Shown here: positions 1 through 64,000 of the stretch, piece after piece
Position numbering within the stretch: the stretch's first letter is position 1
Layout of the letters: every line of letters begins with the position of its first letter
Source of the DNA: Holophagales bacterium
GTDB taxonomy: Bacteria > Acidobacteriota > Thermoanaerobaculia > Multivoradales > UBA5704
Assembly: GCA_031390755.1 (NCBI GenBank)
Contig: JANMTS010000105.1
Coordinates: 64,007-128,006 of the forward strand
Direction of reading: 5' to 3'
Length of the DNA: 64,000 nucleotides
Notes under the pieces: model-generated
Told to the model about the DNA's origin: nothing
What the model saw: the letters and a program-made list of their open reading frames with translations, nothing else
Databases searched by the model: none
Position numbers and translations under genes: made by a program

Positions 1-232
1 GATGCCGACCACCGGGTAGCGGATGACGAGCTCGATCCAGAGGCGGATCAGCAGGAAGATGAAGCCGGAGTCTCCACCGCCGCCGCCGCTCCCTCCGCTT
101 CCGCCGGAGAACCCCTCTCCGCCGCCGGGCCGGGCGATGGCCAGAACCGGAATCAGCAGGAGGATCAGGGTTCCGAGGCCGAGGAGAACCTGGCGCCGGA
201 GACGCCGGAGGTGCCGCCGATTCCGGCTCACC
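1..232 (-). CDS. hypothetical membrane protein, N-terminal part only (gene runs off the left edge)
   Basis: Hand translation of the minus strand from GTG at 232-230 gives VSRNRRHLRRLRRQVLLGLGTLILLLIPVLAIARPGGGEGFSGGSGGSGGGGGDSGFIFLLIRLW... That is one TM helix, a Gly/Ser linker, then a second hydrophobic stretch. GTGA start/stop overlap with the upstream gene. Absent from the ORF track because there is no stop in the window. Confidence 0.35.
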
Positions 233-851
233 CGCAAACCTCGTTCGCCAGCTCGTCGACGTCGTCGTGGGCGCAGGGCAGAGCGGGACCGAGGATGGCC
301 GCGAGGCCGCGCACCCGTTGCGCCACCTGAAGGCCGTCCCCTCCTGCGCGGACCACTCTTTCGAGGCCGCCCACGATCTCCTTCCAGGCCTCGCCGGCGG
401 CCAGCGTTTCCAATCCCACGTCGGCGACGACGGCCGCTTCCCGTTCCAGGACGGAGACGTAGAGGAGGATGCCCGTGCGGCCCGACGTGCCGTGGATCCG
501 CTTCTCCACGAACAGGGCGCGGGCCGCGGTTTCCACCTGTCTGCGGCGATCGGCCGGACCGGTGAGCGCCCGCCGGACGCCAGGAAGCCGGGAGCTGCTC
601 CACCCTGTCAGAAGACCTGCCAGGAGAGGGTCGAGGACGAACCAGACGAGACCGAACTCCCAGTGGGAGAAGAGAAGGACGGAGAGCACGGCGATCCCCG
701 CCAGGACTCCCGCGGTCAGGTCGGCGTGCAGATAGGAGCCCGACCGGGCGCGGACCGCCACGACCAGCTCGGCGCTCGTGACGGCCTCCACGTCGCGGAC
801 GGCGTCGATGAGGGCCCTCTTGGCCTGGTCGGTGAGAAACGGCTTCGCCAT
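228..851 (-). CDS. TPM-domain-like membrane protein (COG3762/YgcG-like)
   Basis: ORF track, 207 aa. An N-terminal ...RALIDAVRDVEAVTSAELVVAV... and a C-terminal ...GRTGILLYVSVLEREAAVVADVG... are separated by two hydrophobic helices, as in TPM_phosphatase-family membrane proteins. Recognised from memory. Confidence 0.55.
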   Translation of the reverse strand: MAKPFLTDQAKRALIDAVRDVEAVTSAELVVAVRARSGSYLHADLTAGVLAGIAVLSVLLFSHWEFGLVWFVLDPLLAGLLTGWSSSRLPGVRRALTGPADRRRQVETAARALFVEKRIHGTSGRTGILLYVSVLEREAAVVADVGLETLAAGEAWKEIVGGLERVVRAGGDGLQVAQRVRGLAAILGPALPCAHDDVDELANEVCG

Positions 852-880
852 GGGTCCGGTTCGAGTCTATCGTAGAAGGG

Positions 881-1537
881 ATGACCGAGGCGCTTTCGAT
901 CCCCTGCCCCCGCTGGAGCGTTCCCCGCCGGGCCGCCGGCTGGCGAAGCTGGGACGGCGTGCCGGCCCGATCCCTCGTCCTGTCCGACGGCAGCGGCCCA
1001 CCGGAGCAGGCGACCTCGGTCGGGCTCTGCTGGGACGAGGAAGCCCTTCACGTCCGCTTCGACTGCGAGGACCGGCACGCCTGGGGAACCTTCACGAAGC
1101 GGGACGAGCCGCTCTGGCAGGAGGAGGTCGTCGAGGTCTTCCTGGCGCCGGGGGAGGCCGACCCGGTCCGCTACGCCGAATTCGAGGTCAGCCCGGCGGG
1201 CGTCGTCTTCGACGCCCGCATCCACAATCCGACCGGGCTGCGGCAGGACATGACGGCGGACGTGGCGTGGAGCTGTCCGGGGCTTCGCTGGGCCGCCGGC
1301 AGGGGAGACGCCCGGCAGGACTGGTGGGCCGAGATTTCGATCCCCTGGGCCGGCCTGGATCTCGACGGAAGGAACAACCTGCCGAAGCTCTGGCGGGCCA
1401 ACTTCTACCGCGTGGAGCGGCCGGATAGGGGAGAGCCCGCCGGCGCCGAATACAGCGCCTGGTCTCCCACTCTCGTCCGGCCCGCCGACTTCCACAAGCC
1501 GGCGCGGTTCGGTCTGCTGGAGCTGACCGGTATCTAG
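881..1537 (+). CDS. carbohydrate-binding family 9 (CBM9/DOMON-like) domain protein
   Basis: ORF track, 218 aa. Segments LCWDEEALHVRFDCED..., LWQEEVVEVFLAP...YAEFEVSPAG and WWAEISIPWAGL match the CBM9-like pattern. Confidence 0.6.
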   Translation: MTEALSIPCPRWSVPRRAAGWRSWDGVPARSLVLSDGSGPPEQATSVGLCWDEEALHVRFDCEDRHAWGTFTKRDEPLWQEEVVEVFLAPGEADPVRYAEFEVSPAGVVFDARIHNPTGLRQDMTADVAWSCPGLRWAAGRGDARQDWWAEISIPWAGLDLDGRNNLPKLWRANFYRVERPDRGEPAGAEYSAWSPTLVRPADFHKPARFGLLELTGI

Positions 1538-1543
1538 AAGGCG

Positions 1544-2692
1544 TCAGAAGGGCGTCTTGCCGAACAGCAGCTCGACGCCCAGGCCGACGAGCGCCGAGCC
1601 TTCGCGCGGCTCGTCCCGGTACTCACGGGGCCAGGAGTAGCCGCCGATGAGCTCGCCATAGAGCCATTGCCGGTTGAGGGGCCGCCGGTAGACGGTGCGG
1701 GCGCCGTACTCCCTCAGGCCCACCTCCGCGTCGGTCGAGCCGCGGACGAACAGCTCCCAGGCGATCGCCGACCTCGATCCGAGGTTCTGGTAGAGCACCG
1801 TCGCCGTCCGCCAGTCGAGGCCGTCGGTGGATTCGGAGAACGTGCCCACGGTTCCCCAGTGGAAGAGGAGCGTCTTCCGCAGCACATGGTCGAAGTCGGC
1901 GCTGGTCGTCGACCCGAAACCGTCCCGGTTCTCATAGAAGACCGTCTCCCGCAGGCGCCAGACCGACCGCTCGCCGACGAAGACGTTGCGCCGCAAGCGG
2001 CCCTGGACGAAGACCTCGGGCGCCGTGCTCAGGCGGCCGCCGACCCGGAAGTCGACGCGCTCCGACCACTTGCCGGGAGGCGAATACCCGAGACCCGCGA
2101 GCCAACGCTCCTCGGTCTCCACCCCGAACACCGACGAGCGGATGGCGAAGCCCTCCTCGCGGTCGCGCACGACGTCGTCGCGGTCGTCCCGGCCGACAAA
2201 GACGTTGAAGCGCCGCTTGAGGTTCGGCAGCTCGTAGTTGAGGCGCAGCCGGCTCTTGAGCTTCGTTCCATCCGCCTCGGTGTAGAGCGTGGACAGCTCG
2301 ACGCGTCCGGACACGGCGCGGGCGTTCTCGATGTCGGGCTTGCCGCCAAAAAGTCCGTCGAACCAGAGCGTGGCGCCGCAGAAGGTCTCGGTGAGATAGC
2401 GGCGGCTCTCGTCGATCAGAGCCTCGTCCGAGGTCGTTCCCGCCCGGCACAGATCGCGAAGCGACGGCTGCTCCACGGTGGCAGCCGGATTCGTCCCTTG
2501 AGGAGCCGTCTCCTGGGGAGCGGTTTCCTGGGGAATCTCTTGGGGAATCTCCTGGGGAACAGGCGCTTCGGGAGCGGTCTCCTGGGGAACGGTCTCCGGC
2601 CTGGCTCGGCCGGCACAGCCGACCAGGGCGGCCGCGAGCCCCGAGGCAAGGAGCAGGAGTGGCAGGCGAGGACGGCGGCGGTAAGTAGCCAT
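1544..2692 (-). CDS. outer-membrane lipoprotein of unknown function (beta-rich)
   Basis: Long ORF 1544..3634 trimmed to the ATG at 2692-2690. MATYRRRPRLPLLLLASGLAAALVGC is a lipoprotein signal with lipobox LVGC. It is followed by the tandem peptide repeat PQEIPQEIPQETAPQETAPQ. Alternating beta-like pattern, C-terminal F. Confidence 0.7.
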   Translation of the reverse strand: MATYRRRPRLPLLLLASGLAAALVGCAGRARPETVPQETAPEAPVPQEIPQEIPQETAPQETAPQGTNPAATVEQPSLRDLCRAGTTSDEALIDESRRYLTETFCGATLWFDGLFGGKPDIENARAVSGRVELSTLYTEADGTKLKSRLRLNYELPNLKRRFNVFVGRDDRDDVVRDREEGFAIRSSVFGVETEERWLAGLGYSPPGKWSERVDFRVGGRLSTAPEVFVQGRLRRNVFVGERSVWRLRETVFYENRDGFGSTTSADFDHVLRKTLLFHWGTVGTFSESTDGLDWRTATVLYQNLGSRSAIAWELFVRGSTDAEVGLREYGARTVYRRPLNRQWLYGELIGGYSWPREYRDEPREGSALVGLGVELLFGKTPF

Positions 2693-2737
2693 GATGGGCG
2701 ATGTTAGCTCATCCGGAGACGCGCCGCCCTTTCGGGC

Positions 2738-2812
2738 GAGAGGGAGGATGGGGGCGCCCTCTCCCTCACGCGTGAGGGAGAGGGATGGGGAGAGGGAGGA
2801 TGGGATCAACCC
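2738..2812. repeat. dispersed hairpin element, family 1 (GGGGAGAGGG...GGATGGGATCAA), copy A
   Basis: Perfect 28-nt palindrome CCCTCTCCCTCACGCGTGAGGGAGAGGG (2757-2784) followed by ATGGGGAGAGGGAGGATGGGATCAAC. It lies between the TonB-receptor stop and the lipoprotein start. Confidence 0.8.
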
Positions 2813-2817
2813 CGGGA

Positions 2818-4995
2818 TCAAATCTTTCCCACGATCCCCAGCGAGAAGCTTCGTCCCCGCGCCAGAGTCGCGGTCACATCGCCGGCCTCGAAGTAGGTCC
2901 GGTCGGTCAGGTTGCGCCCGGCGAGCCGCAGCTCCAGCGGGTCGGAGATGTGCCAGCCCGTGCCGATCTCCCAGGTCGTGTAGCCCGGCCGCTCCGCCTC
3001 GTTCGGACCGGGGCGGTCGTCGCGCAGGACGACGGCGTTGCGCAGGTAGGCGAAGAAGCGGGCGTCCGCCCAGCGCAGCGTGGTGAAGGCGCCGTTGGCC
3101 GGGATGTCGTCGATGGGCACGCCTCCGGACTCGCCGCGGATCGACGTGACCGCCAGCTCCAGGCTGATACCGGCCACGAGCGGCATCTGGGCCTCCAGCT
3201 CGAAGCCCTTGATCTCCGCCTCGCCGCGGTTGCGGAAGAAGAAGTCGTTGCCGTCGCCGAAGCGCTCGATCAGGTCGTCGATCTCGTAGAGGTAGCCGAA
3301 CGCCGCGATCGAGCCCCGGCCCACGGTCCAGCGGACCGAGGCGTCGTACTGCAGGCTCGTCTCCGGCTCGAGGTCCGGGTTGCCGGTCACGAAACCGCGG
3401 CCGCTCGGACCGCGGAAGAAGCGGTCGGAGAGCGTGGGATCGCGGAAGCCGCGCGCCACCTGGAGAGTGGTCGTGAGGTTGGCCACCGGGCTCGCGGTCA
3501 GGGAGACGTACCCCGACATTGAGGAGCTCTCGTTCGAGCGGTCGCCGTAGAAGCCGCCCGTGTTCTCGCTCTTCACCTGGTCGCCGCGCACGCCCACCGC
3601 GAACAGGGCGCGGGCTCCGAGCGCATGGTCCCACGAGGCGAAGAGGCCGGTGTCGGTGCGGGAGGCGTCGTCGATCGAGGCGGGATTCGACACGCCGGTC
3701 GAGTTGCCGTTGGCGTCGAACGTCTCGCGCGAGGTCAGCGACTCCAGGTTGAAGCGCGACAGCACCTCGGCGCCGATCTGCAGCCGGCCGCCCGCCGCCT
3801 GGCGAGTGGCCACGGCGCGCAGCGAGCCGTCGTCTGAAACCGTCTCGGCGCGGTCGATCCGGCGGGTCACGGTCGGCGCGGGCACCCGGTCGCGGGTCAG
3901 GTTCAGCCGGTAGGTGCCGTAGAACAGCGCCAGCTCGATGCTCTCCCAGCCGCCCACCGGACCGCTGTCGAGGGCGACGTTGAAGCGCCGTGAGCTCTCC
4001 TTCGGGTAGTAGCTGCGCATCACGTTCGAGTCGATCGTCGGGTTGTCGACATCCGTGGCGTCCACCAGGGAGAACGCCACTCGCAGCCGGCCGGCCGGCG
4101 TGTCCACGGCATAGCGCAGGGCGCCGCCGCGGTCCTCATAGGAGGAGTTGGGGATCGGATCGCCGCCTCCGGACTCGCCGTCGCCGGACTCGCGCTGGTG
4201 GTACTGGGCGAGCAGGGCTCCGCCGAGCACGTCCGTCGAAGCCTCCAGGCCGAACGAGTCCTCGTCGTCCGCGCCGAAACCGGTGTTGAAGCTGTAGCGC
4301 AGCGAGGCGCCGTTGCCCGGCTCGGGATAGACCGGACGGGCGTTGATCACGCCGCCGAAGGCGTCCGAGCCGTAGGCCACGGATCCCGGGCCGCGGGCGA
4401 TCTCCACGGACGCCAGTGTGAAGGGATCGAGGTAGGCGGCCGACGATCCGGCCCGGCGCTCGGTGGTCACCCGGGAGCCGTCGAGCAGCACGACGGTGCG
4501 CCCGCGGGCGAGACCGCGGATGGCCGGCACGCCGGTCGGCCCTTCCTCGGACCGCGAGACGCCCGCGATGCCCTGGACCACGTCCACGAGCCGGTGCGGC
4601 CGGCGCTGCTCCAGATCCTCCTCGCCGATCAGCGTGGTCGCGGCGGCGGGCGGCGTCTCCAGGCCCGGGGCGACGCCCGAGGTGACGGTGACGCTGTCCT
4701 GGAACGAGGTGGGGATGGCCGCCTGGAGGGTCTCTCCAGAGAGCGATTCGAAAACCATGGGGGCCGACACCTGGCCGCCGGGGCTGGTGGCCACAAGGCG
4801 GAACGGGACCGGCGGATCGGGGACGATGCGGAACCGGCCCTCGGCGTCGGTGGTCACGGAGCCGGCCAGGCCGACCACGGACACCTGGTGGCCGGCGGCG
4901 GGCGTGCCGTCGGGATGGACCAGCACGCCCTCGACCGCCCCGGCGAGGGCGGGGACGAGCAGCAGGGAAAGCAGGAAACACGAAATCTTGCGCAT
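2818..4995 (-). CDS. TonB-dependent receptor with N-terminal carboxypeptidase-regulatory-like domain
   Basis: ORF 2818..5031. I prefer the start at MRKISCFLLSLLLVPALAGA (ATG 4995-4993), which gives a signal peptide. Plug region ...AIRGLARGRTVVLLDGSRV...SVEIARGPGSVAYGSDAFGGVINA, then a long beta-barrel. Confidence 0.9.
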   Translation of the reverse strand: MRKISCFLLSLLLVPALAGAVEGVLVHPDGTPAAGHQVSVVGLAGSVTTDAEGRFRIVPDPPVPFRLVATSPGGQVSAPMVFESLSGETLQAAIPTSFQDSVTVTSGVAPGLETPPAAATTLIGEEDLEQRRPHRLVDVVQGIAGVSRSEEGPTGVPAIRGLARGRTVVLLDGSRVTTERRAGSSAAYLDPFTLASVEIARGPGSVAYGSDAFGGVINARPVYPEPGNGASLRYSFNTGFGADDEDSFGLEASTDVLGGALLAQYHQRESGDGESGGGDPIPNSSYEDRGGALRYAVDTPAGRLRVAFSLVDATDVDNPTIDSNVMRSYYPKESSRRFNVALDSGPVGGWESIELALFYGTYRLNLTRDRVPAPTVTRRIDRAETVSDDGSLRAVATRQAAGGRLQIGAEVLSRFNLESLTSRETFDANGNSTGVSNPASIDDASRTDTGLFASWDHALGARALFAVGVRGDQVKSENTGGFYGDRSNESSSMSGYVSLTASPVANLTTTLQVARGFRDPTLSDRFFRGPSGRGFVTGNPDLEPETSLQYDASVRWTVGRGSIAAFGYLYEIDDLIERFGDGNDFFFRNRGEAEIKGFELEAQMPLVAGISLELAVTSIRGESGGVPIDDIPANGAFTTLRWADARFFAYLRNAVVLRDDRPGPNEAERPGYTTWEIGTGWHISDPLELRLAGRNLTDRTYFEAGDVTATLARGRSFSLGIVGKI

Positions 4996-5081
4996 GAACG
5001 GACCTCTAGCTCGAAGCATGAACGGACACACCGCGCCCCGGATGGGCGGGCATGGGCGAATGCGCGGACCAGGGTCTCGGT

Positions 5082-5804
5082 CTATTCGTTGATGCGGCGG
5101 ATCCGCAGGCGGAGCGGCACCTTGGCCGGCCGGGGCAGGGTCTGCACGGGAACGGGATGCGTTGGCGGCGAATCGAGAGCCTCGTCCTGCCGCGGAGGAG
5201 GAATGGCCGGCCGGGCCGGACCCGGCGCGAGCAGCAGCAGGCCGAAGCGCCCCGCGGGCCGGGCTTCCTGGACGTTGGACGACGGGGCCCAGGTGAACAC
5301 CTCCCGCAGCCCGTCGCCCTCGCGGGAGCCTTCGACCCAGATGACCGTTCCCGGATCGTTCGAGCGCGCCTTCTCGCCGCGCGCGCGAGCCAGAAGAGGC
5401 AGCGTTGGGCCATCATCCCTGCTCATGTCCCCGACGATGCTCATGCCGGCCGGCCCCTCGACCTCGACCTCCTCCATGGTGATGCGCTCGTCGCCGAAGC
5501 GGAGTAGCATCCGCACGTTCTTCGAGGGAAAGGCGGGGACGCGGAAGTCGAAGACCCGGATCGAGCTGTCGAGGTGGGGCGTGACGCGAAGCGGCCACGT
5601 GCGTCCGCCGTCGAGGGAAAGGAAGGCCTCCCACTCCACGACTTCAGCAGGGAGGCTGAGGGGCTCCCATTCGATCGTCACCCGGGAGCCGGCGGCCAGC
5701 TCCGCGCCAGGGGCTGGAGACAATACTCGCGCGAGCTCTTCCCCGCGGGCAATGGAGGGAAGAGCGGCGAGCAGAAGGATCAGCCAGCCGAGGGAAGGAC
5801 GCAC
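5082..5804 (-). CDS. hypothetical secreted protein
   Basis: ORF 5082..5876. The signal-like VRPSLGWLILLLAALPSIARG begins at GTG 5804-5802. The ATG at 5876 lies in the AT-rich repeat block and is less likely. No recognisable family. Confidence 0.5.
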   Translation of the reverse strand: MRPSLGWLILLLAALPSIARGEELARVLSPAPGAELAAGSRVTIEWEPLSLPAEVVEWEAFLSLDGGRTWPLRVTPHLDSSIRVFDFRVPAFPSKNVRMLLRFGDERITMEEVEVEGPAGMSIVGDMSRDDGPTLPLLARARGEKARSNDPGTVIWVEGSREGDGLREVFTWAPSSNVQEARPAGRFGLLLLAPGPARPAIPPPRQDEALDSPPTHPVPVQTLPRPAKVPLRLRIRRINE

Positions 5805-5844
5805 GGCGTTAGTGTAGCAGGGCGGAAAAATCGGCGGCCCAAGC

Positions 5845-6180
5845 GTGTTGCAACTCCGCTCTTCTGCTACAAACAAGGTTATGTTGCAACAAATAAGGAT
5901 TCCCGTTCAACGGGAAAGCTTATCTGTTGCAAGTTAACCTTCTCTGTTGCAGCATAACCTTATCCCGCGGCCGAGAAGGTTATCCTGCAACAAAGAAGGT
6001 TTCCCGATCCTGGGATAAGCTTCTTTGTTGCAACTTGGGTTTATTTGTTGCAGCTTAACCTTCTCCCGAAGCCGCGTAACCTTCTTTGTTGCAACTTAAC
6101 CTTATCTGCCGCGGGATAAGGTCTCCCGAAGACGGGGAAACTTTGTTTGTTGCAGATGGAACCCAGGGGAATGCAAAAAT
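5845..6180. repeat. AT-rich iteron block (TGTTGCA(A/G)C x8 direct +1 inverted; TAACCTT/AAGGTTA inverted repeats; TTATCC/TTATCT boxes)
   Basis: GTTGCA starts near 5847, 5883, 5925, 5945, 6026, 6046, 6087 and 6138, plus one inverted copy at about 5987. Hand-counted GC is about 46% over 5881-6180, against about 70% in the flanks. Confidence 0.85.
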
Positions 6181-6186
6181 TTCCAC

Positions 6187-6810
6187 CTACCGGCGGGCGC
6201 GGACGATGAAGCGTTGGGGGGCGGAGCCGACGTAGTGGAACGGATAGCAGGTGACGAGCGTCAAGGCGGGCTCGTCGGTCGGGGCGAGCACCGAAACCTC
6301 GGAGGGATCGACGATCTTCGTCCACTCCACCTTGTAGTTGTAGGTGCCGTCGAGCATGGTCAGCTCGATCGTGTCGCCCTCGCGGACGTCCCTGAGACCC
6401 CGGAAGAAGCTGTCGCGGTGGGCGGCGAGGCCGACGTTGCCGGACGGCTCGGACGGCAGGGCGGTGTCCGGCACGTGACCCGCGGCGCGGCGGAGGGTCT
6501 GCTTGCCCACGCCCTCCAGGATCACGGCGGAAACGTCGAGCCGGGGGATCTCGATCCGCCCGAGCAGCTCCCCTTCCTGCAAAGGCTTCGGATCGGGATC
6601 GGTCTTCTGGGTCTTGAACGAGGAGAGGGAGTCCGTCTCCGAGGCGCCCCCGGTGGCAGCCCTGGCGGCGAGGGTCTCTTCGAGCCGCCGGGTCTCCCGG
6701 GCTTCGACGAAGCGGGTGTCGAGCCAGGCCCAGGTCCAGTAGCCGAGGCAGAGAATGCCGACCACGAACAGGGCGCGCTCCACCCAGAGCCAGGTCGAAG
6801 TCCTCGTCAT
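6187..6810 (-). CDS. sortase (class D/E-like transpeptidase)
   Basis: ORF 6187..6855, with the start taken at MTRTSTWLW (ATG 6810-6808). N-terminal TM anchor. Catalytic His (GLAAHRD), Cys (TLVTCYPF) and Arg (RFIVRA) motifs are present. Confidence 0.85.
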   Translation of the reverse strand: MTRTSTWLWVERALFVVGILCLGYWTWAWLDTRFVEARETRRLEETLAARAATGGASETDSLSSFKTQKTDPDPKPLQEGELLGRIEIPRLDVSAVILEGVGKQTLRRAAGHVPDTALPSEPSGNVGLAAHRDSFFRGLRDVREGDTIELTMLDGTYNYKVEWTKIVDPSEVSVLAPTDEPALTLVTCYPFHYVGSAPQRFIVRARR

Positions 6811-6834
6811 TCGTCTCCCCAAAAGCGTCTCCCC

Positions 6835-6872
6835 TAAAAGAAAATCACCTGGCACCTTTCGGCGCCAGGTGA
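6835..6872 (-). terminator. rho-independent terminator downstream of the sortase-substrate gene
   Basis: On the minus strand, a 9-bp stem TCACCTGGC/GCCAGGTGA (6845-6853 / 6864-6872) with a 10-nt loop, followed by TTTTCTTTT (reverse complement of 6835-6844). Confidence 0.7.
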
Positions 6873-6913
6873 CTGAGTCGATCTCTCTTCACGTCGTGAG
6901 GAGACCGTGTGGT

Positions 6914-7387
6914 TCAGACCTTGCGGGCCAGGCGGGCCGTGAAGGCCGAGGCCAGGGCCAGGAGGCCGGCGATGCCGAGCAGCGGAAGCTCGCTGGCGGT
7001 CGAGGGCAGAGCCGTCGTGTTCGCCGCGGAGCCGTCGTCAGCCTGGGTGGCCGGGCCGGTGCCGGTCTCGTCGATGCCGGTCGCGTTCGTGTCGGCGTCG
7101 CCACGGGTCATGGTCGCGTCCACGTCGACGGCGCCGTTCGCACGGGCACCGGTGTCAACGTCGACGTCCATGCCGCCGGTCGGCTCCTGAGTGGTCGTCG
7201 TGGTCGCGTTGGTGCGCGGACGGGTGAGATCGGTCTGCGGGTTGCCCGGATTGGGCAGGTTATTGCTGTTCATGCCCGGGTCGCGCTGAATCGTGGGGCC
7301 CGGGGCGGACGTGTTGGCCGACTGCGCCATGACGGCGCCCGTTGTCAGAAGGAAGATGGCCAGGACCGTAAGCAGTGACTTTTTCAT
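6914..7387 (-). CDS. secreted low-complexity protein with C-terminal sortase sorting signal (LPSTAS + hydrophobic helix + RLARKV)
   Basis: ORF track, 157 aa. Signal peptide MKKSLLTVLAIFLLTTGAVMA, a Thr/Asp/Gly/Asn-rich body, and the C-terminus ALPSTASELPLLGIAGLLALASAFTARLARKV. Confidence 0.8.
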   Translation of the reverse strand: MKKSLLTVLAIFLLTTGAVMAQSANTSAPGPTIQRDPGMNSNNLPNPGNPQTDLTRPRTNATTTTTQEPTGGMDVDVDTGARANGAVDVDATMTRGDADTNATGIDETGTGPATQADDGSAANTTALPSTASELPLLGIAGLLALASAFTARLARKV

Positions 7388-7536
7388 GATGAAGCTCCTC
7401 TCCAGTTCCAGTTGATGAATCTTTTTCGAAGGCGGCGGTCAGGAGGTCATTCCCGGGGGGTTCACCATGTCCTGCCGCCATCTCTTCCCGGCCTGGATGT
7501 AGAGCAAGCCCCGTGCCAAGAAGCACGCAACAGGGC

Positions 7537-9219
<1,683 letters not shown>

Positions 9220-9470
9220 GGGGCTGCTCCTGGAATTGTTCGAGGGTTTGGAACCGGCGGCGCGGCTTCACGCAATTGAATCTGCGGAGGCCGGCCGGCC
9301 GCGAATTCTACCCCAGGTCGCACCCCAGGTCGAAGGCCCCGCGCGACGCCGGACTGCGGGATCGGAAGGGCACCCTTTCCCCGCCGAGACGCACACTAGA
9401 GATTGAGAGCCACGCGAGGGCACGCGCCCTCGATTGGCAGGAACGTCTTTCTGAACAGGAGGAAGTACTC

Positions 9471-10037
9471 ATGAAGCGAGCCGCAAGAGCCCTGCTCTGC
9501 GCCACCCTCGCCCTGGCCGCCGCCCCGGCGCTGTGGGCGACCACCATCCTCAAGCAGACGGACGGCGACATGATTCGCCAGTCCGGAACGATTGTCACGG
9601 GCCGCTGCACCAACCTGGAGACCGCCTGGGTGGGGCGCACGCTCGTGACCAAGGCCACCATCGCCGTCGACGAGACCCTCAAGGGCGCCTCCCGCAGCGA
9701 GCTGACCGTCGTGCTGCCGGGCGGCGTGGACATGAACCGGAAGTTCCCGATCATGGTCACCTATCCGGGCGCGCCGGAGATCATGGTCCGCGAGCAGGTG
9801 CTGCTGTTCCTGTCGCCGGACAGCCTGGTCAAGGACGGCTACTCCATCGTCGGCTACTCGCAGGGCAAGTTCACCTTGACGGAGACCGCGGAAGCGGGCC
9901 TCGTGGGGACCCAGAACCTGAGCGGTGTTCAGGTGCAGACTCAGCTCCAGACCGGCCGCCAGGCGGCCCGGGGCGGCGCAGCCTCGATCAACCTGCAGCA
10001 GCTTCGGGAGCAGATCCGGGAGATGGAGGTCCAGTGA
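9471..10037 (+). CDS. hypothetical secreted protein
   Basis: ORF 9168..10037 trimmed to ATG 9471, preceded by AGGAGG. Signal peptide MKRAARALLCATLALAAAPALWA. Its stop overlaps the next gene's start (TGATG). Confidence 0.7.
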   Translation: MKRAARALLCATLALAAAPALWATTILKQTDGDMIRQSGTIVTGRCTNLETAWVGRTLVTKATIAVDETLKGASRSELTVVLPGGVDMNRKFPIMVTYPGAPEIMVREQVLLFLSPDSLVKDGYSIVGYSQGKFTLTETAEAGLVGTQNLSGVQVQTQLQTGRQAARGGAASINLQQLREQIREMEVQ

Positions 10038-12019
10038 TGAGAATCCTCATGTCAATCAAGCCGTCCAAGCCTGCCAAGCCCGTCAATACCGCCCTGGCCG
10101 CTCTCCTCTCGGCCATGACCCTTTGCGCTCCGGCCTTCGCCGGCGGCGCCCTCGAATCCCTCGACATCACCGGCAACGTCCCGTCCCCGGTCCCCGGCCA
10201 TATCGTGGCGCGGCTCGTCCCGATCAAGTGGGACTCCCGCTGCATCCCGGTCGGCTACAGGATGAACAACACCATCGACCCGATCCCCAATCCGCTCGGG
10301 GCTCCCGTCCTGACGCTCGCCGCGGCCACCACGGCGCTCCAGCAGTCGTTCGATCCGTGGAACAACATCAAGACGTCCTACATCAACATGAAGATCACGG
10401 GCACGGTCGCCAATCCCGGGCTGGCCGGCTTCGACATGGTCAACGAGCTGAGCTTCCGGACCGACGCGGCCTTCGCGGCGATCGCGGTCTCCCCCTCGGT
10501 CACGCTGATCCAGGACACCACCCTGGTCAACGGCGACGACATCGACGGCGACGGCGACTCGGACGTCTCGTCCGCGATCTCCGTGTGCGGCGACGCGGAC
10601 GGCGACGGCGACTTCGAGCTCCCCGCGGGCTTCTACAAGGCCGGCACGATCCTGGACAACGACGTCCAGTTCAACGTCAAGGTCTCCAACGGCTTCAAGT
10701 TCACGGTCAACGACGCCGACGCCGACGCGGTGACGCGCGCGGTGGACATCAAGGGCGTGGCCACGCACGAATTCGGCCACTCCCACGGCCTGTCGCACGT
10801 CCTGAACAATGTGATCGGCAGGACGGACGGCACGGGCGCCACGATGTTCCCCTTCATCGACACCGGCGATCCGGTGGCCGAGCTCTCCCAGCGCTCGCTG
10901 GACAACGACGACATCGCCTGGAGCTCGTACTTCTATCCCGAGGGCACCGCGGCCTCCGGTCCGGCCGCCCTCCAGGCCGGCGACCAGTCTTTCAGCTCCC
11001 GCTTCGGCCTGATCAAGGGCTCGGTGACGCACGGCGTGTTCGACGAGCCCGTCGCGGGCGCGAGCGTCTCGGCGACCGGCTTCCTGGACGGCGAGCTGTT
11101 CACGACCGGCTTCAGCGGCACCTCGCAGCTGTCGCTCGACCCGGCGACCGGCGACCTCTTCCTGGTCGACCCGTCGTTCAACATCCTGAACGGAAACTAC
11201 GTCCTGCCGGTGCGCACCGGCCTGTTCAACGTCGGCATCGAGGCGGTGGACGGCCAGCCGGTCACGGCCGGCGCGATCAGCTTCAACGCGCTGATCGGCG
11301 ACATCTTCGGCCAGCTGAACTTCGAGGAGGAGTACTGGACCCCGGGCGACTCGGCCAGCGAGGTCCGTCCGGGCCTGGCGGTTCCGGTCCCGGCCCTGGC
11401 CGGGCTCAACTTCAACAACGTCAACTTCATCACCAACGAGCAGCTCGCGATCGCCAACTTCGGCGCCCGCGACTTCATCGGCTTCACGGCGGCTCCGGCC
11501 GGCCGCTACTACGCGGTGCGGATCCCGGCGGCCGACGTCACGTCGCTCGATCCGGGCAACGACCTGGTGATGCAGGCGGCCACCTTCAACACGATCCTGG
11601 CGGACGCGTCGGTGGCGCCGATCTACGCCGAGGCGATGCTGACCACCGGCACGGTGAGCGGCGCCACGGCGACGATCAACCTCGCCCATCCGCTGGTGCG
11701 CGAGACCAGGTTCTTCGCCCAGGACAACGACAACTCGCCCCTCTACTTCCCGCTCCCCGAGGTGGTCAACGCGGCCGCGCGCTTCGGCATCCAGCACGGC
11801 AGCATCCAGAACCTGTTCCTGGTGCTGCGAGTGCCCACGACCGCGCCCTTCCCCGGCCCGTCGGCGGCGCCGCCGCTGATCGGTCTGGACGGCGGCGTCC
11901 CTGCCAACGACGCGCCGATCTTCGGCTACTCGTACGTCTCGGACGACGGCGGCGCGACGTTCACCCAGAACACGCAGTTCAACTTCATGTTCTCGCTGCT
12001 GTTCTCCGCCAAGCCCTGA
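10037..12019 (+). CDS. secreted zinc metalloprotease, matrixin/M10-like (HEFGHSHGLSH)
   Basis: ORF 9533..12019 trimmed to ATG 10037 (MRILMSIKPSKPAKPVNTALAALLSAMTLCAPAFA, a signal peptide). HExxHxxGxxH zinc motif; Asp-rich DGDGDSD calcium-like stretch. Confidence 0.8.
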   Translation: MRILMSIKPSKPAKPVNTALAALLSAMTLCAPAFAGGALESLDITGNVPSPVPGHIVARLVPIKWDSRCIPVGYRMNNTIDPIPNPLGAPVLTLAAATTALQQSFDPWNNIKTSYINMKITGTVANPGLAGFDMVNELSFRTDAAFAAIAVSPSVTLIQDTTLVNGDDIDGDGDSDVSSAISVCGDADGDGDFELPAGFYKAGTILDNDVQFNVKVSNGFKFTVNDADADAVTRAVDIKGVATHEFGHSHGLSHVLNNVIGRTDGTGATMFPFIDTGDPVAELSQRSLDNDDIAWSSYFYPEGTAASGPAALQAGDQSFSSRFGLIKGSVTHGVFDEPVAGASVSATGFLDGELFTTGFSGTSQLSLDPATGDLFLVDPSFNILNGNYVLPVRTGLFNVGIEAVDGQPVTAGAISFNALIGDIFGQLNFEEEYWTPGDSASEVRPGLAVPVPALAGLNFNNVNFITNEQLAIANFGARDFIGFTAAPAGRYYAVRIPAADVTSLDPGNDLVMQAATFNTILADASVAPIYAEAMLTTGTVSGATATINLAHPLVRETRFFAQDNDNSPLYFPLPEVVNAAARFGIQHGSIQNLFLVLRVPTTAPFPGPSAAPPLIGLDGGVPANDAPIFGYSYVSDDGGATFTQNTQFNFMFSLLFSAKP

Positions 12020-12102
12020 TCTCTTCCTTCTGAAAGCCACTGGATAGAACGAGGGGGGCGGCTCCGGCCGCTCCCCATTCGCTTCCGGCGGATCGTCCCG
12101 GG

Positions 12103-13653
12103 TCAGCCGCCTCCGGAGAGGATCCGGTAGGGCACGGTCCGCAGGATCTCCTCCAGGGACGTGATCCCGGTGCGCGCCTTCCGCAGGGCGTCGTCGAGCA
12201 GGGTCTTCATCCCCTTGCCGACGGCGGCGGCGCGGATCTGGTGGATCGGCGCCCGCTCGGCCACGAGGTCGGCCAGCTCGGAATCCAGCACGAACAGCTC
12301 GTAGAGGCCGAGGCGTCCCTTGTATCCGAGGCCGCCGCAGGTGAGGCAGCCGGGGTCGGGCCGCGCGGTGAAGAAAGGGCCGTCGTTCGCCGACAGCCCG
12401 AGTCGGCGGACCTCGCGCGAGCCGGGCTCGGCCTCCACCCGGCACTGCGGGCAGAGCTTGCGGACCAGGCGCTGGGACAGCGCTCCGAGCAGGCAGCCCG
12501 CGATGAGGCCGGGATCGGCGCCGAGGGTCAGGAGGCGGGAGACGGTGCGCACGGCGTCCGTGGTGTGAAGCGTCGAGAGCACGAGGTGCCCGGTCTGGGC
12601 CGCGCGGATGGCGGCGCTGGCGGTGTCCTCGTCGCGCACCTCGCCGATGAGGATGATGTCCGGGTTCTGGCGCATGAAGGCGCGGGCGTAGTCGGCGAAT
12701 CCCATGTTCGAGCTGATCTGCTTCTGGTTGGTCTTCTCGAAGTGGTACTCGATGGGATCCTCGACGGTGAGGATCTTGTTCTCCGGCGTGTTGACCCGGT
12801 CGAGCGCGGCGTAGAGAGTGGTCGTCTTGCCGCTGCCGGTGGGGCCGGTGACCAGGATGAGCCCCTCGGGGTTGTCGACGAGCCGCTGGAAGGTCGCGAG
12901 CTCCTCGTCGCCGAGGCCGAGCTGCTCCAAGGGGACGGGCGAAGCGCTGTCGAGGATGCGCATCACGGCGTCCTCGCCGAACGGTCCGGGCACGACGGAC
13001 AGCCGGAAGTCCACGTCGCGGCGCCTGTCCCGCTGGTCGCCAGCCCGCGGAGTCTCGAACGTCGCCTGGATGCGGCCGTCCTGGGCCCTGCGCCGCTCGG
13101 CCACGTCGAGTCCGGAGAGCACCTTGAGCCGGTTCAAAACGGCCTGGATGTTCTCGCGGGAAAGCGACGTCCCGACCTGGCGAAGGATGCCGTCGACCCG
13201 GAAGCGCACGTCCACGTCATTCTCATAGCACTCGATGTGGACGTCGCTGGCCTTGAGGTCCACGGCCTTGCCGAGGATCTCGTCGAGCAGCTCCGGCACC
13301 TCGCCTTCGCGCTCGAAGGAGATCTCGCGCACCGGCCGGAGCACGATCCGGCTGCGGCTCTCTTCCAGAAGGCCATACCCTTCGTCGAGAGCGCGGCGGA
13401 TCTCCCAGGAGTTGAGCCGCACCGCCTGAACCGGCCGTCCGAGGATCTTCGACACCGCATGCACGAGCGGCCGGCGCGACGGATCGAGCATCCCCACCGC
13501 GATCGGATCCCGGCTCTCCCGGTCCACGACCCCGAGGATCACCACGTCATGCTTCAAGCAGTAATCGCGGTCGAGCATCCGGACCGACCGGGGGTCGGTC
13601 TCGAACTGGGACAGCTCGGTGAAGCCTGGGGCGGGGGGCGGAGTGTCTTCCAT
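12103..13653 (-). CDS. GspE/PilB-family secretion ATPase (orphan)
   Basis: ORF 12103..13671 (the track start is a TTG); I prefer ATG 13653-13651 (MEDTPPP). T2SSE N-terminal domain, Walker A VTGPTGSGKTTT, C-terminal CxxC...CxxC tetracysteine motif. Confidence 0.9.
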   Translation of the reverse strand: MEDTPPPAPGFTELSQFETDPRSVRMLDRDYCLKHDVVILGVVDRESRDPIAVGMLDPSRRPLVHAVSKILGRPVQAVRLNSWEIRRALDEGYGLLEESRSRIVLRPVREISFEREGEVPELLDEILGKAVDLKASDVHIECYENDVDVRFRVDGILRQVGTSLSRENIQAVLNRLKVLSGLDVAERRRAQDGRIQATFETPRAGDQRDRRRDVDFRLSVVPGPFGEDAVMRILDSASPVPLEQLGLGDEELATFQRLVDNPEGLILVTGPTGSGKTTTLYAALDRVNTPENKILTVEDPIEYHFEKTNQKQISSNMGFADYARAFMRQNPDIILIGEVRDEDTASAAIRAAQTGHLVLSTLHTTDAVRTVSRLLTLGADPGLIAGCLLGALSQRLVRKLCPQCRVEAEPGSREVRRLGLSANDGPFFTARPDPGCLTCGGLGYKGRLGLYELFVLDSELADLVAERAPIHQIRAAAVGKGMKTLLDDALRKARTGITSLEEILRTVPYRILSGGG

Positions 13654-13667
13654 GATGATCCTTCGAT

Positions 13668-14081
13668 TCAAAGAAACGGGTTGATCACGGTCGTCTCACC
13701 GTAGCGGCGTCCATGCTGGAGGTCTTCCGTGTAGAGCACGGAGCAGCCGGAACGGATCGCGGTCCGCACCAGCAGCGCATCCCAGAAGGAGGTCTGATGC
13801 TCGGCATGGAGGTCGATCGCGCCGAGGATGTCGTCGCGTCCGACGACAACCAGCTCCATGCGCGAGAAAAGCTCGATCTTGCGGCGGGCGACCTCGACCG
13901 GAACGCCCAGCTTCCGGGTGGCGGTGACGAAATACTCCTGGAGGATCTGGGTCGAGAGAACCCCCGAGCCCTCCCTGCGGAGGCGCTCCAGCAATTCGAG
14001 AGCGCGCTGTTGCTTTTCGGGTTCCCGGCGGTCGTCCGTGTAAGCGAGGACGTTGGTGTCCAGGAAGCTAGTGCCGCTCAT
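13668..14081 (-). CDS. vapC: PIN-domain toxin VapC
   Basis: ORF track, 137 aa. FLDTNVL...D start, conserved acidic residues. Overlaps the upstream antitoxin gene by 14 nt. Confidence 0.85.
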   Translation of the reverse strand: MSGTSFLDTNVLAYTDDRREPEKQQRALELLERLRREGSGVLSTQILQEYFVTATRKLGVPVEVARRKIELFSRMELVVVGRDDILGAIDLHAEHQTSFWDALLVRTAIRSGCSVLYTEDLQHGRRYGETTVINPFL

Positions 14082-14286
14082 GCAGCTCGTCCCGGTTGAA
14101 CCTCCATCCTCCGGAATCGCCCTGCCCGGAGAGGCGCCGAAGCTCGGCCATCTCCGCGTCGATCTGCTGGGACGTCAGCCGGTGCAGGTAGTCCTGAATG
14201 AGCTGATCGACGCTCGTTCCGAGGCTCATGGCCACCTTGCGCGCCTCTTCGGCGAGATGGTCATCAATGGAGAGATGCAGGGTCAT
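14068..14286 (-). CDS. ribbon-helix-helix antitoxin (VapB-like)
   Basis: ORF track, 72 aa. MTLHLSIDDHLAEEARKVAMSLGTSVDQLIQDYL is an RHH pattern. GAGGAG RBS and a TAGAAT -10-like box lie upstream on the minus strand. Confidence 0.7.
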   Translation of the reverse strand: MTLHLSIDDHLAEEARKVAMSLGTSVDQLIQDYLHRLTSQQIDAEMAELRRLSGQGDSGGWRFNRDELHERH

Positions 14287-14360
14287 GGCTATCTCCTCTC
14301 AGCTTCAATTCTACCTTTGCCTTATCCAGGGTGCGAGACTGCCCATGTTACCCTGCCCTC

Positions 14361-15443
14361 ATGAAGCCCGACGAGACCACCGGCCTGTTCCTTTCCCTGA
14401 CTCCCGAAACGGTGCTTGCCGCGGTCGAGGCGGGGGGGCTCCAGTGCAATCCGGTCTGCTATCCCCTGAACTCGTTCGAGAACCGGGTCTACGAGGTCGA
14501 GCTGGCGGACCGGACGCGGGTGGTCGCCAAGTTCTACCGGCCGGGGCGCTGGAGCGAGGAGCAGCTGCTCGAAGAGCATCAGTTCCTCGAGGATCTGGCG
14601 GCCGACGAGCTGGAGGTCTGCACGATGCGGCCGTTTCCGGGCGGCGGCACGCTACGCCGGATCGAGGGCATCTGGTATGCGCTCTCCGACCGCCGGGGCG
14701 GCCGGGCGCCCGACGAGCTGGCCGACGCGGCGGCCCGGCGGCTCGGCATGCTGGTGGGCCGGATGCACAACGTCGCCGCGCGTCGGATGACTGAGCACCG
14801 GGTCCGCATGAACGCGGACACCTACATCCGCGACAACGTGGACTGGCTGGCCGAGCACGACTCCGTGCCGCAGCACGTCCGGGACCGCTACTTCGACGCG
14901 GCCTTCGACATCGCGGACATCGCCGAGCGCCGGCTGGCGGACGTGCCCGTCCATCGCCTGCACGGCGATCTCCACCTCGGCAACATCCTGATCCGCGAAG
15001 GTCTCCTGCGCGTCCTGGACCTCGACGACATGGTGATCGGCCCCGCGGTGCAGGATCTCTGGCTGGCCCTCCCCGGCCGCGACGCCTGGAGCCTGCGGCA
15101 GCGCGAGGTCTTCCTCGAAGGCTACGAGCAGTTCCGGGAGTTCGACCGCTCGACGCTCGGCCTGATCGAGATCCTGCGCGGCATGCGGGTCATCCACTAC
15201 GCCACCTGGCTCGCGAAGCGCTGGCACGATCCGGCCTTCCCAGCGGCCTGGCCCCAGTTCGGGACCACCGACTACTGGACGCGCGAGACCGAGGATCTGG
15301 TCGAGCAGCTCGCGGTGATCCGCGGCGAGCTGACTCCCGAGCAAGGGGGCTTCTCGCCCGAAGAGTCATTGAAGGATGAGGAGCCCGTCCTCACCAACAA
15401 GGACTACTTCTGGGACTGGGACGAGGGCGACAAGCCCTCCTGA
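14361..15443 (+). CDS. srkA: stress-response Ser/Thr kinase SrkA (YihE/RdoA family)
   Basis: ORF 14331..15443 trimmed to ATG 14361. NSFENRVYEV..., FYRPGRWS..., HGDLHLGNIL and DLDD motifs. Confidence 0.8.
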   Translation: MKPDETTGLFLSLTPETVLAAVEAGGLQCNPVCYPLNSFENRVYEVELADRTRVVAKFYRPGRWSEEQLLEEHQFLEDLAADELEVCTMRPFPGGGTLRRIEGIWYALSDRRGGRAPDELADAAARRLGMLVGRMHNVAARRMTEHRVRMNADTYIRDNVDWLAEHDSVPQHVRDRYFDAAFDIADIAERRLADVPVHRLHGDLHLGNILIREGLLRVLDLDDMVIGPAVQDLWLALPGRDAWSLRQREVFLEGYEQFREFDRSTLGLIEILRGMRVIHYATWLAKRWHDPAFPAAWPQFGTTDYWTRETEDLVEQLAVIRGELTPEQGGFSPEESLKDEEPVLTNKDYFWDWDEGDKPS

Positions 15444-15448
15444 AACCC

Positions 15449-15476
15449 GGGCGGCCACAAGGGCCGCCCCTACAGG
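15449..15476. repeat. dispersed hairpin element, family 2 (GGGCNNCCACAAGGGNNGCCCCTACAG); probable bidirectional terminator
   Basis: GGGCGGCC-acaag-GGCCGCCC followed by CTACAG, between the convergent srkA and membrane-protein genes. The CTACAG part supplies the TAG stop of the minus-strand gene. Same family as 54582-54674. Confidence 0.7.
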
Positions 15477-17014
15477 CTCTGGTAGGACAGCAGATTGTCG
15501 ACGACCGTCTGGACGTTGCGGTCGTGGACCAGGTGGTCGAGCTGGATGCAGAGATCGTCGGCGCCCAGCGCCTTCTCGACCGCCGTCTTCCTGGCGCGTT
15601 TCTCCTCCGGGCTCAGGTCGTCCCCCTGCGGAAAGGCCGGCGCGATCCCCACCGCGCCCCAGCGATCGGTCCATGCGCTCCGTCCTCTCGTATAGAGGAC
15701 GACATCGCTGGCGCTGAAGAGGGGAATCTTGGCGAGCTTGTCCGCGGCCTCGGCTCCCAGGACGTGGACGAGCACCGCCCGATCCACGGCGCGCACCAGC
15801 ACCCCCGGATTCATCCCGAGATCGACGAGGAGCTGGTCGAGGCTCGCCTTGGCGAGATCGTTGAAATCGTTGATCCCCAGCTCCTGAAGCGTGGTCTCCT
15901 TCCAGAAGTCGATCTCGGGGATGGTCTTGAAGGCCGAGGACCCCTCGTTCGACAGCCGGTCGACCGTGGTCTGGGTCAGCTTGGCAATGGCCTGGAAACC
16001 GGCCTGGGGGAAGATGCCGACCGCGAAGACCAGCGCCCGCGACAGGCCGCTCTCCTCGCCGATCGACGCCAGCACCCAGCCCAGCAGGGCGACCGAGATC
16101 CCCCGCAGGAACAGCGGCACGAAGATCCGGTCGTTCAGGTCGTGGGTGGTGTAGCGGCGGATGAAGAGAGTCAGCGAGTAGAGGTAGAAGCCGGCGAAGC
16201 CCACGGAGAACACCGGCGCGTTCTGGAACGCGATGAGAATGAAGGGATAGGTCGGCTCGCCGGGGATGGCATTGCGGACCAGGTACTCGCCGATCGCCAT
16301 GGCCTTCACGCCCACCGGCGCGACCAGGTACATCGTGCCGTAGCCCAGAAGAAGCGCGAAGCCGAGGCGCCGCCAGAAGAACCGGTGCTTCTGCTCGGTC
16401 AGGAGCTGGAGGTAGCGGCGGTACCAGACGTGGCCGGCGAAGGTCGTGGGCCGGCCCGCGGTCGCCACCTGCTCGATGCCCTCCGCGGCCCGGAGGAAGC
16501 TCGACAGGCAGAGGGCCGGGAAGAAGATGACGAGCAGGGCCTGGGCTCCGGCAGGGAAGGCGGCGTGCCCCATCAGCAGCAATCGGGTCTCGCGCTCGAA
16601 ACGGTCGAGCCGCGAGGCGTTGTCCTTCCCGGGGATGCGATCCAGCTCCTTGGCGACGACGCGGACCAGCGACTCGTAACGGAGCGCCGCCGCCTCGTCG
16701 TGGGAGTCGCCATAGACCTCGACGGCCAGGCGGTGGGCCAGCTGGCTGACGGGCTCGACCGGGCCGTCCGCGGGAGTCAGGGTCTTGACGGCCAGGTCCC
16801 GGAGATCGCGGCCGGCGTCGTAAGCGCCGAAGAGCAGATGACCGAGCCCGATCAGCACGGCGAGCAGGAACGGCACCAGCACCCGCCAGGCCGCCCGCCG
16901 TGCCTGCTTCCGCGCCCAGAGAACCTCCTCCCGGCGAGCCTTCTCCGCCTCCGCCTGGGGAGGCAGGGCCAGCACCGGCAGCTCCGACGTTTCCCGCTCG
17001 ACCTTGGTGCGCAT
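15470..17014 (-). CDS. hypothetical polytopic membrane protein
   Basis: ORF 15470..17173 trimmed to ATG 17014-17012 (MRTKVERE), which has a GGAGGGAGG RBS. Multiple TM helices. No recognisable family. Confidence 0.65.
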   Translation of the reverse strand: MRTKVERETSELPVLALPPQAEAEKARREEVLWARKQARRAAWRVLVPFLLAVLIGLGHLLFGAYDAGRDLRDLAVKTLTPADGPVEPVSQLAHRLAVEVYGDSHDEAAALRYESLVRVVAKELDRIPGKDNASRLDRFERETRLLLMGHAAFPAGAQALLVIFFPALCLSSFLRAAEGIEQVATAGRPTTFAGHVWYRRYLQLLTEQKHRFFWRRLGFALLLGYGTMYLVAPVGVKAMAIGEYLVRNAIPGEPTYPFILIAFQNAPVFSVGFAGFYLYSLTLFIRRYTTHDLNDRIFVPLFLRGISVALLGWVLASIGEESGLSRALVFAVGIFPQAGFQAIAKLTQTTVDRLSNEGSSAFKTIPEIDFWKETTLQELGINDFNDLAKASLDQLLVDLGMNPGVLVRAVDRAVLVHVLGAEAADKLAKIPLFSASDVVLYTRGRSAWTDRWGAVGIAPAFPQGDDLSPEEKRARKTAVEKALGADDLCIQLDHLVHDRNVQTVVDNLLSYQSL

Positions 17015-17171
17015 TCGTTCCTCCCTCCCAGGAGGCGCACGCCGCCGTCCCGTCGTTACCGGACTTTGGCAGATTCTACAGATTCCGGCCACGCCGAGGG
17101 AGACGGCCGAGGGAGACGGGTGTGTTACCATCCCGGCCGCATTTAATCCCGCCCGAGATGGGTCTCCCACC

Positions 17172-18341
17172 ATGATGAAGACGACCGCGCGCCCGACCTT
17201 CCTCAGAGGAATTCTCCCGCTGGCCTTCGGCCTCCTCGCGGCGGCAGGGCTCCATGCTCAGGTTCCGGCCGTCGAGACGCCCCCGGCCGCCGCCCGCCCA
17301 ACCACCCGGGCAACCGCGATGATGGAGGAGCTCCGCGTCCAGGTCGGCAGCCCCGGTCTCTCCGCGGCCGTCGCCGTCGGCGGCGAGTTGGTCTGGGCCG
17401 AAGGCTTCGGCCTCGCCGACGAAGAGGGCAAGGTTCCGGTCCGGCCCGCGACCCGGTTCCGCGTCGGCAGCCTGTCCAAGCTCATCACGGTCGCGGCCGT
17501 AGTGCGCCTCGTCGAGGAGGGCAAGCTCGACCTTGATGCGCCGGTCCAGCGCTATGTTCCCGGATTTCCCGGATTTCCCAGCTTTCCCGAGCAGGGCCCG
17601 GAGAAAGCCCAGCCGATCACGCCGCGCCTGCTCGCCGGCCACCTGTCGGGCATCCGGCATTACGCTCTGCCGGATCTCGCCCTGCCGGTCCGGCACTACG
17701 ACCGCCTCGCCGACGGGCTCGAGATCTTCCAGAAGGATCCGCTCGTTCATCCGCCGGGCACGGCGTATCTCTATTCGAGCTACGGCTTCAATCTCCTCGG
17801 CGTCGTGGTCGAAGCGGTCCAGGGCAAGGACTTCCCGGCCGCGGTCGAAGAGCTGGTGCTCGGCCCGCTGAAGCTGAACGCCACCGAGGTCGACGAGCCG
17901 TCCTGGGTGATGGTGGGACGCGCCCGCTTCTACCGGCGCGCCGCCGACGGCCGGCTGTTCAACGAGAAGGCGATCGACAGCAGCTACAAGTGGCCCTCGG
18001 GCGGCTTCCTCTCGAGCGGTCCCGATCTCGTGCGGTTCGGCTCGGCCCACCTTCGGGACGGCTTCCTGAAGCCGGAGACCCGGACGCTGCTCTTCACCTC
18101 GCAGCACACGGCGGACGGCACGACGGAAGGCAAACCGACCGGGGTCGGGATCGGCTGGCGCATCGGCACAGACAAGGCGGGGCGTCGGATCTACCACCAT
18201 GGCGGCGCCATCGAAGGCGGCCGGGCCTTCCTCCTGCTCTATCCGGACGAAGGGATCGCCGTGGCGATCCTCGCGAACCTCTCCGGGGCGCGCTTTGCCG
18301 AGGACGAGGCACAGAAGCTGGCAGAGCTGTTCATGAAGTGA
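17172..18341 (+). CDS. serine hydrolase, beta-lactamase (class C-related) family
   Basis: ORF 17004..18341 trimmed to ATG 17172 (MMKTTARPTFLRGILPLAFGLLAAAGLHA, a signal peptide). SxxK motif in FRVGSLSKL; YSSYGFN. Confidence 0.8.
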   Translation: MMKTTARPTFLRGILPLAFGLLAAAGLHAQVPAVETPPAAARPTTRATAMMEELRVQVGSPGLSAAVAVGGELVWAEGFGLADEEGKVPVRPATRFRVGSLSKLITVAAVVRLVEEGKLDLDAPVQRYVPGFPGFPSFPEQGPEKAQPITPRLLAGHLSGIRHYALPDLALPVRHYDRLADGLEIFQKDPLVHPPGTAYLYSSYGFNLLGVVVEAVQGKDFPAAVEELVLGPLKLNATEVDEPSWVMVGRARFYRRAADGRLFNEKAIDSSYKWPSGGFLSSGPDLVRFGSAHLRDGFLKPETRTLLFTSQHTADGTTEGKPTGVGIGWRIGTDKAGRRIYHHGGAIEGGRAFLLLYPDEGIAVAILANLSGARFAEDEAQKLAELFMK

Positions 18342-18380
18342 ATCGAATCGAGAGGGAAGCCTGTCCCTCCTGGAGATCCC

Positions 18381-19355
18381 ATGGAAATGTACAACGACAT
18401 TCTCGAGACCCTGGGGAACACCCCGCTCGTCAAGCTTGGCCGGTTCCACACCGGCCCGTCCACGCTCGCCGCCAAGGTGGAGTATTTCAATCCCGGCGGC
18501 AGCGTGAAGGACCGCATCGGCATCGCGATGATCGAGGCGGGCGAGAAGTCCGGCCAGCTCAAGCCGGGCGGCACGATCGTCGAGCCCACCTCGGGCAACA
18601 CCGGCGCGGGCCTGGCGCTCGCCGCCAACCTGCGCGGCTACAAGCTCATCTGCACCGCGGCCGAGAAGATCCCCAAGGAGAAAGTCGCGCTGCTGGAGGC
18701 GTTCGGCGCCACGGTGATCTCCTGCCCCACGAACGTGGAGGCGAGCGATCCGCGCTCCTACTACAAGGTCGCCGAGCGGCTGCGGGACGAGGAGGGCGCC
18801 TACCTCCCCTATCAGTATTACAACCAGGCGAATCCCGAGGCCCACTACCGCTCCACGGGTCCGGAGATCTGGCGCCAGACCGACGGCAAGGTCACCCACT
18901 GGGTGGCCGGCGTCGGCACCGGCGGCACGATCAGCGGCACGGCGAAGTACCTCAAGGAGCAGAACCCGAACGTCCAGGTGTTCGGCATCGACACGGTGGG
19001 CAGCGTCTACGCCTACTACTTCAAGCACCGCGAGCTGCCGCCGGAAGACCAGATCCACCAGTACCTGATCGACGGCATCGGCGAGGACTTCATGCCCACG
19101 GCCGTCTGGTGGGACTACATCGACGGCATCATCACGGTCGACGACAAGACGGCCTACCAGGCGACGATCGAGATGGCCAGGAAGGAGTCGATCTTCACCG
19201 GCTCCTCCGGCGGCGCCGCCGTGGCCGGAGCGCGCCAGCTGGCGCAGAGCCTCGGCGAGGACGCCCTCGTCGTGACGCTGCTGCCGGACTCGGGTGAGCG
19301 CTACCTCTCCAAGTTCAACAAGGAATGGCTGACCGCGAAAGGACTGCTGGACTGA
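18381..19355 (+). CDS. PLP-dependent cysteine synthase / cystathionine beta-synthase family enzyme
   Basis: ORF track, 324 aa. LGNTPLVKL, NPGGSVKDR, TSGNTGAGLA and GVGTGGTISG motifs. Confidence 0.85.
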   Translation: MEMYNDILETLGNTPLVKLGRFHTGPSTLAAKVEYFNPGGSVKDRIGIAMIEAGEKSGQLKPGGTIVEPTSGNTGAGLALAANLRGYKLICTAAEKIPKEKVALLEAFGATVISCPTNVEASDPRSYYKVAERLRDEEGAYLPYQYYNQANPEAHYRSTGPEIWRQTDGKVTHWVAGVGTGGTISGTAKYLKEQNPNVQVFGIDTVGSVYAYYFKHRELPPEDQIHQYLIDGIGEDFMPTAVWWDYIDGIITVDDKTAYQATIEMARKESIFTGSSGGAAVAGARQLAQSLGEDALVVTLLPDSGERYLSKFNKEWLTAKGLLD

Positions 19356-19669
19356 TGTACATCGCAATGAATCGTTTTCAGGTGAACGCCGGTTTCGAGG
19401 ACGGCTTCGAGCAGATGTGGCGGAGCCGCGACAGCTATCTGAACGAGGTCGCCGGCTTCAAGGACTTCCACCTCCTCCGCGGCGCCACCGCGGATGGCAC
19501 TACGACCTTGGTCACCACCTTCGTCTCGCACTCCACCTGGGAGTCGCGCGACGCCTTCGTCGCCTGGACGGAGTCGGAGGCCTTCCGCAAGGCCCACGGC
19601 GACGCCCGCTCGCCGCAGGGGACGCTCGCCGGGCACCCGGTGTTCGAGGGGTACGAGGTGATTCTCTAG
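19355..19669 (+). CDS. antibiotic-biosynthesis-monooxygenase (ABM/IsdG-like) domain protein
   Basis: ORF 19325..19669 trimmed to ATG 19355 (MYIAMNRFQVN...), a TGATG overlap with the upstream gene. About 104 aa, typical ABM size and pattern. Confidence 0.6.
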   Translation: MYIAMNRFQVNAGFEDGFEQMWRSRDSYLNEVAGFKDFHLLRGATADGTTTLVTTFVSHSTWESRDAFVAWTESEAFRKAHGDARSPQGTLAGHPVFEGYEVIL

Positions 19670-19707
19670 TCGATTCGGGAATCGCGGGCGGCCGCGGCCG
19701 AGTGTAC

Positions 19708-20244
19708 CTACCGGGCCGCCTTCACCTTGAACGACCACGTGAACGTAAAGCGGGCGACGACCTGGCCGTCCGGAGCCGTGCCGACGGTCGCCGCCTCGAC
19801 GGTCACGGGCTCGCCGGTCGCGACCGTGTGAGCCACCGCGGCGGACATCGCCGCTCCGTCCGCGCAGGTGAAGGCCGTGACCCCGGTGGCTTTCTTGCCG
19901 AACTCCGCATTCATCCCCGTGATGAGCATCGAAACCGGCTTCGGAGCCAGCTCGACCGCCGCCAGCGCCAGCGTGCCGGTCGACAGCTCGGCCGCCATGC
20001 TCAGCGCCGCGAAGTAGGTCGAGCGGAATGGATTCGTGGTGCGCCAGCCATAGGGAACGGTGGCCACACAGTGGTCCGCGTCCAACTCGCGCACTCGCAG
20101 CCCCGCCATCAGAGCCAGGGGCAGCTTCGTCAGGAAGAAGCCGCGCATCATCCAGGGGCTGAGCATCCTGCGGCGGAGCTTCGTGGCGGCGCCGGACCGG
20201 GCTTCGGGGACGGCTGTCGCCACTTTCGTAATCGGTGCGTTCAT
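19708..20244 (-). CDS. hotdog-fold thioesterase-like protein (DUF4442/YiiD_C-like)
   Basis: ORF 19708..20370 trimmed to ATG 20244-20242 (MNAPITKV...). The segment NPFRSTYFAALSMAAELSTG resembles hotdog-fold proteins. Recognised from memory. Confidence 0.45.
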   Translation of the reverse strand: MNAPITKVATAVPEARSGAATKLRRRMLSPWMMRGFFLTKLPLALMAGLRVRELDADHCVATVPYGWRTTNPFRSTYFAALSMAAELSTGTLALAAVELAPKPVSMLITGMNAEFGKKATGVTAFTCADGAAMSAAVAHTVATGEPVTVEAATVGTAPDGQVVARFTFTWSFKVKAAR

Positions 20245-20263
20245 GAGGCACCTCCCTCCAAAT

Positions 20264-20560
20264 CTAGTGGCTCGGCTTGCGGCTGTACTTACCGATGTCG
20301 TCGTGCTTGACGACATCGACAAAAAAGATCGTCCCGCTCTCGATACGGAAGACGATCCGATCTCCGCCATTGATCCGGGCCTCGGAGTAATGCTTGCCCG
20401 GCTGGATGGGCTTGATGCGGAGGCCTGACGAAGCCTCTTGCTTCACCAAGGCCATTACAGCCTTGTCGCAGGAGACCTGCCGATCGGTGCTCAGGCGGGC
20501 ATAGGCAGCCTTCCAGTCCTCCGACCACTCTGCCGCGAGAAAGGTCTGCTTGCGGGCCAT
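20264..20560 (-). CDS. type II toxin, RelE/ParE superfamily-like
   Basis: ORF track, 98 aa. ...KPIQPGKHYSEARINGGDRIVFRIESGTIFFVDVVKHDDI. Lies 8 nt downstream of an AbrB-type antitoxin gene. Confidence 0.6.
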   Translation of the reverse strand: MARKQTFLAAEWSEDWKAAYARLSTDRQVSCDKAVMALVKQEASSGLRIKPIQPGKHYSEARINGGDRIVFRIESGTIFFVDVVKHDDIGKYSRKPSH

Positions 20561-20568
20561 GAACGAGG

Positions 20569-20865
20569 CTACCGCTTCAGGCTGTCGAGAAAGGCCTGGG
20601 CCTCGTCAGGCGTTTCCGTTCGCGTCGCCCTTCCCTCCGCGAAGTCCTTCTCGGCTCGCGCGACTCGCGCCCGCATCTCCGGGTGGTGGAACCAGAGTTG
20701 ATCGTTCGGGATCAGGGTCGCCGGAACCAACTCGTAGGTGCCACGATCGGTCCGTTCCAGAAGGATCAGATCGCCTGCCTCGACCTTGAGCGCCGACCGT
20801 ACCTCTTCAGGAAGGGTGGTGCGCCCTTTCTTGTCCAGGGTGAGAAAGACAGTCGCAGGTGCCAT
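20569..20865 (-). CDS. AbrB/MazE/SpoVT-family antitoxin
   Basis: ORF track, 98 aa. LDKKGRTTLPEEVRSALKVEAGDLILLE is the SpoVT-AbrB swapped-hairpin pattern. Confidence 0.75.
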   Translation of the reverse strand: MAPATVFLTLDKKGRTTLPEEVRSALKVEAGDLILLERTDRGTYELVPATLIPNDQLWFHHPEMRARVARAEKDFAEGRATRTETPDEAQAFLDSLKR

Positions 20866-20893
20866 AGTGGGATAATACCACTTTCCCTCCGCC

Positions 20894-20920
20894 GGGGAAG
20901 GGGGGGAATGGGATCAAACC
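20894..20920. repeat. family 1 element, partial copy B (GGGGAAGGGGGGGAATGGGATCAAACC)
   Basis: Only the G-rich/GGGATCAA tail is present. The TCA of GATCAA is the UbiD-family gene's stop codon on the minus strand. Confidence 0.5.
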
Positions 20921-22731
20921 GTGAGATGCCCCGCGTTCGAATCCCCCATCTCCACCTTCCCTCCAGGGAAGTACTCCTTCCATCTCCGCGTCACCGTCGC
21001 CTCGGTCTCCTGGTCGCAGAACAGCTCGTCCGGGAAGCCGGGCTTGAGGCGGGCGTCGATCAGGATCGGCGGCTTGTAGGAGAGGTGGTTTCGCACCACG
21101 TCCCGGGATGCGGCGTGGAGGTCCGCGGCGGGCTCGAAGCGGGTGAAGGTGGTCCAGAGGAAGTTCATGGCGCTCGCGGCGGCCCGGCGCGGCTCGTCGG
21201 TGAGGACCAGCAGCGGCCAGTACGCGAAGGCGGGATGCGCGACGAAGCGGGCGGCGGCTTCGGGGTCGTCCTTGAACGCGGGGCCTCCCACCACCAGGCA
21301 GCCGGGACAGAAGACCCGGACGTCGGTCACTCCCATCGGCACCTCGGCGGCGGAAAACTCGCCCGGCAGGTCGCGGACCGGATCTCCGAGCCCGAGCCAG
21401 ACTCCCTTCGAGCCCTCGTTCACCTTCGGCCCGGTGTAGTCGAGCGTGTCCATCGAGAGGTTCGAGAGGACGTAGAGGTCGGTCTCGGGCCGCGTCCGCT
21501 CCAGGATGTGGATGAGCGTGGCCCGGAAATCCTTGAGATCGACCGGGCGGTCGGTGACCAGCAGGAACTTGGTCAGCGACAGCTGGCCTTCGCCCAGGAT
21601 GCGGAAGGCCGAGGCCATGGCCTCGCGCTTGTAGCGCTCCCGGACCACCGCGCCGGCCAGCGAGTGATAGCCGGTCTCGCCGTAGGACCACAGCGCCTGC
21701 ACTCCGGGCATGACCAGCGGGAACAGCGGCGACAGCAGCTCCTGGAGAAGGTCGCCGATGAAAAAGTCTTCCTGCCGGGGCTTGCCCACCACCGTGGCCG
21801 GGAAGATCGCGTCCTTGCGCCGGGCCAGCGCGTCCACGTGGAAGACCGGGTAGTCGTGGCGGAGCGAGTAGTAGCCGTAGTGGTCGCCGAACGGACCCTC
21901 CGGCCGGCGCTCCCGGGGCGCGACCCGGCCGATCAGCGCGATCTCGGCGTTGGCGATGAGCGGATGCAGGCCGGCCGGCGGCGGCGAGACCCGCGGCAGG
22001 CGTTCGCCCGCGATCAGCGAGGCCAGCATCAGCTCCGGAACGTTCTCGGGCAGCGGCGCGATGGCGGCCAGGATCAGCGCCGGCGGCCCGCCGAGGAAGA
22101 CCGTCACCGGCAGATCCTCGCCGCGCGCCTCGGCCACGCCGTAGTGGAAGCCGCCGCCCTTGCCGATCTGCCAGTGCATGCCGGTCGTCCGCGGATCGTG
22201 GACGTGCAGCCGGTACATGCCGAGGTTGTGACCCTTGCCGTCCGGGTGCTCGGTGTAGACCAGCGGCAGGGTGACGAACGGGCCGCCGTCCTCCGGCCAG
22301 GTGGTGAGGACGGGCAACTTGTCCAGCCGGACGTCGTTCGTGACGATCTCCGTCACCGGCCCAGCCCGGCGAGTGGAGAGTCCGATCTTCAGCGCCTCGC
22401 CGGCCAGGTCGCGGGCGCCCCAGAGCTTGCCGAGGGTCGGCGGCATCAGCGTCTCGGCCAGGTGGACCAGCCGCTCGATCAGCCGCTGGGGCCGCGTGCC
22501 GAACGCCAGCCCGGCCCGGCGCGCGGTGCCGAAGAGGTTCGTGGCCAGCGGGATCTCCGCGCCGCGGACGTTCGTGAACAGCAGGGCCGGACCGCCGGCC
22601 GCGATCACGCGGCGGTGGATCTCGGCGGCTTCGAACCGGGCATCGACCGGCGCGTCGACGACGGCGAGGTCGCCGTCCTTGCCGAGGCGGTCGAGAAAGG
22701 CGCGGAGGTCGGGGAACATCGTGTCAGCCAT
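20914..22731 (-). CDS. UbiD-family (prenylated-FMN dependent) decarboxylase
   Basis: ORF track, 605 aa. DLRAFLDRLGKDGDLAVVDAPVD..., GMYRLHV..., MHWQIGKGGGFHY. Confidence 0.85.
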   Translation of the reverse strand: MADTMFPDLRAFLDRLGKDGDLAVVDAPVDARFEAAEIHRRVIAAGGPALLFTNVRGAEIPLATNLFGTARRAGLAFGTRPQRLIERLVHLAETLMPPTLGKLWGARDLAGEALKIGLSTRRAGPVTEIVTNDVRLDKLPVLTTWPEDGGPFVTLPLVYTEHPDGKGHNLGMYRLHVHDPRTTGMHWQIGKGGGFHYGVAEARGEDLPVTVFLGGPPALILAAIAPLPENVPELMLASLIAGERLPRVSPPPAGLHPLIANAEIALIGRVAPRERRPEGPFGDHYGYYSLRHDYPVFHVDALARRKDAIFPATVVGKPRQEDFFIGDLLQELLSPLFPLVMPGVQALWSYGETGYHSLAGAVVRERYKREAMASAFRILGEGQLSLTKFLLVTDRPVDLKDFRATLIHILERTRPETDLYVLSNLSMDTLDYTGPKVNEGSKGVWLGLGDPVRDLPGEFSAAEVPMGVTDVRVFCPGCLVVGGPAFKDDPEAAARFVAHPAFAYWPLLVLTDEPRRAAASAMNFLWTTFTRFEPAADLHAASRDVVRNHLSYKPPILIDARLKPGFPDELFCDQETEATVTRRWKEYFPGGKVEMGDSNAGHLTV

Positions 22732-22793
22732 GGCGGGCCGAGTCTAAACTATGCTGGCGTTCCCACACGAAGCAGGAGAACAGGAGCCGACCG

Positions 22794-25244
22794 ATGGCCG
22801 AAGCTCTTTCGACCCCGCCGCCGCTAACATCCCCGAATGCCGTCCGCAGGCCCCGGCGCGGTCTGCGCTGGCTGGGTCTGATCCTTCTCCTGATCGTCGT
22901 CCTTCTCCTCGTCGTCCTCGTCGGGGCGCTCTGGATGCGCGGCGAGCTTCGGGCGAGCCTGCCGCAGATGGACGGCGAGCGGCCGGTCGCCGGGCTGACC
23001 GCGCCGGTCACGGTCGAGCGCGACGGCCTCGGCGTGCCCACGATTCGCGCCGCCTCCCGGGTGGACGCCATCCGCGCCCTCGGCTTCCTCCATGCCCAGG
23101 ACCGCTTCTTCCAGATGGATCTGCTGCGGCGGCAGGCTGCGGGCGAGCTGTCCGAGCTGGTCGGGAAGGCCGCCGTGGAGACCGACAAGGGGCACCGGGT
23201 CCACCGGCTGCGCGATGTGGCCCAGCGTAGCGTCGCGGCCGCGTCGCCTGCGGACCGCGAGCTTCTCGAGGCCTACACTGCCGGAGTGAACGCCGGCCTC
23301 GCGGCCCTCGGAGCGCCGCCGTTCGAGTACCTTCTCCTCCGGCTCGATCCCGCTCCCTGGAAGCCGGAGGACACCTTCCTCGTCGTGCTCGCCATGTTCA
23401 TCGAGCTGAACGACCCGGACGGCACGCACGAGCTTTCTCTGGGCGTGATGCGCGACACCCTCCCCGGCCCGATGTTCGACTTCCTCTCCCAGAGCGGCGG
23501 CGAGTGGGACGCGCCGCTGGTCGGCCAGCCCATGGCCACGCCGCCGATCCCCGGCCCCGAGGTGTTCGACCTGCGCAAGGAGACCGTCCGCGCCCGGCCG
23601 CTCCCGTGGAACACCGTCGGCGAGCGCCGCCAGCCCCGGGGCAGCAACAACTGGGCGGTCGCCGGCACCCACACCGCGGATGGCCGGGCCTGGATCGCGA
23701 ACGACATGCACCTCGGCATCCAGGTCCCGAACATCTGGTACCGCGCCTCAATGGCCGTCGGCGACCGCCGCTCCACCGGCGTCACCCTCCCCGGCGTCCC
23801 CGCCTTCGCCGTCGGCAGCACCGGCCGCATCGCCTGGGGGTTCACCAACAGCTACGTCGACTGGCACGACCTCGTGATCGTCGAGACCGATCCGAAGAAC
23901 CCGGAGACCTACCGGACCGCCCAGGGTCCGCGCCGGTTCGAGCACAGGAAAGAGGTCATCCGGGTGAAGGGCGGAGAGGACGTGACGCTGGACGTTCGCG
24001 AGACGATCTGGGGACCGGTGGTTCTGGACGAGGGACTGGAAGGACGCCCGGACCGGCCGCTCGTCCTCGCCTGGACCGCCCATCATCCCGATGCAATCAA
24101 CCTGGAGTTCTTCCGCCTGGAAGAAGCCCGCACGGTCGACGACGCGATCGAGATCGCCCACCGTTCCGGCATCCCGCCGCAGAACTTCGTGGTCGCCGAC
24201 GCCGGCGGCCGGATCGCCTGGACCATCATCGGAAAGATCCCCAAGCGGACCGGTTTCGACGGCAAGGCCCCCACGTCGTGGGCCGACGGAACCCACAACT
24301 GGAACGGCTGGCTCGCGACGGACGAGGTGCCGAAGATCGTCGATCCCCCGTCGGGCCGGATCTGGACCGCCAACACCCGCGTCGTGGAAGGTGAGGAGCT
24401 GGCCCGGGTCGGCGACGCCGGCTACTGGCTCGGAGCCCGCGCCCGCCAGATCCGCGACGGTCTTCTCGCGCTGGACAAGGCAACGCCCCGGGATCTCCTC
24501 GCCATCCAGCTCGACGACCGCGCGCTGTTCCTGGAGCGCTGGCACAAGCTCTTCCTCGACACCCTCACGCCCCAGGCTCTGGAGGGGCATCCGCGCCGTG
24601 CCGAGCTGCGCAAACAGCTGGAGACGGGCTGGACCGGCCACGCCTCGGTCGATTCGACGGCCTACCGCTTCGTCAAGGAGATGCGGGTCGACTTCCGCAA
24701 CCGGACCTTCGAGTCGATCTTCGCCCGCTGCGCCGCAGCCGACGAGCGCTTCGATCCGGGCGACCTGCGGCAGATCGAGGGGCCGCTCTGGAAGCTCGTC
24801 GCCGAGCGCCCGGCCCACCTGCTCGATCCGCAGCACAAGACCTGGGACGAGCAGCTCCTGGCCTCGGTCGACGCCGTGCTCGCGAGCTATGAAGGCCAGG
24901 ATCTCGCCGGTCGCACCTGGGGAGAGAGGAACACCTCTCGCATCCGCCATCCGCTCTCCGCGGCCCTCCCCGGCTTCGCCGCGCGCTGGCTGAACGTCGA
25001 TCCGCGACCGCTCCCCGGGGATGCGGACATGCCGCGCTTCGTGACCCCCGCCTTCGGAGCCTCGGAGCGGATCGTGGTCTCGCCGGGTGGAGAAGACGCC
25101 GGCTTCTTCCACATGCCCGTGGGTCAGAGCGGCCATCCGCTCTCGCCGCACTACCGGGACGGCCAGAAGGCCTGGGAGGAAGGGCTGCCGACGCCGTTCC
25201 TGCCGGGCACGGCGGTGACGACGCTCAGGCTGATTCCCGGCTGA
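22794..25244 (+). CDS. penicillin acylase family Ntn-hydrolase (possible acyl-homoserine-lactone acylase)
   Basis: ORF track, 816 aa. N-terminal TM anchor, GFLHAQDRFFQMD, and a GSNNWAV nucleophile site. Confidence 0.85.
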   Translation: MAEALSTPPPLTSPNAVRRPRRGLRWLGLILLLIVVLLLVVLVGALWMRGELRASLPQMDGERPVAGLTAPVTVERDGLGVPTIRAASRVDAIRALGFLHAQDRFFQMDLLRRQAAGELSELVGKAAVETDKGHRVHRLRDVAQRSVAAASPADRELLEAYTAGVNAGLAALGAPPFEYLLLRLDPAPWKPEDTFLVVLAMFIELNDPDGTHELSLGVMRDTLPGPMFDFLSQSGGEWDAPLVGQPMATPPIPGPEVFDLRKETVRARPLPWNTVGERRQPRGSNNWAVAGTHTADGRAWIANDMHLGIQVPNIWYRASMAVGDRRSTGVTLPGVPAFAVGSTGRIAWGFTNSYVDWHDLVIVETDPKNPETYRTAQGPRRFEHRKEVIRVKGGEDVTLDVRETIWGPVVLDEGLEGRPDRPLVLAWTAHHPDAINLEFFRLEEARTVDDAIEIAHRSGIPPQNFVVADAGGRIAWTIIGKIPKRTGFDGKAPTSWADGTHNWNGWLATDEVPKIVDPPSGRIWTANTRVVEGEELARVGDAGYWLGARARQIRDGLLALDKATPRDLLAIQLDDRALFLERWHKLFLDTLTPQALEGHPRRAELRKQLETGWTGHASVDSTAYRFVKEMRVDFRNRTFESIFARCAAADERFDPGDLRQIEGPLWKLVAERPAHLLDPQHKTWDEQLLASVDAVLASYEGQDLAGRTWGERNTSRIRHPLSAALPGFAARWLNVDPRPLPGDADMPRFVTPAFGASERIVVSPGGEDAGFFHMPVGQSGHPLSPHYRDGQKAWEEGLPTPFLPGTAVTTLRLIPG

Positions 25245-25346
25245 TTTTCAGCGGCGTTAACCAGCCGCGCCGCTCCGGCGTCTCAGGAGCACGACCCCGG
25301 ATCGACGACCGGTCCGGCAGGTCGCTCTGAACAAGGGAGGGCTCCG

Positions 25347-25808
25347 ATGGAACGCTGGCTCGTCATCTTGATCCTGGGACAATTCGCCTTCACGGCCTTC
25401 ATCATCTGGCTGATCGCCCGCTATCGGGAGGGGCGGCTGCGGCAGCGGTCCGAGGAGCGGTCGCGGCTGATGGAGCGCTTCTCCTCCGGCCAGGAGCTGA
25501 CCGACTTCCTCAACAGCCCGGCCGGCGCGCGCTACCTCGAGCTGATGGGCAGCCAGCCATCGCATCCCGCGAGGTCGCTCTCGGGAGCCGTGACCGCGGG
25601 GATCATCTCGATCTCCGCGGGCTGCGCCTTCATGGTGCTCCCCAACCTCATGCCTCAGGGCGAGCTCTTCGGCCTGCGGATTCCCGGCGTCCTGGGAATC
25701 ATGGTCGGAGTCGGAATCCTGATCTCGGCGGCGGTCTCCTCCTGGTTCTATCGCCGTGCCGGTCTGCTGACGAGATCGCGGCGCGAGGGACTCGGCGAAG
25801 AGCTGTGA
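25347..25808 (+). CDS. hypothetical membrane protein
   Basis: ORF track, 153 aa, three hydrophobic helices. 4-nt overlap with the ECF sigma gene. Confidence 0.6.
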   Translation: MERWLVILILGQFAFTAFIIWLIARYREGRLRQRSEERSRLMERFSSGQELTDFLNSPAGARYLELMGSQPSHPARSLSGAVTAGIISISAGCAFMVLPNLMPQGELFGLRIPGVLGIMVGVGILISAAVSSWFYRRAGLLTRSRREGLGEEL

Positions 25809-26296
25809 ACGGAAGTCCGATGGACCAAGGCGCCTTCGAGCGCTTCCATGCCGAGACCGCGGAGGCTCTGTGGGCGTATCTGCGGAGGCTCGCCGGGGAT
25901 TCGGCGCTCGCCGACGACGTGCTCCAGGAGAGCTATCTGAAGTTTCTGCGCCGTCCGCCCGCCGCGGACCGCGATCCGCGGGAGCATCGCGGGTATCTCT
26001 TTCAGATCGCCACCAACCTGGTCCACGACCGTTGGCGCAGCCGGAAGCGGGAAGCCTCGATGCTGGAGCGCGTGCTCACCCTGTGGCCGGCCCGGCCCGG
26101 GCGGAGCCCCGGCCTGGGGCTGGACATGGGAAGCGCCCTGCAACGCCTGCCGCCGCGGGAGCGCGCCCTGCTCTGGCTGGCCTATGTAGATGGCTACAAT
26201 CACCGGGAGATCGCCCGGATTCTGAACCTGAAGGAAGGAAGCGTCCGGGTGCTGCTCTTCCGGGCGCGCAAGAAGCTGGAGAAGGAGCTCGCATGA
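25805..26296 (+). CDS. ECF-type RNA polymerase sigma-70 family factor
   Basis: ORF track, 163 aa (GTG 25805; alternative ATG 25820). Region 2 DDVLQESYLKFL...YLFQIATNLVHDRWR; region 4 LPPRERALLWLAYVDGYNHREIARIL. Confidence 0.85.
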   Translation: MNGSPMDQGAFERFHAETAEALWAYLRRLAGDSALADDVLQESYLKFLRRPPAADRDPREHRGYLFQIATNLVHDRWRSRKREASMLERVLTLWPARPGRSPGLGLDMGSALQRLPPRERALLWLAYVDGYNHREIARILNLKEGSVRVLLFRARKKLEKELA

Positions 26297-26652
26297 AGGA
26301 AGAGAAGTCCCCCCAAGCCCTCCCGCCCGACGAGCTTGCGATCCAGGAGGGACTGCGGCAACTCGCCCTGGAATCCCGGATCGACCGTCCCGACCGCCCC
26401 GAACGTCCCCTGCCGGCAGCTTCGGATTTGTGGTGGCGCGCTGAGATCCTGTCCCGCTGGAACGCCCGGGACGACGCGGCCCGGGAGGCCGAGCGCCCGA
26501 TCGTCTGGGGCCGAGCCGCGGCCGGCGTCGCGGCCCTCCTCATTCCGCTGTGCTTCTTTGAGTCGGCGCCGTGGCTCATGGCGGGCCTCGCGGCGCTCGG
26601 AATGCCTCTGATCGTGCTTGTGGCCTGGCTCTTCCTGCAACGCGAGACTTGA
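26293..26652 (+). CDS. putative anti-sigma factor (single-pass membrane protein)
   Basis: Frame of ORF 25870..26652 trimmed to ATG 26293 (ATGA overlap with the sigma stop). 119 aa with C-terminal TM helices. Confidence 0.55.
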   Translation: MKEEKSPQALPPDELAIQEGLRQLALESRIDRPDRPERPLPAASDLWWRAEILSRWNARDDAAREAERPIVWGRAAAGVAALLIPLCFFESAPWLMAGLAALGMPLIVLVAWLFLQRET

Positions 26653-26747
26653 CGGTTCCGGCAGCTCGAGGCTGGCGGGAGCCGAGGGCCGCCTGCGTAC
26701 CTCCGTGTGAAGGCGTTCAAAACACCAATCCACGGAGAAAAACCGAT

Positions 26748-27428
26748 ATGTCTCTTCAAACTCTCGCGGCTCCGCAACTCGTCATCAACAGCCGCATGAT
26801 CTATTCGAGCTGGATTCCGGCCGACCCCAAGGCGGCCGCGGCCCTGCTGCCGTCCCGTCTCCGCCCGGCCGACAACCAGGCGATCTACATGAATCAGTAC
26901 GTCGTGGACTCGGAGGAGCAGACCTCCGGGTTCGGCGCCTACTCGCTGACCTACCTCGGACTCGACCTGGGAAATCTGACCGCCCCGGACGGCGTCACGC
27001 CCGCTCGATTCTTCACCAACTATCTCAATTCGTCCGCCATCATGCGCGAGTACGTGGCGGAGCGCGGCGTCCCTGCCTCGCCGGGCACGACCACGGTCGA
27101 AGTCCACGGCCATGATCTGGAAGCCACGACGTTCGTGGACGGAGTGGCGATCATCCGCACCCGCGCCAAGGTAGGCAAGAAGATCGGCGTCGTGGCGCGC
27201 GGCCATCTGACCTATCTGACGCAGCTCGACGGCAAGATCCTGGCGGGCAACTACGCCTACATCGGCGAGCTGGTCGATCCCTTCGAGCTGAAGTCGGTCG
27301 AGTTCCTGGCCAAGGACCACCCGCTCTGGGCGATCCGTCCCGCCGACCCCTTCCAGCCCGTGGCCGCGTCCTCCTGGTTCGCCCCGCGCGACTCGTTCGT
27401 CTACCCGGGCGGCGAGTACGAAGTCTGA
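26748..27428 (+). CDS. hypothetical protein (possibly acetoacetate-decarboxylase-like fold)
   Basis: ORF 26571..27428 trimmed to ATG 26748, preceded by GGAGAAAAA. 226 aa. The family call is weak. Confidence 0.5.
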   Translation: MSLQTLAAPQLVINSRMIYSSWIPADPKAAAALLPSRLRPADNQAIYMNQYVVDSEEQTSGFGAYSLTYLGLDLGNLTAPDGVTPARFFTNYLNSSAIMREYVAERGVPASPGTTTVEVHGHDLEATTFVDGVAIIRTRAKVGKKIGVVARGHLTYLTQLDGKILAGNYAYIGELVDPFELKSVEFLAKDHPLWAIRPADPFQPVAASSWFAPRDSFVYPGGEYEV

Positions 27429-27455
27429 AGTGGTTGGTCGGTCCCGCCCGGGAGG

Positions 27456-27976
27456 GAAGCCTCCGTCGGGATGACGGATGCTTCCGGCACGGCGCCGGAC
27501 CGAGAAGTCGGCCGCCGGAAGCATCCGCCGTGAACACGGACGTTTCCGGCGTACGACTGAAGCTTCCGGCGCGACGCCGGACCGGTAAGTCAGTCGACGG
27601 GAGCTTCCACCGTGAACACGGACGCATCCGGCGTGACGACTGAAGCTTCCGGCGCGGCGCGGAACCGGGAAGTCGGTCGCCGGAAGCATCCGCCTTGAAC
27701 ACGGACGCTTCCGGCGTACGACTGAAGCTTCTGGCGCGACGCCGGACCTGTAAGTCAGCCGACGGAAGCTTCCGGCGTGAACACGGACGCATACGGCATG
27801 GCGACCGAAGCTTCCGGCGCGGCGTCGGATCGGGAAGTCGGCTGGCGGACGAGTCCGGCACGACTACGGAAGCTGCCGCCATGACGGCGGACGCATCGGG
27901 CAAGACGACGGAAGCTTCCGGAGTGAGGACGGACGCGTCCGGCACGGCGCCGGATCGGGGGAAAGTGCCTTTCCCC
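27456..27976. repeat. tandem array 1 of 41-42-nt palindromic units (alternating A/B types, ~165-nt higher-order repeat) ending in the GGGGAAAG-tgc-CTTTCCCC hairpin
   Basis: GAAGC(T/A)TCC anchors at 27456, 27518, 27559, 27601, 27642, 27683, 27724, 27765, 27807, 27869 and 27911. Block 27518-27682 is repeated at 27683-27848. Confidence 0.9.
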
Positions 27977-28044
27977 GGAGCCGCGGGGCGGAAGGAAGAG
28001 CGCTACAATTGTGCCTCTTCCACCGTCCCTGCGAACGGAGCCCC

Positions 28045-28155
28045 ATGCCTCGAGCCAAGAAGACTTCCGTTCAGTACCTCATCCTCAGCCTGATCGCGTT
28101 GCCGGTCGTGATGTTCATCGCGTTCATCGCGTACTACCTTCTCAAGGGTCTTTGA
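28045..28155 (+). CDS. possible 36-aa single-TM small protein
   Basis: Hand translation gives MPRAKKTSVQYLILSLIALPVVMFIAFIAYYLLKGL*. GGAG lies 5 nt upstream, and the ORF ends 6 nt before the next gene. Below the ORF-track length cut-off. Confidence 0.4.
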   Translation: MPRAKKTSVQYLILSLIALPVVMFIAFIAYYLLKGL

Positions 28156-28161
28156 GCCGCG

Positions 28162-30468
28162 ATGAACGTACGCCGAGCTTCCGCCACCGCCACTATCGCC
28201 GGCATCACCGTCGTCGCCCTGCTCGCCTTCGCCGGCTTCGGTCAGGCTCAGCCGACCCTCTCGGAGCGCCAGCTCGACAACCTCGTCGCCTACACGCGGC
28301 TGCTCTCGCTCGTCCGTTTCTTCCATCCGTCGGACGCGGTGGCAGCGGCGGACTGGAGCAAGGTGGCGGTGGCGGGGGTTTCGCGGGTCCGGGATGCGGC
28401 GGACCCGGCGGAGCTTGCCTCGCGTCTGGAAGAGGTCTTCAGGCCTCTCGCTCCGACGTTGCGGGTCCGGCCTCGGGGGGAACGGCCGGAGACGCCTCCA
28501 GAGCTTCGGCCTCCCGCTTCTGATTCGCGCATCGTGGCCTGGCGGCACTTCGGCGGCGACTTCGGGGCTGATCGCAAGGTCTTCACCAGCGAGCGGATCG
28601 ACGACCAGACTCCGCCCGGCTTTGGCACGATGGCCCAGGCCGTGCTGCCCGGGCCGCTCAAGGGCAAGAGGATCCGGCTCCGCGCCTGGGTCAAGGCGGA
28701 AATGATGGGCGACGGTCGCGTTCAGCTCGGCCTGCGGGTCGATCGGGCCGGCGGCCAGGTCGGATTCTTCGACAACATGGCGGACCGTCCGCTGCGCACC
28801 ACTCCCTGGAAGCTGGTCGAGATCGAAGGCGACGTGGCTCCGGACGCCGAGAGGATCCTCGTCATGGTGGTGGTGACGGGCGGCGGCATGGTAAGGCTCG
28901 ACGAGGTCTCCCTCGCGGCGACCGACGGCAGGGGGCGGCAGGTTCTCCTCAATCCCGGCTTCGACGACGGCCAGCCCGGGGCTCCGCCGCCCGGCTGGCT
29001 CTTTCCCTACGAGTCGATCCGCGCCGGGTACGCGCTGACCCTTCGACGGGTGGACCAGTGCCGGGCCGGTGCCTGCCACGGAGCGTCCGCAGACTACATC
29101 GCCATGAGCGCTCCGCTGGTGTCGGTCTGCCGGACGGGCAGTTGCGCCGAGATCAGCAGCACCTCGATCGCCACTCCCACCTTCGTCAGGCCTGACCAGG
29201 TCAGGCAGGAGGATCTGGGCGGCGGCGTGACGGCCTGGCTGCCAGTCGCTCTCTACGCCGACCGCCAGGGGACGCTGCCTCGGTCTCCGTCCCCGGCGTT
29301 TCCGGGAATCGACGTGGCCGTCGACACCGCGGACACGCGCATGGCGGCGGCGGCGCTTGCCTGGGGCATCCTTCAGAATCTGCATCCCGAGCTGAAGAGG
29401 GAGGATCCGGCCTGGCTCCAGGCCTTGCGGTCCGTGCTGACCGCGGCGGCGGTCTCGGACCCGGAGGAGTTTTCCCGCATCGCCCGCACGCTGCTGGTGC
29501 CGCTCCACGACTCCCGGGCGTCCTTCTTCCGTCGAGACAATTCCGCGCGGCCCCTGGCGCTTCCTCTGACCTGGGAGTGGCTCGAAGGGCAGCTCGTCGT
29601 CACCGGTGTCGCGCAGGACGTGGCGGGGGGCGTGAAAGACATCCGGGTCGGGGACGTCGTCGAAGCGCTGGACGGCAAGTCCGCCGAGGAGGCCCTCGCG
29701 GCGGTGGAGGCTCGGACGTCCGCGGGCACGCCGGAGGGGCGGCGGTGGATGGCCCTGCAGGAGACGCTTTGGGGTCCGGCGGACTCGCGGGTGGCTCTTC
29801 GCCTCAAGACCGGAGCGGAGGTCGTCCTCGCGCGGACCGTGGCTCCGGGCGCGCGGCCCGCGGGCACGCCGCTGCCGAAGGTCTCGGAGCCCCGACCGGG
29901 CGTCGTCTATGTGGATCTCTCCCGGGTCGGCGACGAGGAGTTGGAGTCCCTGTCGCCGCGGCTGACGGCAGCCAAGGGGCTGATCTTCGACCTGAGAGGC
30001 GGAACCGAAGTCTCGACCGTGCTGCTGTCTCACCTGATCGATCACACGGCGGCCAGCTCAAACTGGCAGGTGCCGGTGGTGATGGAACCGGATTTTCGCG
30101 AGGTCAAGTGGCTGACCACGGTCTGGACCATCGAGCCGAAGGCGCCGCGCTACAAGGGAAAGGTCGCATTCCTGACGGACGGCCGCGCTGACGGATACGC
30201 CGAGACCCTGCTCGGTATGATCGAGGCCTACCGGCTGGGCGAGCGGGTGGGTGCCCGTTCGGGAGGCAGCAACGGCAGCTTCAACTGGAGCGACCTGCCT
30301 GGAGGCTGGAGGCTGATGTGGAGCGGCCAGCGCGTGCTCAAGCACGACGAATCGCCGCTGCAAGGCGTGGGCGTGGCGCCCACCCATCCGGCGGCCCGCA
30401 CCCTTCACGGCGTGGCGGCGGGCCGGGACGAGATCGTGGAGCGCGCGGTGGCGGTCGTGGGCGGCTGA
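28162..30468 (+). CDS. S41 (C-terminal processing/tricorn-core) peptidase-like protein with PDZ-like region; catalytic motifs appear degenerate
   Basis: ORF track, 768 aa with a signal peptide. GLIFDLRGG and VAFLTDGRADGYAETLLGMIE align by eye with the S41 DLRxNxGG and SASASE motifs. Confidence 0.6.
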   Translation: MNVRRASATATIAGITVVALLAFAGFGQAQPTLSERQLDNLVAYTRLLSLVRFFHPSDAVAAADWSKVAVAGVSRVRDAADPAELASRLEEVFRPLAPTLRVRPRGERPETPPELRPPASDSRIVAWRHFGGDFGADRKVFTSERIDDQTPPGFGTMAQAVLPGPLKGKRIRLRAWVKAEMMGDGRVQLGLRVDRAGGQVGFFDNMADRPLRTTPWKLVEIEGDVAPDAERILVMVVVTGGGMVRLDEVSLAATDGRGRQVLLNPGFDDGQPGAPPPGWLFPYESIRAGYALTLRRVDQCRAGACHGASADYIAMSAPLVSVCRTGSCAEISSTSIATPTFVRPDQVRQEDLGGGVTAWLPVALYADRQGTLPRSPSPAFPGIDVAVDTADTRMAAAALAWGILQNLHPELKREDPAWLQALRSVLTAAAVSDPEEFSRIARTLLVPLHDSRASFFRRDNSARPLALPLTWEWLEGQLVVTGVAQDVAGGVKDIRVGDVVEALDGKSAEEALAAVEARTSAGTPEGRRWMALQETLWGPADSRVALRLKTGAEVVLARTVAPGARPAGTPLPKVSEPRPGVVYVDLSRVGDEELESLSPRLTAAKGLIFDLRGGTEVSTVLLSHLIDHTAASSNWQVPVVMEPDFREVKWLTTVWTIEPKAPRYKGKVAFLTDGRADGYAETLLGMIEAYRLGERVGARSGGSNGSFNWSDLPGGWRLMWSGQRVLKHDESPLQGVGVAPTHPAARTLHGVAAGRDEIVERAVAVVGG

Positions 30469-30480
30469 GGCTCCGCAGTC

Positions 30481-30888
30481 TCAAGTCCGCGCCGCGGCCC
30501 GCCGCCCATCGATCCACTCGCGGGCCGCGCGCTCGTGGTCGAAGAACTCGGTATCGAACCGCACATCCTTGCGGAACAGCTTCATGCCGGTGAACACGAG
30601 CTTGGCCATGACCTTGGAAGAGAGCCGCGCGCGGCAGACGGCGACGCCCCGGACGGGCATCCGGGTCAGCGTCTCCGACGTGACCTTGCGGCCGGCCGGC
30701 GTGCCGCTCCCGAACCCGGTCATGTCGACGAGCATGTAGATGACGTCCCGGCCGCGGGCCATCTCGGCATGAACCATCGCGAGCGCCTCACTCTCCTCCA
30801 GGGACACATCCCCCTTCAGGCGCAGTCCGATCAGGTCGGGCTCTTCAAACCAGGTGGCATGGGAACCGACCGGCTGAATCTCGGGCAT
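30481..30888 (-). CDS. hypothetical protein (STAS/SpoIIAA-like?)
   Basis: ORF 30481..30957 trimmed to ATG 30888-30886, preceded by AAGGAGGAGG. 135 aa. Confidence 0.55.
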   Translation of the reverse strand: MPEIQPVGSHATWFEEPDLIGLRLKGDVSLEESEALAMVHAEMARGRDVIYMLVDMTGFGSGTPAGRKVTSETLTRMPVRGVAVCRARLSSKVMAKLVFTGMKLFRKDVRFDTEFFDHERAAREWIDGRRAAART

Positions 30889-30953
30889 CCCCTCCTCCTT
30901 CAGGCGACGTTGATCGCAGGATGCCACTACGATAGGGATAGCCGGACCGGTTT

Positions 30954-30992
30954 TCAACCCCGCCGTTGACAGTGCTCAACCCCGCCGTTGAC
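30954..30992 (+). promoter_or_regulatory. two tandem copies of the palindromic 17-mer TCAACCCCGCCGTTGAC (22-nt spacing) in the lysine-operon promoter region; embedded -35-like TTGACA/TTGACG
   Basis: Copies at 30954-30970 and 30976-30992. Each is TCAAC-N6-GTTGA. TTGACG (30988-30993), 17 nt, then TACGCT (31011-31016), with the ATG at 31026 and no Shine-Dalgarno sequence. Confidence 0.45.
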
Positions 30993-31025
30993 GGCTCGCC
31001 GGGGCGCGGCTACGCTCCTCCTCCC

Positions 31026-32072
31026 ATGGATCTCCTTGCGCTGACGCGCGCGCTGATCGACATCGAGTCGGTGACGGGCAACGAGCGGGCCGTCGGAGAG
31101 TTTCTCTTCGACTACCTCTCCGCCCTGGCGTCCCGGACCGGGGGCCGGGTGGAGCGCATGACGGTGGACCGGGAGCGGTTCAACCTCTTCGCCTTCTGGG
31201 GCTCTCCCGAGGTCGTGCTTTCGACCCACATGGACACCGTGCCGCCGTTCTTCCCCTCGTCGGAGGATGAGGAGCACGTCCATGGCCGCGGGGCCTGCGA
31301 CGCGAAGGGGATTCTCGCGGCGATGATCAAGGCCGTCGAGGCGCTGCTCGACGAGGGGCGGCACGGATTCGGGCTGCTGATCGTGGTCGGCGAGGAGACC
31401 GACAGCCTCGGCGCCCAGGTGGCGAACCGGCAGCCGCGGGGGGCGCGCTTCCTGATCAACGGCGAGCCCACCGAGAACCGGCTGGCTCTCGGCTCCAAGG
31501 GCGCCCTCTATCTGAAGATCGAGGCGCGGGGCCGAATGGCTCACTCCGCCTATCCGGAGCTGGGGGAGTCCGCCACCGACCGGCTGCTCGAGGCGCTCGC
31601 CCGGCTCCGGACCGTGCCGCTTCCCACCGATCCGGTTCTCGGGGAGACGACGATCAACGTGGGCACGCTCTCCGGCGGCCGGGCCGCCAACGTGGTGGCG
31701 GACGAGGCGCGGGCCGAGGTCATGATCCGAACGGTCGGCGAGACGGCCGAGCTTCGGGAGCGGCTGCACGCGGCGGTGACCTCGGTTGCCGGCGTTTCCG
31801 TGGCCGAGGAGCGCGAGAGCCGCGCCGTCCATCTTGGCTCGCTGCCCGGGTTCGACACCACGGTGGTCAAGTACACCACCGACATTCCGCGCCTCGGCGC
31901 CTGGGGCGAGCCGTTCCTGCTCGGCCCGGGAAGCATTCATGTGGCCCACACCTCCACCGAGCGGGTGCCCCGGAAAGAGCTCGAACAAGCGGTCCAGCTG
32001 TACGTAGAGATGGTGAAGGCGCTTACAAACCTAGAGATTCGACGGCAGGAAGGCAGCCATGAAGAAGATTGA
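31026..32072 (+). CDS. M20-family metallopeptidase, DapE/ArgE-like (probable succinyl-diaminopimelate desuccinylase by context)
   Basis: ORF 30966..32072 trimmed to ATG 31026 ([20 protein letters not shown]). [16 protein letters not shown] and GEETDS motifs. First gene of the asd-lysC-dapBAD cluster. Confidence 0.75.
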
Positions 32073-33108
32073 AGTCGGCATCCTGGGCGCCACCGGCACG
32101 GTGGGGCAGCGGTTCATCCAGATCCTGGAGAACCATCCCTGGTTCGAGGTGACCTGGCTCTCGGCCAGCGACCGCAGCGCCGGCAAGCGCTATGGCGACG
32201 CCACGTCGTGGCAGCTCGAAGGGGCGCCGCCGTCCCGCATTGCCGGCCTGACGGTCGAGGAGACGGTGCCCGGGCGCGGGCCGAAGCTGGTGTTCTCGTC
32301 CATGGCCTCGAGCCAGGCCGCGGAGATCGAGCGCGCCTTTGCGGCCGAGGGGCACATCGTGGTCTCCAACTCCAGCCACTACCGGATGGCGGAGGACGTC
32401 CCGCTGCTCATCCCCGAGGTCAATCCCGGCCATCTGGGGCTCCTCGCGGGCCAGCGGCGCGAGCGCGGCTGGAGCGGCGCCATCATCACGAATCCGAACT
32501 GCGCGGCGGTCGGACTGACCATGGCGCTCGCCCCGCTCAAGCCGTTCGGGCTCATGCACGCGATGGTGACGACCTTCCAGGCGGTCTCCGGCGCCGGCTA
32601 TCCGGGCGTGCCGTCCCTGGACGCGCTCGGCAACGTCATTCCTTATATAGGGGGCGAGGAGGAGAAGGTCGAGTCCGAGCCGCAGAAGATGCTCGGCGAC
32701 CTGGCCGGGGATCGCATCGAGCCGATCCCGCTGGTGATCAGCGCGAGCTGCAACCGGGTGCCGGCGATCGACGGCCACATGGTCGCCATGAGCCTGGAGT
32801 TCGAGCGCCGGCCGGAGCGCGAGGAGCTGATCGAGGCCCTCACCGGTTTCCGCGGCCTGCCCCAGGAGCGCGAGCTGCCGACCGCGCCGCGCCGGCCGAT
32901 CCACGTGATGGAGGCGCCGGACCGGCCGCAGACGCGCAAGGACGTGAACCTCGAAGGCGGCATGGCCACGGCCGTGGGGCGCATCCGCGAGTGCTCGGTC
33001 TTCCACTGGAAGCTCGTGGCGCTCTGCCACAACGTGATGCGCGGTGCGGCCGGCGCGGCCGTGCTCAATGCGGAATTGATGAAGAGCGAGGGACTGCTCG
33101 ACTCATGA
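32059..33108 (+). CDS. asd: aspartate-semialdehyde dehydrogenase
   Basis: ORF track, 349 aa. [14 protein letters not shown], active-site NPNCAAV, and QAVSGAGY. Confidence 0.93.
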
Positions 33109-33125
33109 GAGGAAGATCCGTCTTT

Positions 33126-33183
33126 CTCCCTCTCCCCCGGCACGGGGGAGAGGGCCGGGGAGAGGGGGGATGGGATCAATGGT
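33126..33183. repeat. family 1 hairpin element, copy C
   Basis: CCCTCTCCCCCG-gca-CGGGGGAGAGGG hairpin (33128-33154) followed by CCGGGGAGAGGGGGGATGGGATCAATGG, between asd and lysC. Confidence 0.8.
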
Positions 33184-34504
33184 GGTCATGAAGTTTGGCG
33201 GCAGCTCGGTCGGCTCTGCCGAGTCGATCGCTCGCGTTGCGGGCATCGTCCTCAGCCAGCGGCACCGCGACCCGGTGATCGTAGTCTCCGCCATGGGGAA
33301 GACGACCAGCAAGCTGCTCGCGGCGGCCGATGCCGCGGCGGCTGGTCTGCCGAGCGCCTGGAAGCTGGTCCAGGATCTCCAGACCTACCATCGGGATGAG
33401 GCCAACGGCTGTATTCCGGACGACGCCCTCCCGTGTATCGACTCCACCCTGGACAGCTACTTCGGCATGCTGCGGATCATCCTCAAACGGATCGCTTCCG
33501 AGGGAACGGTCACTCCCCGCGACGCCGACCTCGTCGCCAGCTTCGGCGAGCTGCTCGCCAGCGCCATCGTCTCCCAGGCTCTGGATGAGACCGAGGGCCT
33601 CGACTCCGCCTGGGTCGACTGCCGCGAGGTCATGATCACGGACGATCAGTTCACCCGCGCCCGGCCGATCTACGAGCTGACCGAGCCGCGGCTGCGCGAG
33701 ACGCTGATCCCGATCCTCCAGCAAGGCTGCGTGCCCGTGCTCGGCGGCTACGTGGGCTCGACGGCCGACGGCGTCACCACCACGCTCGGCTTCGAAGGCT
33801 CGGACTTTTCCGCCGCCATTGTCGGGGCCGCGCTCGGCGCCGAGGAGGTCCAGATCTGGACCGACGTGGACGGCATGCTGACCGCCGACCCGCGGATCGT
33901 GGCGGACGCGCGGCCCATCCGCTCGCTCTCCTTCGCGGAGGCCCTGGAGCTGTCCAGCTCGGGCCTCAAGAAACCGCACTGGGGGACGCTCGGACCGGCG
34001 AGCCGCGCGGACGTGCCCATCCGCATCCTCAACTCCTGGCACCAGGGCATCCGGGGGACGGTCATCGGTCGGAGGGATGGCGAGACGGGCATCAAGTCCA
34101 TCGCCTGGAAGCCCGGCGCCCACCGGCTCACGGTGCGCGGGAGCGGCATCCTGCGCGCGGTGTTCGACGCGGTCGACCGCTTCCGCCCGGAGCTGACCGT
34201 TCTGCTCGTCGAGGACGCCGCGGTCGAGCTGTCTCTCGACCACGCGGACCGGCTGGAAGAGGTTCGCGCTGCGCTCGCGGACGCCGGAGAGGTCGAGGTT
34301 CAGGAGGGACGCGCCGTCGTGACGCTGGTCTCCGACGACCTCGCCGTCAGCTCCGAGCTGGTGGGGACGGTGTTCGCGGCCGCCCGCGACTGGGAGCCGC
34401 GGCTGCTCGTCGAGGGCGTGGCCGCGCCGTGCATCCGCTGCCTGGTCGAGGAAACGACGGCGGAGCAGGTCGTGGCCGAGCTGCACAGGAGGTTGTTCGC
34501 ATGA
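33179..34504 (+). CDS. lysC: aspartate kinase
   Basis: ORF 33170..34504. The first ATG lies inside the repeat element, so I prefer MVVMKFGGSSVGS at 33179. KFGGSS and VVSAMGKTT motifs; C-terminal ACT region. Confidence 0.92.
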   Translation: MVVMKFGGSSVGSAESIARVAGIVLSQRHRDPVIVVSAMGKTTSKLLAAADAAAAGLPSAWKLVQDLQTYHRDEANGCIPDDALPCIDSTLDSYFGMLRIILKRIASEGTVTPRDADLVASFGELLASAIVSQALDETEGLDSAWVDCREVMITDDQFTRARPIYELTEPRLRETLIPILQQGCVPVLGGYVGSTADGVTTTLGFEGSDFSAAIVGAALGAEEVQIWTDVDGMLTADPRIVADARPIRSLSFAEALELSSSGLKKPHWGTLGPASRADVPIRILNSWHQGIRGTVIGRRDGETGIKSIAWKPGAHRLTVRGSGILRAVFDAVDRFRPELTVLLVEDAAVELSLDHADRLEEVRAALADAGEVEVQEGRAVVTLVSDDLAVSSELVGTVFAAARDWEPRLLVEGVAAPCIRCLVEETTAEQVVAELHRRLFA

Positions 34505-35211
34505 ACGGACTGGCGTTGATCGGCACCGGCCGCATGGGCAAGCTCGTGGAAGAGCTGGCGCCCGCGCACGGCTTCGAGGTCGTCCTTCGCCTGGACAGCA
34601 CGCACCAGGAGATCGACAACGATGTCGTCGAGGCGGTGGACGTGGCCATCGACTTCACCAACGCGGCGGCCGTGCCGGCCACGGTCGAGAAGCTCGCCGC
34701 GCTCGGCGTCCCGCTCGTCGTGGGGACGACCGGCTGGCAGGACGACCTGGACCGGGTGCGGCAGTCCATCGAGCGCCATCACGCCGAAGGCGCGGGCCTG
34801 ATCTACGGCGCCAACTTCTCGATCGGCGTGCAGGTTTTCTACAAGCTGGCCGGAGCCGCCGCCGCGCTCCTCGCGGACGAGACGGCGTACGAGGCCTGGG
34901 TCTACGAGATCCACCACAGCAAGAAGAAGGACGCGCCGTCCGGCACCGCGCTCCAGATCCGCTCCGTGCTGGAGCGGGGCGGCTGGGACCGGCCGGTCGA
35001 CATGGCCAGCAACCGGGCCGGCTCCATCCCCGGCACCCATCAGGTCGGGTTCGATTCGGACGCTGATACCATCACCCTTCAGCACACCGCCCGCAGCCGG
35101 GCCGGATTCGCGCACGGGGCCCTGAGAGCCGCGCGCTGGATGATCGGCCGGCAGGGCTTCTACGAGTTCAGCCATGTCTGGGAGGAGATCGTCGGCTCCT
35201 CCCGTCCCTGA
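34501..35211 (+). CDS. dapB: 4-hydroxy-tetrahydrodipicolinate reductase
   Basis: ORF 34429..35211 trimmed to ATG 34501 (ATGA overlap with the lysC stop). GTGRMGK, VGTTGW and EIHHSKKKDAPSGTA motifs. Confidence 0.9.
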   Translation: MNGLALIGTGRMGKLVEELAPAHGFEVVLRLDSTHQEIDNDVVEAVDVAIDFTNAAAVPATVEKLAALGVPLVVGTTGWQDDLDRVRQSIERHHAEGAGLIYGANFSIGVQVFYKLAGAAAALLADETAYEAWVYEIHHSKKKDAPSGTALQIRSVLERGGWDRPVDMASNRAGSIPGTHQVGFDSDADTITLQHTARSRAGFAHGALRAARWMIGRQGFYEFSHVWEEIVGSSRP

Positions 35212-35222
35212 AAGGCCTTCTC

Positions 35223-36173
35223 ATGTCTTCCCAGATCCTTCGAGGCTGCGGCACCGCGCTCATCACCCCGTTCAAGCCTGATCTCTCGCTCGACGAGGAG
35301 GCCCTGCGCCGTCTCGTCCGCCGGCAGATCGAGTCGGGCATCCACTTTCTCGTCCCCTGCGGCACCACCGGCGAGAACCCCACGCTCACCCGCGCGGAGC
35401 ACCTGCGGGTCGTCGAGATCACGATCGAGGAGGCCCGGGCCTCCTCGCGGCACGTGCCGGTCGTGGGCGGCGCCGGCGGCAACGACACGCGCGAGGTCGT
35501 GAAGCTCGCCCGCGAGGTCGAAGCGCTCGGAGCGGACGGCCTGCTGGTCGTCACCCCGTTCTACAACAAGCCCACGCCCGAGGGCCTCTTCGCGCACTAC
35601 CGCGAGGTCTCGAACGCCACGAAGCTGCCGATCGTGGTCTACAACGTGCCGGGCCGTACCGGCCTGAACGTCGAGCCCGCCACGCTCGGCCGGCTGGCGA
35701 CGATCGACCGGGTCGTGGCGGTCAAGGAGGCGTCCGGCAACATCTCCCAGATGTCGCAGATCTTCCAGGCCGTGCCGGAGGGCTTCGCGGTCCTCTCGGG
35801 CGACGATGCCATCACCCTGCCGCTCATCGCGCTCGGCGGCGTCGGCCTGATCTCGGTCGCGTCGAACGAGGTGCCCTACGCCATGTCGCGCCTGACCTCG
35901 CTCTGCCTGAAGGGGGACTTCCCCGCGGCGCGCGAGCTGCACCGCCGGCTGCACGCGCTCATGGACATCAACTTCATCGAGTCCAACCCCGGCCCGGTCA
36001 AGGCCGCGATGGGGATGATGGGCCTGATCGAGCCGATCTACCGCCTGCCCGCGGTGGCGCCGCGGCCGGAGAGCGCGAAGAAGATCGAGACCGTGCTTGC
36101 CGACCTCGGCCTGATCCCCGGCGGCTCCGTCACGAGCATCGAGACCCCCGTCGAGGAACCCGTGAATGACTGA
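35223..36173 (+). CDS. dapA: 4-hydroxy-tetrahydrodipicolinate synthase
   Basis: ORF track, 316 aa. GTALITPF, PCGTTGE, TPFYNKP and VVAVKEASG motifs. Confidence 0.93.
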   Translation: MSSQILRGCGTALITPFKPDLSLDEEALRRLVRRQIESGIHFLVPCGTTGENPTLTRAEHLRVVEITIEEARASSRHVPVVGGAGGNDTREVVKLAREVEALGADGLLVVTPFYNKPTPEGLFAHYREVSNATKLPIVVYNVPGRTGLNVEPATLGRLATIDRVVAVKEASGNISQMSQIFQAVPEGFAVLSGDDAITLPLIALGGVGLISVASNEVPYAMSRLTSLCLKGDFPAARELHRRLHALMDINFIESNPGPVKAAMGMMGLIEPIYRLPAVAPRPESAKKIETVLADLGLIPGGSVTSIETPVEEPVND

Positions 36174-37005
36174 GCTCCGGGAGCGGATCGAAGCCCTTTT
36201 TGCCAATCCCCCCGCGGCTCCCGGCCAGGAGCACCTCGACCTTTTCCAGCGGTTCAAGGACGCCCTGAACCGGGGAGACATCCGCGCCGCCGAGCCCGAT
36301 CCGGACTCGGCCGTGGGCTGGAAGGTGAACCCCTGGGTCAAGCAGGGCATCCTCCTCGGCTTCCGCCTGGGCAAGATCGTGGATCTCTCGGTGGGAACGC
36401 TCCCGTTCTTCGACAAGGACACCTACCCGCTCCGTCCCCTGACGCCGGACGCGGGAGTCCGCATCGTGCCCGGAGGCTCGTCCATCCGCGACGGCGTCTA
36501 CCTGGGCAAGGGCGTGACCTGCATGCCGCCGATGTACATCAACGCCGGAGCCTGGGTGGACGACGGCACCCTGGTCGACTCCCACGCCCTGGTGGGAAGC
36601 TGCGCCCAGGTCGGCAAGCGAGTCCACCTCTCCGCCGCCGCCCAGCTCGGCGGCGTGCTGGAGCCGGTCGGAGCCCTCCCGGTCATCGTGGAGGACGACG
36701 TGCTGATCGGCGGCAACTGCGGCGTCTACGAAGGCACCATCGTGAAGCGCCGAGCCGTCCTCGGCTCCGGAGTCATCCTCACCCGCTCGACCCCCGTCTA
36801 CGACCTCGTGAAAGAGACCATCCACCGCGCCGAGGAAGGCCAGCCGCTGGTGATCCCCGAGGAAGCCGTCGTGGTCCCCGGCAGCCGGAACGTCACCCGC
36901 GGCAAGGGCAAGGAGTGGGGCGTCTCGCTCTACACGCCGGTCATCGTGAAGTACCGGGATGAGTCCACGGACGAGCGGGCGATGCTGGAGGACTGGCTGC
37001 GGTAG
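36166..37005 (+). CDS. dapD: 2,3,4,5-tetrahydropyridine-2,6-dicarboxylate N-succinyltransferase
   Basis: ORF track, 279 aa. Hexapeptide-repeat core and C-terminal ...KYRDESTDERAMLEDWLR, typical of DapD. Confidence 0.88.
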   Translation: MTELRERIEALFANPPAAPGQEHLDLFQRFKDALNRGDIRAAEPDPDSAVGWKVNPWVKQGILLGFRLGKIVDLSVGTLPFFDKDTYPLRPLTPDAGVRIVPGGSSIRDGVYLGKGVTCMPPMYINAGAWVDDGTLVDSHALVGSCAQVGKRVHLSAAAQLGGVLEPVGALPVIVEDDVLIGGNCGVYEGTIVKRRAVLGSGVILTRSTPVYDLVKETIHRAEEGQPLVIPEEAVVVPGSRNVTRGKGKEWGVSLYTPVIVKYRDESTDERAMLEDWLR

Positions 37006-37186
37006 GAAGGCTCGCCAGTCGGGGGCTGACCTGTCCAGGGTGGGCGCGCTTCCTATACACGTCACTCCCTTGTACGCGAACAAGAACAGGCCGCTTGTTG
37101 CATTCCTCGCTGCTGGAAGCTACATTACCGTAGAAATACGGAAAGGGGGCGTGCATCGACATGCGTGCCTCCAAGCGAGGTTCTTG

Positions 37187-38644
37187 ATGGCCACTGCTCA
37201 GAAGCGAAAGCCCGAGCCGCAAGGGCTGCGCGACTTCCTTGACCGACAGGAGAAGGAGCGCCTTGTCGACATCCTGTTCAACCATGCCCAGGTGGACGAC
37301 CGCCTCCTCCGGAAGTTGACCCTCGAGCAGGGGAAGAGGGGAGGCCGGCAATCCGAGCTTGCCGCGGTGCGCCGCAACCTCGACGCCGCTTTCGACCCGG
37401 GGGATGTCTACTCCTACCGCGAGGTCAGTGGCTTCGCCGACAGGCTCGATGAGGCCGTGAACGACCTGGACGACCTGCTGAAGCAGGGAAAGGCCGAGGA
37501 GGTCATCGATCTGACAGAGCACGCCATCGGCTTGGCGGAGGAGGCCCTGGGGCAGGTGGACGACTCGGACGGAGAGGTGTACGGGGTGTTGGAGCGCCTC
37601 GGGGAGCTTCACCTCAAGGCGTGCAGGAAGGCGAAGCCCGACCCCGAGGATCTGGCGCGCCGACTCTTTGCCTTCGAGCTTCGGACAGATTGGGATTCGT
37701 TCAATGGAGCCGTGGACACCTACGCCGGCATCCTTGGAAAGAAGGGCTTGGTGGTCTACCGCGAGCTCGCTGAGGCCGAGTGGAAGAGGGTTCCGGCCCG
37801 CAAAGCAGGCGACTCTCCGGACTTCGGCGGCCCGCAGTGGCGTCTCGGTCAGATCCTGGAGCGGTTGGCCAGGTCTGCCGGCGACGTGGAAGCTCTGGTA
37901 GCGGTCAAGTCGCACGATCTCTCGCAGCCCTGGTTCTATCTCCAGATCGCCGAGATCTACAAGGACGCTGGAAAGAGAGACCTGGCCATCGAGTGGGCGG
38001 AGAAGGGCATCGGCGCATTTCCCAAGCGGACCGACCCCCGTCTGCGAAGCTTTCTTGCCGGCGAGTACGCGGCACACCGCAGTCACGGAAAGGCGGTCGA
38101 CCTCCTGTGGGCGAACTTCACCGATGCGCCCGGAATCGAGGCCTACAAGGAGCTCAAGAAACTGGCGGAGCGAGCCAGGGCATGGCCGGAATGGCGGGAG
38201 AAAGCCCTCGCCCTCCTCCGAGAGCGCGCGAAGAACGGGACATCCAGACCATCGGCTCCCCGATGGCCGCCGCTCAACCTTGGCCGGGGCCCGGCTTCAC
38301 AGTTGGTCGAGATCCTCCTCTGGGAGAAAAAGGTGGAGGATGCCTGGACATCGGCCCGGCAACTCGGTTGCTCGGAAGAGCTCTGGCTGCAGATGGCCAG
38401 GCTCCGGGAGCTGTCGCACCCGGAGGACTCTCTCGCCGTCTACCAGCGTCAAGCCGAGTCGGCCCTCCAGCAGCCGAGCCCGCGCGGATATGAGGCGGCG
38501 GCGGCTCGCCTGAAGCAGGTCCGGGACGTGATGACGCGTCTGGGGAAGACCCGCGAGCTCGCCGCCTATCTTGCCTCCGTGCGCCTCGCCAACAAGCGGA
38601 AGCGCAATTTCCTGAAGCTTCTGGATGCTGCCAGGCTGGGGTGA
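37187..38644 (+). CDS. hypothetical alpha-helical repeat protein (DUF6880-like?)
   Basis: ORF 36959..38644 trimmed to ATG 37187. 485 aa, helical, with lower GC and different codon usage than the flanks. The family name is only a recollection. Confidence 0.6.
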   Translation: MATAQKRKPEPQGLRDFLDRQEKERLVDILFNHAQVDDRLLRKLTLEQGKRGGRQSELAAVRRNLDAAFDPGDVYSYREVSGFADRLDEAVNDLDDLLKQGKAEEVIDLTEHAIGLAEEALGQVDDSDGEVYGVLERLGELHLKACRKAKPDPEDLARRLFAFELRTDWDSFNGAVDTYAGILGKKGLVVYRELAEAEWKRVPARKAGDSPDFGGPQWRLGQILERLARSAGDVEALVAVKSHDLSQPWFYLQIAEIYKDAGKRDLAIEWAEKGIGAFPKRTDPRLRSFLAGEYAAHRSHGKAVDLLWANFTDAPGIEAYKELKKLAERARAWPEWREKALALLRERAKNGTSRPSAPRWPPLNLGRGPASQLVEILLWEKKVEDAWTSARQLGCSEELWLQMARLRELSHPEDSLAVYQRQAESALQQPSPRGYEAAAARLKQVRDVMTRLGKTRELAAYLASVRLANKRKRNFLKLLDAARLG

Positions 38645-38707
38645 GGCCCGAGGGTCCGGTCAACCTTTCTCCCTCGAAGCCGTAGTCAGTCCAGGAGGTG
38701 TTGACCG

Positions 38708-38908
38708 ATGTGGACCTTTCTGGCCTGGCTCGCGCTCTTCCTTCTCTGTTGGCCACTCGCGCTGCCGGCGCTGGTTCTCTACCCCTTCGTGTGGCTTCTC
38801 TCCCTCCCGTTCCGGCTGGTGGGCATCACGCTGGACGCGGTCTTCGAGCTGCTCAAGGCGGTTCTCTTCCTGCCGTCCCGGCTTCTCGGGGCTCGGAGAG
38901 CATCATGA
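38708..38908 (+). CDS. small hydrophobic membrane protein
   Basis: ORF track, 66 aa, two TM helices. ATGA overlap with the next gene. Confidence 0.45.
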   Translation: MWTFLAWLALFLLCWPLALPALVLYPFVWLLSLPFRLVGITLDAVFELLKAVLFLPSRLLGARRAS

Positions 38909-39342
38909 AGAAGAGCGCATCCCAGGAAGGAAAGTCTCCGTCGCAGTTGATCGACGGGCGGATCGAGGAGCTTGGCGACTGGCGGGGCGAAATGCTCTCC
39001 CGGCTCCGCGCCTTGATCCATCAGGCCGCCCCCGAGGTGGTCGAGGAGTGGAAGTGGGGCGGTCCGGTTTGGTCTCACGACGGATTGATCTGCACCGGCG
39101 AGACGTACAAGAAGGCCGTGAAGCTGACCTTTGCCAAGGGAGCCTCGGTCGAGGATCCCTCAGGACTCTTCAACTCCAGCCTCGAAGGCAACACCCGGCG
39201 CGCCATCGACTTCCCCGAGGGCGCGGCGATCGACGAGAAGGCCTTCAAGGAGCTAATTCGCGCGGCTGTGAAGCTGAACAATCCCGCGGCTGAACTCGGA
39301 GGAGAGGAATCGTCTCCCTGTTTCTCTAAGCGAACCCTCTAA
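38905..39342 (+). CDS. DUF1801 (YdhG-like) domain protein
   Basis: Frame of ORF 38698..39342 trimmed to ATG 38905. ...LGDWRGEMLSRLRALI...EEWKWGGPVWSHDGLIC...KLTFAKGA is the DUF1801 pattern. Confidence 0.65.
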   Translation: MKKSASQEGKSPSQLIDGRIEELGDWRGEMLSRLRALIHQAAPEVVEEWKWGGPVWSHDGLICTGETYKKAVKLTFAKGASVEDPSGLFNSSLEGNTRRAIDFPEGAAIDEKAFKELIRAAVKLNNPAAELGGEESSPCFSKRTL

Positions 39343-39643
39343 CGCTCGCGTCCGGCAAATCGTTGGCCGAACCAAGTCCCACCTGATCTCTCTACGTGGC
39401 GACGACTTCCCCGTGGCGGGAATACCCGCAGTGGCACGATCTCATGGTCATCTGGCATTCAGCGCTTTGCGTTGGCCGCTTGCTCTCTGAAACGGCCATC
39501 GCGGACGCCTTCTGGGATACGTGTATCTGCCCGGATCGAGTCTGCCCCGACCTCACGCCACCCGATTAAGCCTAGAATGGGGTCTTTTACGGCAGAGCGA
39601 AGTTACTCGGTTGCTACGGGTCTGTTTCCCCAATGGAGGATCC

Positions 39644-42490
39644 ATGCTGGAGCCGGGCTTTACGTTTGTCCCCAAGGCAGTGGGAGAGTTGAGGAGTCCT
39701 AGAAAGGAAAGGATCGTCCGGGCTACTTTCTCGCCGGGAGGTCGCCTCTTGGCCGCGACCACGGATGCGGGCCAGATTCTGGTTTGGCGATGGGATGGTG
39801 AGGGTTATTCCCTCTCCGCCGAGAGTAAGACCATCGACGGTGGTAGCGTCAAGCCCTTATGCCTGGGTTGGTCGTCCAGGGCAAGCCTCCTCATCACTGG
39901 CTGGAGCGATGGTCTCCTGCGCGTCTACGACAGCAAGACCCTGGCGCTCGTCCGCCAATCTGAGGACGGCTCCGGCGGCGCCGTGCTCTGCTTGGCGGTT
40001 CATCCTCATAGCGCAGTCTTCGTTTCGGCCGCCGAGGGCGAGGGTGGACTCCGCGTTTGGAACGCAGCCAGGAAGAGGCTCCAGCCCATCCAAGAGGTCT
40101 CCGGCCCCGAGCAACAGACTTGGGGACTCTCCTGGCATCTCAGGGGAGGGCTCCTGGCTTCCTGCGGAGCCGACGAGAGGGTCCGGATCTGGCAGTATGA
40201 GGATAGATCGGACAAGCTTACTGAGAGCCAGCACATCGTCTCTCAGGCAAGGCAGGTCGTCTGGTCTCCCGATGCCGACCCTCTCCTCGCACACATCGAG
40301 CCCGCGGGGTGTCTCAAGCTGTGGCGGACCCGGCAGCGGGGGGCGGTCACCCTTCCTCACTCCGGAGAGGTCACTTCTGTCGTCTTCTCTCCCGACGGGT
40401 CGGTTTGCATTTCGAAGTCTTCCACGGGCCAGCTCCTCCTCTGGAGGTCGCCCTCCGGCGAGTTCCTTGAGTATATCGAGGAGAGAAAGATCACCTCCAT
40501 AGAGCCAGGCGGGCCACCTTTTCCAGCTGAGTTGGCGGTCCGCTCGGTCCAGGCACGGCCAGATTGGAACACTGAGGAACGCTCTGTCGCGCCTTCCGTC
40601 ACCCTTGCCTTCGATCTAGTCAACGCCGACCCGAGCGACCTCTGCCTCCGCATTTGGCGGCTTCGTCGAGAGGAGCGGGAGAGCCAGCCGCCGCCGCCAC
40701 GAGTTCGGGACTACGTTGTCACCTACCCTCAGCCGGGGACGCAGACAGTGGTCCAGGAGTCGATCCGTTTCTCGGGCCTCCAAGACCAAAAGGCCAGGGA
40801 GGATCAACTCGGATTCAAACCCTATGTCGAGGCCGTTGCCGACTTCCTCACCGACGCCGGAACGCGCCCGCCGCTCACCTTTTCGATCGAAGGGGAGTGG
40901 GGAGCTGGAAAGTCCTCCTTCATGGAGCAGGTTAGACAGCGAATCGAAGATAGGGAAGCCGGCAACCGGAAGGGGCCTCGGAGCCGGTTCCAGCGCCTCT
41001 GGCGAGGAAACCAGAGTCACATCCTCTCCTTCAATCTCTGGAGGCACGACAAAGAGGAATCTGTCTGGGCAGCCTTCGTCCTGGAACTCCTGCAGCAGCT
41101 CCGCCGGCAGTGCGGCCTCCCTCGCCGCCTTCTCGGCTGGGCCAATCTTTTCGTCTGGCGCCTTCAATGGACGAATGCTCTCTTCGGTTTTCTCCGGCTC
41201 GCTGCCTGGTTGATCATCATCGTGCTAGGCGCGATTGTCGTCTCGAACCTCCCGACTCAAACGCTGAGGCCCACCCAGACGCCGACTGCCGTGGACGATT
41301 CCACCAAAATACAGGAAGTCATCGATTCAATCGGGGATGCCCTCGACTCGCCCGAGAGCCTAGCGGTGCTCGTCCTCGTGGTTACGCTCCTGCTGAACGC
41401 CAAGCAACTCCTCGGGAACCCTTTGGATCTAGAGATCGGAAAGTACCTACGGTCCTCGGACTGGGAGAACCGAACCGCTTTTGTTGAACGCTTTCACAAG
41501 GATTTCGACCAGATCGTCCAGGCCTATGCTGGAAAAAAGAGGGTCTACGTCTTCGTCGACGACCTCGACCGGTGCGATGTCCCGCGAGCGGCCGACCTCA
41601 TGCAGGCGATCAACCTACTGATCTCCGAGAACCCGAACCTCCTCTTTATCTTAGGAATGGACCGGCAGAAGGTGGCGGCGGGCCTCGCGGTGAAATTCGC
41701 GAAGATCCTTCCCTATCTGCGGACGGAGGCGGTCCCCCAGGGCTACGGCCCGGCTGAGGGCCTGGTCTACGGATACGAGTTCATCGAGAAGTTCATTCAA
41801 ATTCCCTTCCAGCTCCCCCGCCCCTCCCGCGCGGACCTCACGAGATTCCTTCGTTCCCTCAGTCCTTCTGCAGACACCGGTGCCCCGACGGACCTGATCG
41901 ATCCCGGCCAAGAAGAACCGGAGTGGTCCGAAGATCTCGACCAGCCGACGCTTCCTCCTATGCCCCACCCTGCTCAGGATCCAACCGGACCTGGTTCCTC
42001 CATGCACTCCCTTCCGGCCGACAGGACCGTCCCGGCCCAACTGCCGACTCGGGAGGAATTGAGTCTCGCCATCGGCTTCGACTCAGGAATCGTTAGGGAG
42101 ACCGTCCTTCTCGTGGCCCCGGCTCTCGGTAACAACCCACGCCGGATCAAGCAATTCATCAATTCATTCCGGCTTCGTGCCTTCCTCGCCTATCATACGG
42201 GCCTGCTTGCCGGGCGGGAGAGCCATCCAGACAAGGTCACCTTCTACCAGCTTGGCAAGCTGGTAGTGTTGAGCCTGCGCTGGCCCCTCCTCCTAGCCGA
42301 GTTGCACGAGCGCCCCAACCTCCTTCGCAAGCTGGAAGCGGCTGCCACCGATCCGACCTATCTCCCTGGTGATTCGGAAAAGCGTTGGACGAATCAACCG
42401 CGACTCATGGCCCTGCTCCGCTCCCGGAGCTCCTCGCCCCACAAGAACCTGGCCTCATTGGACGTCAAACTCTTGCTGCGGATCTCTTGA
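39644..42490 (+). CDS. WD40 beta-propeller fused to a KAP-family P-loop NTPase (membrane-inserted)
   Basis: ORF 39521..42490 trimmed to ATG 39644 (GGAGGA RBS). About 7 WD-like blades (…GQILVWRWD, DGLLRVYD, GGLRVWN, DERVRIWQ, GCLKLWR, GQLLLWR, CLRIWRL). Walker A GEWGAGKSSF (~40893-40919). Two TM helices are inserted before Walker B VYVFVDDLDRC (~41543-41575). Confidence 0.85.
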   Translation: MLEPGFTFVPKAVGELRSPRKERIVRATFSPGGRLLAATTDAGQILVWRWDGEGYSLSAESKTIDGGSVKPLCLGWSSRASLLITGWSDGLLRVYDSKTLALVRQSEDGSGGAVLCLAVHPHSAVFVSAAEGEGGLRVWNAARKRLQPIQEVSGPEQQTWGLSWHLRGGLLASCGADERVRIWQYEDRSDKLTESQHIVSQARQVVWSPDADPLLAHIEPAGCLKLWRTRQRGAVTLPHSGEVTSVVFSPDGSVCISKSSTGQLLLWRSPSGEFLEYIEERKITSIEPGGPPFPAELAVRSVQARPDWNTEERSVAPSVTLAFDLVNADPSDLCLRIWRLRREERESQPPPPRVRDYVVTYPQPGTQTVVQESIRFSGLQDQKAREDQLGFKPYVEAVADFLTDAGTRPPLTFSIEGEWGAGKSSFMEQVRQRIEDREAGNRKGPRSRFQRLWRGNQSHILSFNLWRHDKEESVWAAFVLELLQQLRRQCGLPRRLLGWANLFVWRLQWTNALFGFLRLAAWLIIIVLGAIVVSNLPTQTLRPTQTPTAVDDSTKIQEVIDSIGDALDSPESLAVLVLVVTLLLNAKQLLGNPLDLEIGKYLRSSDWENRTAFVERFHKDFDQIVQAYAGKKRVYVFVDDLDRCDVPRAADLMQAINLLISENPNLLFILGMDRQKVAAGLAVKFAKILPYLRTEAVPQGYGPAEGLVYGYEFIEKFIQIPFQLPRPSRADLTRFLRSLSPSADTGAPTDLIDPGQEEPEWSEDLDQPTLPPMPHPAQDPTGPGSSMHSLPADRTVPAQLPTREELSLAIGFDSGIVRETVLLVAPALGNNPRRIKQFINSFRLRAFLAYHTGLLAGRESHPDKVTFYQLGKLVVLSLRWPLLLAELHERPNLLRKLEAAATDPTYLPGDSEKRWTNQPRLMALLRSRSSSPHKNLASLDVKLLLRIS

Positions 42491-42567
42491 TCGGCCTGAT
42501 GTCGTCCCCAGGAGAAGAACGTGGAATTGAGACGACTTGACTATCGCGGCATCGACTCGCTCGGCGT

Positions 42568-42852
42568 CTACAGGCCGCCGCATTCCGCTGCCCGCTCGAA
42601 GCTGACCAGTCTCCGCACGAGAGCGTTGTATCGGGAATGAGCCGAGTCTGTTCCCGAGCTGGCGAGGAGCTCGTAGAGGCGGTGCTCCGCAGTCGGGATG
42701 ACCTGGTCGGGCACGGGGAGGCCGATCCGTCGGAGTCGGGGAGCCCCGATCGACACCAGCAGGGCGGGGATCGACTCGATGCCACGAACGAGATCGGCGA
42801 GCCCTTCCTCCACCAGATCCCCTCCCGGCAATGCGTGCAGATTCAGAGCCAT
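42568..42852 (-). CDS. hypothetical 94-aa protein
   Basis: ORF 42568..43212 trimmed to ATG 42852-42850 (MALNLHALPGG...). The upstream part of the ORF is the repeat array. Confidence 0.45.
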   Translation of the reverse strand: MALNLHALPGGDLVEEGLADLVRGIESIPALLVSIGAPRLRRIGLPVPDQVIPTAEHRLYELLASSGTDSAHSRYNALVRRLVSFERAAECGGL

Positions 42853-42928
42853 TCCGAGAGTATAGGGTCCGCGAACTGCCCAGGGGCCGACCACGTCCAG
42901 CGGGAGTCTGTCCGCGACGTGCAACCGA

Positions 42929-43440
42929 GGGAAAGGCGCTTTCCCCGCATCCGGCGCCGCGCCGGACGCATCCGCCGTGATGCCGGAAGCTTCCGCCGTC
43001 ATGACGGACGCGTACGGGACCACGACGGAAGCGTCAGCCGTCATGCCGGACGCGTACGGGACCGCGCCGGAAGCTTCAGCCGTCACGACGGACGCGTACG
43101 GGACCGCGACGGTAGCTTCCGCCGTCATGACGGACGCGTACGGGACCGCGCCGGAAGCTTCAGCCGTCAAGCCGGACGCGTACGGGACCACGACGGAAGC
43201 TTCCGCCGTCACGACGGATGCAACGGGGCCGCGACGGAAGCTTCAGCCGTCACGACGGACGCGTACGGGACCACGACGGAAGCTTCAGCCGTCACGACGG
43301 ATGCAACGGGACCGCGACGGGAGCTTCCGCCGTCATGCCGGACGCGTACGGGACCACGCCGGAAGCTTCCGTCGTCATGCCGGATGCGTACGGGACCACG
43401 GCGGAAGCGACCGGCGCCGTGCCGGAGATCGCTGGAAAGG
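42929..43440. repeat. tandem array 2: ten 41/42-nt units GGAAGCTTC(C/A)GCCGTCA(T/C)GACGGACGCGTACGGGACC(A/G)CGAC plus degenerate end units; terminal hairpin GGGAAAG-gcg-CTTTCCC at the left end
   Basis: Unit starts at 42985, 43027, 43069, 43111, 43153, 43195, 43236, 43278, 43319, 43361 and 43403. Two units are 41 nt and the rest 42 nt. Confidence 0.92.
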
Positions 43441-43538
43441 TGTGCGGCTGGGATGGGCCGACCTCTTCCGGGGTCGCTCGTCGCCCGAGATGTCCTCCGG
43501 GGAGGCCAGAGTTGCGGGGCCTGATATCCTTCGGGGCC

Positions 43539-46500
43539 ATGCGCAACATGACGCGGTTTCTTCTTTCGCTCCTCCTCGTTCCTGCCTTCGCGCAGGCCGA
43601 GGTTCTCCCCTGCATGCCCTGCGCGGGCGTCCGGTTCGAGCCCGTTCAGTCCCTTCCCGTAGCGGCAGCCGAGACGTTTCGGCCCGGGCCGATCGCGGAA
43701 GCTCAGCCGTCCTCCGCTCCGATGACGATGTCGAACCCGGCCGAGCTTCCGGGTCTGCTGGCTCAGGCGAAGCTGGAGAAGGGGAGTCCCCTCTTCGTGG
43801 CCTGGGATGTCCAGCTCGACGGGACGGCGGGTCCGGATGCCAATCCAGGGGACACGGCGGCCCGCATCGTCGAGGCCGGCGGCACGCCCTGGATCTCCCT
43901 GGTGTTTCACACTCCGGCTCCGGTCGCCCAGAACGCCGAGCGGCTCCAGGCCGAGCTGCGCGCCGCGGTCGCGGTGGCCGCAGCGGCTCCTCCCCAGGCT
44001 TGGTTCCAGATCGTCTGGCGGCCCGACGGCCTGGAGGGGCAGCCGGAGGGGCAGATCGCGGCGGCCGACTATGCGTTCCTCCTGAAGCGCGCGGCCGTGG
44101 CGATCACCGGCGCCCGCTCCGAAGTTCGCGTGGCGACCGGTCCCCTGCCCGCCGATCCGGCGTTCCTGGAGGCGTTCTACGGTGAGGAGGTCACGGCCTA
44201 CCTGGATGCGGTCGCCCTTCAGCCCGCGGCGGCCGAGGCTCTGACCAGGGCTTCGGAGGCTGTCGAGCGGCTCGATCCGGGCCGGCCGGTGGTGCTTGAT
44301 GCCGTGCCCATGCCGGCCGCCGCGGGCGAGATCCTGTCGGACTCCGCGCGCAACGCGGTGCGCGGCATCGGATTGACGCTGTTCCGGACCACCCTGGTCA
44401 ACGGCCAGACGCTCTCGCCGCTCGCGCTGCTGGCCCGGGAATTCGCCGGCGACGTCTCCTACGGCGCTGGCGACGTGCCCACCGGCGCCCAGGAGGCGTG
44501 GACGTTCGTGCGCGGCAAGGATTACTCGTTGCGCGTCATCGCCCTGGCTCCCCCGGGTGCGAGCGAGCTGGCGCTGCGGTTCTCCGATCCCTATCTGCGG
44601 CGGCCGACCCGGTTCCCGTACACGTTCGACAAGGTCGGGGCTCCGCAGGGAGACGCCCAGGAGAAGGGGCTCGTGGTGCGGCTCGACAACCCCGGCCGCG
44701 TGGCGGTGATCGGGCTTGAACGAGCCACCGCCGCCGAGCGCGAGGGGGTCGAGGAGAAGGTCGACGTGGCCACGGCGCGCGAGATGCCGGTCGAGGAGAT
44801 CCTCCGCCGGCTCCAGGCGTTCGAGGACGCGCAGGACCGCAAGCTCGATCACTACCAGGCGATCAACACCACCCACCTGCGGTTCCAGCCGGCGGCAGGC
44901 ACGCAGACCTTCGAGGCCACGCTCCAGGGACCGTTCTTCGTGGGTGACACGACGGGCTCGGACTGGGCCTGGCAGACGCTCTACGTCAACGGCGTGAAGT
45001 GGCGCAGCAAGTCGATCCCCGAGATCCCGCTCGTGCAGCCGGAGAAAGCTGCGGCCCTGCCGCTCCAGATCCTGTTCACCAAGCAGTACCGCTACCGGCT
45101 GCGCGGCACCGACACGGTCGACGGCCGCGACGCCTGGGTGATCGACTTCGCTCCGGCCGGACCGGGCGAGCCGGGCAAGCTCTACCAGGGCAGCGTCTGG
45201 GTCGACCGGCAGATCTACGCCCGGCTGCGCACCCGCGCCGTCCAAGTCGGCCTGGAAGGCGAGGTCATCTCGAACGAGGAGACGATGACCTACTCCCCGA
45301 TCGACGCCCAGGGCCAGCCCGCGCCTTGGTCAGGCGAGAGCTACGTGCTGCCGCTGCACATCGTGGCCCAGCAGATCCTCTCGGTTGTGAATGCCACGAC
45401 GGTCGTGGAGCGCGAGACCGTGCTCTCGGAGGTGAAGGTCAACGCCGCGGACTTCGACGAGAAGCGCGCCGCGATCGCCGACACCGACGTGACCATGGTG
45501 CGCGACACGGACAAGGGGCTGCGGTATCTGGTGAAGGAGGAGGGCTCCGAGGAGCGCGTGGTCAAGGAAGGGTTCGACAAGAGCAAGCTCTTCCTGGCTG
45601 GCGGCGCGTTCTACGACGACGCGCTCGACTACCCGCTGCCGCTGGCGGGCGTGAACTACTTCAACTTCGACTTCCGCGGCACGGGCAAGCAGCTGAACGT
45701 TTTCTTCGCCGGCGCGCTGCTCACCGCCAACGTGGCCGAGCCGCGGCTCTTCGGCAGCAAGTTCGACCTCGGCGCGCAGGCGTTCGCCGTGGCGGTTCCG
45801 TTCAGCGACAGTCTTTACCGGGACGGCGAGGAGATCACCGGCGAAGAGGTGGACGTGCGCACCGCGAAGCTCGGCGTGAAGCTCGGCCGGCCGCTCGGGA
45901 GCTTCGTGAAGATCGGGCTCGACTACGACGTCCTCTTCCTCACCTACGGCGACACGGACAACACGGCCGACGGCTACGTGCCGCCGACCGACAACCAGAC
46001 CCACTCCCTGGAAGGCACGTTCAGCTTCTCGCGCGGCGGCTACGGCTTCCGCGCCAATGCGGGTTTGAGCCGGCGCTCGGAGTGGGAGCCCTGGGGCTTC
46101 GCGGGGAACCCGGACTACAGCGCGGACAAGGACGAGTTCATGCGCTGGGGCGCCCGGCTGAGCAAGAACTGGTATCTGCCGAAGTTCCAGAAGATCGGCG
46201 CCGAGGTCGACTATGTCTCGGGCTCGGACCTGGACCGGTTCAACAAGTACCAGTTCGGGTTCTTCGGCAGCACGCGCGTCCACGGCTATCAGTCGAACCG
46301 GGTGCGGGCGGAAGAAGCGCTGGCCGTTCACGGAACCTACGGCTTCGAGATCGGCCAGGCGCTGCGGCTCGACGCGGTGGGCGACGTGGCCTGGGCCACG
46401 GACGAGGCGACGGGGCTCGACAACGAGATGCTGGCGGGCGTGGGCATCGCCGGGACGTTCATCGGCCCGTGGCAGACGGTGGTGAACCTGGACGTGGGCG

Positions 46501-46565
46501 TGCCGGTGGCGGGGCCGGACGACGGGTTTGTGTTCTACGTGGTGTTCTTGAAGTTATTCAAGTAG
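43539..46565 (+). CDS. large outer-membrane protein: unknown N-terminal region + LolA/outer-membrane-lipoprotein-sorting-like module + Omp85/surface-antigen-type beta-barrel
   Basis: ORF 43218..46565 trimmed to ATG 43539 (MRNMTRFLLSLLLVPAFAQA, a signal peptide). ...DGRDAWVIDFAP...KLYQGSVWVDRQIYARLR is LolA-like. The C-terminal 350 aa are beta-barrel-like and end in F-K. Confidence 0.7.
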   Translation: MRNMTRFLLSLLLVPAFAQAEVLPCMPCAGVRFEPVQSLPVAAAETFRPGPIAEAQPSSAPMTMSNPAELPGLLAQAKLEKGSPLFVAWDVQLDGTAGPDANPGDTAARIVEAGGTPWISLVFHTPAPVAQNAERLQAELRAAVAVAAAAPPQAWFQIVWRPDGLEGQPEGQIAAADYAFLLKRAAVAITGARSEVRVATGPLPADPAFLEAFYGEEVTAYLDAVALQPAAAEALTRASEAVERLDPGRPVVLDAVPMPAAAGEILSDSARNAVRGIGLTLFRTTLVNGQTLSPLALLAREFAGDVSYGAGDVPTGAQEAWTFVRGKDYSLRVIALAPPGASELALRFSDPYLRRPTRFPYTFDKVGAPQGDAQEKGLVVRLDNPGRVAVIGLERATAAEREGVEEKVDVATAREMPVEEILRRLQAFEDAQDRKLDHYQAINTTHLRFQPAAGTQTFEATLQGPFFVGDTTGSDWAWQTLYVNGVKWRSKSIPEIPLVQPEKAAALPLQILFTKQYRYRLRGTDTVDGRDAWVIDFAPAGPGEPGKLYQGSVWVDRQIYARLRTRAVQVGLEGEVISNEETMTYSPIDAQGQPAPWSGESYVLPLHIVAQQILSVVNATTVVERETVLSEVKVNAADFDEKRAAIADTDVTMVRDTDKGLRYLVKEEGSEERVVKEGFDKSKLFLAGGAFYDDALDYPLPLAGVNYFNFDFRGTGKQLNVFFAGALLTANVAEPRLFGSKFDLGAQAFAVAVPFSDSLYRDGEEITGEEVDVRTAKLGVKLGRPLGSFVKIGLDYDVLFLTYGDTDNTADGYVPPTDNQTHSLEGTFSFSRGGYGFRANAGLSRRSEWEPWGFAGNPDYSADKDEFMRWGARLSKNWYLPKFQKIGAEVDYVSGSDLDRFNKYQFGFFGSTRVHGYQSNRVRAEEALAVHGTYGFEIGQALRLDAVGDVAWATDEATGLDNEMLAGVGIAGTFIGPWQTVVNLDVGVPVAGPDDGFVFYVVFLKLFK

Positions 46566-46570
46566 AAGGG

Positions 46571-46625
46571 GTTGATCCCATCCCCCCTCTCCCCGACCCT
46601 CTCCCCCGTGCCGGGGGAGAGGGAG
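46571..46625. repeat. family 1 hairpin element, copy D (reverse orientation)
   Basis: GTTGATCCCATCCCCCCTCTCCCCGA then the CCCTCTCCCCCG-tgc-CGGGGGAGAGGG hairpin, immediately after the OMP stop. Confidence 0.8.
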
Positions 46626-46659
46626 CCCCCACCCCCTCTTCGAGAGGCTCTTCCTTCCT

Positions 46660-47499
46660 TCAGGCCCGGCGCAGGAGCAAGGGCAGCTCCTGGGTGAGGT
46701 TCAGACTGCTCTCGTCTTCCTCTTCTTCCGCGGTCTCTTCGATCCCGGCCATGAAGTCCATCCGCTTGAGAACGGTCGGCGTGCAGGGGCGGCAGAGCAG
46801 ATAGCCCTGGAGGAGGGTGATTCCGGCGGCCTTGACCGTCTCCAGGTCGCGCTCGTCCTCGATCCCCTCGGCCACGGCCCGGGCTCCGAGACGGCCGGCG
46901 AGATCGGCGATCGATTCGAGGACCGCGCGGCGGGACGGGTCGGCGTGGGAGCCGTCCACGAAATGGCGGTCGATCTTGAGCAGGTCGGGCCGGCAGTCGA
47001 CGATCATCCGGAAGTTCGACTGGCCGAGGCCCACGTCGTCGAGGGCGATGCGCACGCCGAGGCCGCGCAGGCGCTCCAGGGCTTCGAGGAAGTGCGGACC
47101 GCTCCAGGGCGGAGCGTGCTCGACGATCTCGATCACGATCCGTTCGAGGGCGATGCCGTACTCGGCCGCCAGCTCGGCGAGCCAGAGCGGGAGCCGCCGC
47201 TCGCGCTCCAGGGTGACGGCGTGGACGTTGAGGCAGAGACCCGGCACGCGGGGCAGGCCGCGCGCCTGGCGCAGCGCCGACGCGATGGCCAGCAGGTCGA
47301 CCTGGGGCTCGCCGCGCTTCCGGCGGACGTACTCGAAGAGCACGTCCGAGCGTTCGATGTTGGTGTGCCGGGGGCCGCGGGTGAGCGCCTCCAGGGAGTG
47401 CAGCTGCAGGCCTGTCGGGCCGGCCTCGAAGATCGGCTGGAACAGGGTGCTGAGACCCTGGGGTTCGAGGATCAGATCCCAAAGGCGGCTGGTTTGCAT
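46660..47499 (-). CDS. EAL-domain protein (c-di-GMP phosphodiesterase-like)
   Basis: ORF 46660..47523 (TTG); I prefer ATG 47499-47497. LEALTRGP, DDVGLG, EGIE and QGY motifs. Confidence 0.85.
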   Translation of the reverse strand: MQTSRLWDLILEPQGLSTLFQPIFEAGPTGLQLHSLEALTRGPRHTNIERSDVLFEYVRRKRGEPQVDLLAIASALRQARGLPRVPGLCLNVHAVTLERERRLPLWLAELAAEYGIALERIVIEIVEHAPPWSGPHFLEALERLRGLGVRIALDDVGLGQSNFRMIVDCRPDLLKIDRHFVDGSHADPSRRAVLESIADLAGRLGARAVAEGIEDERDLETVKAAGITLLQGYLLCRPCTPTVLKRMDFMAGIEETAEEEEDESSLNLTQELPLLLRRA

Positions 47500-47545
47500 A
47501 ACGCCCAGGCTCTCTCCCGTCAAAGACGGCCGGCCGGCTCCTGGA

Positions 47546-47926
47546 TCAGGAGGCCTGCTGTCCCGTCAGATTCGCGGCGATCGCAGCCAGCTCCGCGAGC
47601 GGCTGCGGCTTCTGCAGAAAGGCATCCACCCCTCGCCCGATGGCCTCCATCTCGATCTCGGTCGATCCGTAGCCGGTCAGGACGATGATCCGCGTCCAGG
47701 GCGACCGCTCGCGGATGAACCGGATCAGCTCCAGTCCTTCATTGCCATGCACTCCGGTGAGCCGCACGTCGGCGATGACGAGCGCGTAGCGGATGTGGAC
47801 GAGGAGGGCCTCGGCCTCTTCGAGCTCGCGCGCGCAGTCCACGTCGTACCCCAGAGGCAGGAAGTACTCGCGGATGGCGGAGAGGATGGATTCCTCGTCG
47901 TCGACGACCAGAAGACGCGGCTTCAT
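47546..47926 (-). CDS. stand-alone response-regulator receiver protein
   Basis: ORF track, 126 aa. LVVDDE..., phospho-acceptor D in VIADVRL, and a T...K pattern. Confidence 0.9.
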   Translation of the reverse strand: MKPRLLVVDDEESILSAIREYFLPLGYDVDCARELEEAEALLVHIRYALVIADVRLTGVHGNEGLELIRFIRERSPWTRIIVLTGYGSTEIEMEAIGRGVDAFLQKPQPLAELAAIAANLTGQQAS

Positions 47927-48056
47927 CGGGGACGCTTCGGGAGACGAACGGGGGCTCGCCTCCGCACTCCTTTCGACTGCATTGACTTTGGACTTCAGTA
48001 TACGACAGTCCGGGGAGCGGAGGGCCTCCCTGATACGGCGGCCGACGGCCAGGGTT

Positions 48057-49967
48057 TCACGGGCTCAACCGGCGCGGGCGCAGCGGCAGGAAGACCTTCA
48101 TCCAGGCGCCGCCCCCGGGCCGGTTCGCCGCCGCCACCTCGCCGCCGTGCTGCTCCACGATCCGCTGCACGATGGACAGGCCCAGGCCCGTGCCGCCGCG
48201 CCGCCGGGTGAAGAACGGCTCGAAGACGTGGTGCAGGTCGCCGGGCAGGAACCCCGGACCGGAGTCCTCGACCACGAACCGCACGCCGTCGCGCTCGCCG
48301 GCCGCCGGCTCCGCCCGCAGCACCACCGAGGAGTCGCGGGGGGAGTGCTGTATAGCATTCTCCAACAAATTCTGGAAGACCTGGGCGATCCGGCCGCGGT
48401 CGACGTGCAGCATCGGCAGGTCGGCCCGCAGGTCTGTCCGCAGGTCTGTGGATACCTCGGGCCGCACGGTGACGCCGGCCTCGCCGGCCAGATGGCCGCA
48501 CGCGGCGCACGCCGCCGCGATGATGTCGTCCGGCGCCAGGGCGGCGAGGTCCAGGCGCGCCGGCTTGCCGTACTCCAGGAGCTGCCTCATGAGCTCGCTC
48601 AGCCGGCGCACCTCCACCTGGAGGACGTCGAAGTAGCGGCGGAAGGCCTTGCGGCTCCCGACGCTCGACTCGAACGCGTCGAGGGTGGCGGAGATTCCAA
48701 AGAGAGGATTACGCACTTCGTGGGCGACTCCCGCCACCAGCGCTCCCATGGCCGACATGGTCTCGCTGCGGCGCAGCGACTCCTGGAGGCGGACGAGGTC
48801 GGTGATGTCGCGCGCCACGACCACGACGCCGTCCTGGCCGTCGGGGCTGGTGACCGGGCTCATGGAGATGTCCCAGAAGCGGTTCTGGTCGTCCCTCGCC
48901 TGGACCGATCCCGCGGCGCCGGTGTCCTCGATCTCCGAGAGAAGATCGTGGATGGCCAGCCAGGGCTGGGTGTCGCCGAGGATCGCGAGCGGGTGATAGA
49001 CGGCCTCCTCGAAGCCGATGCCGGCGAGGTCGCGTGCCGCCCGGTTCATCCGGATGATGCGGCCGTCGATCTCGATGAGCAGGAGCGGGTGGGTGAGCGC
49101 GTCGAAGGTGAGGCGCCACTCCTGGGCCGAGATGCGCAGGGCGCGCTGGAGCTTCTCCTGGCGCAGCCCGGCGCGGCGGCGGGCCTGCTGCTCGCGCTCG
49201 CGCTCCACCGCCACGGCCAGGAGGGTCGCCACGGAGCGCAGGAAGCTCTCCTCTTCCAGGCCGAACGTCTGACCGGGCTGGGTGCGCGCCAGGAGAACGC
49301 CCCAGGGCCGGCCGCGCCCGGGGATCGGCACGACGCTCGTGGCCAGCTCGATCTCCGGGTCGGTCTGGTCACCCTTGTGGTCCTTGCGCTCAACGATGAC
49401 ACAGCCGGCCAGGTCCAGCGCCTGCCGCGTGCGCCGCGCGGCCTCGTCGAGCAGCGCGGGGATGGGGGTGCCTTCGAGCGCGTGGCGACCCAGATCCGCG
49501 ACCACGGACTGCTGGTCGGCGCGCCGCCGCAGCTCGATCTCGGAGGCCTTGAGGTGGGTGATGTCGGTGAAGGAGACCGCCACCGCATAGGGATCGGGAT
49601 CGTCGGCGCGGCGCAGCGGCCGGGAGTTGAGCGAGATCCACGAGCGCGTGCCATCGTTCCGCTCGATGCCCATGATGACCCGCGAGCAGGGCTGCCCGGT
49701 GAGCAGCGTGATGGTCGCCGGATGGCTCTCGGGCTCGAACCGGCTGCCGTCCTCCCGGATCGCCCGCCAGCCCGGATTGCGGGCGGTGCGGCCGAGGATC
49801 TGCCCTTCGGGCAGGCCGAGGATGCGGCAGGCGGACGCGTTGCAGCTGGAGATGGAGCCGTCCGCCTCGTGCAGGACGATCCCCTCCTCCAGGGCGGCGA
49901 CCACCGCGCGAAAGCGCTCCTCGCTCTCCCGCAGCGCGCTCTCGGCGGCTTCTCGGCTCTTCGGCAT
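48057..49967 (-). CDS. PAS-GAF-PAS sensor histidine kinase
   Basis: ORF track, 636 aa. H-box VAGVAHEVRNPL; N, G1 and G2 boxes (NLLENAIQHS, DSGPG, GTGLGLSIV). Confidence 0.92.
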   Translation of the reverse strand: MPKSREAAESALRESEERFRAVVAALEEGIVLHEADGSISSCNASACRILGLPEGQILGRTARNPGWRAIREDGSRFEPESHPATITLLTGQPCSRVIMGIERNDGTRSWISLNSRPLRRADDPDPYAVAVSFTDITHLKASEIELRRRADQQSVVADLGRHALEGTPIPALLDEAARRTRQALDLAGCVIVERKDHKGDQTDPEIELATSVVPIPGRGRPWGVLLARTQPGQTFGLEEESFLRSVATLLAVAVEREREQQARRRAGLRQEKLQRALRISAQEWRLTFDALTHPLLLIEIDGRIIRMNRAARDLAGIGFEEAVYHPLAILGDTQPWLAIHDLLSEIEDTGAAGSVQARDDQNRFWDISMSPVTSPDGQDGVVVVARDITDLVRLQESLRRSETMSAMGALVAGVAHEVRNPLFGISATLDAFESSVGSRKAFRRYFDVLQVEVRRLSELMRQLLEYGKPARLDLAALAPDDIIAAACAACGHLAGEAGVTVRPEVSTDLRTDLRADLPMLHVDRGRIAQVFQNLLENAIQHSPRDSSVVLRAEPAAGERDGVRFVVEDSGPGFLPGDLHHVFEPFFTRRRGGTGLGLSIVQRIVEQHGGEVAAANRPGGGAWMKVFLPLRPRRLSP

Positions 49968-50026
49968 GATGGGCTGACTATTATAGGGCGGTTGCTCTCA
50001 GCCGGTTATGAAGTAAGCTGCCCCGC

Positions 50027-51865
50027 GTGGGATTCCCGTCCGGGACTCTGGAGAGGTGGCTGCGGCGCGGGCGTCGGCGGCTCTTCCGCCCGCGCGTGGA
50101 CTTCGTCTACAGCCGGCGCTATCAGATCGAGCTGCCCGGCGCCGCCTACGACAACCGCCGCGGCGAGCGGATCCTGACCTTCCTGGACTCCAGCGGTCTG
50201 CTCGACGCAAAGTCGGTCCACCGCCCCGAGCCGGCCACGTTCCGCCACCTGCGCCGGGTCCACTCCGACGACTACCTCGACTCCCTGAACCAGCCGGGCT
50301 CCCTGACCTCGGTGATCGGCTTCGCGATCGCCGAGCACGCGGCGGACCGCATCCTCGACGCCCAGCGGGCCATGGCGGGCGGCACGCTGATGGCCGCCCG
50401 CCTCGCGCTCGGTGCCGACCGCGAGGATGGAGGGATCGCCATCAACCTCGGCGGCGGCCTGCACCACGCGTTCGCCGACAAGGGGGAGCGCTTCTGCGTC
50501 TTCAACGACGTGGCCGTGGCGGTGGCCGACCTCCGCCACGCGGGTTACGGCGGCCGCATCCTGGTCGTCGACCTCGATCTTCACGACGGGGACGGCACGC
50601 GGGCGCTGTTCGCCGCCGATCCCACGGTCCACACGTTCTCGATCCACAACCAGACGAACGGCACCGAGGACGCCATCGCGGCCACGATCGTGGAGCTGCC
50701 TGGCGAGGTCGAGGACGGCGACTACCTGGAGGCCCTGAGGAGCCGTCTTCCCGGCCTGCTCAAGAGCTTCGACCCCGGCCTCGTGATCTATCTCGCGGGG
50801 TGCGACCCGGCGGCCGACGACCAGATCGGCAACTGGAAGATCTCGGCGGAGGGCATGCTGGAGCGCGATCTCTATGTGGCCGCCAAGGTGCGCGAGCGCC
50901 GGCTGCCGCTGGTGGTCGTGCTCGCGGGAGGGTACGGCTTCGAGGCCTGGCGCTACAGCGCGCGGTTCCTCTCGACCCTGCTCAACCGGGGGCGGCCGGT
51001 GGAGCCGCCGAGCACCGAGGAGATCACCCTGGTCCGCTACCGCCAGCTCGCCCGGGAGCTGGCGCCGCACGAGCTGACGGGCGAGGGCGGCGGGGACGGC
51101 GAAAGACCCGGGGACGACGACTGGGGCCTCACCGCCGAGGACATCCTGCCCGGACTGGCCGCGCCGCACCGGTCGCGCCGGCTGCTGGGCTACTACTCCC
51201 TCCAGGGGCTGGAGCTGGCGCTCGAACGGGCGGGCATCCTCGATCGTCTCCGGAGCCTCGGCTTCTCCCAGCCGACGCTGGAGATCGACCTCGACAATCC
51301 TTCGGGCGACACGGTCCGGCTGTACGGCGACGAGACGCGGTCCGAGCTGCTGCTCGAAAGTCGGGTGCGCATCGACCGCGCCACCGTGCCGCACTCCGCC
51401 CTGCTGCGCATCGAGTGGCTGCTGATGCAGAACCCGCGCGCCAGCTTCACCCCCCAGCGGCCGCGGCTGCCCGGCCAGAAGCATCCCGGACTGGGCATCC
51501 TGCCGGACATCATGGCCCTGCTGGTCCTCGCCTGCGAGCGCCTGCAGCTCGAAGGCCTGCTCTTCGTGCCGGCCCACTTCAACACGGCCACCCAGGGCCG
51601 GCGGTATCTGCGCGTGCTGGCGCCGGAGGACGAGGCCTTCCTGCGCGCTCTGGAAAAGGCGCTGGCCGGGATGTCGCTGTCGGAGGCCTCCCACTCGGTG
51701 GACGAGCGGCGGGTCCTGAACCGCCGGACCGGCCTCGCCGAGCCGTGGCGGAGCATGCCGATGGTCTACCCGCTCTCCGAGCGCCTGCGCGGCCTTGTCG
51801 CGGGCGACGACTACGAACGCAAGGTGGCCGAGGCCGCCGCGGGCTTCGACCTGAAGCTGACATGA
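50027..51865 (+). CDS. histone-deacetylase-family (Zn amidohydrolase) domain fused to a ~270-aa C-terminal domain of unknown function
   Basis: ORF track, 612 aa (GTG 50027; alternative GTG ~50096). GGGLHHAFADKGERFCVFNDVAVA and DLDLHDGDGT motifs. The C-terminal half (from ~51050) has no family I recognise. Confidence 0.8.
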   Translation: MGFPSGTLERWLRRGRRRLFRPRVDFVYSRRYQIELPGAAYDNRRGERILTFLDSSGLLDAKSVHRPEPATFRHLRRVHSDDYLDSLNQPGSLTSVIGFAIAEHAADRILDAQRAMAGGTLMAARLALGADREDGGIAINLGGGLHHAFADKGERFCVFNDVAVAVADLRHAGYGGRILVVDLDLHDGDGTRALFAADPTVHTFSIHNQTNGTEDAIAATIVELPGEVEDGDYLEALRSRLPGLLKSFDPGLVIYLAGCDPAADDQIGNWKISAEGMLERDLYVAAKVRERRLPLVVVLAGGYGFEAWRYSARFLSTLLNRGRPVEPPSTEEITLVRYRQLARELAPHELTGEGGGDGERPGDDDWGLTAEDILPGLAAPHRSRRLLGYYSLQGLELALERAGILDRLRSLGFSQPTLEIDLDNPSGDTVRLYGDETRSELLLESRVRIDRATVPHSALLRIEWLLMQNPRASFTPQRPRLPGQKHPGLGILPDIMALLVLACERLQLEGLLFVPAHFNTATQGRRYLRVLAPEDEAFLRALEKALAGMSLSEASHSVDERRVLNRRTGLAEPWRSMPMVYPLSERLRGLVAGDDYERKVAEAAAGFDLKLT

Positions 51866-51867
51866 AA

Positions 51868-51933
51868 TTGATCCCATTCCCCCTCTCCCCAGCCCTCTCC
51901 CCAGTCCTCTCCTCAGTATTGGGGGAGAGGGGG
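51868..51933. repeat. family 1 hairpin element, copy E (reverse orientation)
   Basis: TTGATCCCATTCCCCCTCTCCCCAG then CCCTCTCCCC-(20-nt loop)-GGGGAGAGGG. Starts 3 nt after the HDAC-fusion stop and ends 18 nt before the next start. Confidence 0.75.
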
Positions 51934-51950
51934 CTTCCCAGAGCGCGGCC

Positions 51951-53384
51951 ATGGTGACGATCCCCCTCTGGCTCTTCCTTCTCCTGCTCGCGCTCGCGAT
52001 CTGGGCGGCGCTCGACCGGATGCTCGTGCCGGGGGTCCGCTGGTATCTGCGCCAGCGGGCGAACCGGGTGATCGACGAGCTCAACACCCGGCTCAAGGTG
52101 GAGATCCGGTCCTTCCAGCGCACCCGGCGGAAGGTGCTGATCGACCGGCTGCTCTACGATCCCAAGGTGCTGGAGGCGGTGGATGCCCACAGCCGGGAGA
52201 AGGGCGAGCCGCGGGAGGTGGTGTTCGCCCGGGTGCGGCGCTACGCCCGCGAGATCGTGCCGGCGTTCAACGCCTACTTCTACTTCCGGATCGGCACCTG
52301 GATCTCCCGGCGCGTGGCGCAGTTTCTCTACCGGGTGCGCCTGGGCAGCTCGGACGAGGCCGGCCTGGCCACGGTGCCGCCGCAGTCGACGGTGGTCTTC
52401 CTCATGAACCACCGCTCGAACATGGACTACATCCTGGTCGCCTACCTGGCCGCGGACCGCACCTCGCTCTCCTACGCCGTGGGAGAGTGGGCGCGCATCT
52501 GGCCGCTCCAGACGCTCATCCGGGCGACCGGCGCCTACTTCGTCCGCCGCAGCTCGGGCGATCCGCTCTACCGCCGGGTGCTGGAGCGCTACATCCACAT
52601 GGCGACGTCGTCCGGAGTGACTCAGGCGGTCTACCCGGAGGGCGGGCTCTCCCGCGACGGCCGTCTGCGCAAGCCGAAGCTCGGCCTGCTCGACTACATG
52701 CTGCGCGGCTTCGACCCCCAGGGCGACCGCGACCTCGTGTTCATCCCGGTCGGGATCAACTACGACCGCGTGCTCGAAGACCGGACGCTGCTCCTCGACG
52801 CGGAGCCTGCCAGCCCTCGGGTTCCGCGAAAGGGGAGCCTGGGCGCGGCGGCCACCACCCTCCGCTTCACCGTCCACAACCTCTGGCTCATGATCCGCAG
52901 CCGCTGGCACCGCTTCGGCTACGCCTGCGTGAACTTCGGCACGCCGGTCTCGATGCGGCAGTATCTGAAGGATCTGGGAGTGGATCTCCGGACGCTCGAC
53001 CGGGAGGCGCGGACGGCCCACCTGGAGCGGCTCGGAGAGACCCTGATGAAGGGCATCGGCGCGATCGTGCCGGTCCTGCCCGTGCCGCTGGTGGCCACGG
53101 TGTTTCTGGGAGCGACGGAGCCCATGTCCGAATTGGAGGTCAAGGTGCGGACGTTCCGCCTGATGACTGCGCTCCAGGAAGCGGGAGCCCAGGTCTACAT
53201 CCCGCGCCGGGACCAGGACTACGCCATCCTGGCCGGTCTGCGGATGCTCCTCCAGCGCCGCCTGATCCAGGAGAAGGACGGCCTCTATACGATCCGGCAG
53301 GAGGAACGGCCGGCGCTCGGGTACTACGCCAACTCGATCGAGCATCTGCTGCCCGGTTACCCGAGAGGATACTCGGCAGGATAA
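51951..53384 (+). CDS. PlsB-like glycerol-3-phosphate/lysophospholipid acyltransferase
   Basis: ORF track, 477 aa. N-terminal TM helix; HX4D motif NHRSNMDY; FVRR and YPEGGLSRDG blocks. Confidence 0.8.
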   Translation: MVTIPLWLFLLLLALAIWAALDRMLVPGVRWYLRQRANRVIDELNTRLKVEIRSFQRTRRKVLIDRLLYDPKVLEAVDAHSREKGEPREVVFARVRRYAREIVPAFNAYFYFRIGTWISRRVAQFLYRVRLGSSDEAGLATVPPQSTVVFLMNHRSNMDYILVAYLAADRTSLSYAVGEWARIWPLQTLIRATGAYFVRRSSGDPLYRRVLERYIHMATSSGVTQAVYPEGGLSRDGRLRKPKLGLLDYMLRGFDPQGDRDLVFIPVGINYDRVLEDRTLLLDAEPASPRVPRKGSLGAAATTLRFTVHNLWLMIRSRWHRFGYACVNFGTPVSMRQYLKDLGVDLRTLDREARTAHLERLGETLMKGIGAIVPVLPVPLVATVFLGATEPMSELEVKVRTFRLMTALQEAGAQVYIPRRDQDYAILAGLRMLLQRRLIQEKDGLYTIRQEERPALGYYANSIEHLLPGYPRGYSAG

Positions 53385-53417
53385 ACTCGCGGAGAGTCCC
53401 GCCGTATTGAGTCCGTG

Positions 53418-54578
53418 ATGAGCAAGAAGGTCCGCGCCCCCAAACCTAGTACCGTCAACCGCCTGGAGCGGTTCGTCCACGAGTACACGGCCGGTTTCGA
53501 GGGCCGCGACCTGCGGCGTCTCTTCGACCGGGATGCGACCCGCGCCTACAAGGTGCTGGTCCGCGGGCACGAGGACACGTCCGAGCCCAAAGGCCACCTC
53601 GGCCGCTTCTTCTATCGCATCAAGCTCGCCTTCCTCGGACTCTCCTACAAGCTCACCCCGGCGCGGCGCATCGTCTTCGCGGCGTCGCTCCTCGCCTTCC
53701 TCCTGGGGTTCGTGGACGATCCGCAGGTCGTGATGTCGCGGGGCAAGACCGAGTGGAGCCTGGATTTCTCGCCGCTCTGGTTCGGGTTGAGCCTCGCGAT
53801 GATGATCTATCTGCTCGCCCTGGAGCTGGTGGACCGCATCCGGGTGCGCGACGAATTGGAGGTTGCGCGCGAGCTCCAGGTGGAGCTGCTGCCGCACGAC
53901 GTGCCGCCGATCCCCGGCTACGACTTCGCCCACTCGTACCGCACGGCGAACGAGGTAGGCGGCGACTATTACGATCTCACTCCGCTGCCGGACGGCCGGG
54001 TCGCCCTGCTGGTCGGGGACGCGAGCGGCCACGGCATGGCCGCGGGGCTGGTGATGGCGATCGCCAACGCCACCCTGAAAACGGCGCTGGACATCGACCC
54101 CAGGCCGGAGCGGGTTCTGGAGCTGCTCAACCGCACGCTCTGCCGGACCGGCACGAGCCGGACCTTCATGAGCGTCTTCTATGCGCTGCTGGACCCGGCG
54201 ACCGGGACGCTGGAGCACGTCTGCGCCGGCCATCCGTTTCCGGTGCTGCGGCGGGCGGACGGCACGCTGCTGGAGCTGGGGTGCGGCGGGTTTCCGCTGG
54301 GGATGAAGGAGCCGCTGGAGCTGCGGCCGGCGACGGTCACCCTGGAGCCGGGCGACTCGCTCGTCCTCTACACGGATGGTCTGGCCGAGGCTCTCGATCC
54401 GCAGGGCCGGCAGGCGTTCGGCTACGACCGGATCTCCGACCTCACCCGCGAGGGCGGCTCGCCGCGGATTCTCCACGAGAGAATTCTCCGGGCCTTCGAC
54501 AGCCACGTGGGCGGCGAGCCGCTGTTGGACGACCTGACTCTACTCGTCGCAGCCCGCCTCCCCCCGCTGCCGGTTTGA
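53418..54578 (+). CDS. membrane-anchored PP2C/SpoIIE-family protein phosphatase
   Basis: ORF 53415..54578 (GTG, then ATG at 53418). Two TM helices, then ARELQVELLP..., GGDYYD, GDASGHGMAAG and YTDGL motifs. Confidence 0.88.
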   Translation: MSKKVRAPKPSTVNRLERFVHEYTAGFEGRDLRRLFDRDATRAYKVLVRGHEDTSEPKGHLGRFFYRIKLAFLGLSYKLTPARRIVFAASLLAFLLGFVDDPQVVMSRGKTEWSLDFSPLWFGLSLAMMIYLLALELVDRIRVRDELEVARELQVELLPHDVPPIPGYDFAHSYRTANEVGGDYYDLTPLPDGRVALLVGDASGHGMAAGLVMAIANATLKTALDIDPRPERVLELLNRTLCRTGTSRTFMSVFYALLDPATGTLEHVCAGHPFPVLRRADGTLLELGCGGFPLGMKEPLELRPATVTLEPGDSLVLYTDGLAEALDPQGRQAFGYDRISDLTREGGSPRILHERILRAFDSHVGGEPLLDDLTLLVAARLPPLPV

Positions 54579-54581
54579 ACG

Positions 54582-54674
54582 CTGTAGGGGCAACCCTTGT
54601 GGTTGCCCTTCCTGCGGTTCCTTGGGGCGTTGATCTCGGACCCAAGAGGGCAGGCACAAGGCCTGCCCCTACAG
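54582..54674. repeat. composite palindrome built from two inverted family 2 elements
   Basis: CTGTAGGGGCAACCCTTGTGGTTGCCC (54582-54608) and GGGCAGGCACAAGGCCTGCCCCTACAG (54648-54674) flank a central CTTGGG...CCCAAG hairpin, between convergent genes. Confidence 0.8.
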
Positions 54675-54731
54675 TCATCAACGTGGCGTCCGGCGTCCGG
54701 CGCTCCTGCCGCGCAGGCGCCTGGCCCCCCT

Positions 54732-56189
54732 CTACTCCCTCTCGACCACCATCGCGAAGCCCACGCCGCCGGCCGCGCAGACCGTGGCCAAGCCCAGGTT
54801 CTGGCCGCGGCGGCGCAGCTCGTAGAGAAGCTGCATGGCGACCCGGGCTCCCGTGGCGCCGAAGGGGTGGCCGATGGAGATCGAGCCGCCGGTGACGTTG
54901 AAGCGGTCGAAGTCGACCACGCCGAGCGGCTCGCTCCGGCCCAGCTCCTCCTGCGCGAACTTCTTCGAGGCGAAGGCCTTCATGTTGGAGAGGATCTGCG
55001 CGGCGAACGCCTCGTGCATCTCGATCAGGTCCATGTCCCGGAGCTTCAGCCCGGCCGCGTCGAGAGCCGCGGGCGCGGCGTAGGCCGGGCCCTGGAGGAG
55101 CTGGTCCCCGGGGTTGAGCGCCGTGAACGCGTACGAGCGGATGTAGCCGAGTGGGGTCAAGCCCAGCGCCTTGGCCTTCTCCTCGCTCATCAGCAGCACG
55201 GCCGAGCCGCCGTCGGTCAGCGGGCTGGAGTTGCCGGCGGTGAGCGTGCCGTAGCGGCGGTCGAACACCGGCTTGAGCTTCTCCAGGGCTTCGAGGGTCG
55301 AGTCGCCGCGGATGCCGTTGTCCGCCGTGACCGCCTTGTCGTAGCGCGGCGGCGGGAAGGCTGCGGCGATCTGCTTGCCGAGCCGGCCGTCGGCCGTGGC
55401 CGCGGCGGCCCGCTGGTGGGAGAGGAGCGCGATCTCGTCCTGGGCGCGGCGGGAGATGTCGTTCTCCTTGGCCATCTTCTCCGCGGACTCGCCCATGCTC
55501 ATCCCGGTCGTGTACTCGGCGATCGCCGGGGCCACGGGAGCCAGATCCGCCGGCCGCAGCTTGCCCAGCGCGCCCATCTTCGCGGGCAGGGTCTTGGCCT
55601 TGTTCAGCTCCATGAAGGAGCGCGCCGCCTTGCGCGAGAACTGGATCGGGACGTTCGAGAGCGACTCGGCGCCGCCCGCGAGCACCACGTCGGCCTCGCC
55701 GGAGAGGATGGCGCCGGCCGCGAAGGTCATCGCCCGCGTCGACGACGCGCAGGCCAGGTTCACGGTCACGCCGGGGATGCTGAACGGCAGCGAGGTGCGG
55801 AAGACGACCTCGCGCCCCAGGTTCGGAGCATGCAGGGCCGGCACCACCACGCCGAAGACCGAGAGGTCGATCTCCTCGGGGTCGATCCCGGACCGCGCCA
55901 CCAGCTCGGCGGCGGCGGCGCTCGCCAAGTCGATCACGTCCATGTTCATGAAGTCGGTGCCCGACTTGATGAAGGGCGTGCGGCAGCCGTCCACGATCGC
56001 CACCCGGCCGCGGGGGCCCTTGAGATCCTGGCGGCCGGAGACGCGGGTCTTCACCGGCTTGCCGCTGCCGCGGGTCCAGACGGTGTCGGCGCGCTCCGCG
56101 ACCTCCTCCAGTGCGGAGGCGTTGTTGGGACGGCGCAAGGGCGCGGGGGGCTGCGCTTGAACCTGTTGGACCTGATTGCTCTCGGCCAT
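54732..56189 (-). CDS. acetyl-CoA C-acyltransferase (thiolase, FadI-like)
   Basis: ORF track, 485 aa. NLACASS active-site Cys, GNSSPLTDG, GGSISIGHPFGATG and CAAGGVG motifs. Confidence 0.9.
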   Translation of the reverse strand: MAESNQVQQVQAQPPAPLRRPNNASALEEVAERADTVWTRGSGKPVKTRVSGRQDLKGPRGRVAIVDGCRTPFIKSGTDFMNMDVIDLASAAAAELVARSGIDPEEIDLSVFGVVVPALHAPNLGREVVFRTSLPFSIPGVTVNLACASSTRAMTFAAGAILSGEADVVLAGGAESLSNVPIQFSRKAARSFMELNKAKTLPAKMGALGKLRPADLAPVAPAIAEYTTGMSMGESAEKMAKENDISRRAQDEIALLSHQRAAAATADGRLGKQIAAAFPPPRYDKAVTADNGIRGDSTLEALEKLKPVFDRRYGTLTAGNSSPLTDGGSAVLLMSEEKAKALGLTPLGYIRSYAFTALNPGDQLLQGPAYAAPAALDAAGLKLRDMDLIEMHEAFAAQILSNMKAFASKKFAQEELGRSEPLGVVDFDRFNVTGGSISIGHPFGATGARVAMQLLYELRRRGQNLGLATVCAAGGVGFAMVVERE

Positions 56190-56226
56190 GACGATCTCCT
56201 CTCAACCGCCTTCTATACCATCTACG

Positions 56227-57009
56227 TCACACTGCGGCAAGAACCCCGGTCCGCACCCCCCTCGATTCCCAGAACCCGCGGTCAGCTTCGGAGGGCGGTC
56301 CGCCGCTCCACAGCACGGTTCTGAGCCGTCCGAACGGCAGGCGGCCCTTCCGCCGGCTCCAGAACGGCGGCCGCTCTTCTTCCGCAGCGCGGCGGAAGGC
56401 GGCGACCTCCCGGGCGTTGCCGCAGAAGAGGGTCGGCCGCGCCCAGACCGCGGAGCCGACCAGGCTCTCCGGAGTCGGAGAGAGCAGGAGCGCCGCACCG
56501 TAGACCGTCGACCACGAGAGCAGGGCCCGGGCCGCGCCCAGCTCCGGGGACCGGCCGAGCACGGCGATCTCCCGCTCCCCATCCCCGGGAGCGAGAGAAT
56601 TCTGTAGGCTGGAGGCCGCGGCGAGCAGTCGCTCCTGGGTAACGTCCCTTTCGATCCCTTCCGAGAGCAGGACGCGACCGCCTGGACGCTCGGGCAACGC
56701 GTCACGGCCGTCGGAATCCCAGGCGGGAAGCTGGACGGTCCGGCCGGAGCCGGCCAGGGGTGCCGAGACCAGGCCTGCCGCCTGGATCGCCAGGTCGAGC
56801 ACGACGGCCTCGGGACGGGGGCTCCAGCCGAAATCGATGCGAGAGGCTTCAGGGGACCGGCTGGCGAGGGCGTCGGCCCAGAGCGTCAGATTGCGGGCGG
56901 CCCGGCCCCACGAGCACCACGGCCAGTGCCACCCTTCGGAGCGGAACAGCCAGGGGTCCTCGGGGTGGCGGGTGGCGTGATCGAACAGGGCGGAGGGGAG
57001 GGTGGTCAG
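56227..57009 (-). CDS. truncated acyl-CoA-synthetase-like (AMP-binding N-terminal-like) protein without a canonical start; possible gene remnant
   Basis: ORF 56227..57177 overlaps the upstream gene by 170 nt. The homologous-looking part begins LTTLPSALFDHATRHPEDPW at CTG 57009-57007, which overlaps the upstream TGA. There is no ATG/GTG/TTG nearby, and no AMP-binding P-loop motif. Confidence 0.4.
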   Translation of the reverse strand: MTTLPSALFDHATRHPEDPWLFRSEGWHWPWCSWGRAARNLTLWADALASRSPEASRIDFGWSPRPEAVVLDLAIQAAGLVSAPLAGSGRTVQLPAWDSDGRDALPERPGGRVLLSEGIERDVTQERLLAAASSLQNSLAPGDGEREIAVLGRSPELGAARALLSWSTVYGAALLLSPTPESLVGSAVWARPTLFCGNAREVAAFRRAAEEERPPFWSRRKGRLPFGRLRTVLWSGGPPSEADRGFWESRGVRTGVLAAV

Positions 57010-57284
57010 GCCGCGGCCTTCTTCATGACGGCGGTGATCTTCTTCTCGATCACCGGGCGCATGAGACTGGCGGGCGGACCGAGCTGGGCGCGGCCGACCA
57101 ATTGACCGGACTCCAGCGCGATCGTCGCCTTGGCTCCGGGACCGGACAGGTGCATCACGTCCCCCTCCCAGCGCCACTTGAGCATTCCACCCGGGAACTC
57201 TTCCTTGAGACAGGCGTCGAGCCGCGTCCTCAGCTCCTCGATGGACGTCGCCGCAGCCGGCACCTCGATGGTCAGGTCGCTCAT
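57006..57284 (-). CDS. polyhydroxyalkanoic-acid-system family small protein
   Basis: ORF track, 92 aa. ...LKWRWEGDVMHLSGPGAKATIALESGQLVGRAQLGPPASLMRPVIEKKI resembles the PHA_gran_rgn family. Recognised from memory. Confidence 0.6.
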   Translation of the reverse strand: MSDLTIEVPAAATSIEELRTRLDACLKEEFPGGMLKWRWEGDVMHLSGPGAKATIALESGQLVGRAQLGPPASLMRPVIEKKITAVMKKAAA

Positions 57285-57450
57285 GCGGCGAACGCTACCA
57301 CAGACCGGCCCCGCCTCCGCCCATTGCTGGTACCCTACAGGAGTGGATGCCGGGGAGGGCGCTCAGCCTCCCCGGGAGTAGTCCCGGGAGTATTGATGGA
57401 CGGTGCGGTGTTGCCACCCTTGGCAAGCATCACGCCCCGGAGAGCCAACG

Positions 57451-59190
57451 ATGAAACAGTCGATCCGTCGTCCCGCCGCCGCGGCCCTGGCCGCCCTGAT
57501 CGCCCTTCCCTTCCTGCCCGCTCCTGCCGCCGCCCAGACGGTGGCCAACGCCGACCTCTTCCTCAAGAGCCTCCAGGTCGCCCGGCAGGTGTCCGAGCAG
57601 TACGGCGATTACGACGACCCCTCCGAGCAGGCGCGGGTCAACCGGATCGGCTACGAGCTGGCCCAGCAGAGCGACTACCTCAAGGTGCCGTTCACGTTCA
57701 GCCTGGTCGACATGCCGGTGCCGAACGCCTTCGCGCTCCCGGGCGGCCAGATCTTCGTCACCCGCGGCATGCTCGACCTCGGCCTGGACGACGACATGCT
57801 GGCCGCCGTGCTCGGCCACGAGATCGGCCACGTCACCCTCGACCACTTCCGCCGCATGCAGCGCAAGCAGACCCTGCTCACCGTCCTGGGCAACCTGCTC
57901 GTCGTGGGCATGGTCGTCCAGGAGTCGAACCGGGACCACTCCGGCTACGAGGCGCCCTACGATCCTCGGGTCGGCTACGACCAGGGCGGCGACCGCATCC
58001 AGGGTGCGGCGGCCGCGAGCGCGGTGATCGGCGAGCTGCTCCTGCGCAGCTACAGCCGCGACCACGAGGACGAGGCGGACGAGGAGGGTCAGCGCCTCTC
58101 CGCGCTGGCCGGCTACGATCCGGACGGCGCCCGCCGGGTGTGGGAAAAGATGAACGCCATGGCGCCGCAACTCAAGGAGTACGGCTACATGCAGACCCAT
58201 CCGTTCGCCGACGAGCGCATGCGGGCGGCCGAGGCGCGGAGCGCGACCTGGAAGATCGAGTCGCGCAAGAACGCGGACGACTTCCGCCTGCGCACCCAGG
58301 GCACGCTGATGACCTGGATGAAGCAGGCCAAGCCGGCTCCAGAGGAGGCGTCGTTCGTCAAGAGCGTCTCCCTCGCCGCCTGGCCGGCGGGCGGGGTGGC
58401 CGTGGGGCTGCGGTTGGAAAAGCTTCACTCCGAGCGCGACGAGGAGCTGTCCAAGCCGCTCCTCTCCCGGGACTACGGCTCCGTCCTGCGCACCTATCGC
58501 GAGCAGCTGGCGACCGTCCGGTCTCTCGACTCGAAGAGCGAAGCCATCCCCGGCCTGGAGACGGAGGTCCGGGATCTGGAGATGAAGAGCCGGGAGCTGT
58601 ATCCCAAGGCTCTCGACGTCCTCGACCGCGGCGTGTACGAAACGTCCTTCCTGATCGCCTTCGTGAGCAATTTCCCCGACTCGCCGCGCGTGCCCGAAGT
58701 GGCGCTCGCCCTGGGCGACGCCTACAGCCGCCTGGGCAACCCCACGGAAGCGGTGAGCCGATATCTGGAATCCTGGGACGCGGCCCCGGAGAGCCCGGAA
58801 GGGAAGCGGGCCAGCGCAGGCCTGCGGATGCTGGCCAACAGCATGGACCAGCTCGCCGCCTTGCAGCAGCTCGTCGCCCAGGATCGGGACCCCGAATTGA
58901 AGAAGATGGCCGGCGACCGGCTCAACGTGGCCGCGAAGAGCTACGCCGATCTCTCGAACGGCGCCGAGTATCTGCGCCGGTTCCCCGAAGGGGATCACGT
59001 GGTGGATGTGCTGAGCCGGCTCAACGTCCTGGCCGACAATCTCTATACGGAGATGGTGCTCTACCGGGGCATGGGAGATTCGGTGAAGGCCATGGAGCGG
59101 ATCAACAAGATCCTGACCCACGCGCCTCTCTCGCCCGCGGCGGAGCGTTTGCGCGACCAGGTGGTGTTCAGCGAAGCCAAGGCAGGGTAG
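57451..59190 (+). CDS. M48-family zinc metallopeptidase with C-terminal helical-repeat (TPR-like) region
   Basis: ORF 57403..59190 trimmed to ATG 57451 (signal peptide). NAFALPGGQIFVTRG and HEIGHV motifs. Confidence 0.85.
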   Translation: MKQSIRRPAAAALAALIALPFLPAPAAAQTVANADLFLKSLQVARQVSEQYGDYDDPSEQARVNRIGYELAQQSDYLKVPFTFSLVDMPVPNAFALPGGQIFVTRGMLDLGLDDDMLAAVLGHEIGHVTLDHFRRMQRKQTLLTVLGNLLVVGMVVQESNRDHSGYEAPYDPRVGYDQGGDRIQGAAAASAVIGELLLRSYSRDHEDEADEEGQRLSALAGYDPDGARRVWEKMNAMAPQLKEYGYMQTHPFADERMRAAEARSATWKIESRKNADDFRLRTQGTLMTWMKQAKPAPEEASFVKSVSLAAWPAGGVAVGLRLEKLHSERDEELSKPLLSRDYGSVLRTYREQLATVRSLDSKSEAIPGLETEVRDLEMKSRELYPKALDVLDRGVYETSFLIAFVSNFPDSPRVPEVALALGDAYSRLGNPTEAVSRYLESWDAAPESPEGKRASAGLRMLANSMDQLAALQQLVAQDRDPELKKMAGDRLNVAAKSYADLSNGAEYLRRFPEGDHVVDVLSRLNVLADNLYTEMVLYRGMGDSVKAMERINKILTHAPLSPAAERLRDQVVFSEAKAG

Positions 59191-59218
59191 GTACTCGGCG
59201 AAATCGAGAAGCCTCGCG

Positions 59219-61306
59219 TCAGCCGCCCATCAGCCGGCGCGCCTCCCGGGCCTCCGGAGACCCCGGCGCCCGGCTCAGGATCTGCTCGAAGTAGCGCCGC
59301 GCCCCCTCCCGGTCCCCTTTCTTCTGGAGCACGCGGCCGGCGGCCAGGAGCGGCGGTAGCTCGCCGGGGCCGATCCTGCCGGCTTCGAGGTAGCGCTCCA
59401 GGGCGAGGTCGAGCCTGCCCTGATTTTCTAACTGCTGCCCCCAGACGAGCCAGGCGGGCAGCCACGCCGGAGTCAGCTCCACCGCCTGCCGGAAGTGCCG
59501 GTCGGAGGCCTCGGCGTCTCCAGCCTTCGCGTCGGCCTCGCCCAATCTAACCAGGATCGAAGCGCTCTCGGTGCCGGCCTGGACCGCCTGGTTGAGAATC
59601 CTGCGCACCTCGGCGGGGCGGCCGGCCTTCTGCTCGAGATCGGCCAGCCCCCACCAGGCGGCGGCGAAGCGCGGGTTCAGATCGAGGGTCAGCCCGTACT
59701 CCTTGCGGGCTTCGCTCAGGCGGCCCAGCTGGACGTAGGCTCCGGCGAGGTTCTCGTGCAGAAAATCGAGCTTGGGGTTCTCTCCCGCGGCCTTGCGATA
59801 GGTGGCGATCGCGGCCTCGCCGTCGCCGGACGCGATCTGCGCCGTGGCGAGCGCCGTGAGGAACGGGATGTTGCCCGGGCTGCGGCGCACCAGCTCGGTC
59901 AGCCGGGTCACGGCGGTCCGGGCCTCGCCCCGCTGGGTGAGGAGCTTGGCGTCCATGAATTCGGCGAGCAGGGGCACGCCGTCCTTGGGATCGAGCGTCC
60001 CCTTGCCGCTCGTGCCGGAGCCCGATGCATAGCCGAGGCTCTGGAGCGACCGCGCCAGCTCGGGATCGGCGGCCTCGGCCTTGCGCGGCTTGAACGAGCC
60101 CTGGACCGTCTGGAGGGCCCCCTTGAGACGCCGGGCCTCGTCGCGGCGGTCGTTCACGAGGTTGCGCGTCTCCCCGGGGTCCGCTCCCAGGTCGTAGAGC
60201 TCGGGCCGCGGCGCGACGATGAGCTTCCAGCGGCCGTCGAAAGCCGATTCCAGGGGGCTCCAGCCGTAGGCGGTCAGGGGGAAACGGGACTCCAGGTAGA
60301 TCGTGCCCGCGGGCTTTCCGCCAATCCCGGGAAGCGGTTCGCCGAACGGGTTGGCCGGTCCGCCGCCGGCCAGGCGCAAGAGCGTCGAGGCCAGGCGGAT
60401 GGACGGCGCCGGCTCCGCGGCAACTTTTCCTTTCGGAACGCCGGGGCCGGCGACGATCAGCGGGACGTGCATCGTGGAGTGGTAGACGAACACCCCGTGG
60501 GTCCGCTCGCCGTGCTCGCCGAGCGACTCGCCATGGTCGCCGACGGCCGCGATCAGATGGCGCTCGGCACCGCCGGGCAGCCCGGCCAGCAGGCGGCCGA
60601 TCTCGCGGTCCATGAAGGTGACCTCGCCGGCATAGAGCTGCGCGGCCGAGGAGCGGGGGTCGACGTCCGGCGGCGAGTAGGGCGCGTGGGGATCGTAGTA
60701 ATGGACCCACAGGAAGAACGGCTTGCCCGCGGGCCGCTTCGCCAGCCAGGCCAGCGCCGCGTCGGTCATCTGCCGGGCGTTGCGCTCGGGGTAGCCATAC
60801 TCGCCGATCTGCTCGGCCGGAGCCTTGTCGTCGTAGACCTGAAACCCGCGGTCCAGGCCGAAGCGCCGGTCGAGCACCCGAGACGCCACGAACGCCGCCG
60901 TCGAATACCCGCGGGCCGCGAACGCCGCCGGCAACGTCGGCACGTCCTTCGGCAGCACGGCCGTGCCGTTGTCGTGGATGCCATGCTCGGGAGGCACCAG
61001 GCCGGTGAGCAGGGAGACGTGGGCCGGCAGGGTCAGCGGCACCGGGCTGATCGCGCCCGTCCACCGGGTTCCCCGAGCCGCGAGCGCGTCGAGGCTCGGC
61101 GTGCGCACCCCCTTGGCGCCGTAGGAACCGAGAGCGTCGGCCCGCGTCGTGTCGAGCGTGAGCAGCACGACGCTCGGCGACCCGGCCGGAGCCGCCGCCG
61201 TCGCGGCCACCGGTTTCGGAGCCGGCCGGACGAGCGCTACGGCGAAGACCGCCGCGACCAGAAGGGCAGCCAGGGCCAGCAGACGGCGGGAGGTGGTCCG
61301 AGTCAT
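59219..61306 (-). CDS. sulfatase-like (alkaline-phosphatase superfamily) hydrolase/transferase fused to TPR repeats
   Basis: ORF track, 695 aa. N-terminal anchor; LTLDTTRADALGSYG, TLPAHVSLLTG and GDHGESLGEHG motifs; C-terminal TPRs. Confidence 0.85.
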   Translation of the reverse strand: MTRTTSRRLLALAALLVAAVFAVALVRPAPKPVAATAAAPAGSPSVVLLTLDTTRADALGSYGAKGVRTPSLDALAARGTRWTGAISPVPLTLPAHVSLLTGLVPPEHGIHDNGTAVLPKDVPTLPAAFAARGYSTAAFVASRVLDRRFGLDRGFQVYDDKAPAEQIGEYGYPERNARQMTDAALAWLAKRPAGKPFFLWVHYYDPHAPYSPPDVDPRSSAAQLYAGEVTFMDREIGRLLAGLPGGAERHLIAAVGDHGESLGEHGERTHGVFVYHSTMHVPLIVAGPGVPKGKVAAEPAPSIRLASTLLRLAGGGPANPFGEPLPGIGGKPAGTIYLESRFPLTAYGWSPLESAFDGRWKLIVAPRPELYDLGADPGETRNLVNDRRDEARRLKGALQTVQGSFKPRKAEAADPELARSLQSLGYASGSGTSGKGTLDPKDGVPLLAEFMDAKLLTQRGEARTAVTRLTELVRRSPGNIPFLTALATAQIASGDGEAAIATYRKAAGENPKLDFLHENLAGAYVQLGRLSEARKEYGLTLDLNPRFAAAWWGLADLEQKAGRPAEVRRILNQAVQAGTESASILVRLGEADAKAGDAEASDRHFRQAVELTPAWLPAWLVWGQQLENQGRLDLALERYLEAGRIGPGELPPLLAAGRVLQKKGDREGARRYFEQILSRAPGSPEAREARRLMGG

Positions 61307-61382
61307 AAGGGAAGCATAGCCCAGGTTCTTGCCGGCACCCGGGAGTGAGTGATACCCTCTTACTCACCCAAAAGATCTCCCA

Positions 61383-61676
61383 ATGTCGCGTTTTCAAGCC
61401 CAGACCGACAGCGTCCTCGATCGCGAGCTGACCGCGCTTCGCGAGCGGCTCAGCTTGCGCGAGAACCAGAAGGTCGCCGCGGTCGAACGGTTGACCCGGA
61501 GACAGGAGGCCGGAGTCTTGAGCCGGATCGATCTGGAGCCCGCCGAGGTCGAGCGGCTCTTCGAGATCCTCGACCGGGAGTTCTCGCCGACTCCGGCCCT
61601 GCGCCGCGCCCTGGCGAGCCTGGCCGACCCGAAGCGCAAGCCTCCCCGGTTGTCCTGGAAAGAGACCGCGGCCTGA
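61383..61676 (+). CDS. hypothetical small coiled-coil protein
   Basis: ORF track, 97 aa. No clear RBS. The composition is protein-like rather than shadow-like. Confidence 0.35.
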   Translation: MSRFQAQTDSVLDRELTALRERLSLRENQKVAAVERLTRRQEAGVLSRIDLEPAEVERLFEILDREFSPTPALRRALASLADPKRKPPRLSWKETAA

Positions 61677-61932
61677 TCCCGCTACGGCACACCGAGAAGG
61701 ATCTGAAGCCGCTGGTCGGCAACTGAGAGGGTGTTTGGAAAGTCCCTTTCCTCAGGCTCCCCCAGTCTGCAGGCCTCGGAACCAGCCTTTCCAAACAGCC
61801 TCTGAGGTCCGGCTCCTCCGACACCCCTTCGCCTTTCCCGGGTCGCCGCGGCACGCGTTCCGGGAACATTCATCCTTCGATCCTTGACTATCGGTGCTAC
61901 CATTCCAGGAACGTTGTTGGAGATCCTTTCTC

Positions 61933-64000
61933 ATGCTTTGGAGGTTGCCGGCCCCGCCGGATCTGCCGCTTTCGGACGGCCAGAGGGCTCTGTGGTTTCT
62001 TCAAAGCCTCAGGCCTGACGCCGCCGCGTGGAACATCGCCGCCGCCGCACTCGTCCGGGAGCCGCGCGAGGGTCTGGATGCCGTGCGTCTCTGCCGCGCG
62101 TTCGAGGCGCTGGCCGTCCGGCATGACGCTCTTCGGCTGAGCTTCCACGAGACTCCGGACGGGCCGGTCGGACGCCTCCGCGCCGAGCCGGCGATCGACT
62201 TCGCAGCTCCCCTGGACACGTTCCGGGATTGGGAACGGGTACGGGACTATCTCCATCAGGAGGCGGACCGGCCGTTCGATCTCGCCAGCGATCCCCTGGT
62301 CCGCGTCCGGCTGCTCAAGACCGGCGAAGGCGACATCCTCCTCCTCGTCATCCATCACCTGATCGCTGATCTCGGATCGCTGGCCTTGGTGGTCCGCGAT
62401 CTGGGTCCGCTCTACGAAGGGGCTACGGTCCCAGAGCCGTCCTCCGTTTCGAAAACCCCGGGCGGGTCGAATCGCCATGAGGCCTACTGGATGGAACGGC
62501 TGGCCGGCGAGCTGCCCGTCCTGGAGCTGCCCACCGACCGTGTACGACCTGCCGAGCGGACGTTCCGGGGCGGCTCGCGGACCCGGACGCTCGGGCCGGA
62601 GCTGACCGAGCGCCTTCGCGCTCTCGGCAAGGACCACCAGGCCACTCTGTTCAGCGTCCTTCTCGCCGGTCTCGATGTCCTTCTCCATAGGGGTTCCGGG
62701 CAGACCGATCTCCTGATCGGGTCGCCCACCTCGGGACGGCTCGATCCGGCGCTGGCGGAGGCGGTCGGATATCTGGTGAACCCGGTCGTGCTGCGGTCCG
62801 ACCTCTCGGGCTCGCCGACGTTCGGGCAGCTTCTCGGCCAGGTCCGGCGGACGGTGATGGGCGCGCTGCGGCACCAGGGCGTGCCGTTCCCTCGGCTGGT
62901 CGAGCGGCTTCAGCCCGACCGCGATCCATCCCGGCCGCCGATCTTCCAGGTGATGCTCGCGTATCAGAAGGCGCATCTGGAAGGCACGGGAGACCTGGCC
63001 GCGTTCGCCCTCGGAACCCCCGGCGCGCAGATCCGCACCGGATCTCTCGACCTTGAATCGCTGCCCCTCGAACGCCGCTTCTCCCAGCTCGACCTGGAGC
63101 TGATGGCGGCCGAGACCTCGCGCGGAGTCGAGCTGGCGCTGACGTTCAACGCCGATCTCTTCGAGCCGGCCACGGCCGAGCGGCTGCTGGGGCATCTGGA
63201 GACGCTGCTCGCGGGCGCGGTCGAGAACCCGGACCGTAGCATCGGCGAGCTGCCGATCCTCACCTCCGCCGAGCGGGTTCAGCTCCTTGCCTTGAACCGG
63301 ACCGGGACGCCGCTTCCGGATCGCCGAGTCCACGAGCTGTTCGCGGATCAGGCGGCCCGGACTCCGGACGCAATTGCCGTGTCGGGGCCGGACTGCGAGC
63401 TGACCTATCGGGAGCTGAGCGAGAGGTCCGACCGGGCGGCGGCGTCTTTCTCTCCAGGTCCAGTGCCCGTGCGGGCCGAGCGCGGCGTCTCCCTGGTGGC
63501 GACTCTGCTGGGAATCCTGAAGGCCGGCGGTATCTACATGCCGATCCATCCGGACCAGCCCGAGGCCCGGACGCAGGCGATGATCGAGCGGAGCCGGAGC
63601 CTCGGCTCGTCCCCTCCGTTCGACCTGGCCTATCTCCTGTTCACCTCGGGCTCGACGGGCGAGCCCAAGGGCGTGATGGTCCCTCACCGGGGGCTGCTCA
63701 ACCATCTGCTCGCGAAGGTTCGCGACCTCGGGCTGACTCCGGATGACCGGGTCGCCCAGACGGCGGCGGCGAGCTTCGACATCTCCCTCTGGCAGATGCT
63801 GGCGCCGCTCCTCGCGGGTGCCCGGGTGGAGATCCTGTCGGACGAGGCCGTTCTGGACCCGGCGTGCCTTCTCGCCGAGGTGGAGCACCGCGGGATCACC
63901 GTGCTGGAGCTGGTGCCGTCGCTGATCGGTCCTCTGCTGGAGGCGATGGCCGGGCCGCCCCGCGGACTGCGGTTGATGATCTCCACGGGCGAGGCGCTGC
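61933..64000 (+). CDS. non-ribosomal peptide synthetase, N-terminal condensation domain then adenylation domain (partial, runs off the right edge)
   Basis: Hand translation from ATG 61933 gives MLWRLPAPPDLPLSDGQRALWFLQ... Verified codon by codon: LLVIHHLIADLGS (62341-62379, a C-domain HHxxxD motif) and LAYLLFTSGSTGEPKGVMVPHR (63625-63690, the A3 core). Not in the ORF track because there is no stop in the window. ORF 61897..63888(-) is its shadow. Confidence 0.88.
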   Translation, partial: MLWRLPAPPDLPLSDGQRALWFLQSLRPDAAAWNIAAAALVREPREGLDAVRLCRAFEALAVRHDALRLSFHETPDGPVGRLRAEPAIDFAAPLDTFRDWERVRDYLHQEADRPFDLASDPLVRVRLLKTGEGDILLLVIHHLIADLGSLALVVRDLGPLYEGATVPEPSSVSKTPGGSNRHEAYWMERLAGELPVLELPTDRVRPAERTFRGGSRTRTLGPELTERLRALGKDHQATLFSVLLAGLDVLLHRGSGQTDLLIGSPTSGRLDPALAEAVGYLVNPVVLRSDLSGSPTFGQLLGQVRRTVMGALRHQGVPFPRLVERLQPDRDPSRPPIFQVMLAYQKAHLEGTGDLAAFALGTPGAQIRTGSLDLESLPLERRFSQLDLELMAAETSRGVELALTFNADLFEPATAERLLGHLETLLAGAVENPDRSIGELPILTSAERVQLLALNRTGTPLPDRRVHELFADQAARTPDAIAVSGPDCELTYRELSERSDRAAASFSPGPVPVRAERGVSLVATLLGILKAGGIYMPIHPDQPEARTQAMIERSRSLGSSPPFDLAYLLFTSGSTGEPKGVMVPHRGLLNHLLAKVRDLGLTPDDRVAQTAAASFDISLWQMLAPLLAGARVEILSDEAVLDPACLLAEVEHRGITVLELVPSLIGPLLEAMAGPPRGLRLMISTGEAL

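Follow-up and report, generated by a model that had tools for sequence, protein, structure and literature searches.

The AT-rich block at 5864-6156 of the window (the whole stretch of DNA analysed here, 64,000 nt of contig JANMTS010000105.1 from a Holophagales bacterium) is probably one copy of a species-restricted, non-autonomous repeat family of ~300 bp, of the MITE or REP/BIME kind. Since it is one of ~15 scattered copies, and is inserted at this site only in the host species, the block is regarded as a mobile-type intergenic repeat and not as an origin. This reading is supported by the multiplicity of the element, its discrete unit, empty sites in relatives, lineage-specific families, constraint on the cores, the lack of a consistent neighbour, and hairpins.

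Base composition and motifs of the block

The earlier note on this DNA described an AT-rich intergenic block of ~46% GC, and this was confirmed: the G+C content was 46.3% at 5881-6180 vs. 68.3% across the whole window. The repeat element (5864-6156) is 293 bp long with 46% G+C, in a host genome of 68% G+C. The block contains 2-4 stops in each of the six frames and is non-coding; a coding repeat was rejected on the basis of stops in all frames and a 20-nt period that is not a multiple of 3.

TGTTGCA occurred 11 times in the window (1.6 expected), a count reached in 0 of 100 shuffles, and TAACCTT occurred 7 times (0.5 expected). Direct copies of GTTGCA start at 5847, 5883, 5926, 5946, 6027, 6047, 6088, and 6149. 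Their number agreed with the eight copies previously counted, but the last, which had been placed near 6138, was 11 nt off, and 6/8 fit TGTTGCARC, while the other two do not. The inverted copy described at ~5987 was found as TGCAACA at 5986-5992, and TTATCC (5960 and 5980), GGATAA (6013 and 6114), and TTATCT (5920 and 6102) were all at the positions given.

Architecture of the element

Features of the block and its flanking genes are listed below (positions in the window).

5082-5804, minus strand: secreted hypothetical protein gene (GTG start at 5804, signal peptide, no Pfam family), downstream of the element
5821-6186, no strand: all DNA without a counterpart in congeners, replacing ~75-100 nt of relatives
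5846-5854, plus strand: outlying module TGTTGCAAC, just beyond the left terminus
5862-5953, minus strand: long hairpin A (MFE and centroid structures), an inverted pair with 44-nt arms, 82% complementary
5863-5880, no strand: left terminal inverted repeat TCTGCTACAAACAAGGTT, with the degenerate core TGCTACA, matching the family terminus CTGCAACAAACAAGC
5864-6156, no strand: repeat element proper, ~14 modules of 20-21 nt each, with the core TGTTGCA/TGCAACA and an AAGSTT box
5900-5916: tip of hairpin A, TTCCCGT-tca-ACGGGAA, terminator-like on the minus strand
5957-6123, minus strand: long hairpin B of nested inverted modules, an inverted pair with 66-nt arms, 79% complementary, tip at ~6000-6016
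5965-5970, no strand: CCGCGG box, a mark of sister-family modules
6109-6114, no strand: second CCGCGG box, a mark of sister-family modules
6122-6138, plus strand: small G+C-rich tip hairpin TCTCCCGAAGACGGGGA, followed by a T-rich run (predicted fold)
6139-6156, no strand: right terminal inverted repeat AACTTTGTTTGTTGCAGA, family terminus GCTTGTTTGTTGCAG
6187-6855, minus strand: sortase gene (Pfam Sortase, 4e-31), directly upstream of the element

One of the genes around the block had been assigned wrongly: the sortase gene is upstream, and the downstream gene is that for the secreted hypothetical protein, read from GTG at 5804.

Strings of modules are arranged in blocks of opposite orientation between terminal inverted repeats of ~20 nt, which begin with TG and end with CA, so that a single strand folds into two or three long hairpins. 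The 18-nt termini (5863-5880 and 6139-6156) were 89% complementary, and two long hairpins were obtained in the predicted fold of the block, with energies of -155 kcal/mol (z = -11.6) for the plus strand and -168 kcal/mol (z = -13.4) for the minus strand. The inverted repeats extend well beyond those described in the earlier note. The central unit of the element is AACAAATAAG-hairpin-CTTATTTGTT, and some modules carry a TCCCG-N5-CGGGA tip. Units consisting of an A-tract, a hairpin, and a T-tract resemble intrinsic terminators on both strands. Core-to-core distances peaked at 18/20/21, 41-44, 61-65, and 85-86 nt, i.e., at approximate multiples of 21. Since the two CCGCGG boxes mark sister modules, in which the core CCGCGGC replaces TGTTGCA, the copy at 5864-6156 is a hybrid of two families. 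A core similar to the outlying module was also found in other copies, within a variable tail of 40-65 nt.

Other copies in the host genome

In the assembly (7.65 Mb, 185 contigs, ~99% complete, fragmented), 15 clusters were detected on 15 contigs, each with 8-13 cores in 270-410 bp. An nhmmer profile returned the same 15 copies and 29 weaker sister arrays (130-550 bp, mostly ~300 bp); the copy at 5864-6156 scored 165 (E 3e-48), and was alignable over its full length to copies on contigs C76, C125, C128, C111, and others. The 15 copies were alignable over ~320 bp with 67-88% identity, similarity mostly ended at the array borders, and the family termini (~20 nt, inverted, TG...CA) were CCAAGCTGCAACAAACAAGC and GCTTGTTTGTTGCAGCTTGG. 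With no pair of copies more than 88% identical, nothing points to activity at present. Differences among copies were distributed unevenly: the pairwise difference was 6.9% in core columns vs. 30.4% in the rest, so that cores are ~4-fold better conserved, and 13/69 core columns were variable vs. 159/258 elsewhere (Fisher p = 1e-10).

The genes next to the 15 copies are unrelated housekeeping genes (radical-SAM, FolD, UbiE, TetR, ECF sigma, Tex, KdpA-like, and others), and the gene pairs around the copies may be tandem, convergent, or divergent. Given such neighbours, the operator array suggested previously for the downstream operon finds no support. The suggestion of a MITE cluster fared better, in that a MITE-type repeat is favoured here, but the copy, which has the full length of the family, is not "decayed". 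Related arrays of ~300 bp number 44 in this Acidobacteriota genome, alongside ~150 arrays of unrelated sequence that share a period of 21/42/63/84 nt (TRF), and other core variants (CCGCGGC and TGCGACA) were found in sister families of the same genome. We know of no earlier account of small modular repeats in which the heptamer cores are well conserved and strictly phased, and differ from species to species.

Comparison with relatives

At the sortase locus, the element was absent from 5/5 syntenic congeners, in which ~25 nt separates the two genes. The ~75-100 nt present in relatives corresponds to a sortase C-terminal tail of ~25 aa and the ~25-nt spacer, and the tail of the host sortase is shorter than in congeners. 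Insertion at the 3' end of the sortase gene would have removed this tail and parted the sortase gene from the next one, the position of which is kept in relatives (orthologues of the secreted hypothetical protein were 49-54% identical). An inversion of the sortase tail segment was considered and rejected; the only match was 15 nt with one mismatch in one congener, and was treated as chance.

Similar comparisons were made at other loci. The ubiE and folD genes abut or are ≤17 nt apart in 10/10 congeners (stop and start codons overlapping as ATGA were seen in the sequence of 7/8 junctions inspected), in comparison with a 366-nt gap in the host genome. The element appears to have reshaped genes at both loci: the sortase C-terminal tail was lost, and the ubiE-folD pair, abutting or overlapping in 10/10 relatives, was split. 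The spacer between the ECF-sigma and tex genes was empty in three congeners, and contained other, unrelated palindromic elements in the remaining ones. Overall, the element site was empty in same-genus genomes at 3/3 comparable loci, including that of ECF-sigma/tex in three congeners. That the element arrived at the sortase locus after the split from the sequenced congeners, as these comparisons suggest, is favoured over loss in all of the others only by parsimony, because the congeners are distant (sortase 59-70% identical).

The family itself is also restricted. The exact central hairpin was found at 8 loci in the host, in 0/60 relatives, in 0 GTDB species genomes, and in one metagenome contig, and the module occurred 33 times in the host genome and at approximately the background level across 300 genomes from the same class. 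A sister family with the core TTGCGAA was multi-copy only in one congener (G002). In another congener (G004) and one metagenome contig, the module was found as purely direct 20-nt tandem arrays, in which no long hairpins are possible. These direct arrays in two relatives fit an array of binding sites better than a hairpin transposon.

Proposed replication origin, DnaA-titration, and centromere functions

The element has no role in replication initiation. A replication origin (chromosomal or plasmid-type), a DnaA-titration site, or a partition centromere had been proposed for the block, which shares with such sites only a general look, namely, an AT-rich composition and phased repeats ~two helical turns apart; the chance that any of them is correct is practically nil. 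At least 15 copies are present per genome, whereas oriC is a unique locus, as a rule linked to dnaA/dnaN and conserved among relatives. No match to the DnaA box TTATCCACA was found within the block even at 2 mismatches; the TTATCC and TTATCT sequences, previously taken as DnaA-box-like cores, are all part of an ATAAGSTTATC spacer box, and two 1-mismatch matches to TTATCCACA in the window were both located outside the array, at the chance level. The extra TTGTTGCA reported at ~37098 does exist, at 37096, as a single copy that is no more than expected by chance. The dnaA gene is located on contig C80, and, as stated in the earlier note, the surroundings of the block lack dnaA, rep, and par genes; the neighbours encode the sortase, the secreted hypothetical protein, a TonB-dependent receptor, and an ABC-F protein. 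That note had also named two findings that would speak against an origin, and both were made: the motifs are scattered through the genome (15 copies and 29 sister arrays), and the block is missing from the orthologous site, with the same genes on either side, in 5/5 congeners. A plasmid counterpart was not detected by blastn in 72,556 plasmids. G-C skew along the 193-kb contig C6 was weak and noisy; it did not switch at 70 kb, and its cumulative minimum was at 130 kb; the assembly of 185 contigs gives no whole-genome curve. For annotation, a false origin/centromere call is removed, and a conspicuous AT-rich island is explained as repeat DNA.

Putative mobility and mode of spread

Modules were absent within 1.5 kb of 12 Y1-transposase (PF01797) genes, except for single TGTTGCA heptamers near 3 weak matches, and one PF01797 gene (contig C148) was flanked by a different hairpin repeat. 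A REP-RAYT link was rejected, since 0/12 Y1 transposase genes carry modules. An autonomous parent was searched for with the terminal 15-mer at ≤2 mismatches in this ~99% complete, fragmented assembly; matches outside the arrays were other repeat arrays or chance, and none brackets a gene. No target-site duplication flanked the termini in the 15 aligned copies, and this is compatible with mobility because some transposase families make none. Points that stand against a repeat element include that no mobilising enzyme and no target-site duplication were found and that no copy pair exceeds 88% identity. Strict 20-21-nt phasing, common to ~150 unrelated arrays, is not explained by transposition alone.

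As a repeat of this kind, the element may be copied as a unit by a transposase or recombinase acting in trans. The phased heptamer cores may be the repeated binding sites of this enzyme, in the way that Mu and Tn7 carry several sites at their ends, or the hairpins may serve as the single-stranded DNA on which it acts, in the manner of IS200/IS605 and RAYT enzymes. Locally, the units of an A-tract, a G+C-rich hairpin, and a T-tract would be expected to act as bidirectional transcription terminators or insulators. If a protein (a transposase or a host factor) binds the cores, the family would provide a tractable handle on the origin and spread of repeats, and on their effects on operons, in a poorly studied phylum.

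Similarity to known repeats

The element resembles BIMEs, clustered REPs, and REPINs (E. coli, Pseudomonas, and Stenotrophomonas) in its short palindromic units of alternating orientation, intergenic location, and many dispersed copies, as well as in the occurrence of species-specific families with hairpins and with copy numbers that differ between relatives. REPs and BIMEs are often found within operons, with possible effects on termination and mRNA stability. Tandemly reiterated REP clusters and REP families without a dedicated transposase were described by Di Nocera et al. (PMC3733652), and a REP unit is defined as having a GTAG or CGTC tag at one end (PMC3733652). In contrast, the modules of the element carry neither tag (module logo) and flank no RAYT/Y1 transposase gene. 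The copied unit also differs: it is a whole array of ~300 bp with defined inverted termini here, and a palindrome or doublet of 20-40 nt in REPs. We know of no description of strict 20-21-nt module phasing as a property of REPs.

With bacterial MITEs, the element shares short length, a non-coding sequence, terminal inverted repeats, dispersed full-length copies, and presence or absence at orthologous sites. Correia (Neisseria), ERIC (enterobacterial), BOX, and RUP (pneumococcal) elements are non-coding, 100-400 bp long, and present in tens of copies with terminal inverted repeats; they lie within or between operons, vary between relatives, are modular (boxA-boxB(n)-boxC in BOX), and alter termination and transcript stability. 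Neither a target-site duplication (TA in the case of Correia elements) nor a parent IS (IS630-Spn1 is the one linked to RUP) was found for the element, which further differs from all four in being built of ~14 phased modules of 20 nt that share a conserved heptamer.

Repeated protein sites of 17-22 bp, ~two helical turns apart, are known from Mu (L1-L3/R1-R3), Tn7 (22-bp TnsB sites), and R6K (seven 22-bp iterons), and, in Mu and Tn7, the sites are inverted between the ends and the termini are 5'-TG...CA-3'. Such multi-site transposon ends are the closest model for the conserved, phased cores of the element, by analogy in form only. The element differs from these systems in having no transposase, Rep, or Par gene linked to it, and in its 10-13 sites per 300 bp, which fill the entire element and not just the ends.

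Alternative explanations

The cores and AAGSTT boxes, two helical turns apart, may instead be putative duplex docking sites for a sequence-specific protein (nucleoid-associated, insulator, silencer, or centromere-like), which could polymerise along one face of the ~300 bp; the ability to form hairpins would then be a side effect of sites lying in mixed orientation, and such a "landing pad" could still be mobile. We consider this explanation rather unlikely, but several observations are consistent with it. Core spacing roughly follows multiples of 21 nt, and conservation of the cores is ~4-fold that of the spacers. Arm complementarity in 18 tip hairpins was 8.06/12, equal to that of shuffled partners (8.04 ± 0.29), and arm mismatches were located in the middle of the AAGSTT box, which would be expected of a box read as a duplex pseudo-palindrome. 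Direct, non-hairpin 20-nt arrays of the same module in congener G004 and the metagenome contig, and the ~150 arrays of other sequence families with the 21/42/63/84-nt period, point in the same direction. On the other hand, none of the 15 copies is adjoined by a candidate gene for a binding protein, and an all-against-all blastp comparison of the 132 ORFs near 177 arrays of the host genome (within 350 bp) revealed no small ORF family that recurs. The positions of the copies have no obvious logic and include the inside of formerly overlapping gene pairs; since the sites are empty in congeners, the host would need no pad at those positions. Selection need not account for the phasing, which could stem from an ancestral 20-21-nt unit. 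A broader version joins this idea with mobility: the ~300-bp elements would be self-spreading cassettes with 10-13 phased duplex sites for a helix-face-coating protein, core specificity would shift between species in step with this protein (TGTTGCA in the host, TTGCGAA in a congener, and CCGCGGC and TGCGACA in sister families of the host genome), and, together with the ~150 other arrays of 21-bp period, they would constitute an undescribed, lineage-specific system for chromosome organisation or transcriptional insulation in Thermoanaerobaculia. This is offered as speculation, and is unlikely to be correct as a whole.

A function in RNA is improbable. The block would be a multi-copy ncRNA gene or a cis-acting element in the sortase operon transcript, the long hairpins of which would, for example, stabilise the mRNA, mark it for processing, or terminate its synthesis; such roles have been proposed for REPs that are transcribed. 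The predicted folds given above are very stable, terminator-like A-tract/hairpin/T-tract units occur on both strands, and the element is probably transcribed with the co-directional genes, because it lies between genes that are nearly contiguous in relatives. The sense strand also folded better in ~8/11 copies with a definable gene direction; however, this strand preference in fold energy was weak and inconsistent, the copies are not independent, and the preference is confounded with G+T strand composition. The hairpin arms showed neither partner-specific covariation nor an excess of G·U pairs (G·T 23 vs. A·C 21), which argues against an RNA gene, as does the presence of copies in tandem, convergent, and divergent gene contexts. 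A known RNA family was rejected: Rfam at E ≤ 1 gave just a plant miRNA model (the best, with 24 bits; gathering threshold, 100) and a tRNA-like pseudoknot, neither of which came near its threshold.

Rejected promoter readings at the sortase locus

An array of sigma-70 promoters was rejected as an explanation of the repeats, since no promoter-like sigma-70 site was found in 5000-7600. A sigma-54 (-24/-12) reading of TTGCA was rejected by eye, because GG is absent 12 nt upstream. A TACACT hexamer is located 6 nt before the start codon of the secreted hypothetical protein gene.

Structure of the block in the window

The G+C content was 46.3% at 5881-6180 and 68.3% across the window, bearing out the AT-rich character described in the earlier note. 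The heptamer core TGTTGCA occurred 11 times in the window (expected: 1.6), 10 of these within 5846-6154, and none of 100 shuffled windows contained 11 or more; TAACCTT occurred seven times (expected: 0.5). The motif positions of the earlier note were correct except for the last copy, which started at 6149 (not 6138). The inverted repeats that it described were present, but its list was far short: inverted termini of 18 nt and two inverted pairs, with arms of 44 and 66 nt, were found in addition. Stop codons were present in six of six frames, and the block is non-coding. The predicted fold (z-scores of -11.6 and -13.4) consisted of two long hairpins and a small tip hairpin. The gene order on the minus strand was sortase, block, secreted hypothetical protein, and TonB-dependent receptor.

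Features of the block and its surroundings
6843-6874, minus strand: strong hairpin resembling an intrinsic terminator (14 pairs and a T-run), separating the sortase gene from the gene for a 157-aa putative sortase substrate
6855..6187, minus strand: sortase (Pfam, 4e-31)
6139-6156: right inverted terminus (18 nt)
about 5957-6123: second long hairpin (predicted fold)
about 5862-5953: first long hairpin (predicted fold)
5863-5880: left inverted terminus (18 nt)
5804, minus strand: GTG start of the secreted hypothetical protein, the next gene after the block

Copies in the genome

In the assembly (G000; 7.65 Mb, 185 contigs, 68% G+C; window at C6:64007-128006), clustering of TGTTGCA/TGCAACA revealed 15 loci, each on its own contig, with 8-13 cores in 270-410 bp and a G+C content of 48-58%. 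BLAST with the window copy found four more arrays with an identical spacer box and the core CCGCGGC, and another sister family carried the core TGCGACA. Since two CCGCGGC-type modules (CCGCGG at 5965 and 6109) were located inside the window copy, it is a hybrid. An nhmmer profile from the 15 copies recovered all of them (E-values of 1e-41 to 1e-107), together with 29 weaker arrays; array lengths were 130-550 bp, the majority being near 300 bp. Tandem arrays of 120 bp or longer with a period of 20/21, 42, 63, or 84 nt numbered about 150 by TRF (122 records of period 21 alone) and represented many unrelated palindromic sequence families.

Examples of TRF arrays
C37:27151-27766
C104:94428-94860
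C172:5675-6138
window, about 27456-27976
window, about 42929-43440

When copies with 600-nt flanks were compared pairwise by BLAST, the alignments ran end to end (about 320 bp, 67-88% identity), and similarity mostly ceased at the array borders; the flank likeness in C132/C134 and C121/C92 was sequence of other repeats. The multiple alignment revealed one shared plan of termini, tip hairpins, modules (units of 20-21 nt), and a central unit, with no visible target-site duplication.

Plan of the family, from left to right
CCAAGCTGCAACAAACAAGC: left terminus, followed by a tip hairpin
TGCAACAAATAAGCTCTCCCG-N5-CGGGARAGCTTATTTGTTGCA: central unit, the best conserved, preceded by several modules
GCTTGTTTGTTGCAGCTTGG: right terminus, preceded by more modules and a further tip hairpin

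These termini indicate that the element starts with TG and finishes with CA.

The genes beside the 15 copies were mutually unrelated: a MiaB-like radical-SAM enzyme, FolD, UbiE, a TetR regulator, an ECF sigma factor, a [2Fe-2S] subunit, a nucleotidyltransferase, and a YhgA-like protein were confirmed by Pfam, while further neighbors, recognized from their translations only, are presumably Tex, a KdpA-like protein, and others. No recurrent family of small ORFs was found within 350 bp of the 177 arrays in this genome. The family termini bracketed no gene. The genome contained 12 Y1-transposase (PF01797) genes, and no modules were found within 1.5 kb of them, except for lone heptamers close to three of the weak hits. 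One Y1 (IS200-like) gene (C148:101787) had a different hairpin repeat, cctggcattgaaatgccagg, at both sides (101380-101440 and 102280-102340; direct copies of a ~300-nt segment) in a REPtron-like arrangement. The 14-mers of this hairpin occurred eight times in the genome, one hairpin being directly beside the TGTTGCA copy on C76 (about 56110-56160).

Distribution in relatives

The exact central hairpin was found at eight loci in this genome and on one metagenome contig, and in none of 60 relatives or of the GTDB species genomes. The module AASSTTNNNTGTTGCA occurred 33 times in this genome; its frequency in 300 genomes from the class was that of the background. As a 20-nt unit (aaccttcyctGTTGCAactc), the same module formed direct tandem arrays on the metagenome contig and in one congener (G004). 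The G004 array (L009; C49, 1440-1780) contained about 17 repeats of 20 nt, with the module aaccttccctGTTGCAactc; judging from translations only, it lay downstream of a divergent, unrelated gene and upstream of what we take to be a blaI/blaR1-like pair. Two further congeners carried 20-nt arrays with other cores (L008 and L010). In G322, a congener of the same order, the motif AACGTTGGGTGTTGCA was dispersed as single copies at 13 loci (e.g. C20:249315), and probably represents the core of a further repeat family.

Orthologous sites

Sortase orthologs were present in 10 of 10 congeners (59-70% identity), five of which kept the order substrate, sortase, secreted protein, and TonB receptor. In all five, the sortase was about 25 codons longer (…EWLVDVDTE*) and its stop was only ~25 nt from the next ATG (…gagcTAGACTagcggg). 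The sortase of G000 stopped early at 6187, ending …FIVRARR*, and about 366 nt (5821-6186) had no counterpart in congeners. The acidic C-terminal tail of ~25 aa (…EWLVDVDTE) was present in most congeners and absent in G000 (window 6187-6260); to judge from these sequences, the insertion replaced it.

In each of the 10 congeners, ubiE and folD abutted or were separated by no more than 17 nt, and seven of the eight junctions inspected directly showed a stop/start overlap of the form ATGA; the gap in G000 was 366 nt and was occupied by an array (C58:20047-20411).

The divergent ECF-sigma/tex spacer (C111:19647-20129; loci L043-L052) was minimal (100-144 nt) in three congeners, and the insertion point was after …gagttcccg and before gaggtaggatacg…. 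Those three were empty at this point; in the other congeners it was occupied by at least four different, unrelated palindromic elements, suggesting an insertion hot spot. In one congener (G002), the spacer contained a sister array with the core TTGCGAA and termini like those of the G000 family (…TTCGCAACAAATAGCCCGATTTGTTGCGAAGTTGG); in G002 this sister family occurred in multiple copies, and the other ten genomes of the genus essentially lacked it. Since no array was present here in G009, G004, or G010, whose ECF sigma genes are the most similar, the comparison favors separate insertions at a hot spot rather than common inheritance. Based on these orthologous sites, the window copy and the other testable copies (sortase, ubiE-folD, and ECF-sigma/tex) are best read as insertions.

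Interpretation

The block is a discrete, non-coding, multi-copy, and lineage-specific element with inverted termini, inserted at once-compact gene junctions, and its heptamer cores are constrained and phased. The earlier note had proposed a replication origin, a DnaA-titration site, or a centromere; these readings are refuted on grounds that it had itself named, namely multiplicity (15 copies) and orthologous sites that are empty in relatives. The TTATCC/TTATCT motifs, regarded there as DnaA-box-like, all sat in the ATAAGSTTATC spacer box, and the block had no match to TTATCCACA even at 2 mismatches. The dnaA gene was on another contig (C80), G-C skew on C6 was weak with no switch at the array, and no similarity was found among 72,556 plasmids. 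Nowhere in the genome were there more than two near-consensus DnaA boxes (E. coli consensus) per 600 bp, and the true origin was therefore not placeable by this consensus.

We consider it fairly probable that the element spreads, or formerly spread, as a non-autonomous mobile element. Mu and Tn7 have transposon ends with multiple binding sites; by analogy, the cores are most simply read as the repeated binding sites of the mobilizing protein. Alternatively, the hairpins could serve as single-strand substrates of a Y1-type enzyme, as in REP/RAYT systems (PMC3733652). The chief competing reading, which would not conflict with mobility, is a duplex landing pad, with a host protein docking on the phased cores; it appears rather unlikely. 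Distances between successive cores peaked at 18, 20, and 21, then at 41-44, 61-65, and 85-86 nt, and the cores are thus phased about two helical turns apart. Among seven full-length copies, the pairwise difference was 6.9% in core columns versus 30.4% elsewhere, and 13 of 69 core columns versus 159 of 258 others were variable (p = 1e-10), a large contrast in a partly circular test (core columns were themselves defined by majority presence of the core).

Less likely still is a role played at the RNA level, which we regard as improbable. In about 8 of 11 copies, fold energy was more favorable on the strand that encodes the neighboring genes; the copies are non-independent, and the effect is confounded with G+T strand composition. 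Arm complementarity in 18 tip-hairpin units (8.06/12) equaled random between-unit pairing (8.04 ± 0.29), with no sign of pair-by-pair compensation; G·T mismatches (23) were as frequent as A·C (21), and mismatches clustered in the middle of the AAGSTT box. The hairpin potential therefore comes from conserved modules in opposite orientation. An Rfam search returned nothing relevant.

The element is a MITE or REP/BIME-like repeat. It differs from described families of these kinds in its strictly phased modular build, homology of copies over the whole array, and species-specific core variants, as well as in having neither a GTAG/CGTC tag nor a RAYT link. The single locus is of modest interest, and would be of more if the cores were a landing pad.

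Regarding neighboring genes, the conserved units, in which a G+C hairpin sits between an A-tract and a T-tract, resemble intrinsic terminators that would act in both directions, and it is therefore probable that the insertion uncoupled the downstream gene from the sortase. A TACACT hexamer was located 6 nt 5' of the secreted-protein start, with TAGACT at an equal distance in congeners. The DNA inserted between ubiE and folD finished with TAGACT, 6 nt 5' of the new folD ATG, which could be a leaderless-type promoter, either brought by the insertion or arisen later.

Follow-up and report, generated by a model that had tools for sequence, protein, structure and literature searches.

Between two genes of a soil-dwelling Thermoanaerobaculia bacterium (Acidobacteriota) lies a non-coding stretch of about 500 bp that is filled by a chain of short, dyad-symmetric repeats, which we call array 1. 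It is part of the 64,000-nt stretch of DNA that was analyzed as a whole (the window). Its surroundings are as follows.

26571 to 27428, plus strand: upstream flanking gene, 285 aa, with a weak acetoacetate-decarboxylase-like match
27455 to 27954, plus strand: body of array 1, 24–25 chained units of 20/21 bp
27931 to 27979, plus strand: terminal module of array 1, consisting of GGACGCGTCCGGCACGGCGCCGGATCGG, a perfect hairpin, and CGG; the homology to array 2 (below) stops here
28005 to 28010: promoter-like TACAAT
28045 to 28155, plus strand: 36-aa ORF, truncated, homologous to the N-terminal transmembrane part of a 136-aa Coa1-like (PF08695) gene
28162 to 30468, plus strand: S41 family peptidase, the first gene of a conserved-order block

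The 285-aa gene ends with a stop codon 27 nt before array 1 and is missing at that position in relatives. On the other side, an earlier note on this DNA had proposed a small ORF at 28045 and a TACAAT box at 28005. Both held up: the ORF corresponds to the N-terminal end of the Coa1-like gene found ahead of the S41 peptidase in relatives, with the array's hairpin just upstream, and the box aligns with a conserved TATCCT element of the relatives. After the S41 peptidase, the conserved order continues with SpoIIAA-like, M20 peptidase, asd, aspartate kinase, dapB, and dapA genes, among others.

Array 1 is real and far above chance. Allowing up to one mismatch, we found 22 matches to its core, GGAAGCTTCC, in the window, compared to 3.4 ± 1.8 (maximum 8) in dinucleotide shuffles; all except one, which fell in a coding region, were inside array 1 or array 2. 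The unit consensus is (ac)CGGA[A/C]GCnTCCG(g)CG, with the core CGGA[A/C]GCnTCCG, and within it GGAnGCnTCC forms a dyad (CGGAnGCnTCCG) of 10–12 bp. No other part of the unit is as well conserved as this core, whether one compares the alternating unit types, the two arrays, or arrays of other genomes and phyla with differing linkers. Many units contain degenerate cores, and no compensating changes were seen among units. The basic repeat length is 21 bp, in some units 20 bp, with nested periods of 42, 82/83, and 165 bp; about every third unit has 20 nt, and the mean spacing is 20.6 bp.

The array had been described as alternating A and B units of 41–42 nt, counted from eleven anchors with the pattern GAAGC(T/A)TCC. 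All eleven anchors lie where they had been placed; those at 27456 (GAAGCCTCC), 27724 (GAAGCTTCT), and 27869 (GAAGCTGCC) deviate slightly. The 41–42-nt units are present, but they are dimers of a 21-bp dyad-symmetric motif, which is the primary unit: a second core, GGACGCnTCC, lies midway between the anchors, such that GGAAGCTTCC-type cores alternate with GGACGCnTCC-type cores. Anchor spacings of 41 nt arise because each fourth unit is degenerate (GGACCGGTAAG), and the 62-nt spacings that had been read as gaps span three units each. The proposed higher-order period of about 165 nt was recovered by TRF, which reported periods of 21, 41, 82, and 165 across 27455–27849 and of 21/42 across 27844–27954, and by comparing blocks, as 27455–27619 and 27620–27784 are 88% identical (the third 165-nt block matched at only ~51%). 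An apparent A/T covariation of adjacent cores proved to be a product of the 165-nt duplication, not of base pairing. As the earlier note had concluded, array 1 has no repeat-spacer organization: each 21-nt segment belongs to the family and none is a unique spacer. A CRISPR locus was rejected on this ground, and the scanned window ORFs contain no Cas domains.

A second array of the same family lies 15 kb away in the window, inverted relative to array 1.

42568 to 42853, minus strand: 95-aa ORF facing the hairpin end of array 2, without a Pfam family and not conserved here in relatives
42926 to 42946, minus strand: terminal hairpin of array 2, GGGGAAAG-cgc-CTTTCCC on the minus strand, then CGG
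42947 to 43425, minus strand: body of array 2, 22–23 units of 21 bp (two of 20)
43446 to 43538, plus strand: conserved promoter/leader block of a 1008-aa gene, with GACCTCTyCCG ... GGCCAGrGTTGC ... TGATATCCT
43539 to 46565, plus strand: conserved 1008-aa secreted protein without a Pfam family

Array 2 is very regular, with 42/84-bp periods and a mean spacing of 20.9 bp, and it retains TCC on the plus strand in only 8 of 23 units. The arrays are 68% identical overall, and they are near-equal in length (24 and 23 units). Both are polar, closing at one end with a GC-rich hairpin. In array 1 this is the perfect hairpin that had been reported at 27958–27976, GGGGAAAG-tgc-CTTTCCCC, and in array 2 a distance of 76 nt separates it from the downstream ATG of the 95-aa ORF. 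The last 80 nt of array 1 are 80% identical to the minus strand of array 2 and the next 16 nt only 38%, as the homology breaks off directly after the hairpin. At the other end, a 52% match between the 5′ flanks was dismissed as chance, since in array 2 this flank consists of the 1008-aa gene's conserved promoter block. The hairpin module joined to the array is GCCGGATnnGGGGAAAGnnnCTTTCCC (the hairpin motif is also written GGGGAAAGnnnCTTTCCC), and the window hairpins are flanked by CGG/GAT. Elsewhere in the 64 kb there are hairpin-like variants at 9371 and 61736, and no isolated units.

The objection that array 1 is an assembly artifact was checked against an independent short-read assembly, L021 (SRR20217208), which is 100% identical to the window from 27946 over 3982 nt and whose contig stops inside the last unit of the array. 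The match confirms the array junction and shows that the region is hard to assemble; the short-read contigs of L023 and L035 also terminate at arrays. That the units are non-identical argues against an artifact of collapse or expansion.

Comparison with relatives revealed turnover at both orthologous loci. At the gap of array 1 (the Coa1–S41 gap), three relatives (L022, L023, and L035) carry a 42-nt hairpin array (GGAAATTCGAGGGGCG...), and three others (L024, L025, and L033) carry four TGGGGAn5TCCCCA palindromes, isolated from one another and spaced at 61, 42, and 62 bp in L024 and L033. A 20-nt TTGTTGCAAC/GTGGATAAG array occupies the gap in L026, and L034 lacks any gap. Four different palindromic families are found at this one gap. 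A 21-nt array of L024 (6236–6640) reads as a coiled-coil-like DLNERL heptad with 100% GC at third codon positions (GC3).

At the gap of array 2, upstream of the 1008-aa gene, L038 carries 7 units of the family found in arrays 1 and 2, while L039 carries 11 copies of 42 nt of the terminal-hairpin module in the opposite orientation, including the identical string GCCGGATCGGGGGAAAG and with CTAC, which reads GTAG on the opposite strand, in 8 of the 11. L037 has a single palindrome, and L040 and L041 have none. Copy number of the family at this gap is therefore 23 in the window, 7 in L038, and 0 in L040 and L041. At least three states exist here, all arrays abut one conserved block, and array 2 itself abuts the upstream edge of the 43446–43538 block, exactly where conservation starts in six genomes. 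The clusters are modular mosaics, as the separate amplification of the hairpin module in L039 illustrates, with one family per genome: the window has the 21-bp family at both gaps, and L033 and L037, from one sample, share an identical ATGGGGAACGCTTCCCCAAC palindrome at both. In the relatives, as in the window, the position of an array is always immediately outside a conserved promoter block. The genes around them are co-directional (array 1, L006, L038), divergent (array 2), or convergent (L032, L034), and whatever the sequence of the lineage's other arrays, their dyads are spaced at 20–21 bp.

Farther afield, the same core at 21-bp spacing occurs in L006 (a Phycisphaeraceae MAG), L018 (a Thermoanaerobaculia MAG), and L032 (a soil contig). 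A pattern scan of genome contigs gave 20 hits, mostly coding or chance (Streptomyces; an 84-nt acidic repeat in L012), with L006 and L018 as the only array relatives; of 6 hits in metagenome contigs, only L032 is a bacterial array. L030, a GAAnnTTC satellite with (TG)n microsatellites on its flanks, is probably eukaryotic and was rejected. An apparent cross-phylum likeness of FR/VR heptads between the window, L018, and a Flammeovirgaceae MAG (L002/L014) was an artifact of a search pattern that forces GCTTCC and GCGTCC every 21 nt, and a sigma-54 site reading of GGCCAGGGTTGC was discarded because its spacing is two nt too short. A literature search on 21-bp intergenic palindromic arrays and on Thermoanaerobaculia repeats found nothing specific.

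Because a 21-nt unit has the length of a heptad, the array might be coding sequence, present or past, for a heptad-repeat peptide (TEASAVM/TDAYGTT on one strand, VVVPYAS/VMTAEAS on the other). In array 2, GC3 is ~86% in two of six frames, a gene annotated in the database, P0121 (1076 aa), has its start within this array and shares the frame of the 1008-aa gene, and the L024 array shows that a relative's 21-nt repeat can read as a heptad with 100% GC3. However, a 21-nt repeat gives 3-periodic composition by construction, and on array 1 GC is flat by codon position. The 20-nt units, about every third in array 1 and two in array 2, leave no open frame. The orthologues of the flanking genes start outside the arrays, and those of the 1008-aa protein begin with the signal peptide, some of them without any array upstream. 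P0121 is an over-extension of the 1008-aa gene. The peptides also differ between the arrays, although the DNA motif is shared. With neither a continuous ORF, nor coding-type composition, nor a conserved peptide, array 1 is non-coding with broken frames, as had been claimed, and we regard a coding or recently decayed heptad repeat as extremely improbable.

We also considered a structured non-coding RNA, transcribed toward the terminal hairpin (for array 1, in the 3′ UTR of the gene before it) and acting either as a protein sponge or as a stabilizer or terminator of the upstream message. CsrB/RsmZ sponge RNAs have ~20 GGA-containing repeats in ~0.5 kb and a terminal hairpin at the end. Likewise, ACGGA/CCGGA occurs ~24 times per array, about every 21 nt, a hairpin closes one end in both copies, array 1 is directly downstream of a co-directional gene, and both arrays fold far better than shuffles (z −7.8 and −7.0). 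Good folding is, however, automatic for tandem self-complementary units, and no compensatory changes were seen among the units. By prediction, the GGA motifs are paired in stems instead of exposed in loops, and the arrays do not appear to form a transcription unit of their own: no sigma-70-like promoter or intrinsic terminator was detected at them, and the hairpin is without a U-tract. Rfam gave no match at the gathering score, and the hits at E ≤ 1 (eukaryotic miRNA/lncRNA models) were at chance level. Read in the same orientation, array 2 would form a 5′ leader that puts a "terminator" ahead of its gene, which is inconsistent with a free-standing RNA gene, and other array families of the lineage are without GGA. 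An RNA of this kind is therefore very unlikely.

The evidence also bears on whether a protein reads the DNA. The iterons of R6K and RK2 (~22 bp) and the 20-bp repeats of pSK41 parC are spaced at two helical turns, which places many protein copies on one DNA face. Iterons are directional, 3–10 in number, and adjoin rep/par genes, an AT-rich region, and DnaA boxes. Arrays 1 and 2 have the helical phase of such 17–22-bp repeats (20.6 and 20.9 bp), but they adjoin no rep/par genes, AT-rich region, or DnaA boxes: the region is uniformly GC-rich, and the scanned window ORFs contain no Rep, ParA, or ParB domains. BLAST against 72,556 plasmids gave no match to the arrays, nor did a pattern scan of viral contigs. 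Each 10–12-bp dyad could nonetheless serve a dimeric DNA-binding protein as an operator-like site, with ~24 dimers loading cooperatively as a filament or wrap. Sites every 20.6–21 bp would then lie on one face of the helix, and the loaded array could have an architectural role, serve as a titration sink, or provide a platform for regulation upstream, near a promoter.

Several observations speak for such binding. The core is conserved where linkers differ, the phased motif is kept while hairpin strength is not, and the other arrays of the lineage also place dyads 20–21 bp apart, including the L024/L033 palindromes at 61, 42, and 62 bp. The L026 array at the orthologous gap has DnaA-box-like GTGGATAAG motifs with a 20–40-bp period, and both window arrays, L018, and L038 adjoin promoters. 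On the other hand, a conserved regulatory role fits poorly with arrays that are present, absent, or replaced at the same promoters in close relatives, and L032 and L034 lie between convergent genes. Many units have broken half-sites, as the 8 of 23 units with plus-strand TCC in array 2 illustrate; the window has no isolated operators, and no cognate regulator, Rep, or Par gene lies beside the arrays. The 21-nt period may also simply equal a minimal hairpin plus linker. We consider a binding array possible but unlikely, though it is the leading alternative. Its broader form, that Thermoanaerobaculia (perhaps also some Planctomycetota) carry lineage-wide phased dyad arrays of 0.2–0.5 kb between genes, made of operator-like palindromes at two helical turns and in several families, each read by its own dimeric protein, with 10–25 dimers loading cooperatively into an architectural or titration complex next to promoters at the borders of variable regions, is quite unlikely. 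We know of no description of such a system in bacterial chromosomes.

Among known repeat classes, the mycobacterial interspersed repetitive units (MIRUs) are 46–101 bp long, not palindromic, and located inside operons, where their small ORFs are coupled to flanking genes. The arrays resemble them in that one family forms tandem arrays at several intergenic loci with varying copy number (0, 7, or 23). They differ in that their frames are broken, their units are dyad-symmetric, they lie outside promoter blocks, and no coupled ORF is present.

The Neisseria intergenic mosaic elements (NIMEs; PMC3733652), which combine dRS3 and RS sequences, resemble the arrays in being large mosaic intergenic clusters with short palindromes interleaved with other repeat modules, but consist of 50–150-bp RS segments bounded by 20-bp dRS3 (CGTC type), whereas here the short dyad unit is itself tandem. 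With BIME/REP clusters, such as E. coli BIME-2, the tandem GTAG REPs of Thauera sp. MZ1T, and the GTAG-23 blocks of Thermomicrobium roseum (PMC3733652), the arrays share extragenic imperfect palindromes, alternating unit types in tandem, mosaic clusters with other short motifs, rapid gain and loss, occurrence in all gene orientations, and species-specific families at equivalent gaps. REP clusters of tandemly reiterated units, with species-specific families and large blocks at few loci, provide a precedent, and the CTAC of the L039 hairpin units resembles the tag of GTAG-type REPs (PMC3733652).

The REP unit is a 20–40-nt imperfect palindrome with a stem of 5–13 bp; REPs are scattered through a genome in many extragenic copies, single, paired, or clustered, and may flank a gene for a RAYT, an IS200/IS605-like Y1 transposase (PMC3733652). 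The A and B units of array 1 (41–46 nt) fold well, at −23.8 and −23.6 kcal/mol (z −3.8 and −3.9), in agreement with the hairpin that had been proposed for A, but the 42-nt unit of array 2 folds no better than shuffles (z −0.3), and the 21-bp core by itself makes only a 4-bp stem. The arrays are built from a 21-bp dyad, not from a 20–40-nt stem-loop with an unpaired tag, and they are long (~24 units), end in a polar hairpin module, and run head to tail, an order unusual for classical REPs (PMC3733652). The suggested link to REPs and RAYT transposases was not confirmed. The GTAG/CGTC tag is missing from the 21-bp units and window hairpins: neither window array has a regular GTAG/CTAC, and CGTC occurs in array 2 only within the CCGTCATGACGG palindrome. 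In addition, a Pfam scan found no Y1_Tnp or other transposase domain in any of 43 window ORFs, and only DDE_5, in L039, in the gene tables of ~226 kb of related DNA. With no tag, and with neither a RAYT nor isolated copies in the 64 kb, the arrays do not qualify as REPs in the strict sense. Also at odds with a BIME/REP reading are the 64 kb free of isolated single or paired units, the near-equal length of the two arrays, the recurrence of the core at 21-bp spacing in L006, L018, and L032, and the conservation of a phased sequence motif but not of hairpin strength, which fits protein recognition better than hairpin function.

With moderate confidence, we interpret array 1 as an interspersed, hypervariable, non-coding extragenic palindromic repeat cluster (a BIME/REP-like or MIRU-type minisatellite) that grew by tandem amplification. 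Most likely, its family is one of selfish or structural repeats that change fast, and it is not a dedicated regulatory device. In this model, for which we infer the amplification mechanism, mobility, and lack of dedicated function, a 21-bp near-dyad unit (CGGA[A/C]GCnTCCG plus a 9-nt linker) would have been amplified head to tail via slippage or unequal recombination, forming 42-nt dimers first and then blocks of 4 and 8 units; such block growth would result in the 82/83- and 165-nt periods. The array is coupled to the separate hairpin module, and the element occupies freely evolving spacer just outside the conserved promoter block of the neighboring operon. Between related genomes, it appears and disappears, varies in copy number, changes orientation, and gives way to other palindromic families. 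Since it comes and goes or is replaced, it would not be needed for expression of the flanking genes.

If the array has any activity, it is probably generic. As DNA, it would offer phased dyads and cruciform- or hairpin-prone sequence. If transcribed through from the upstream gene, it would form a chain of stable RNA hairpins with a GC-rich stem-loop at the end, and such an RNA could halt read-through or exonucleases before the next promoter.

If array 1 is such an extragenic repeat cluster, Thermoanaerobaculia, an uncultured soil class, would join the bacteria with abundant, fast-evolving extragenic palindromic repeats, with an unusual build: the unit is a 21-bp dyad, an array contains ~24 of them, and the terminal hairpin module is separable. 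The arrays break short-read assemblies and make gene callers over-extend ORFs, as in P0121; they could act as strain-typing markers, and they mark the edge of variable regions beside conserved-order gene blocks. Should a protein read the arrays, chromosomes would have in them an architectural or titration element of a new kind. The 20–21-bp dyad spacing across unrelated repeat families, together with the presence of the GGAnGCnTCC core in another phylum, makes these arrays worth a wider look.

The tandem palindromic array of the earlier note was present as described, at 27455-27976. It belongs to the following set of features.

Features of the window
2757-2784: perfect 28-nt palindrome CCCTCTCCCTCACGCGTGAGGGAGAGGG, downstream of a TonB-dependent receptor gene
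2795-2812 and 20900-20917: short motif ATGGGATCAA(A/C)CC, adjoining the stop codons of two minus-strand genes
5875-6103: third array, flanked by a sortase gene and a 264-aa gene on the minus strand
7537-9219: ABC-F gene
9371-9389 (GGAAGGGCACCCTTTCC) and 61736-61752 (TGGAAAGTCCCTTTCCT): single variants of the terminal hairpin, one in a divergent and one in a convergent gap; these may be dispersed singletons of the hairpin module
27455-27954, plus strand: array 1, with a terminal hairpin to 27976
28045-28155: 36-aa ORF, a truncated homologue of a 136-aa Coa1-like (PF08695) membrane protein, keeping the N-terminal transmembrane part only
39521-42490, just left of array 2: gene whose 989-aa product joins a WD40 beta-propeller to a KAP-family P-loop NTPase, a conflict/defence-type architecture, with GC3 below its neighbours'
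42947-43425: array 2, inverted relative to array 1, 22-23 units
43539-46565, plus strand: gene for a 1008-aa secreted protein

Tandem Repeats Finder gave periods of 21, 41, 82 and 165 for array 1, and core chaining resolved 24-25 units, 20 or 21 nt apart (mean 20.6). The consensus, (ac)CGGA[A/C]GCnTCCG(g)CG, combines a 10-12-bp dyad with a 9-nt linker; one unit in four is degenerate (GGACCGGTAAG). The 41-42-nt A and B units proposed earlier are real, as dimers of a 21-bp base period that had been overlooked: a second core, GGACGCnTCC, lies midway between the GAAGC(T/A)TCC anchors. All eleven anchors were in place, three of them differing by one base from that pattern. Both dimers fold into strong hairpins (-23.8 and -23.6 kcal/mol, z ~ -3.8). 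The 165-nt higher-order period holds for 27455-27619 against 27620-27784 (88% identity); the third block has diverged (~51%). With one mismatch or fewer, GGAAGCTTCC matched the window 22 times, against 3.4 +/- 1.8 in shuffles, and 21 of these matches fell inside the two arrays.

Array 1 is non-coding, as the earlier note held, with GC flat across codon positions and every frame broken by 20-nt units. A database gene call of 1076 aa (P0121) begins inside array 2; we rejected this start as an over-extension, as orthologues begin at the signal peptide. An independent short-read assembly (L021, from SRR20217208) agrees base for base with the window from 27946 on and ends within the last array 1 unit, which confirms the junction; a collapsed-repeat artefact is unlikely because the units are not identical.

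The plus strand of array 1 and the minus strand of array 2 align over ~560 nt with a single unit-sized gap, at 68% identity overall and 80% in the last 80 nt. Likeness drops to 38%, the background level, directly past a common terminal module, GGAyGCGTCCGGCrCGGCGCCGGAT-nn-GGGGAAAGnGCCTTTCCC-CGG. Since the units are nearly dyad-symmetric, the array bodies align nearly as well in opposite orientation; polarity is therefore defined by the terminal module. In both arrays the hairpin end points to a gene start: that of the 36-aa ORF at 28045, 69 nt away, and that of a minus-strand 95-aa ORF at 42853, 76 nt away. That the arrays act as RNA is little supported and very improbable: Rfam returned no match, scans for promoter and terminator signals found none, the GGA motifs are predicted to pair within stems, and array 2 has an orientation that does not fit.

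The window can be assigned to Thermoanaerobaculia, Acidobacteriota, from the homologues of two of its products, the S41 peptidase and the 1008-aa protein. Gene order 3′ of array 1 is conserved (truncated Coa1-like, S41 peptidase, STAS-like, M20 peptidase, asd, aspartate kinase, dapB, dapA), and relatives carry the 136-aa Coa1-like gene before the S41 peptidase gene. In one relative (L024 12292-15121 / L025 3685-6514), an RVT_1 reverse-transcriptase gene with two small unknown ORFs separates the S41 peptidase from the STAS-like gene. Gene content 5′ of array 1, back to the ABC-F gene, varies among genomes. In relatives, very different content takes the place of this interval (7537-28045, ~19 kb), among it toxin-antitoxin pairs, a 1065-aa protein and a restriction enzyme of the Mrr type. 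The interval has the look of a variable-region hot spot, and array 1 marks its right edge.

Comparison of the spacers decides most. Those 5′ of the Coa1-S41 promoter and of the 1008-aa gene (orthologues 81-82% identical) both vary among relatives.

Content of the two spacers in related contigs
Coa1-S41 gap, L022, L023, L035: six 42-nt long-hairpin units, GGAAATTCGAGGGGCG-aggGT-CGCCCCTCGAATTTCC
Coa1-S41 gap, L024, L025, L033: four TGGGGAn5TCCCCA palindromes
Coa1-S41 gap, L026 (9190-9490): 20-nt TTGTTGCAAC/GTGGATAAG array
Coa1-S41 gap, L034 (more distant genome): no gap
1008-aa-gene gap, L038: seven units from the family of the window arrays (CCGGAAnnTTCCGGCGTGAAC...), 29/42 identity to an array 1 unit
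1008-aa-gene gap, L039: eleven 42-nt units that combine the window's terminal hairpin with a second one (GTCGGCnnnnnGCCGAC)
1008-aa-gene gap, L036: degenerate GC-rich stretch
1008-aa-gene gap, L037: one palindrome
1008-aa-gene gap, L040, L041: empty

The L039 units share an identical 17-mer, GCCGGATCGGGGGAAAG, with the window's terminal hairpin, and their array is reversed relative to the 1008-aa gene. A genome has one family at its two gaps: the window carries its own at each, and L033 and L037, from one sample, carry identical ATGGGGAACGCTTCCCCAAC at the two gaps. The isolated palindromes of L024/L033 lie 61, 42 and 62 bp apart. Conservation 5′ of the 1008-aa gene starts at one common base, GACCTCTyCCG, in 6/6 genomes; this is the edge of a ~90-nt promoter/leader block containing TGATATCCT, and the arrays adjoin it. 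The Coa1 promoter gives a like picture, with a conserved GTGCGGTATCCTCC aligned with the window's GCGCTACAAT. Arrays occupy the unconstrained portion of the spacers. The -10-like TATCCT occurs in both promoter blocks (43446-43538, in TGATATCCT, and 27995-28044, in GTGCGGTATCCTCC; L022-L040 equivalents) and may be the usual -10 form of the lineage.

The window core also recurs at 21-bp spacing in another Thermoanaerobaculia MAG (L018, ~13-15 units), a Phycisphaeraceae MAG (L006, ~8 units) and an unassigned soil contig (L032, where ~20 units separate two convergent genes). In ~290 kb of Thermoanaerobaculia DNA, a small sample, the dyads of every clearly non-coding array met are spaced by 20-21 bp (or by 42, 2 x 21), and these arrays represent no fewer than five or six sequence families unrelated to one another.

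Several further arrays were seen. The window's third array has a ~20-bp period and 101-bp higher order, is non-coding and AT-richer, and combines the palindrome TTGTTGCAAC with TTATC[C/T] motifs and with small hairpins of the form GGnTTCCCG...CGGGAAA; its family (TTTGTTGCAAC / GTGGATAAG, DnaA-box-like) is the one in the L026 gap. L024 6236-6640 holds 19 units of CCTCTCGTCGAGGTCGTTGAG (21-bp period, 167-nt higher order), unrelated to the window's; read on the opposite strand it gives a DLNERL coiled-coil heptad with frameshifts, and this member of the small sample may be a decayed coding repeat. L034 7710-7971, between convergent genes, has ~12 units of GTACCCnnnGGGTAC, a dyad resembling a CsoR operator, from another unrelated family with a 21-bp period. 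AT-rich 21-nt arrays (TTTTTACGGA[A/C]GC...) on four contigs (L002, L009, L014, L020) of a Flammeovirgaceae MAG (JAJTEH01, Bacteroidota), readable as RKKKVGF/RKKKTRV heptads, were rejected as relatives, sharing only common hexamers imposed by the search pattern. The 21-bp-period satellite GGGAAGCTTCCTGAACCTTCA at L030 211-380, contiguous GAAnnTTC heat-shock-element-like units, has (TG)n microsatellites on either side and probably represents eukaryotic DNA within the metagenome.

If dimeric proteins load cooperatively on one DNA face, two helical turns is the spacing to expect, so phased binding sites for such proteins remain the main rival, though an unlikely one. The phased core is conserved within arrays, between arrays 1 and 2 and across phyla, hairpin strength differs between arrays 1 and 2 (array 2 unit, z -0.3), and the spacing recurs over unrelated families in the small Thermoanaerobaculia sample.

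In their behaviour the arrays resemble extragenic palindromic repeats of the species-specific kind. Each of their two modules, the 21-bp unit and the hairpin, is amplified independently; copy number, orientation and family shift between close relatives; they lie in all gene-orientation contexts; many units decay without compensation; and they are multi-copy enough to interrupt assemblies. BIME/REP clusters and interspersed minisatellites have all these properties, spacer filling included. Tandemly reiterated REP clusters, families confined to one species and large blocks at a small number of loci have each been described (PMC3733652). The nested 42/82-83/165-nt periods would indicate stepwise tandem amplification. 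Given these properties and periods, the arrays may well be a non-essential repeat, selfish or structural in nature, and this is the reading we favour. Incidentally, they could form hairpins or cruciforms, and array 1 could hinder read-through from the upstream gene.

Strict REP membership fails, as the GTAG/CGTC tag is absent from all window units and hairpins (CTAC occurs only in L039, in 8/11 hairpin units). Within the 64 kb searched, neither isolated copies nor a RAYT were found; the 43 scanned window ORFs contained no RAYT, for which the earlier note had suggested a search, and no transposase, Rep, Par or Cas domain. The arrays are a variant of known extragenic palindromic clusters or bacterial minisatellites, with an unusual unit architecture, from a class that has been little studied; what deserves follow-up is the recurrence of the 21-bp phasing and the core shared across phyla.

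What the first reader, a model, noticed from the sequence alone, without database searches (positions are those of the whole stretch)
27456..43440. The two arrays share a 47-nt terminal module in mirror orientation and bracket a 15-kb segment
The right end of array 1 on the + strand reads CGGACGCGTCCGGCACGGCGCCGGATCGGGGGAAAGTGCCTTTCCCC. The left end of array 2, read on the - strand, is CGGATGCGTCCGGCGCGGCGCCGGATGCGGGGAAAGCGCCTTTCCCT. By hand alignment these differ at about 5 of 47 positions.

In both cases the hairpin end points toward the enclosed segment, at similar distances (69 and 77 nt) upstream of a small gene read away from the array.

The enclosed 15 kb holds the S41-like gene, the whole lysine operon and the lower-GC WD40-KAP insert.

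Possible readings:
1. Independent copies of a promoter-proximal or insulator-type element.
2. Inverted repeats able to mediate inversion of the 15-kb segment.
3. Remnants of the ends of a large composite element.

Because the lysine genes are core metabolism, I favour (1) or (2).
Basis: partly seen in the sequence, partly recalled or inferred. Interest (0 to 1): 0.6.

Follow-up and report, generated by a model that had tools for sequence, protein, structure and literature searches.

The report
Shared end-caps of dispersed palindrome arrays
The two mirrored 47-base modules are real, but they are the standard end-cap of a repeat family found at about 30 places in this soil acidobacterium, not the ends of a 15-kb unit. 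The undescribed part is the family itself, which is strictly spaced every 21 bases and sits at variable genome junctions.

Summary
The modules lie at 27930-27976 (+) and 42928-42974 (-) and match at 41 of 47 positions.

The module is not special to this pair:
- 19 arrays of the same family (30 loci, 340 CGGAnGCnTCCG cores) end in the same cap.
- Mean pairwise identity among caps is 38/47, and each window cap has closer relatives on other contigs.
- The cap is one unit of a sister 42-nt hairpin-repeat family.

The enclosed 15 kb is not a unit. It consists of:
- a 9-kb block (small gene, S41-like gene, lysine operon to dapD), syntenic in seven congeners, which have other neighbours at both ends;
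- a 5.9-kb low-GC island.

Both arrays sit at synteny breakpoints.

Cap orientation and distance to genes vary, so the cap is not a promoter element. The longest exact inverted match between the arrays is 20 nt, so this pair is not a favoured inversion substrate.

Best reading: these are fast-turnover, non-coding, 21-bp-phased palindrome arrays resembling BIME, BOX or minisatellite elements. They probably serve as double-stranded docking platforms for a dimeric protein, and they accumulate at flexible junctions.

The parts
26748..27428 (+). Gene upstream of array 1 (weak acetoacetate-decarboxylase-like match). It is not the neighbour of the lysine block in relatives.
   Evidence: Pfam ADC E = 0.003, below cut-off. 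No orthologue lies next to the S41 block in seven congeners.
27455..27929 (.). Array 1: 17 CGGAnGCnTCCG cores in 21-nt phase, organised as an 82/165-nt higher-order repeat. Every 82-nt super-unit contains a degenerate cap-like unit (GCCGGACCGGGAAGTCGGC).
   Evidence: TRF periods 21, 41, 82 and 165. Core cluster at C6:91460-91947. Sequence.
27930..27976 (+). Its conserved part is GCGCCGGATCGGG-GGAAAG-TGC-CTTTCC-CC, with an 8-bp stem and 3-nt loop.
   Evidence: As single-stranded DNA it folds at -15.7 kcal/mol, z = -3.2.
28045..28155 (+). 36-aa predicted membrane peptide, first gene of the conserved block. A TACAAT -10-like hexamer lies at 28004-28009.
   Evidence: tblastn hits upstream of the S41-like gene in G009, G010 and G004 (52-55% identity). 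Sequence.
28162..37005 (+). Conserved core block: S41-like gene (28162-30468), SpoIIAA-like gene (30481-30888, minus strand) and the lysine/DAP operon from the M20 dapE-like gene (30972) to dapD (36166-37005).
   Evidence: Pfam. Same order and orientation in G003-G006 and G008-G010.
37006..42927 (.). Low-GC island (60-65% GC): DUF6880 gene (37040-38644), DUF1801 gene (38947-39342), WD40-KAP NTPase gene (39521-42490) and a 94-aa gene (42568-42852, minus strand).
   Evidence: Composition. Pfam. No part recurs next to dapD or gene D in relatives. The only other copy in the genome is the 94-aa paralogue in C152.
42928..42974 (-). Cap 2, the same module read on the minus strand, facing the low-GC island.
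   Evidence: It folds at -17.4 kcal/mol, z = -3.1.
42975..43426 (.). Array 2: about 10 units of 42 nt (two 21-nt units each, CGGAAGCTTCCG and CGGACGCGTACG cores), 20 cores in total.
   Evidence: TRF period 42, 10.2 copies, 87% matches. Core cluster at C6:106969-107419.
43539..46565 (+). Gene D: a 1008-aa protein whose N-terminus looks like a signal peptide (by eye, no predictor run), conserved across the order. Its upstream neighbour differs among congeners.
   Evidence: 31 of 31 genomes have it. Upstream regions differ.

Best explanation
They do not define a 15-kb element.

The family (shown):
- About 30 loci of non-coding tandem arrays.
- The 21-nt units carry a 12-bp palindrome, CGGAnGCnTCCG.
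- 19 arrays end on one side in a conserved module, GACGCCGGATCGGG-GGAAAG-N3-CTTTCC-CTCG.
- This module is a single unit of a sister 42-nt hairpin-repeat family, so the arrays are mosaics.

How they behave (shown):
- They grow by local tandem duplication of blocks that are multiples of 21 nt.
- Their repertoire and copy number change fast between species.
- An array of this family occurs in frame inside a gene in another genus.
- They lie preferentially beside low-GC acquired DNA and, at this locus, at synteny breakpoints.

How they most likely work (inferred):
- They are double-stranded docking platforms. Identical half-sites repeat every two helical turns, which places a dimeric DNA-binding protein on one face of the helix.
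- The cap is one site of a second specificity that marks one end of the platform.
- The mirrored arrangement around the lysine operon is one of two equally likely orientations for two neighbouring family members.
For: Family-wide cap:
- 19 capped arrays.
- Cap 1 against cap 2 is 41/47, against a mean of 37.9/47. Both have closer relatives elsewhere.
- Cap 1 (GGCGCGGCGCCGGATCGGGGGAAAGTGCCTTTCCCCGGAGCC) aligns by eye with the 42-nt unit GGCGTCTTGCCGGATGGAGGGAAAGGAGCTTTCCCCGGAGTC.

Phasing:
- Spacings between successive cores are 21 nt (231 times), 41-42 nt (60) and 62-63 nt (11).
- 144 non-coding arrays of many sequence families share the 20-21-nt period.

Double-strand recognition rather than hairpin:
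- The two variable core positions are complementary in 29% of cores, against 35% expected from their base frequencies.
- The 5' arm of the first cap hairpin varies freely while the 3' arm is fixed.

Turnover:
- The cap is absent from 80 other genomes of the order.
- Core dimers: 254 in this genome, against 0-36 in congeners and 80 in genus g7.
- Upstream of the 36-aa gene, G009 has GGGGA-N5-TCCCC at spacings of 62, 41 and 62 nt. G004 has CCCCCGGGG at spacings of 20-22 or 63 nt.

Not a unit:
- The block 28045-37005 is syntenic in seven congeners but flanked there by orthologues of C184 and C16 genes.
- The upstream neighbour of gene D varies.

Flexible junctions:
- 10 of 32 family loci have an adjacent 2-kb bin in the lowest 5% of GC.
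- For all arrays the figure is 17.5% against 9.9% for control gaps, Mann-Whitney p = 2e-6.

Coding tolerance:
- A 96-aa (PPEASxP)n insert encoded by this array type lies in the G016 orthologue of gene D.

Candidate partner:
- A G016 array of this type lies about 55 nt upstream of a 125-aa protein.
- Its 19 homologues in this genome are within 1.5 kb of arrays in 4-5 cases, against 6% expected.
Against: - No protein has been shown to bind these arrays.
- The two arrays of this finding have no member of the 125-aa family next to them, and no flanking protein family recurs across the 30 loci.
- A constant 21-nt period could be inherited from the duplication unit without selection.
- The patchy distribution, copy-number swings, contig-end positions (22 arrays) and the in-frame copy inside a gene fit a purely selfish element equally well.
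- Both arrays coincide with synteny breaks in a 185-contig assembly that looks like a metagenome bin. A chimeric join at a repeat cannot be excluded without reads.
Confidence: 0.6

Rival explanations
1. Purely selfish REP/BIME- or MITE-like repeats. The palindromes are substrates of a transposase (for example a RAYT-type Y1 enzyme) or spread by recombination and replication slippage, and have no host function. The cap is the element's terminal recognition structure.
For: - 30 loci with species-specific abundance.
- Random intergenic context with a slight excess in convergent gaps.
- Co-location with IS91-derived repeats, IS1-like and Rpn-like genes and another hairpin repeat family.
- An in-frame copy inside a gene in G016.
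- 12 Y1_Tnp matches in the genome, one of them 426 nt from a family array on C58.
Against: - There is no compensatory pairing at the variable core positions.
- The three 150-aa IS200/RAYT-size Y1 genes have no tandem arrays within 3 kb (single flanking palindromes were not checked). Only 2 of 12 Y1 loci lie near any array.
- The strict two-turn phasing shared by many unrelated sequence families is not explained by a transposase substrate.
- Different palindromes occupy the same intergenic site in three species.
Confidence: 0.3
2. Promoter-proximal or insulator element. The cap is positioned at a set distance upstream of divergently read genes and shields or tunes their promoters.
For: - Both window caps lie 68-75 nt upstream of small genes read away from them.
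- A TACAAT hexamer lies between cap 1 and its gene.
- 8 caps face gene starts.
- Arrays border acquired low-GC DNA more often than chance, which is where an insulator would be useful.
Against: - Distances range from 69 to 409 nt, and 4 caps face gene stops at 18-101 nt.
- Divergent gaps are under-represented among arrays (20% against 30%).
- No sigma-70-type promoter was scored.
Confidence: 0.2
3. Assembly artefact. Contig C6 is a chimera joined through family repeats at array 1, array 2 or both, so the 15-kb bracket does not exist in the cell.
For: - The assembly has 185 contigs, and 22 phased arrays lie within 300 nt of contig ends.
- Both arrays fall exactly where synteny with congeners ends.
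- The gene that follows dapD in relatives sits at the very start of contig C16.
Against: - The two arrays have distinct internal architectures (82/165-nt against 42-nt periods). Each shares at most 34 nt of exact sequence with arrays on other contigs, and the two share only 20 nt with each other.
- The neighbours of dapD and of gene D also differ among the congeners themselves, so rearrangement here is normal.
- C184, which carries the ancestral upstream neighbour, is continuous across the expected junction.
Confidence: 0.1
4. Inverted repeats that mediate inversion of the 15-kb segment.
For: - There is inverted similarity of 130 nt at 77% and 47 nt at 87%.
- The arrays sit at rearrangement-prone junctions.
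Against: - The longest exact inverted match is 20 nt. From general knowledge, this is below the roughly 23-27 bp usually needed for efficient RecA-dependent exchange in E. coli.
- Longer matches exist with arrays on other contigs.
- No recombinase or invertase gene was found among the genes scanned in 25.3-46.6 kb.
- Inverting a core biosynthetic operon has no evident regulatory logic.
Confidence: 0.07
5. Remnant ends of a large composite mobile element that carries the enclosed 15 kb.
For: - Mirror-image caps face inward.
- The block has different neighbours in this genome than in congeners.
- A low-GC island lies inside the bracket.
Against: - The lysine block is vertically inherited and syntenic in seven congeners that have different neighbours on both sides.
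- The caps are not each other's closest relatives.
- No transposase or integrase is enclosed.
- The island occupies only one end.
- The insert sequence does not recur elsewhere in the genome.
Confidence: 0.05

Closest known systems
REP clusters / BIMEs of Escherichia coli and REPINs of Pseudomonas (general knowledge; PMC3733652, PMC3116915)
   Same: - Short extragenic palindromes in hundreds of copies.
- Clustered into mosaics of more than one unit type.
- Lineage-specific.
- Found in all intergenic contexts, with a lean toward 3' ends.
   Different: - Units here are strictly tandem at 21 nt, with up to about 24 per array.
- The core is a 12-bp perfect-type palindrome without compensatory changes.
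- No GTAG-tagged hairpin was seen by eye; the CGTC tag was not assessed.
- No RAYT gene is flanked by these units.
- Many unrelated sequence families share the same period.
BOX elements of Streptococcus pneumoniae (boxA-boxB(n)-boxC; general knowledge)
   Same: - Modular dispersed intergenic element.
- A variable number of tandem internal units plus distinct terminal modules.
   Different: - Only one end is capped here.
- There is no sequence relation.
- The period is 21 nt rather than 45 nt.
- The arrays are much longer.
MIRU-type dispersed minisatellites of Mycobacterium tuberculosis (general knowledge)
   Same: - Tens of intergenic loci.
- Tandem 40-100-nt units with variable copy number.
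   Different: - MIRUs carry small overlapping reading frames linked to the flanking genes and are not palindrome arrays.
- The arrays here are broken by 41-nt units and have no consistent frame.
Plasmid centromere and iteron arrays (R1 parC/ParR, F sopC/SopB, R388 stbS/StbA; general knowledge)
   Same: - Helically phased repeats that load one protein cooperatively on one face of the DNA.
- An adjacent small gene is seen for some arrays of this kind (G016, and 4-5 of 19 in this genome).
   Different: - These are chromosomal, at about 30 loci per family.
- The two arrays studied here have no adjacent partner gene.
- No NTPase partner is present and binding is unproven.
Rickettsia palindromic elements (general knowledge)
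   Same: A palindromic repeat tolerated in frame inside a protein-coding gene (G016 orthologue of gene D).
   Different: - RPEs are single units of about 100-150 nt, not tandem 21-nt arrays.
- In this genome the arrays are intergenic.

Membership tests
REP/BIME (RAYT-associated repetitive extragenic palindromes) | Short (20-40 nt) extragenic imperfect palindromes in many dispersed copies | tested here: met
   340 cores in 30 clusters. The reversed-pattern control does not cluster. The arrays lie outside confidently called genes.
REP/BIME (RAYT-associated repetitive extragenic palindromes) | Stem maintained by compensatory changes (single-strand hairpin is the functional form) | tested here: not met
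   Variable core positions 5 and 8 are complementary in 29% of 178 exact cores, against 35% expected. The 5' arm of the first cap hairpin is not conserved.
REP/BIME (RAYT-associated repetitive extragenic palindromes) | Cognate single-copy Y1 transposase (RAYT) flanked by its REPs, with a GTAG/CGTC tag at the palindrome foot | tested here: inconclusive
   There are 12 Y1_Tnp matches. Three are 150-aa RAYT-size genes without tandem arrays within 3 kb; single flanking REPs were not looked for. Eight are a multi-copy 300-aa type. Only C58 and C132 lie near arrays. No GTAG tag was seen by eye. CGTC occurs in the units but is uninformative at 68% GC.
Invertible DNA segment (hin/gin/fim type) | Site-specific recombinase gene within or beside the segment | tested here: not met
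   Pfam scans of 16 reading frames between 25.3 and 46.6 kb gave no recombinase, invertase or integrase. The middle genes of the lysine operon, 32059-36173, were not scanned.
Invertible DNA segment (hin/gin/fim type) | Both orientations present in a population | not testable with these tools
Composite transposon / mobile island bounded by inverted terminal repeats | Ends are sister copies, cargo moves as a unit, and a mobility gene is present | tested here: not met
   The caps have closer relatives elsewhere. The core block is syntenic in seven congeners with other flanks. There is no mobility gene. The insert is unique in the genome.
Centromere- or iteron-type protein-loading array | Repeats phased with the DNA helix | tested here: met
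   231 of 340 successive core spacings are exactly 21 nt, and most of the rest are 41-42 or 62-63 nt.
Centromere- or iteron-type protein-loading array | Cognate DNA-binding protein encoded beside the array | tested here: inconclusive
   None lies beside the two window arrays or recurs across the 30 loci. A 125-aa family lies next to an array of this type in G016 and next to 4-5 of its 19 loci in this genome. It has no Pfam domain, and binding is untested.
Protein-coding repeat | One frame stays open through the whole array with coding-type composition | tested here: not met
   Array 1 has an 82-nt period, not a multiple of 3. Array 2 has 41-nt variant units. The minus-strand frame closes inside the array and scores low.

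The most novel reading that the evidence does not exclude
The phased arrays could be loading platforms of a lineage-specific chromatin or boundary system of Thermoanaerobaculia. Paralogous small proteins, with the 125-aa helical, basic-tailed family as candidates, would each polymerise on their own palindrome family. Capped arrays would mark and insulate the junctions between core genes and newly acquired low-GC DNA. In that case the mirrored caps around the lysine operon would be two outward-facing boundaries, shielding a core operon from a neighbouring island and from upstream transcription.
Probability: 0.12. Interest if true: 0.8.

Novelty: new variant of a known kind. Interest (0 to 1): 0.4.

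Why it matters
- It removes a tempting but wrong reading, namely that a core lysine operon sits inside an invertible or mobile 15-kb element.
- It documents features of an apparently undescribed repeat class: a defined polarity and end-cap, mosaic construction from two unit families, strict two-turn phasing without hairpin covariation, replacement of one palindrome by another at the same site in sister species, and enrichment at synteny breaks and acquired islands.
- If a binding protein exists, these arrays would be a new kind of chromosomal organising element in a major soil phylum.
- If no such protein exists, they are a new model of tandem-amplifying selfish DNA, and a practical cause of broken metagenome assemblies.

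Tried and rejected
- **Rfam:** scans of 25-46 kb of the window and of five related loci gave only chance miRNA-type hits on the arrays.
- **Recurrent flanking protein:** none was found for the 30 family loci. For all 144 arrays only small clusters appeared.
- **RAYT link:** Y1 transposases exist but are not array-flanked.
- **Sequence beyond the cap as the true element end:** it proved to be a separate hairpin repeat family of about 60 copies (CCGCCGGCGnGnCGCCGGCGGTCCCAGG) that is merely adjacent in some loci.
- **The 375-nt 'element A' outside four caps as a leader or ncRNA for variable cargo:** it proved to be the region just 3' of an IS91-family transposase gene, that is, an IS-derived repeat.
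- **First gene caller:** it picked antisense shadow frames and was retrained.
- **First translation of the 94-aa gene:** it was one base out of frame and was redone.
- **TRF on the G009 and G004 sites:** it missed the degenerate arrays. Pattern searches showed them.
- **Literature searches:** no description of such arrays in Acidobacteriota was found.

Full report
**Observation**

Array 1 (27455-27976) and array 2 (42928-43426) are real tandem arrays.
- TRF gives periods of 21, 41, 82 and 165 nt for array 1.
- TRF gives 42 nt, 10.2 copies and 87% matches for array 2.

They differ at 6 of 47 positions. The inverted similarity extends to 130 nt at 77%.

Both hairpin ends face inward.
- Cap 1 ends 68 nt before a 36-aa gene (28045-28155).
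- Cap 2 ends 75 nt before a 94-aa gene on the minus strand (42568-42852).

The window is C6:64007-128006 of a 7.65-Mb, 185-contig, 68%-GC genome. The nearest public relatives by dapD are MAGs labelled Thermoanaerobaculia or Acidobacteriota.

**The module is a family-wide cap**

BLAST of the arrays against the genome found about 40 related loci. A search for the core palindrome CGGAnGCnTCCG found 340 cores in 30 clusters.

The hairpin GGAAAG-N3-CTTTCC, preceded by GCCGGATCGGG, closes one end of 19 of these arrays.

- The 19 caps average 37.9/47 identical positions.
- Cap 1 against cap 2 scores 41/47, and 26 of 171 pairs score higher.
- Cap 1 is closer to C113:21581 and C73:416 (43/47).
- Cap 2 is closer to C61:31407, C73:416 and C113:21581 (42/47 each).

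The conserved part is GACGCCGGATCGGGGGAAAGnnnCTTTCCCTCG. The loop and the 5' arm of the upstream hairpin vary.

The cap is almost the same as one unit of a second repeat family, a 42-nt array unit GGCGTCTTGCCGGATGGAGGGAAAGGAGCTTTCCCCGGAGTC found on C4, C9, C56, C107, C157, C166 and C167. A degenerate version recurs inside every 82-nt super-unit of array 1. The arrays are therefore mosaics of at least two unit types.

**Relation to genes**

Cap orientation relative to the next gene is mixed:
- 8 caps face a confidently called gene start at 69-409 nt.
- 4 face a stop codon at 18-101 nt.
- About 5 face gene-poor low-GC DNA.

Across all 144 non-coding arrays with 20-21-nt phase in this genome, the context is 58 tandem, 23 convergent and 20 divergent. 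The baseline for gaps is 1079, 277 and 587.

No sigma-70-type promoter or intrinsic terminator scores in or beside either window array. A TACAAT hexamer lies at 28004-28009. The similar 68-75-nt distances are not a family property.

**The enclosed 15 kb is not a unit**

The block from the 36-aa gene through the S41-like gene, the SpoIIAA-like gene and the lysine operon to dapD (28045-37005) keeps its order in seven congeners.
- In at least four congeners it is flanked upstream by the orthologue of C184:12647-14455.
- In three congeners it is flanked downstream by orthologues of C16:34-2664.
- It is never flanked by this genome's neighbours.

Gene D (43539-46565) is present in 31 of 31 genomes of the order. 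Its upstream neighbour differs even among congeners.

The remaining 5.9 kb (37006-42927) is 60-65% GC and carries DUF6880, DUF1801, a WD40-KAP NTPase and the 94-aa gene. It does not recur in the genome except for a paralogue of the 94-aa gene, which lies in another island on C152.

Both arrays thus sit exactly at synteny breakpoints.

**Recombination potential**

The longest exact inverted match between the two arrays is 20 nt. Array 1 shares 31-34 nt, and array 2 27-32 nt, with arrays on other contigs. The pair is not a privileged substrate.

**Nature of the arrays**

Successive cores are 21 nt apart 231 times, 41-42 nt apart 60 times and 62-63 nt apart 11 times.

The two variable core positions do not covary: 29% are complementary, against 35% expected. 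This argues against a selected hairpin and for recognition of CGGA/TCCG half-sites on duplex DNA. As single strands the caps do fold, at z about -3.

The same 20-21-nt period is used by many unrelated palindrome families in this genome.

**Turnover**

- The full cap pattern is absent from 80 other genomes of the order.
- The bare hairpin occurs 71 times here, 23 times in G004, 13 times in G009 and 0-4 times in other congeners.
- Two cores at 21-nt spacing occur 254 times here, 36 times in G004, 12 in G009, 11 in G011 and 80 in G016.

At the site upstream of the 36-aa gene, sister species carry other palindromes:
- G009 has four GGGGA-N5-TCCCC palindromes at spacings of 62, 41 and 62 nt, with 0.09 expected.
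- G004 has CCCCCGGGG palindromes at spacings of 20-22 or 63 nt.
- G010's contig ends 75 nt upstream of that gene.

G004 has a 42-nt hairpin array just upstream of gene D.

In G016, an array of the CGGAAGCTTCCG type lies in frame inside the orthologue of gene D. It encodes a 96-aa (PPEASxP)n insert that is absent from this genome's protein.

**Association with flexible DNA**

- 10 of 32 family loci have an adjacent 2-kb bin in the lowest 5% of genomic GC, and 17 of 32 in the lowest 10%.
- For all arrays the figures are 17.5% against 9.9% for control gaps (Fisher p = 0.02) and 39% against 22%, with Mann-Whitney p = 2e-6.
- By comparing the cap orientations with the flanking GC, I count about seven loci in which the cap faces the low-GC side, among them cap 2.
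- Flanking genes include IS1-like, Rpn-like, Uma2, toxin-antitoxin and AAA genes.

**Candidate partner protein**

No protein family recurs beside the 30 loci.

A 125-aa helical, basic-tailed family without a Pfam match has 19 loci here. Four or five of them are within 1.5 kb of arrays, against 6% expected. In G016 a member starts about 55 nt after an array of this type. This agrees with earlier notes of this scan, but binding is untested.

**Verdict**

The interpretation as a bracketing pair is not supported. The interesting object is the repeat family itself. No paper describing such arrays was found.

Noticed in passing
L026:1348-1738 (G000:C149:27348-27737); also C175:4880-5244, C94:88407-88782 and 94304-94680, C72:13461-13841: A 375-nt repeat (GGTCTCTTGC...CTTAAACGTT) has 23 matches in this genome and 12 in G009. 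It lies 26-163 nt outside four caps, and downstream of arrays of other families. In G005, G006, G007 and G010, and on C72 of this genome, it is the stretch immediately 3' of an IS91-family (Y2) transposase gene. It is therefore probably an IS91-derived end or miniature element. It has no Rfam match.
   Followed up: partly
L047:1950-2215 (G016:C1:1468951-1469214): In another genus the orthologue of gene D carries an in-frame array of about 12 CGGAAGCTTCCG units. It encodes a 96-aa (PPEASxP)n insert that is absent from this genome's protein.
   Followed up: yes
G000:C21:6341-6709, C168:27498-27875, C18:23634-24011, C107:112471-112716; L048:1125-1502: A 125-aa protein family (MPxxTS...W..LL...HYG.R...L..FG..P + basic tail) has 19 loci and no Pfam domain. 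It is enriched beside phased arrays of several families, which makes it a candidate array-binding protein.
   Followed up: partly
G000, about 60 sites, e.g. C6:129332-129393, C88:44772-44830, C98:17278-17340: A separate dispersed hairpin repeat, CCGCCGGCGnGnCGCCGGCGGTCCCAGG, often occurs as inverted doublets separated by a T-run (REPIN- or terminator-like). It abuts some array caps (C72, C73, C141) and H-family arrays (C4).
   Followed up: partly
G000:C184:10950-11040 and 12585-12670: An 85-nt direct duplication (promoter plus first codons of the gene at 12647) flanks a 1.6-kb insert. By eye the insert holds ATPase-like gene fragments (not scanned).
   Followed up: no
G000:C13:6117-7013 and 7974-8870, C58:2640-3566, C91:20003-20929, C148:58708-59634, C132:4300-5190: A multi-copy family of about 300-aa proteins gives weak Y1_Tnp (IS200-like) matches. 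It is distinct from three 150-aa RAYT-size genes (C84, C148, C32) and a 143-aa IS200-like gene on C172, and is probably an uncharacterised insertion sequence.
   Followed up: no
G000:C152:1-3200: Another array (TTGCGGCTGCGGCAAACGAGG family) is followed, by eye, by a toxin-antitoxin-like pair and a low-GC gene (neither scanned against Pfam), then by the 74%-identical paralogue of the window's 94-aa gene. This paralogue overlaps the start of a downstream partner gene, and that partner is missing in the window.
   Followed up: partly
L027:2567-3171 (G000:C175): Group II intron RNA domains (RF02001 at 134 bits, RF01998, RF00029) lie without an obvious intron-encoded protein, inside the low-GC island next to a capped array.
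   Followed up: no
window 28004-28009: A TACAAT -10-like hexamer lies 36 nt upstream of the 36-aa gene's ATG, between cap 1 and the conserved block.
   Followed up: no
G000:C113:21577-31331: Three capped arrays lie within 10 kb. Two of them bracket a 50%-GC, 2160-aa gene and share 319 nt (83%) plus 75 nt (99%) of sequence outside the cap. This is a clearer 'arrays around an island' case than the one in the window.
   Followed up: partly
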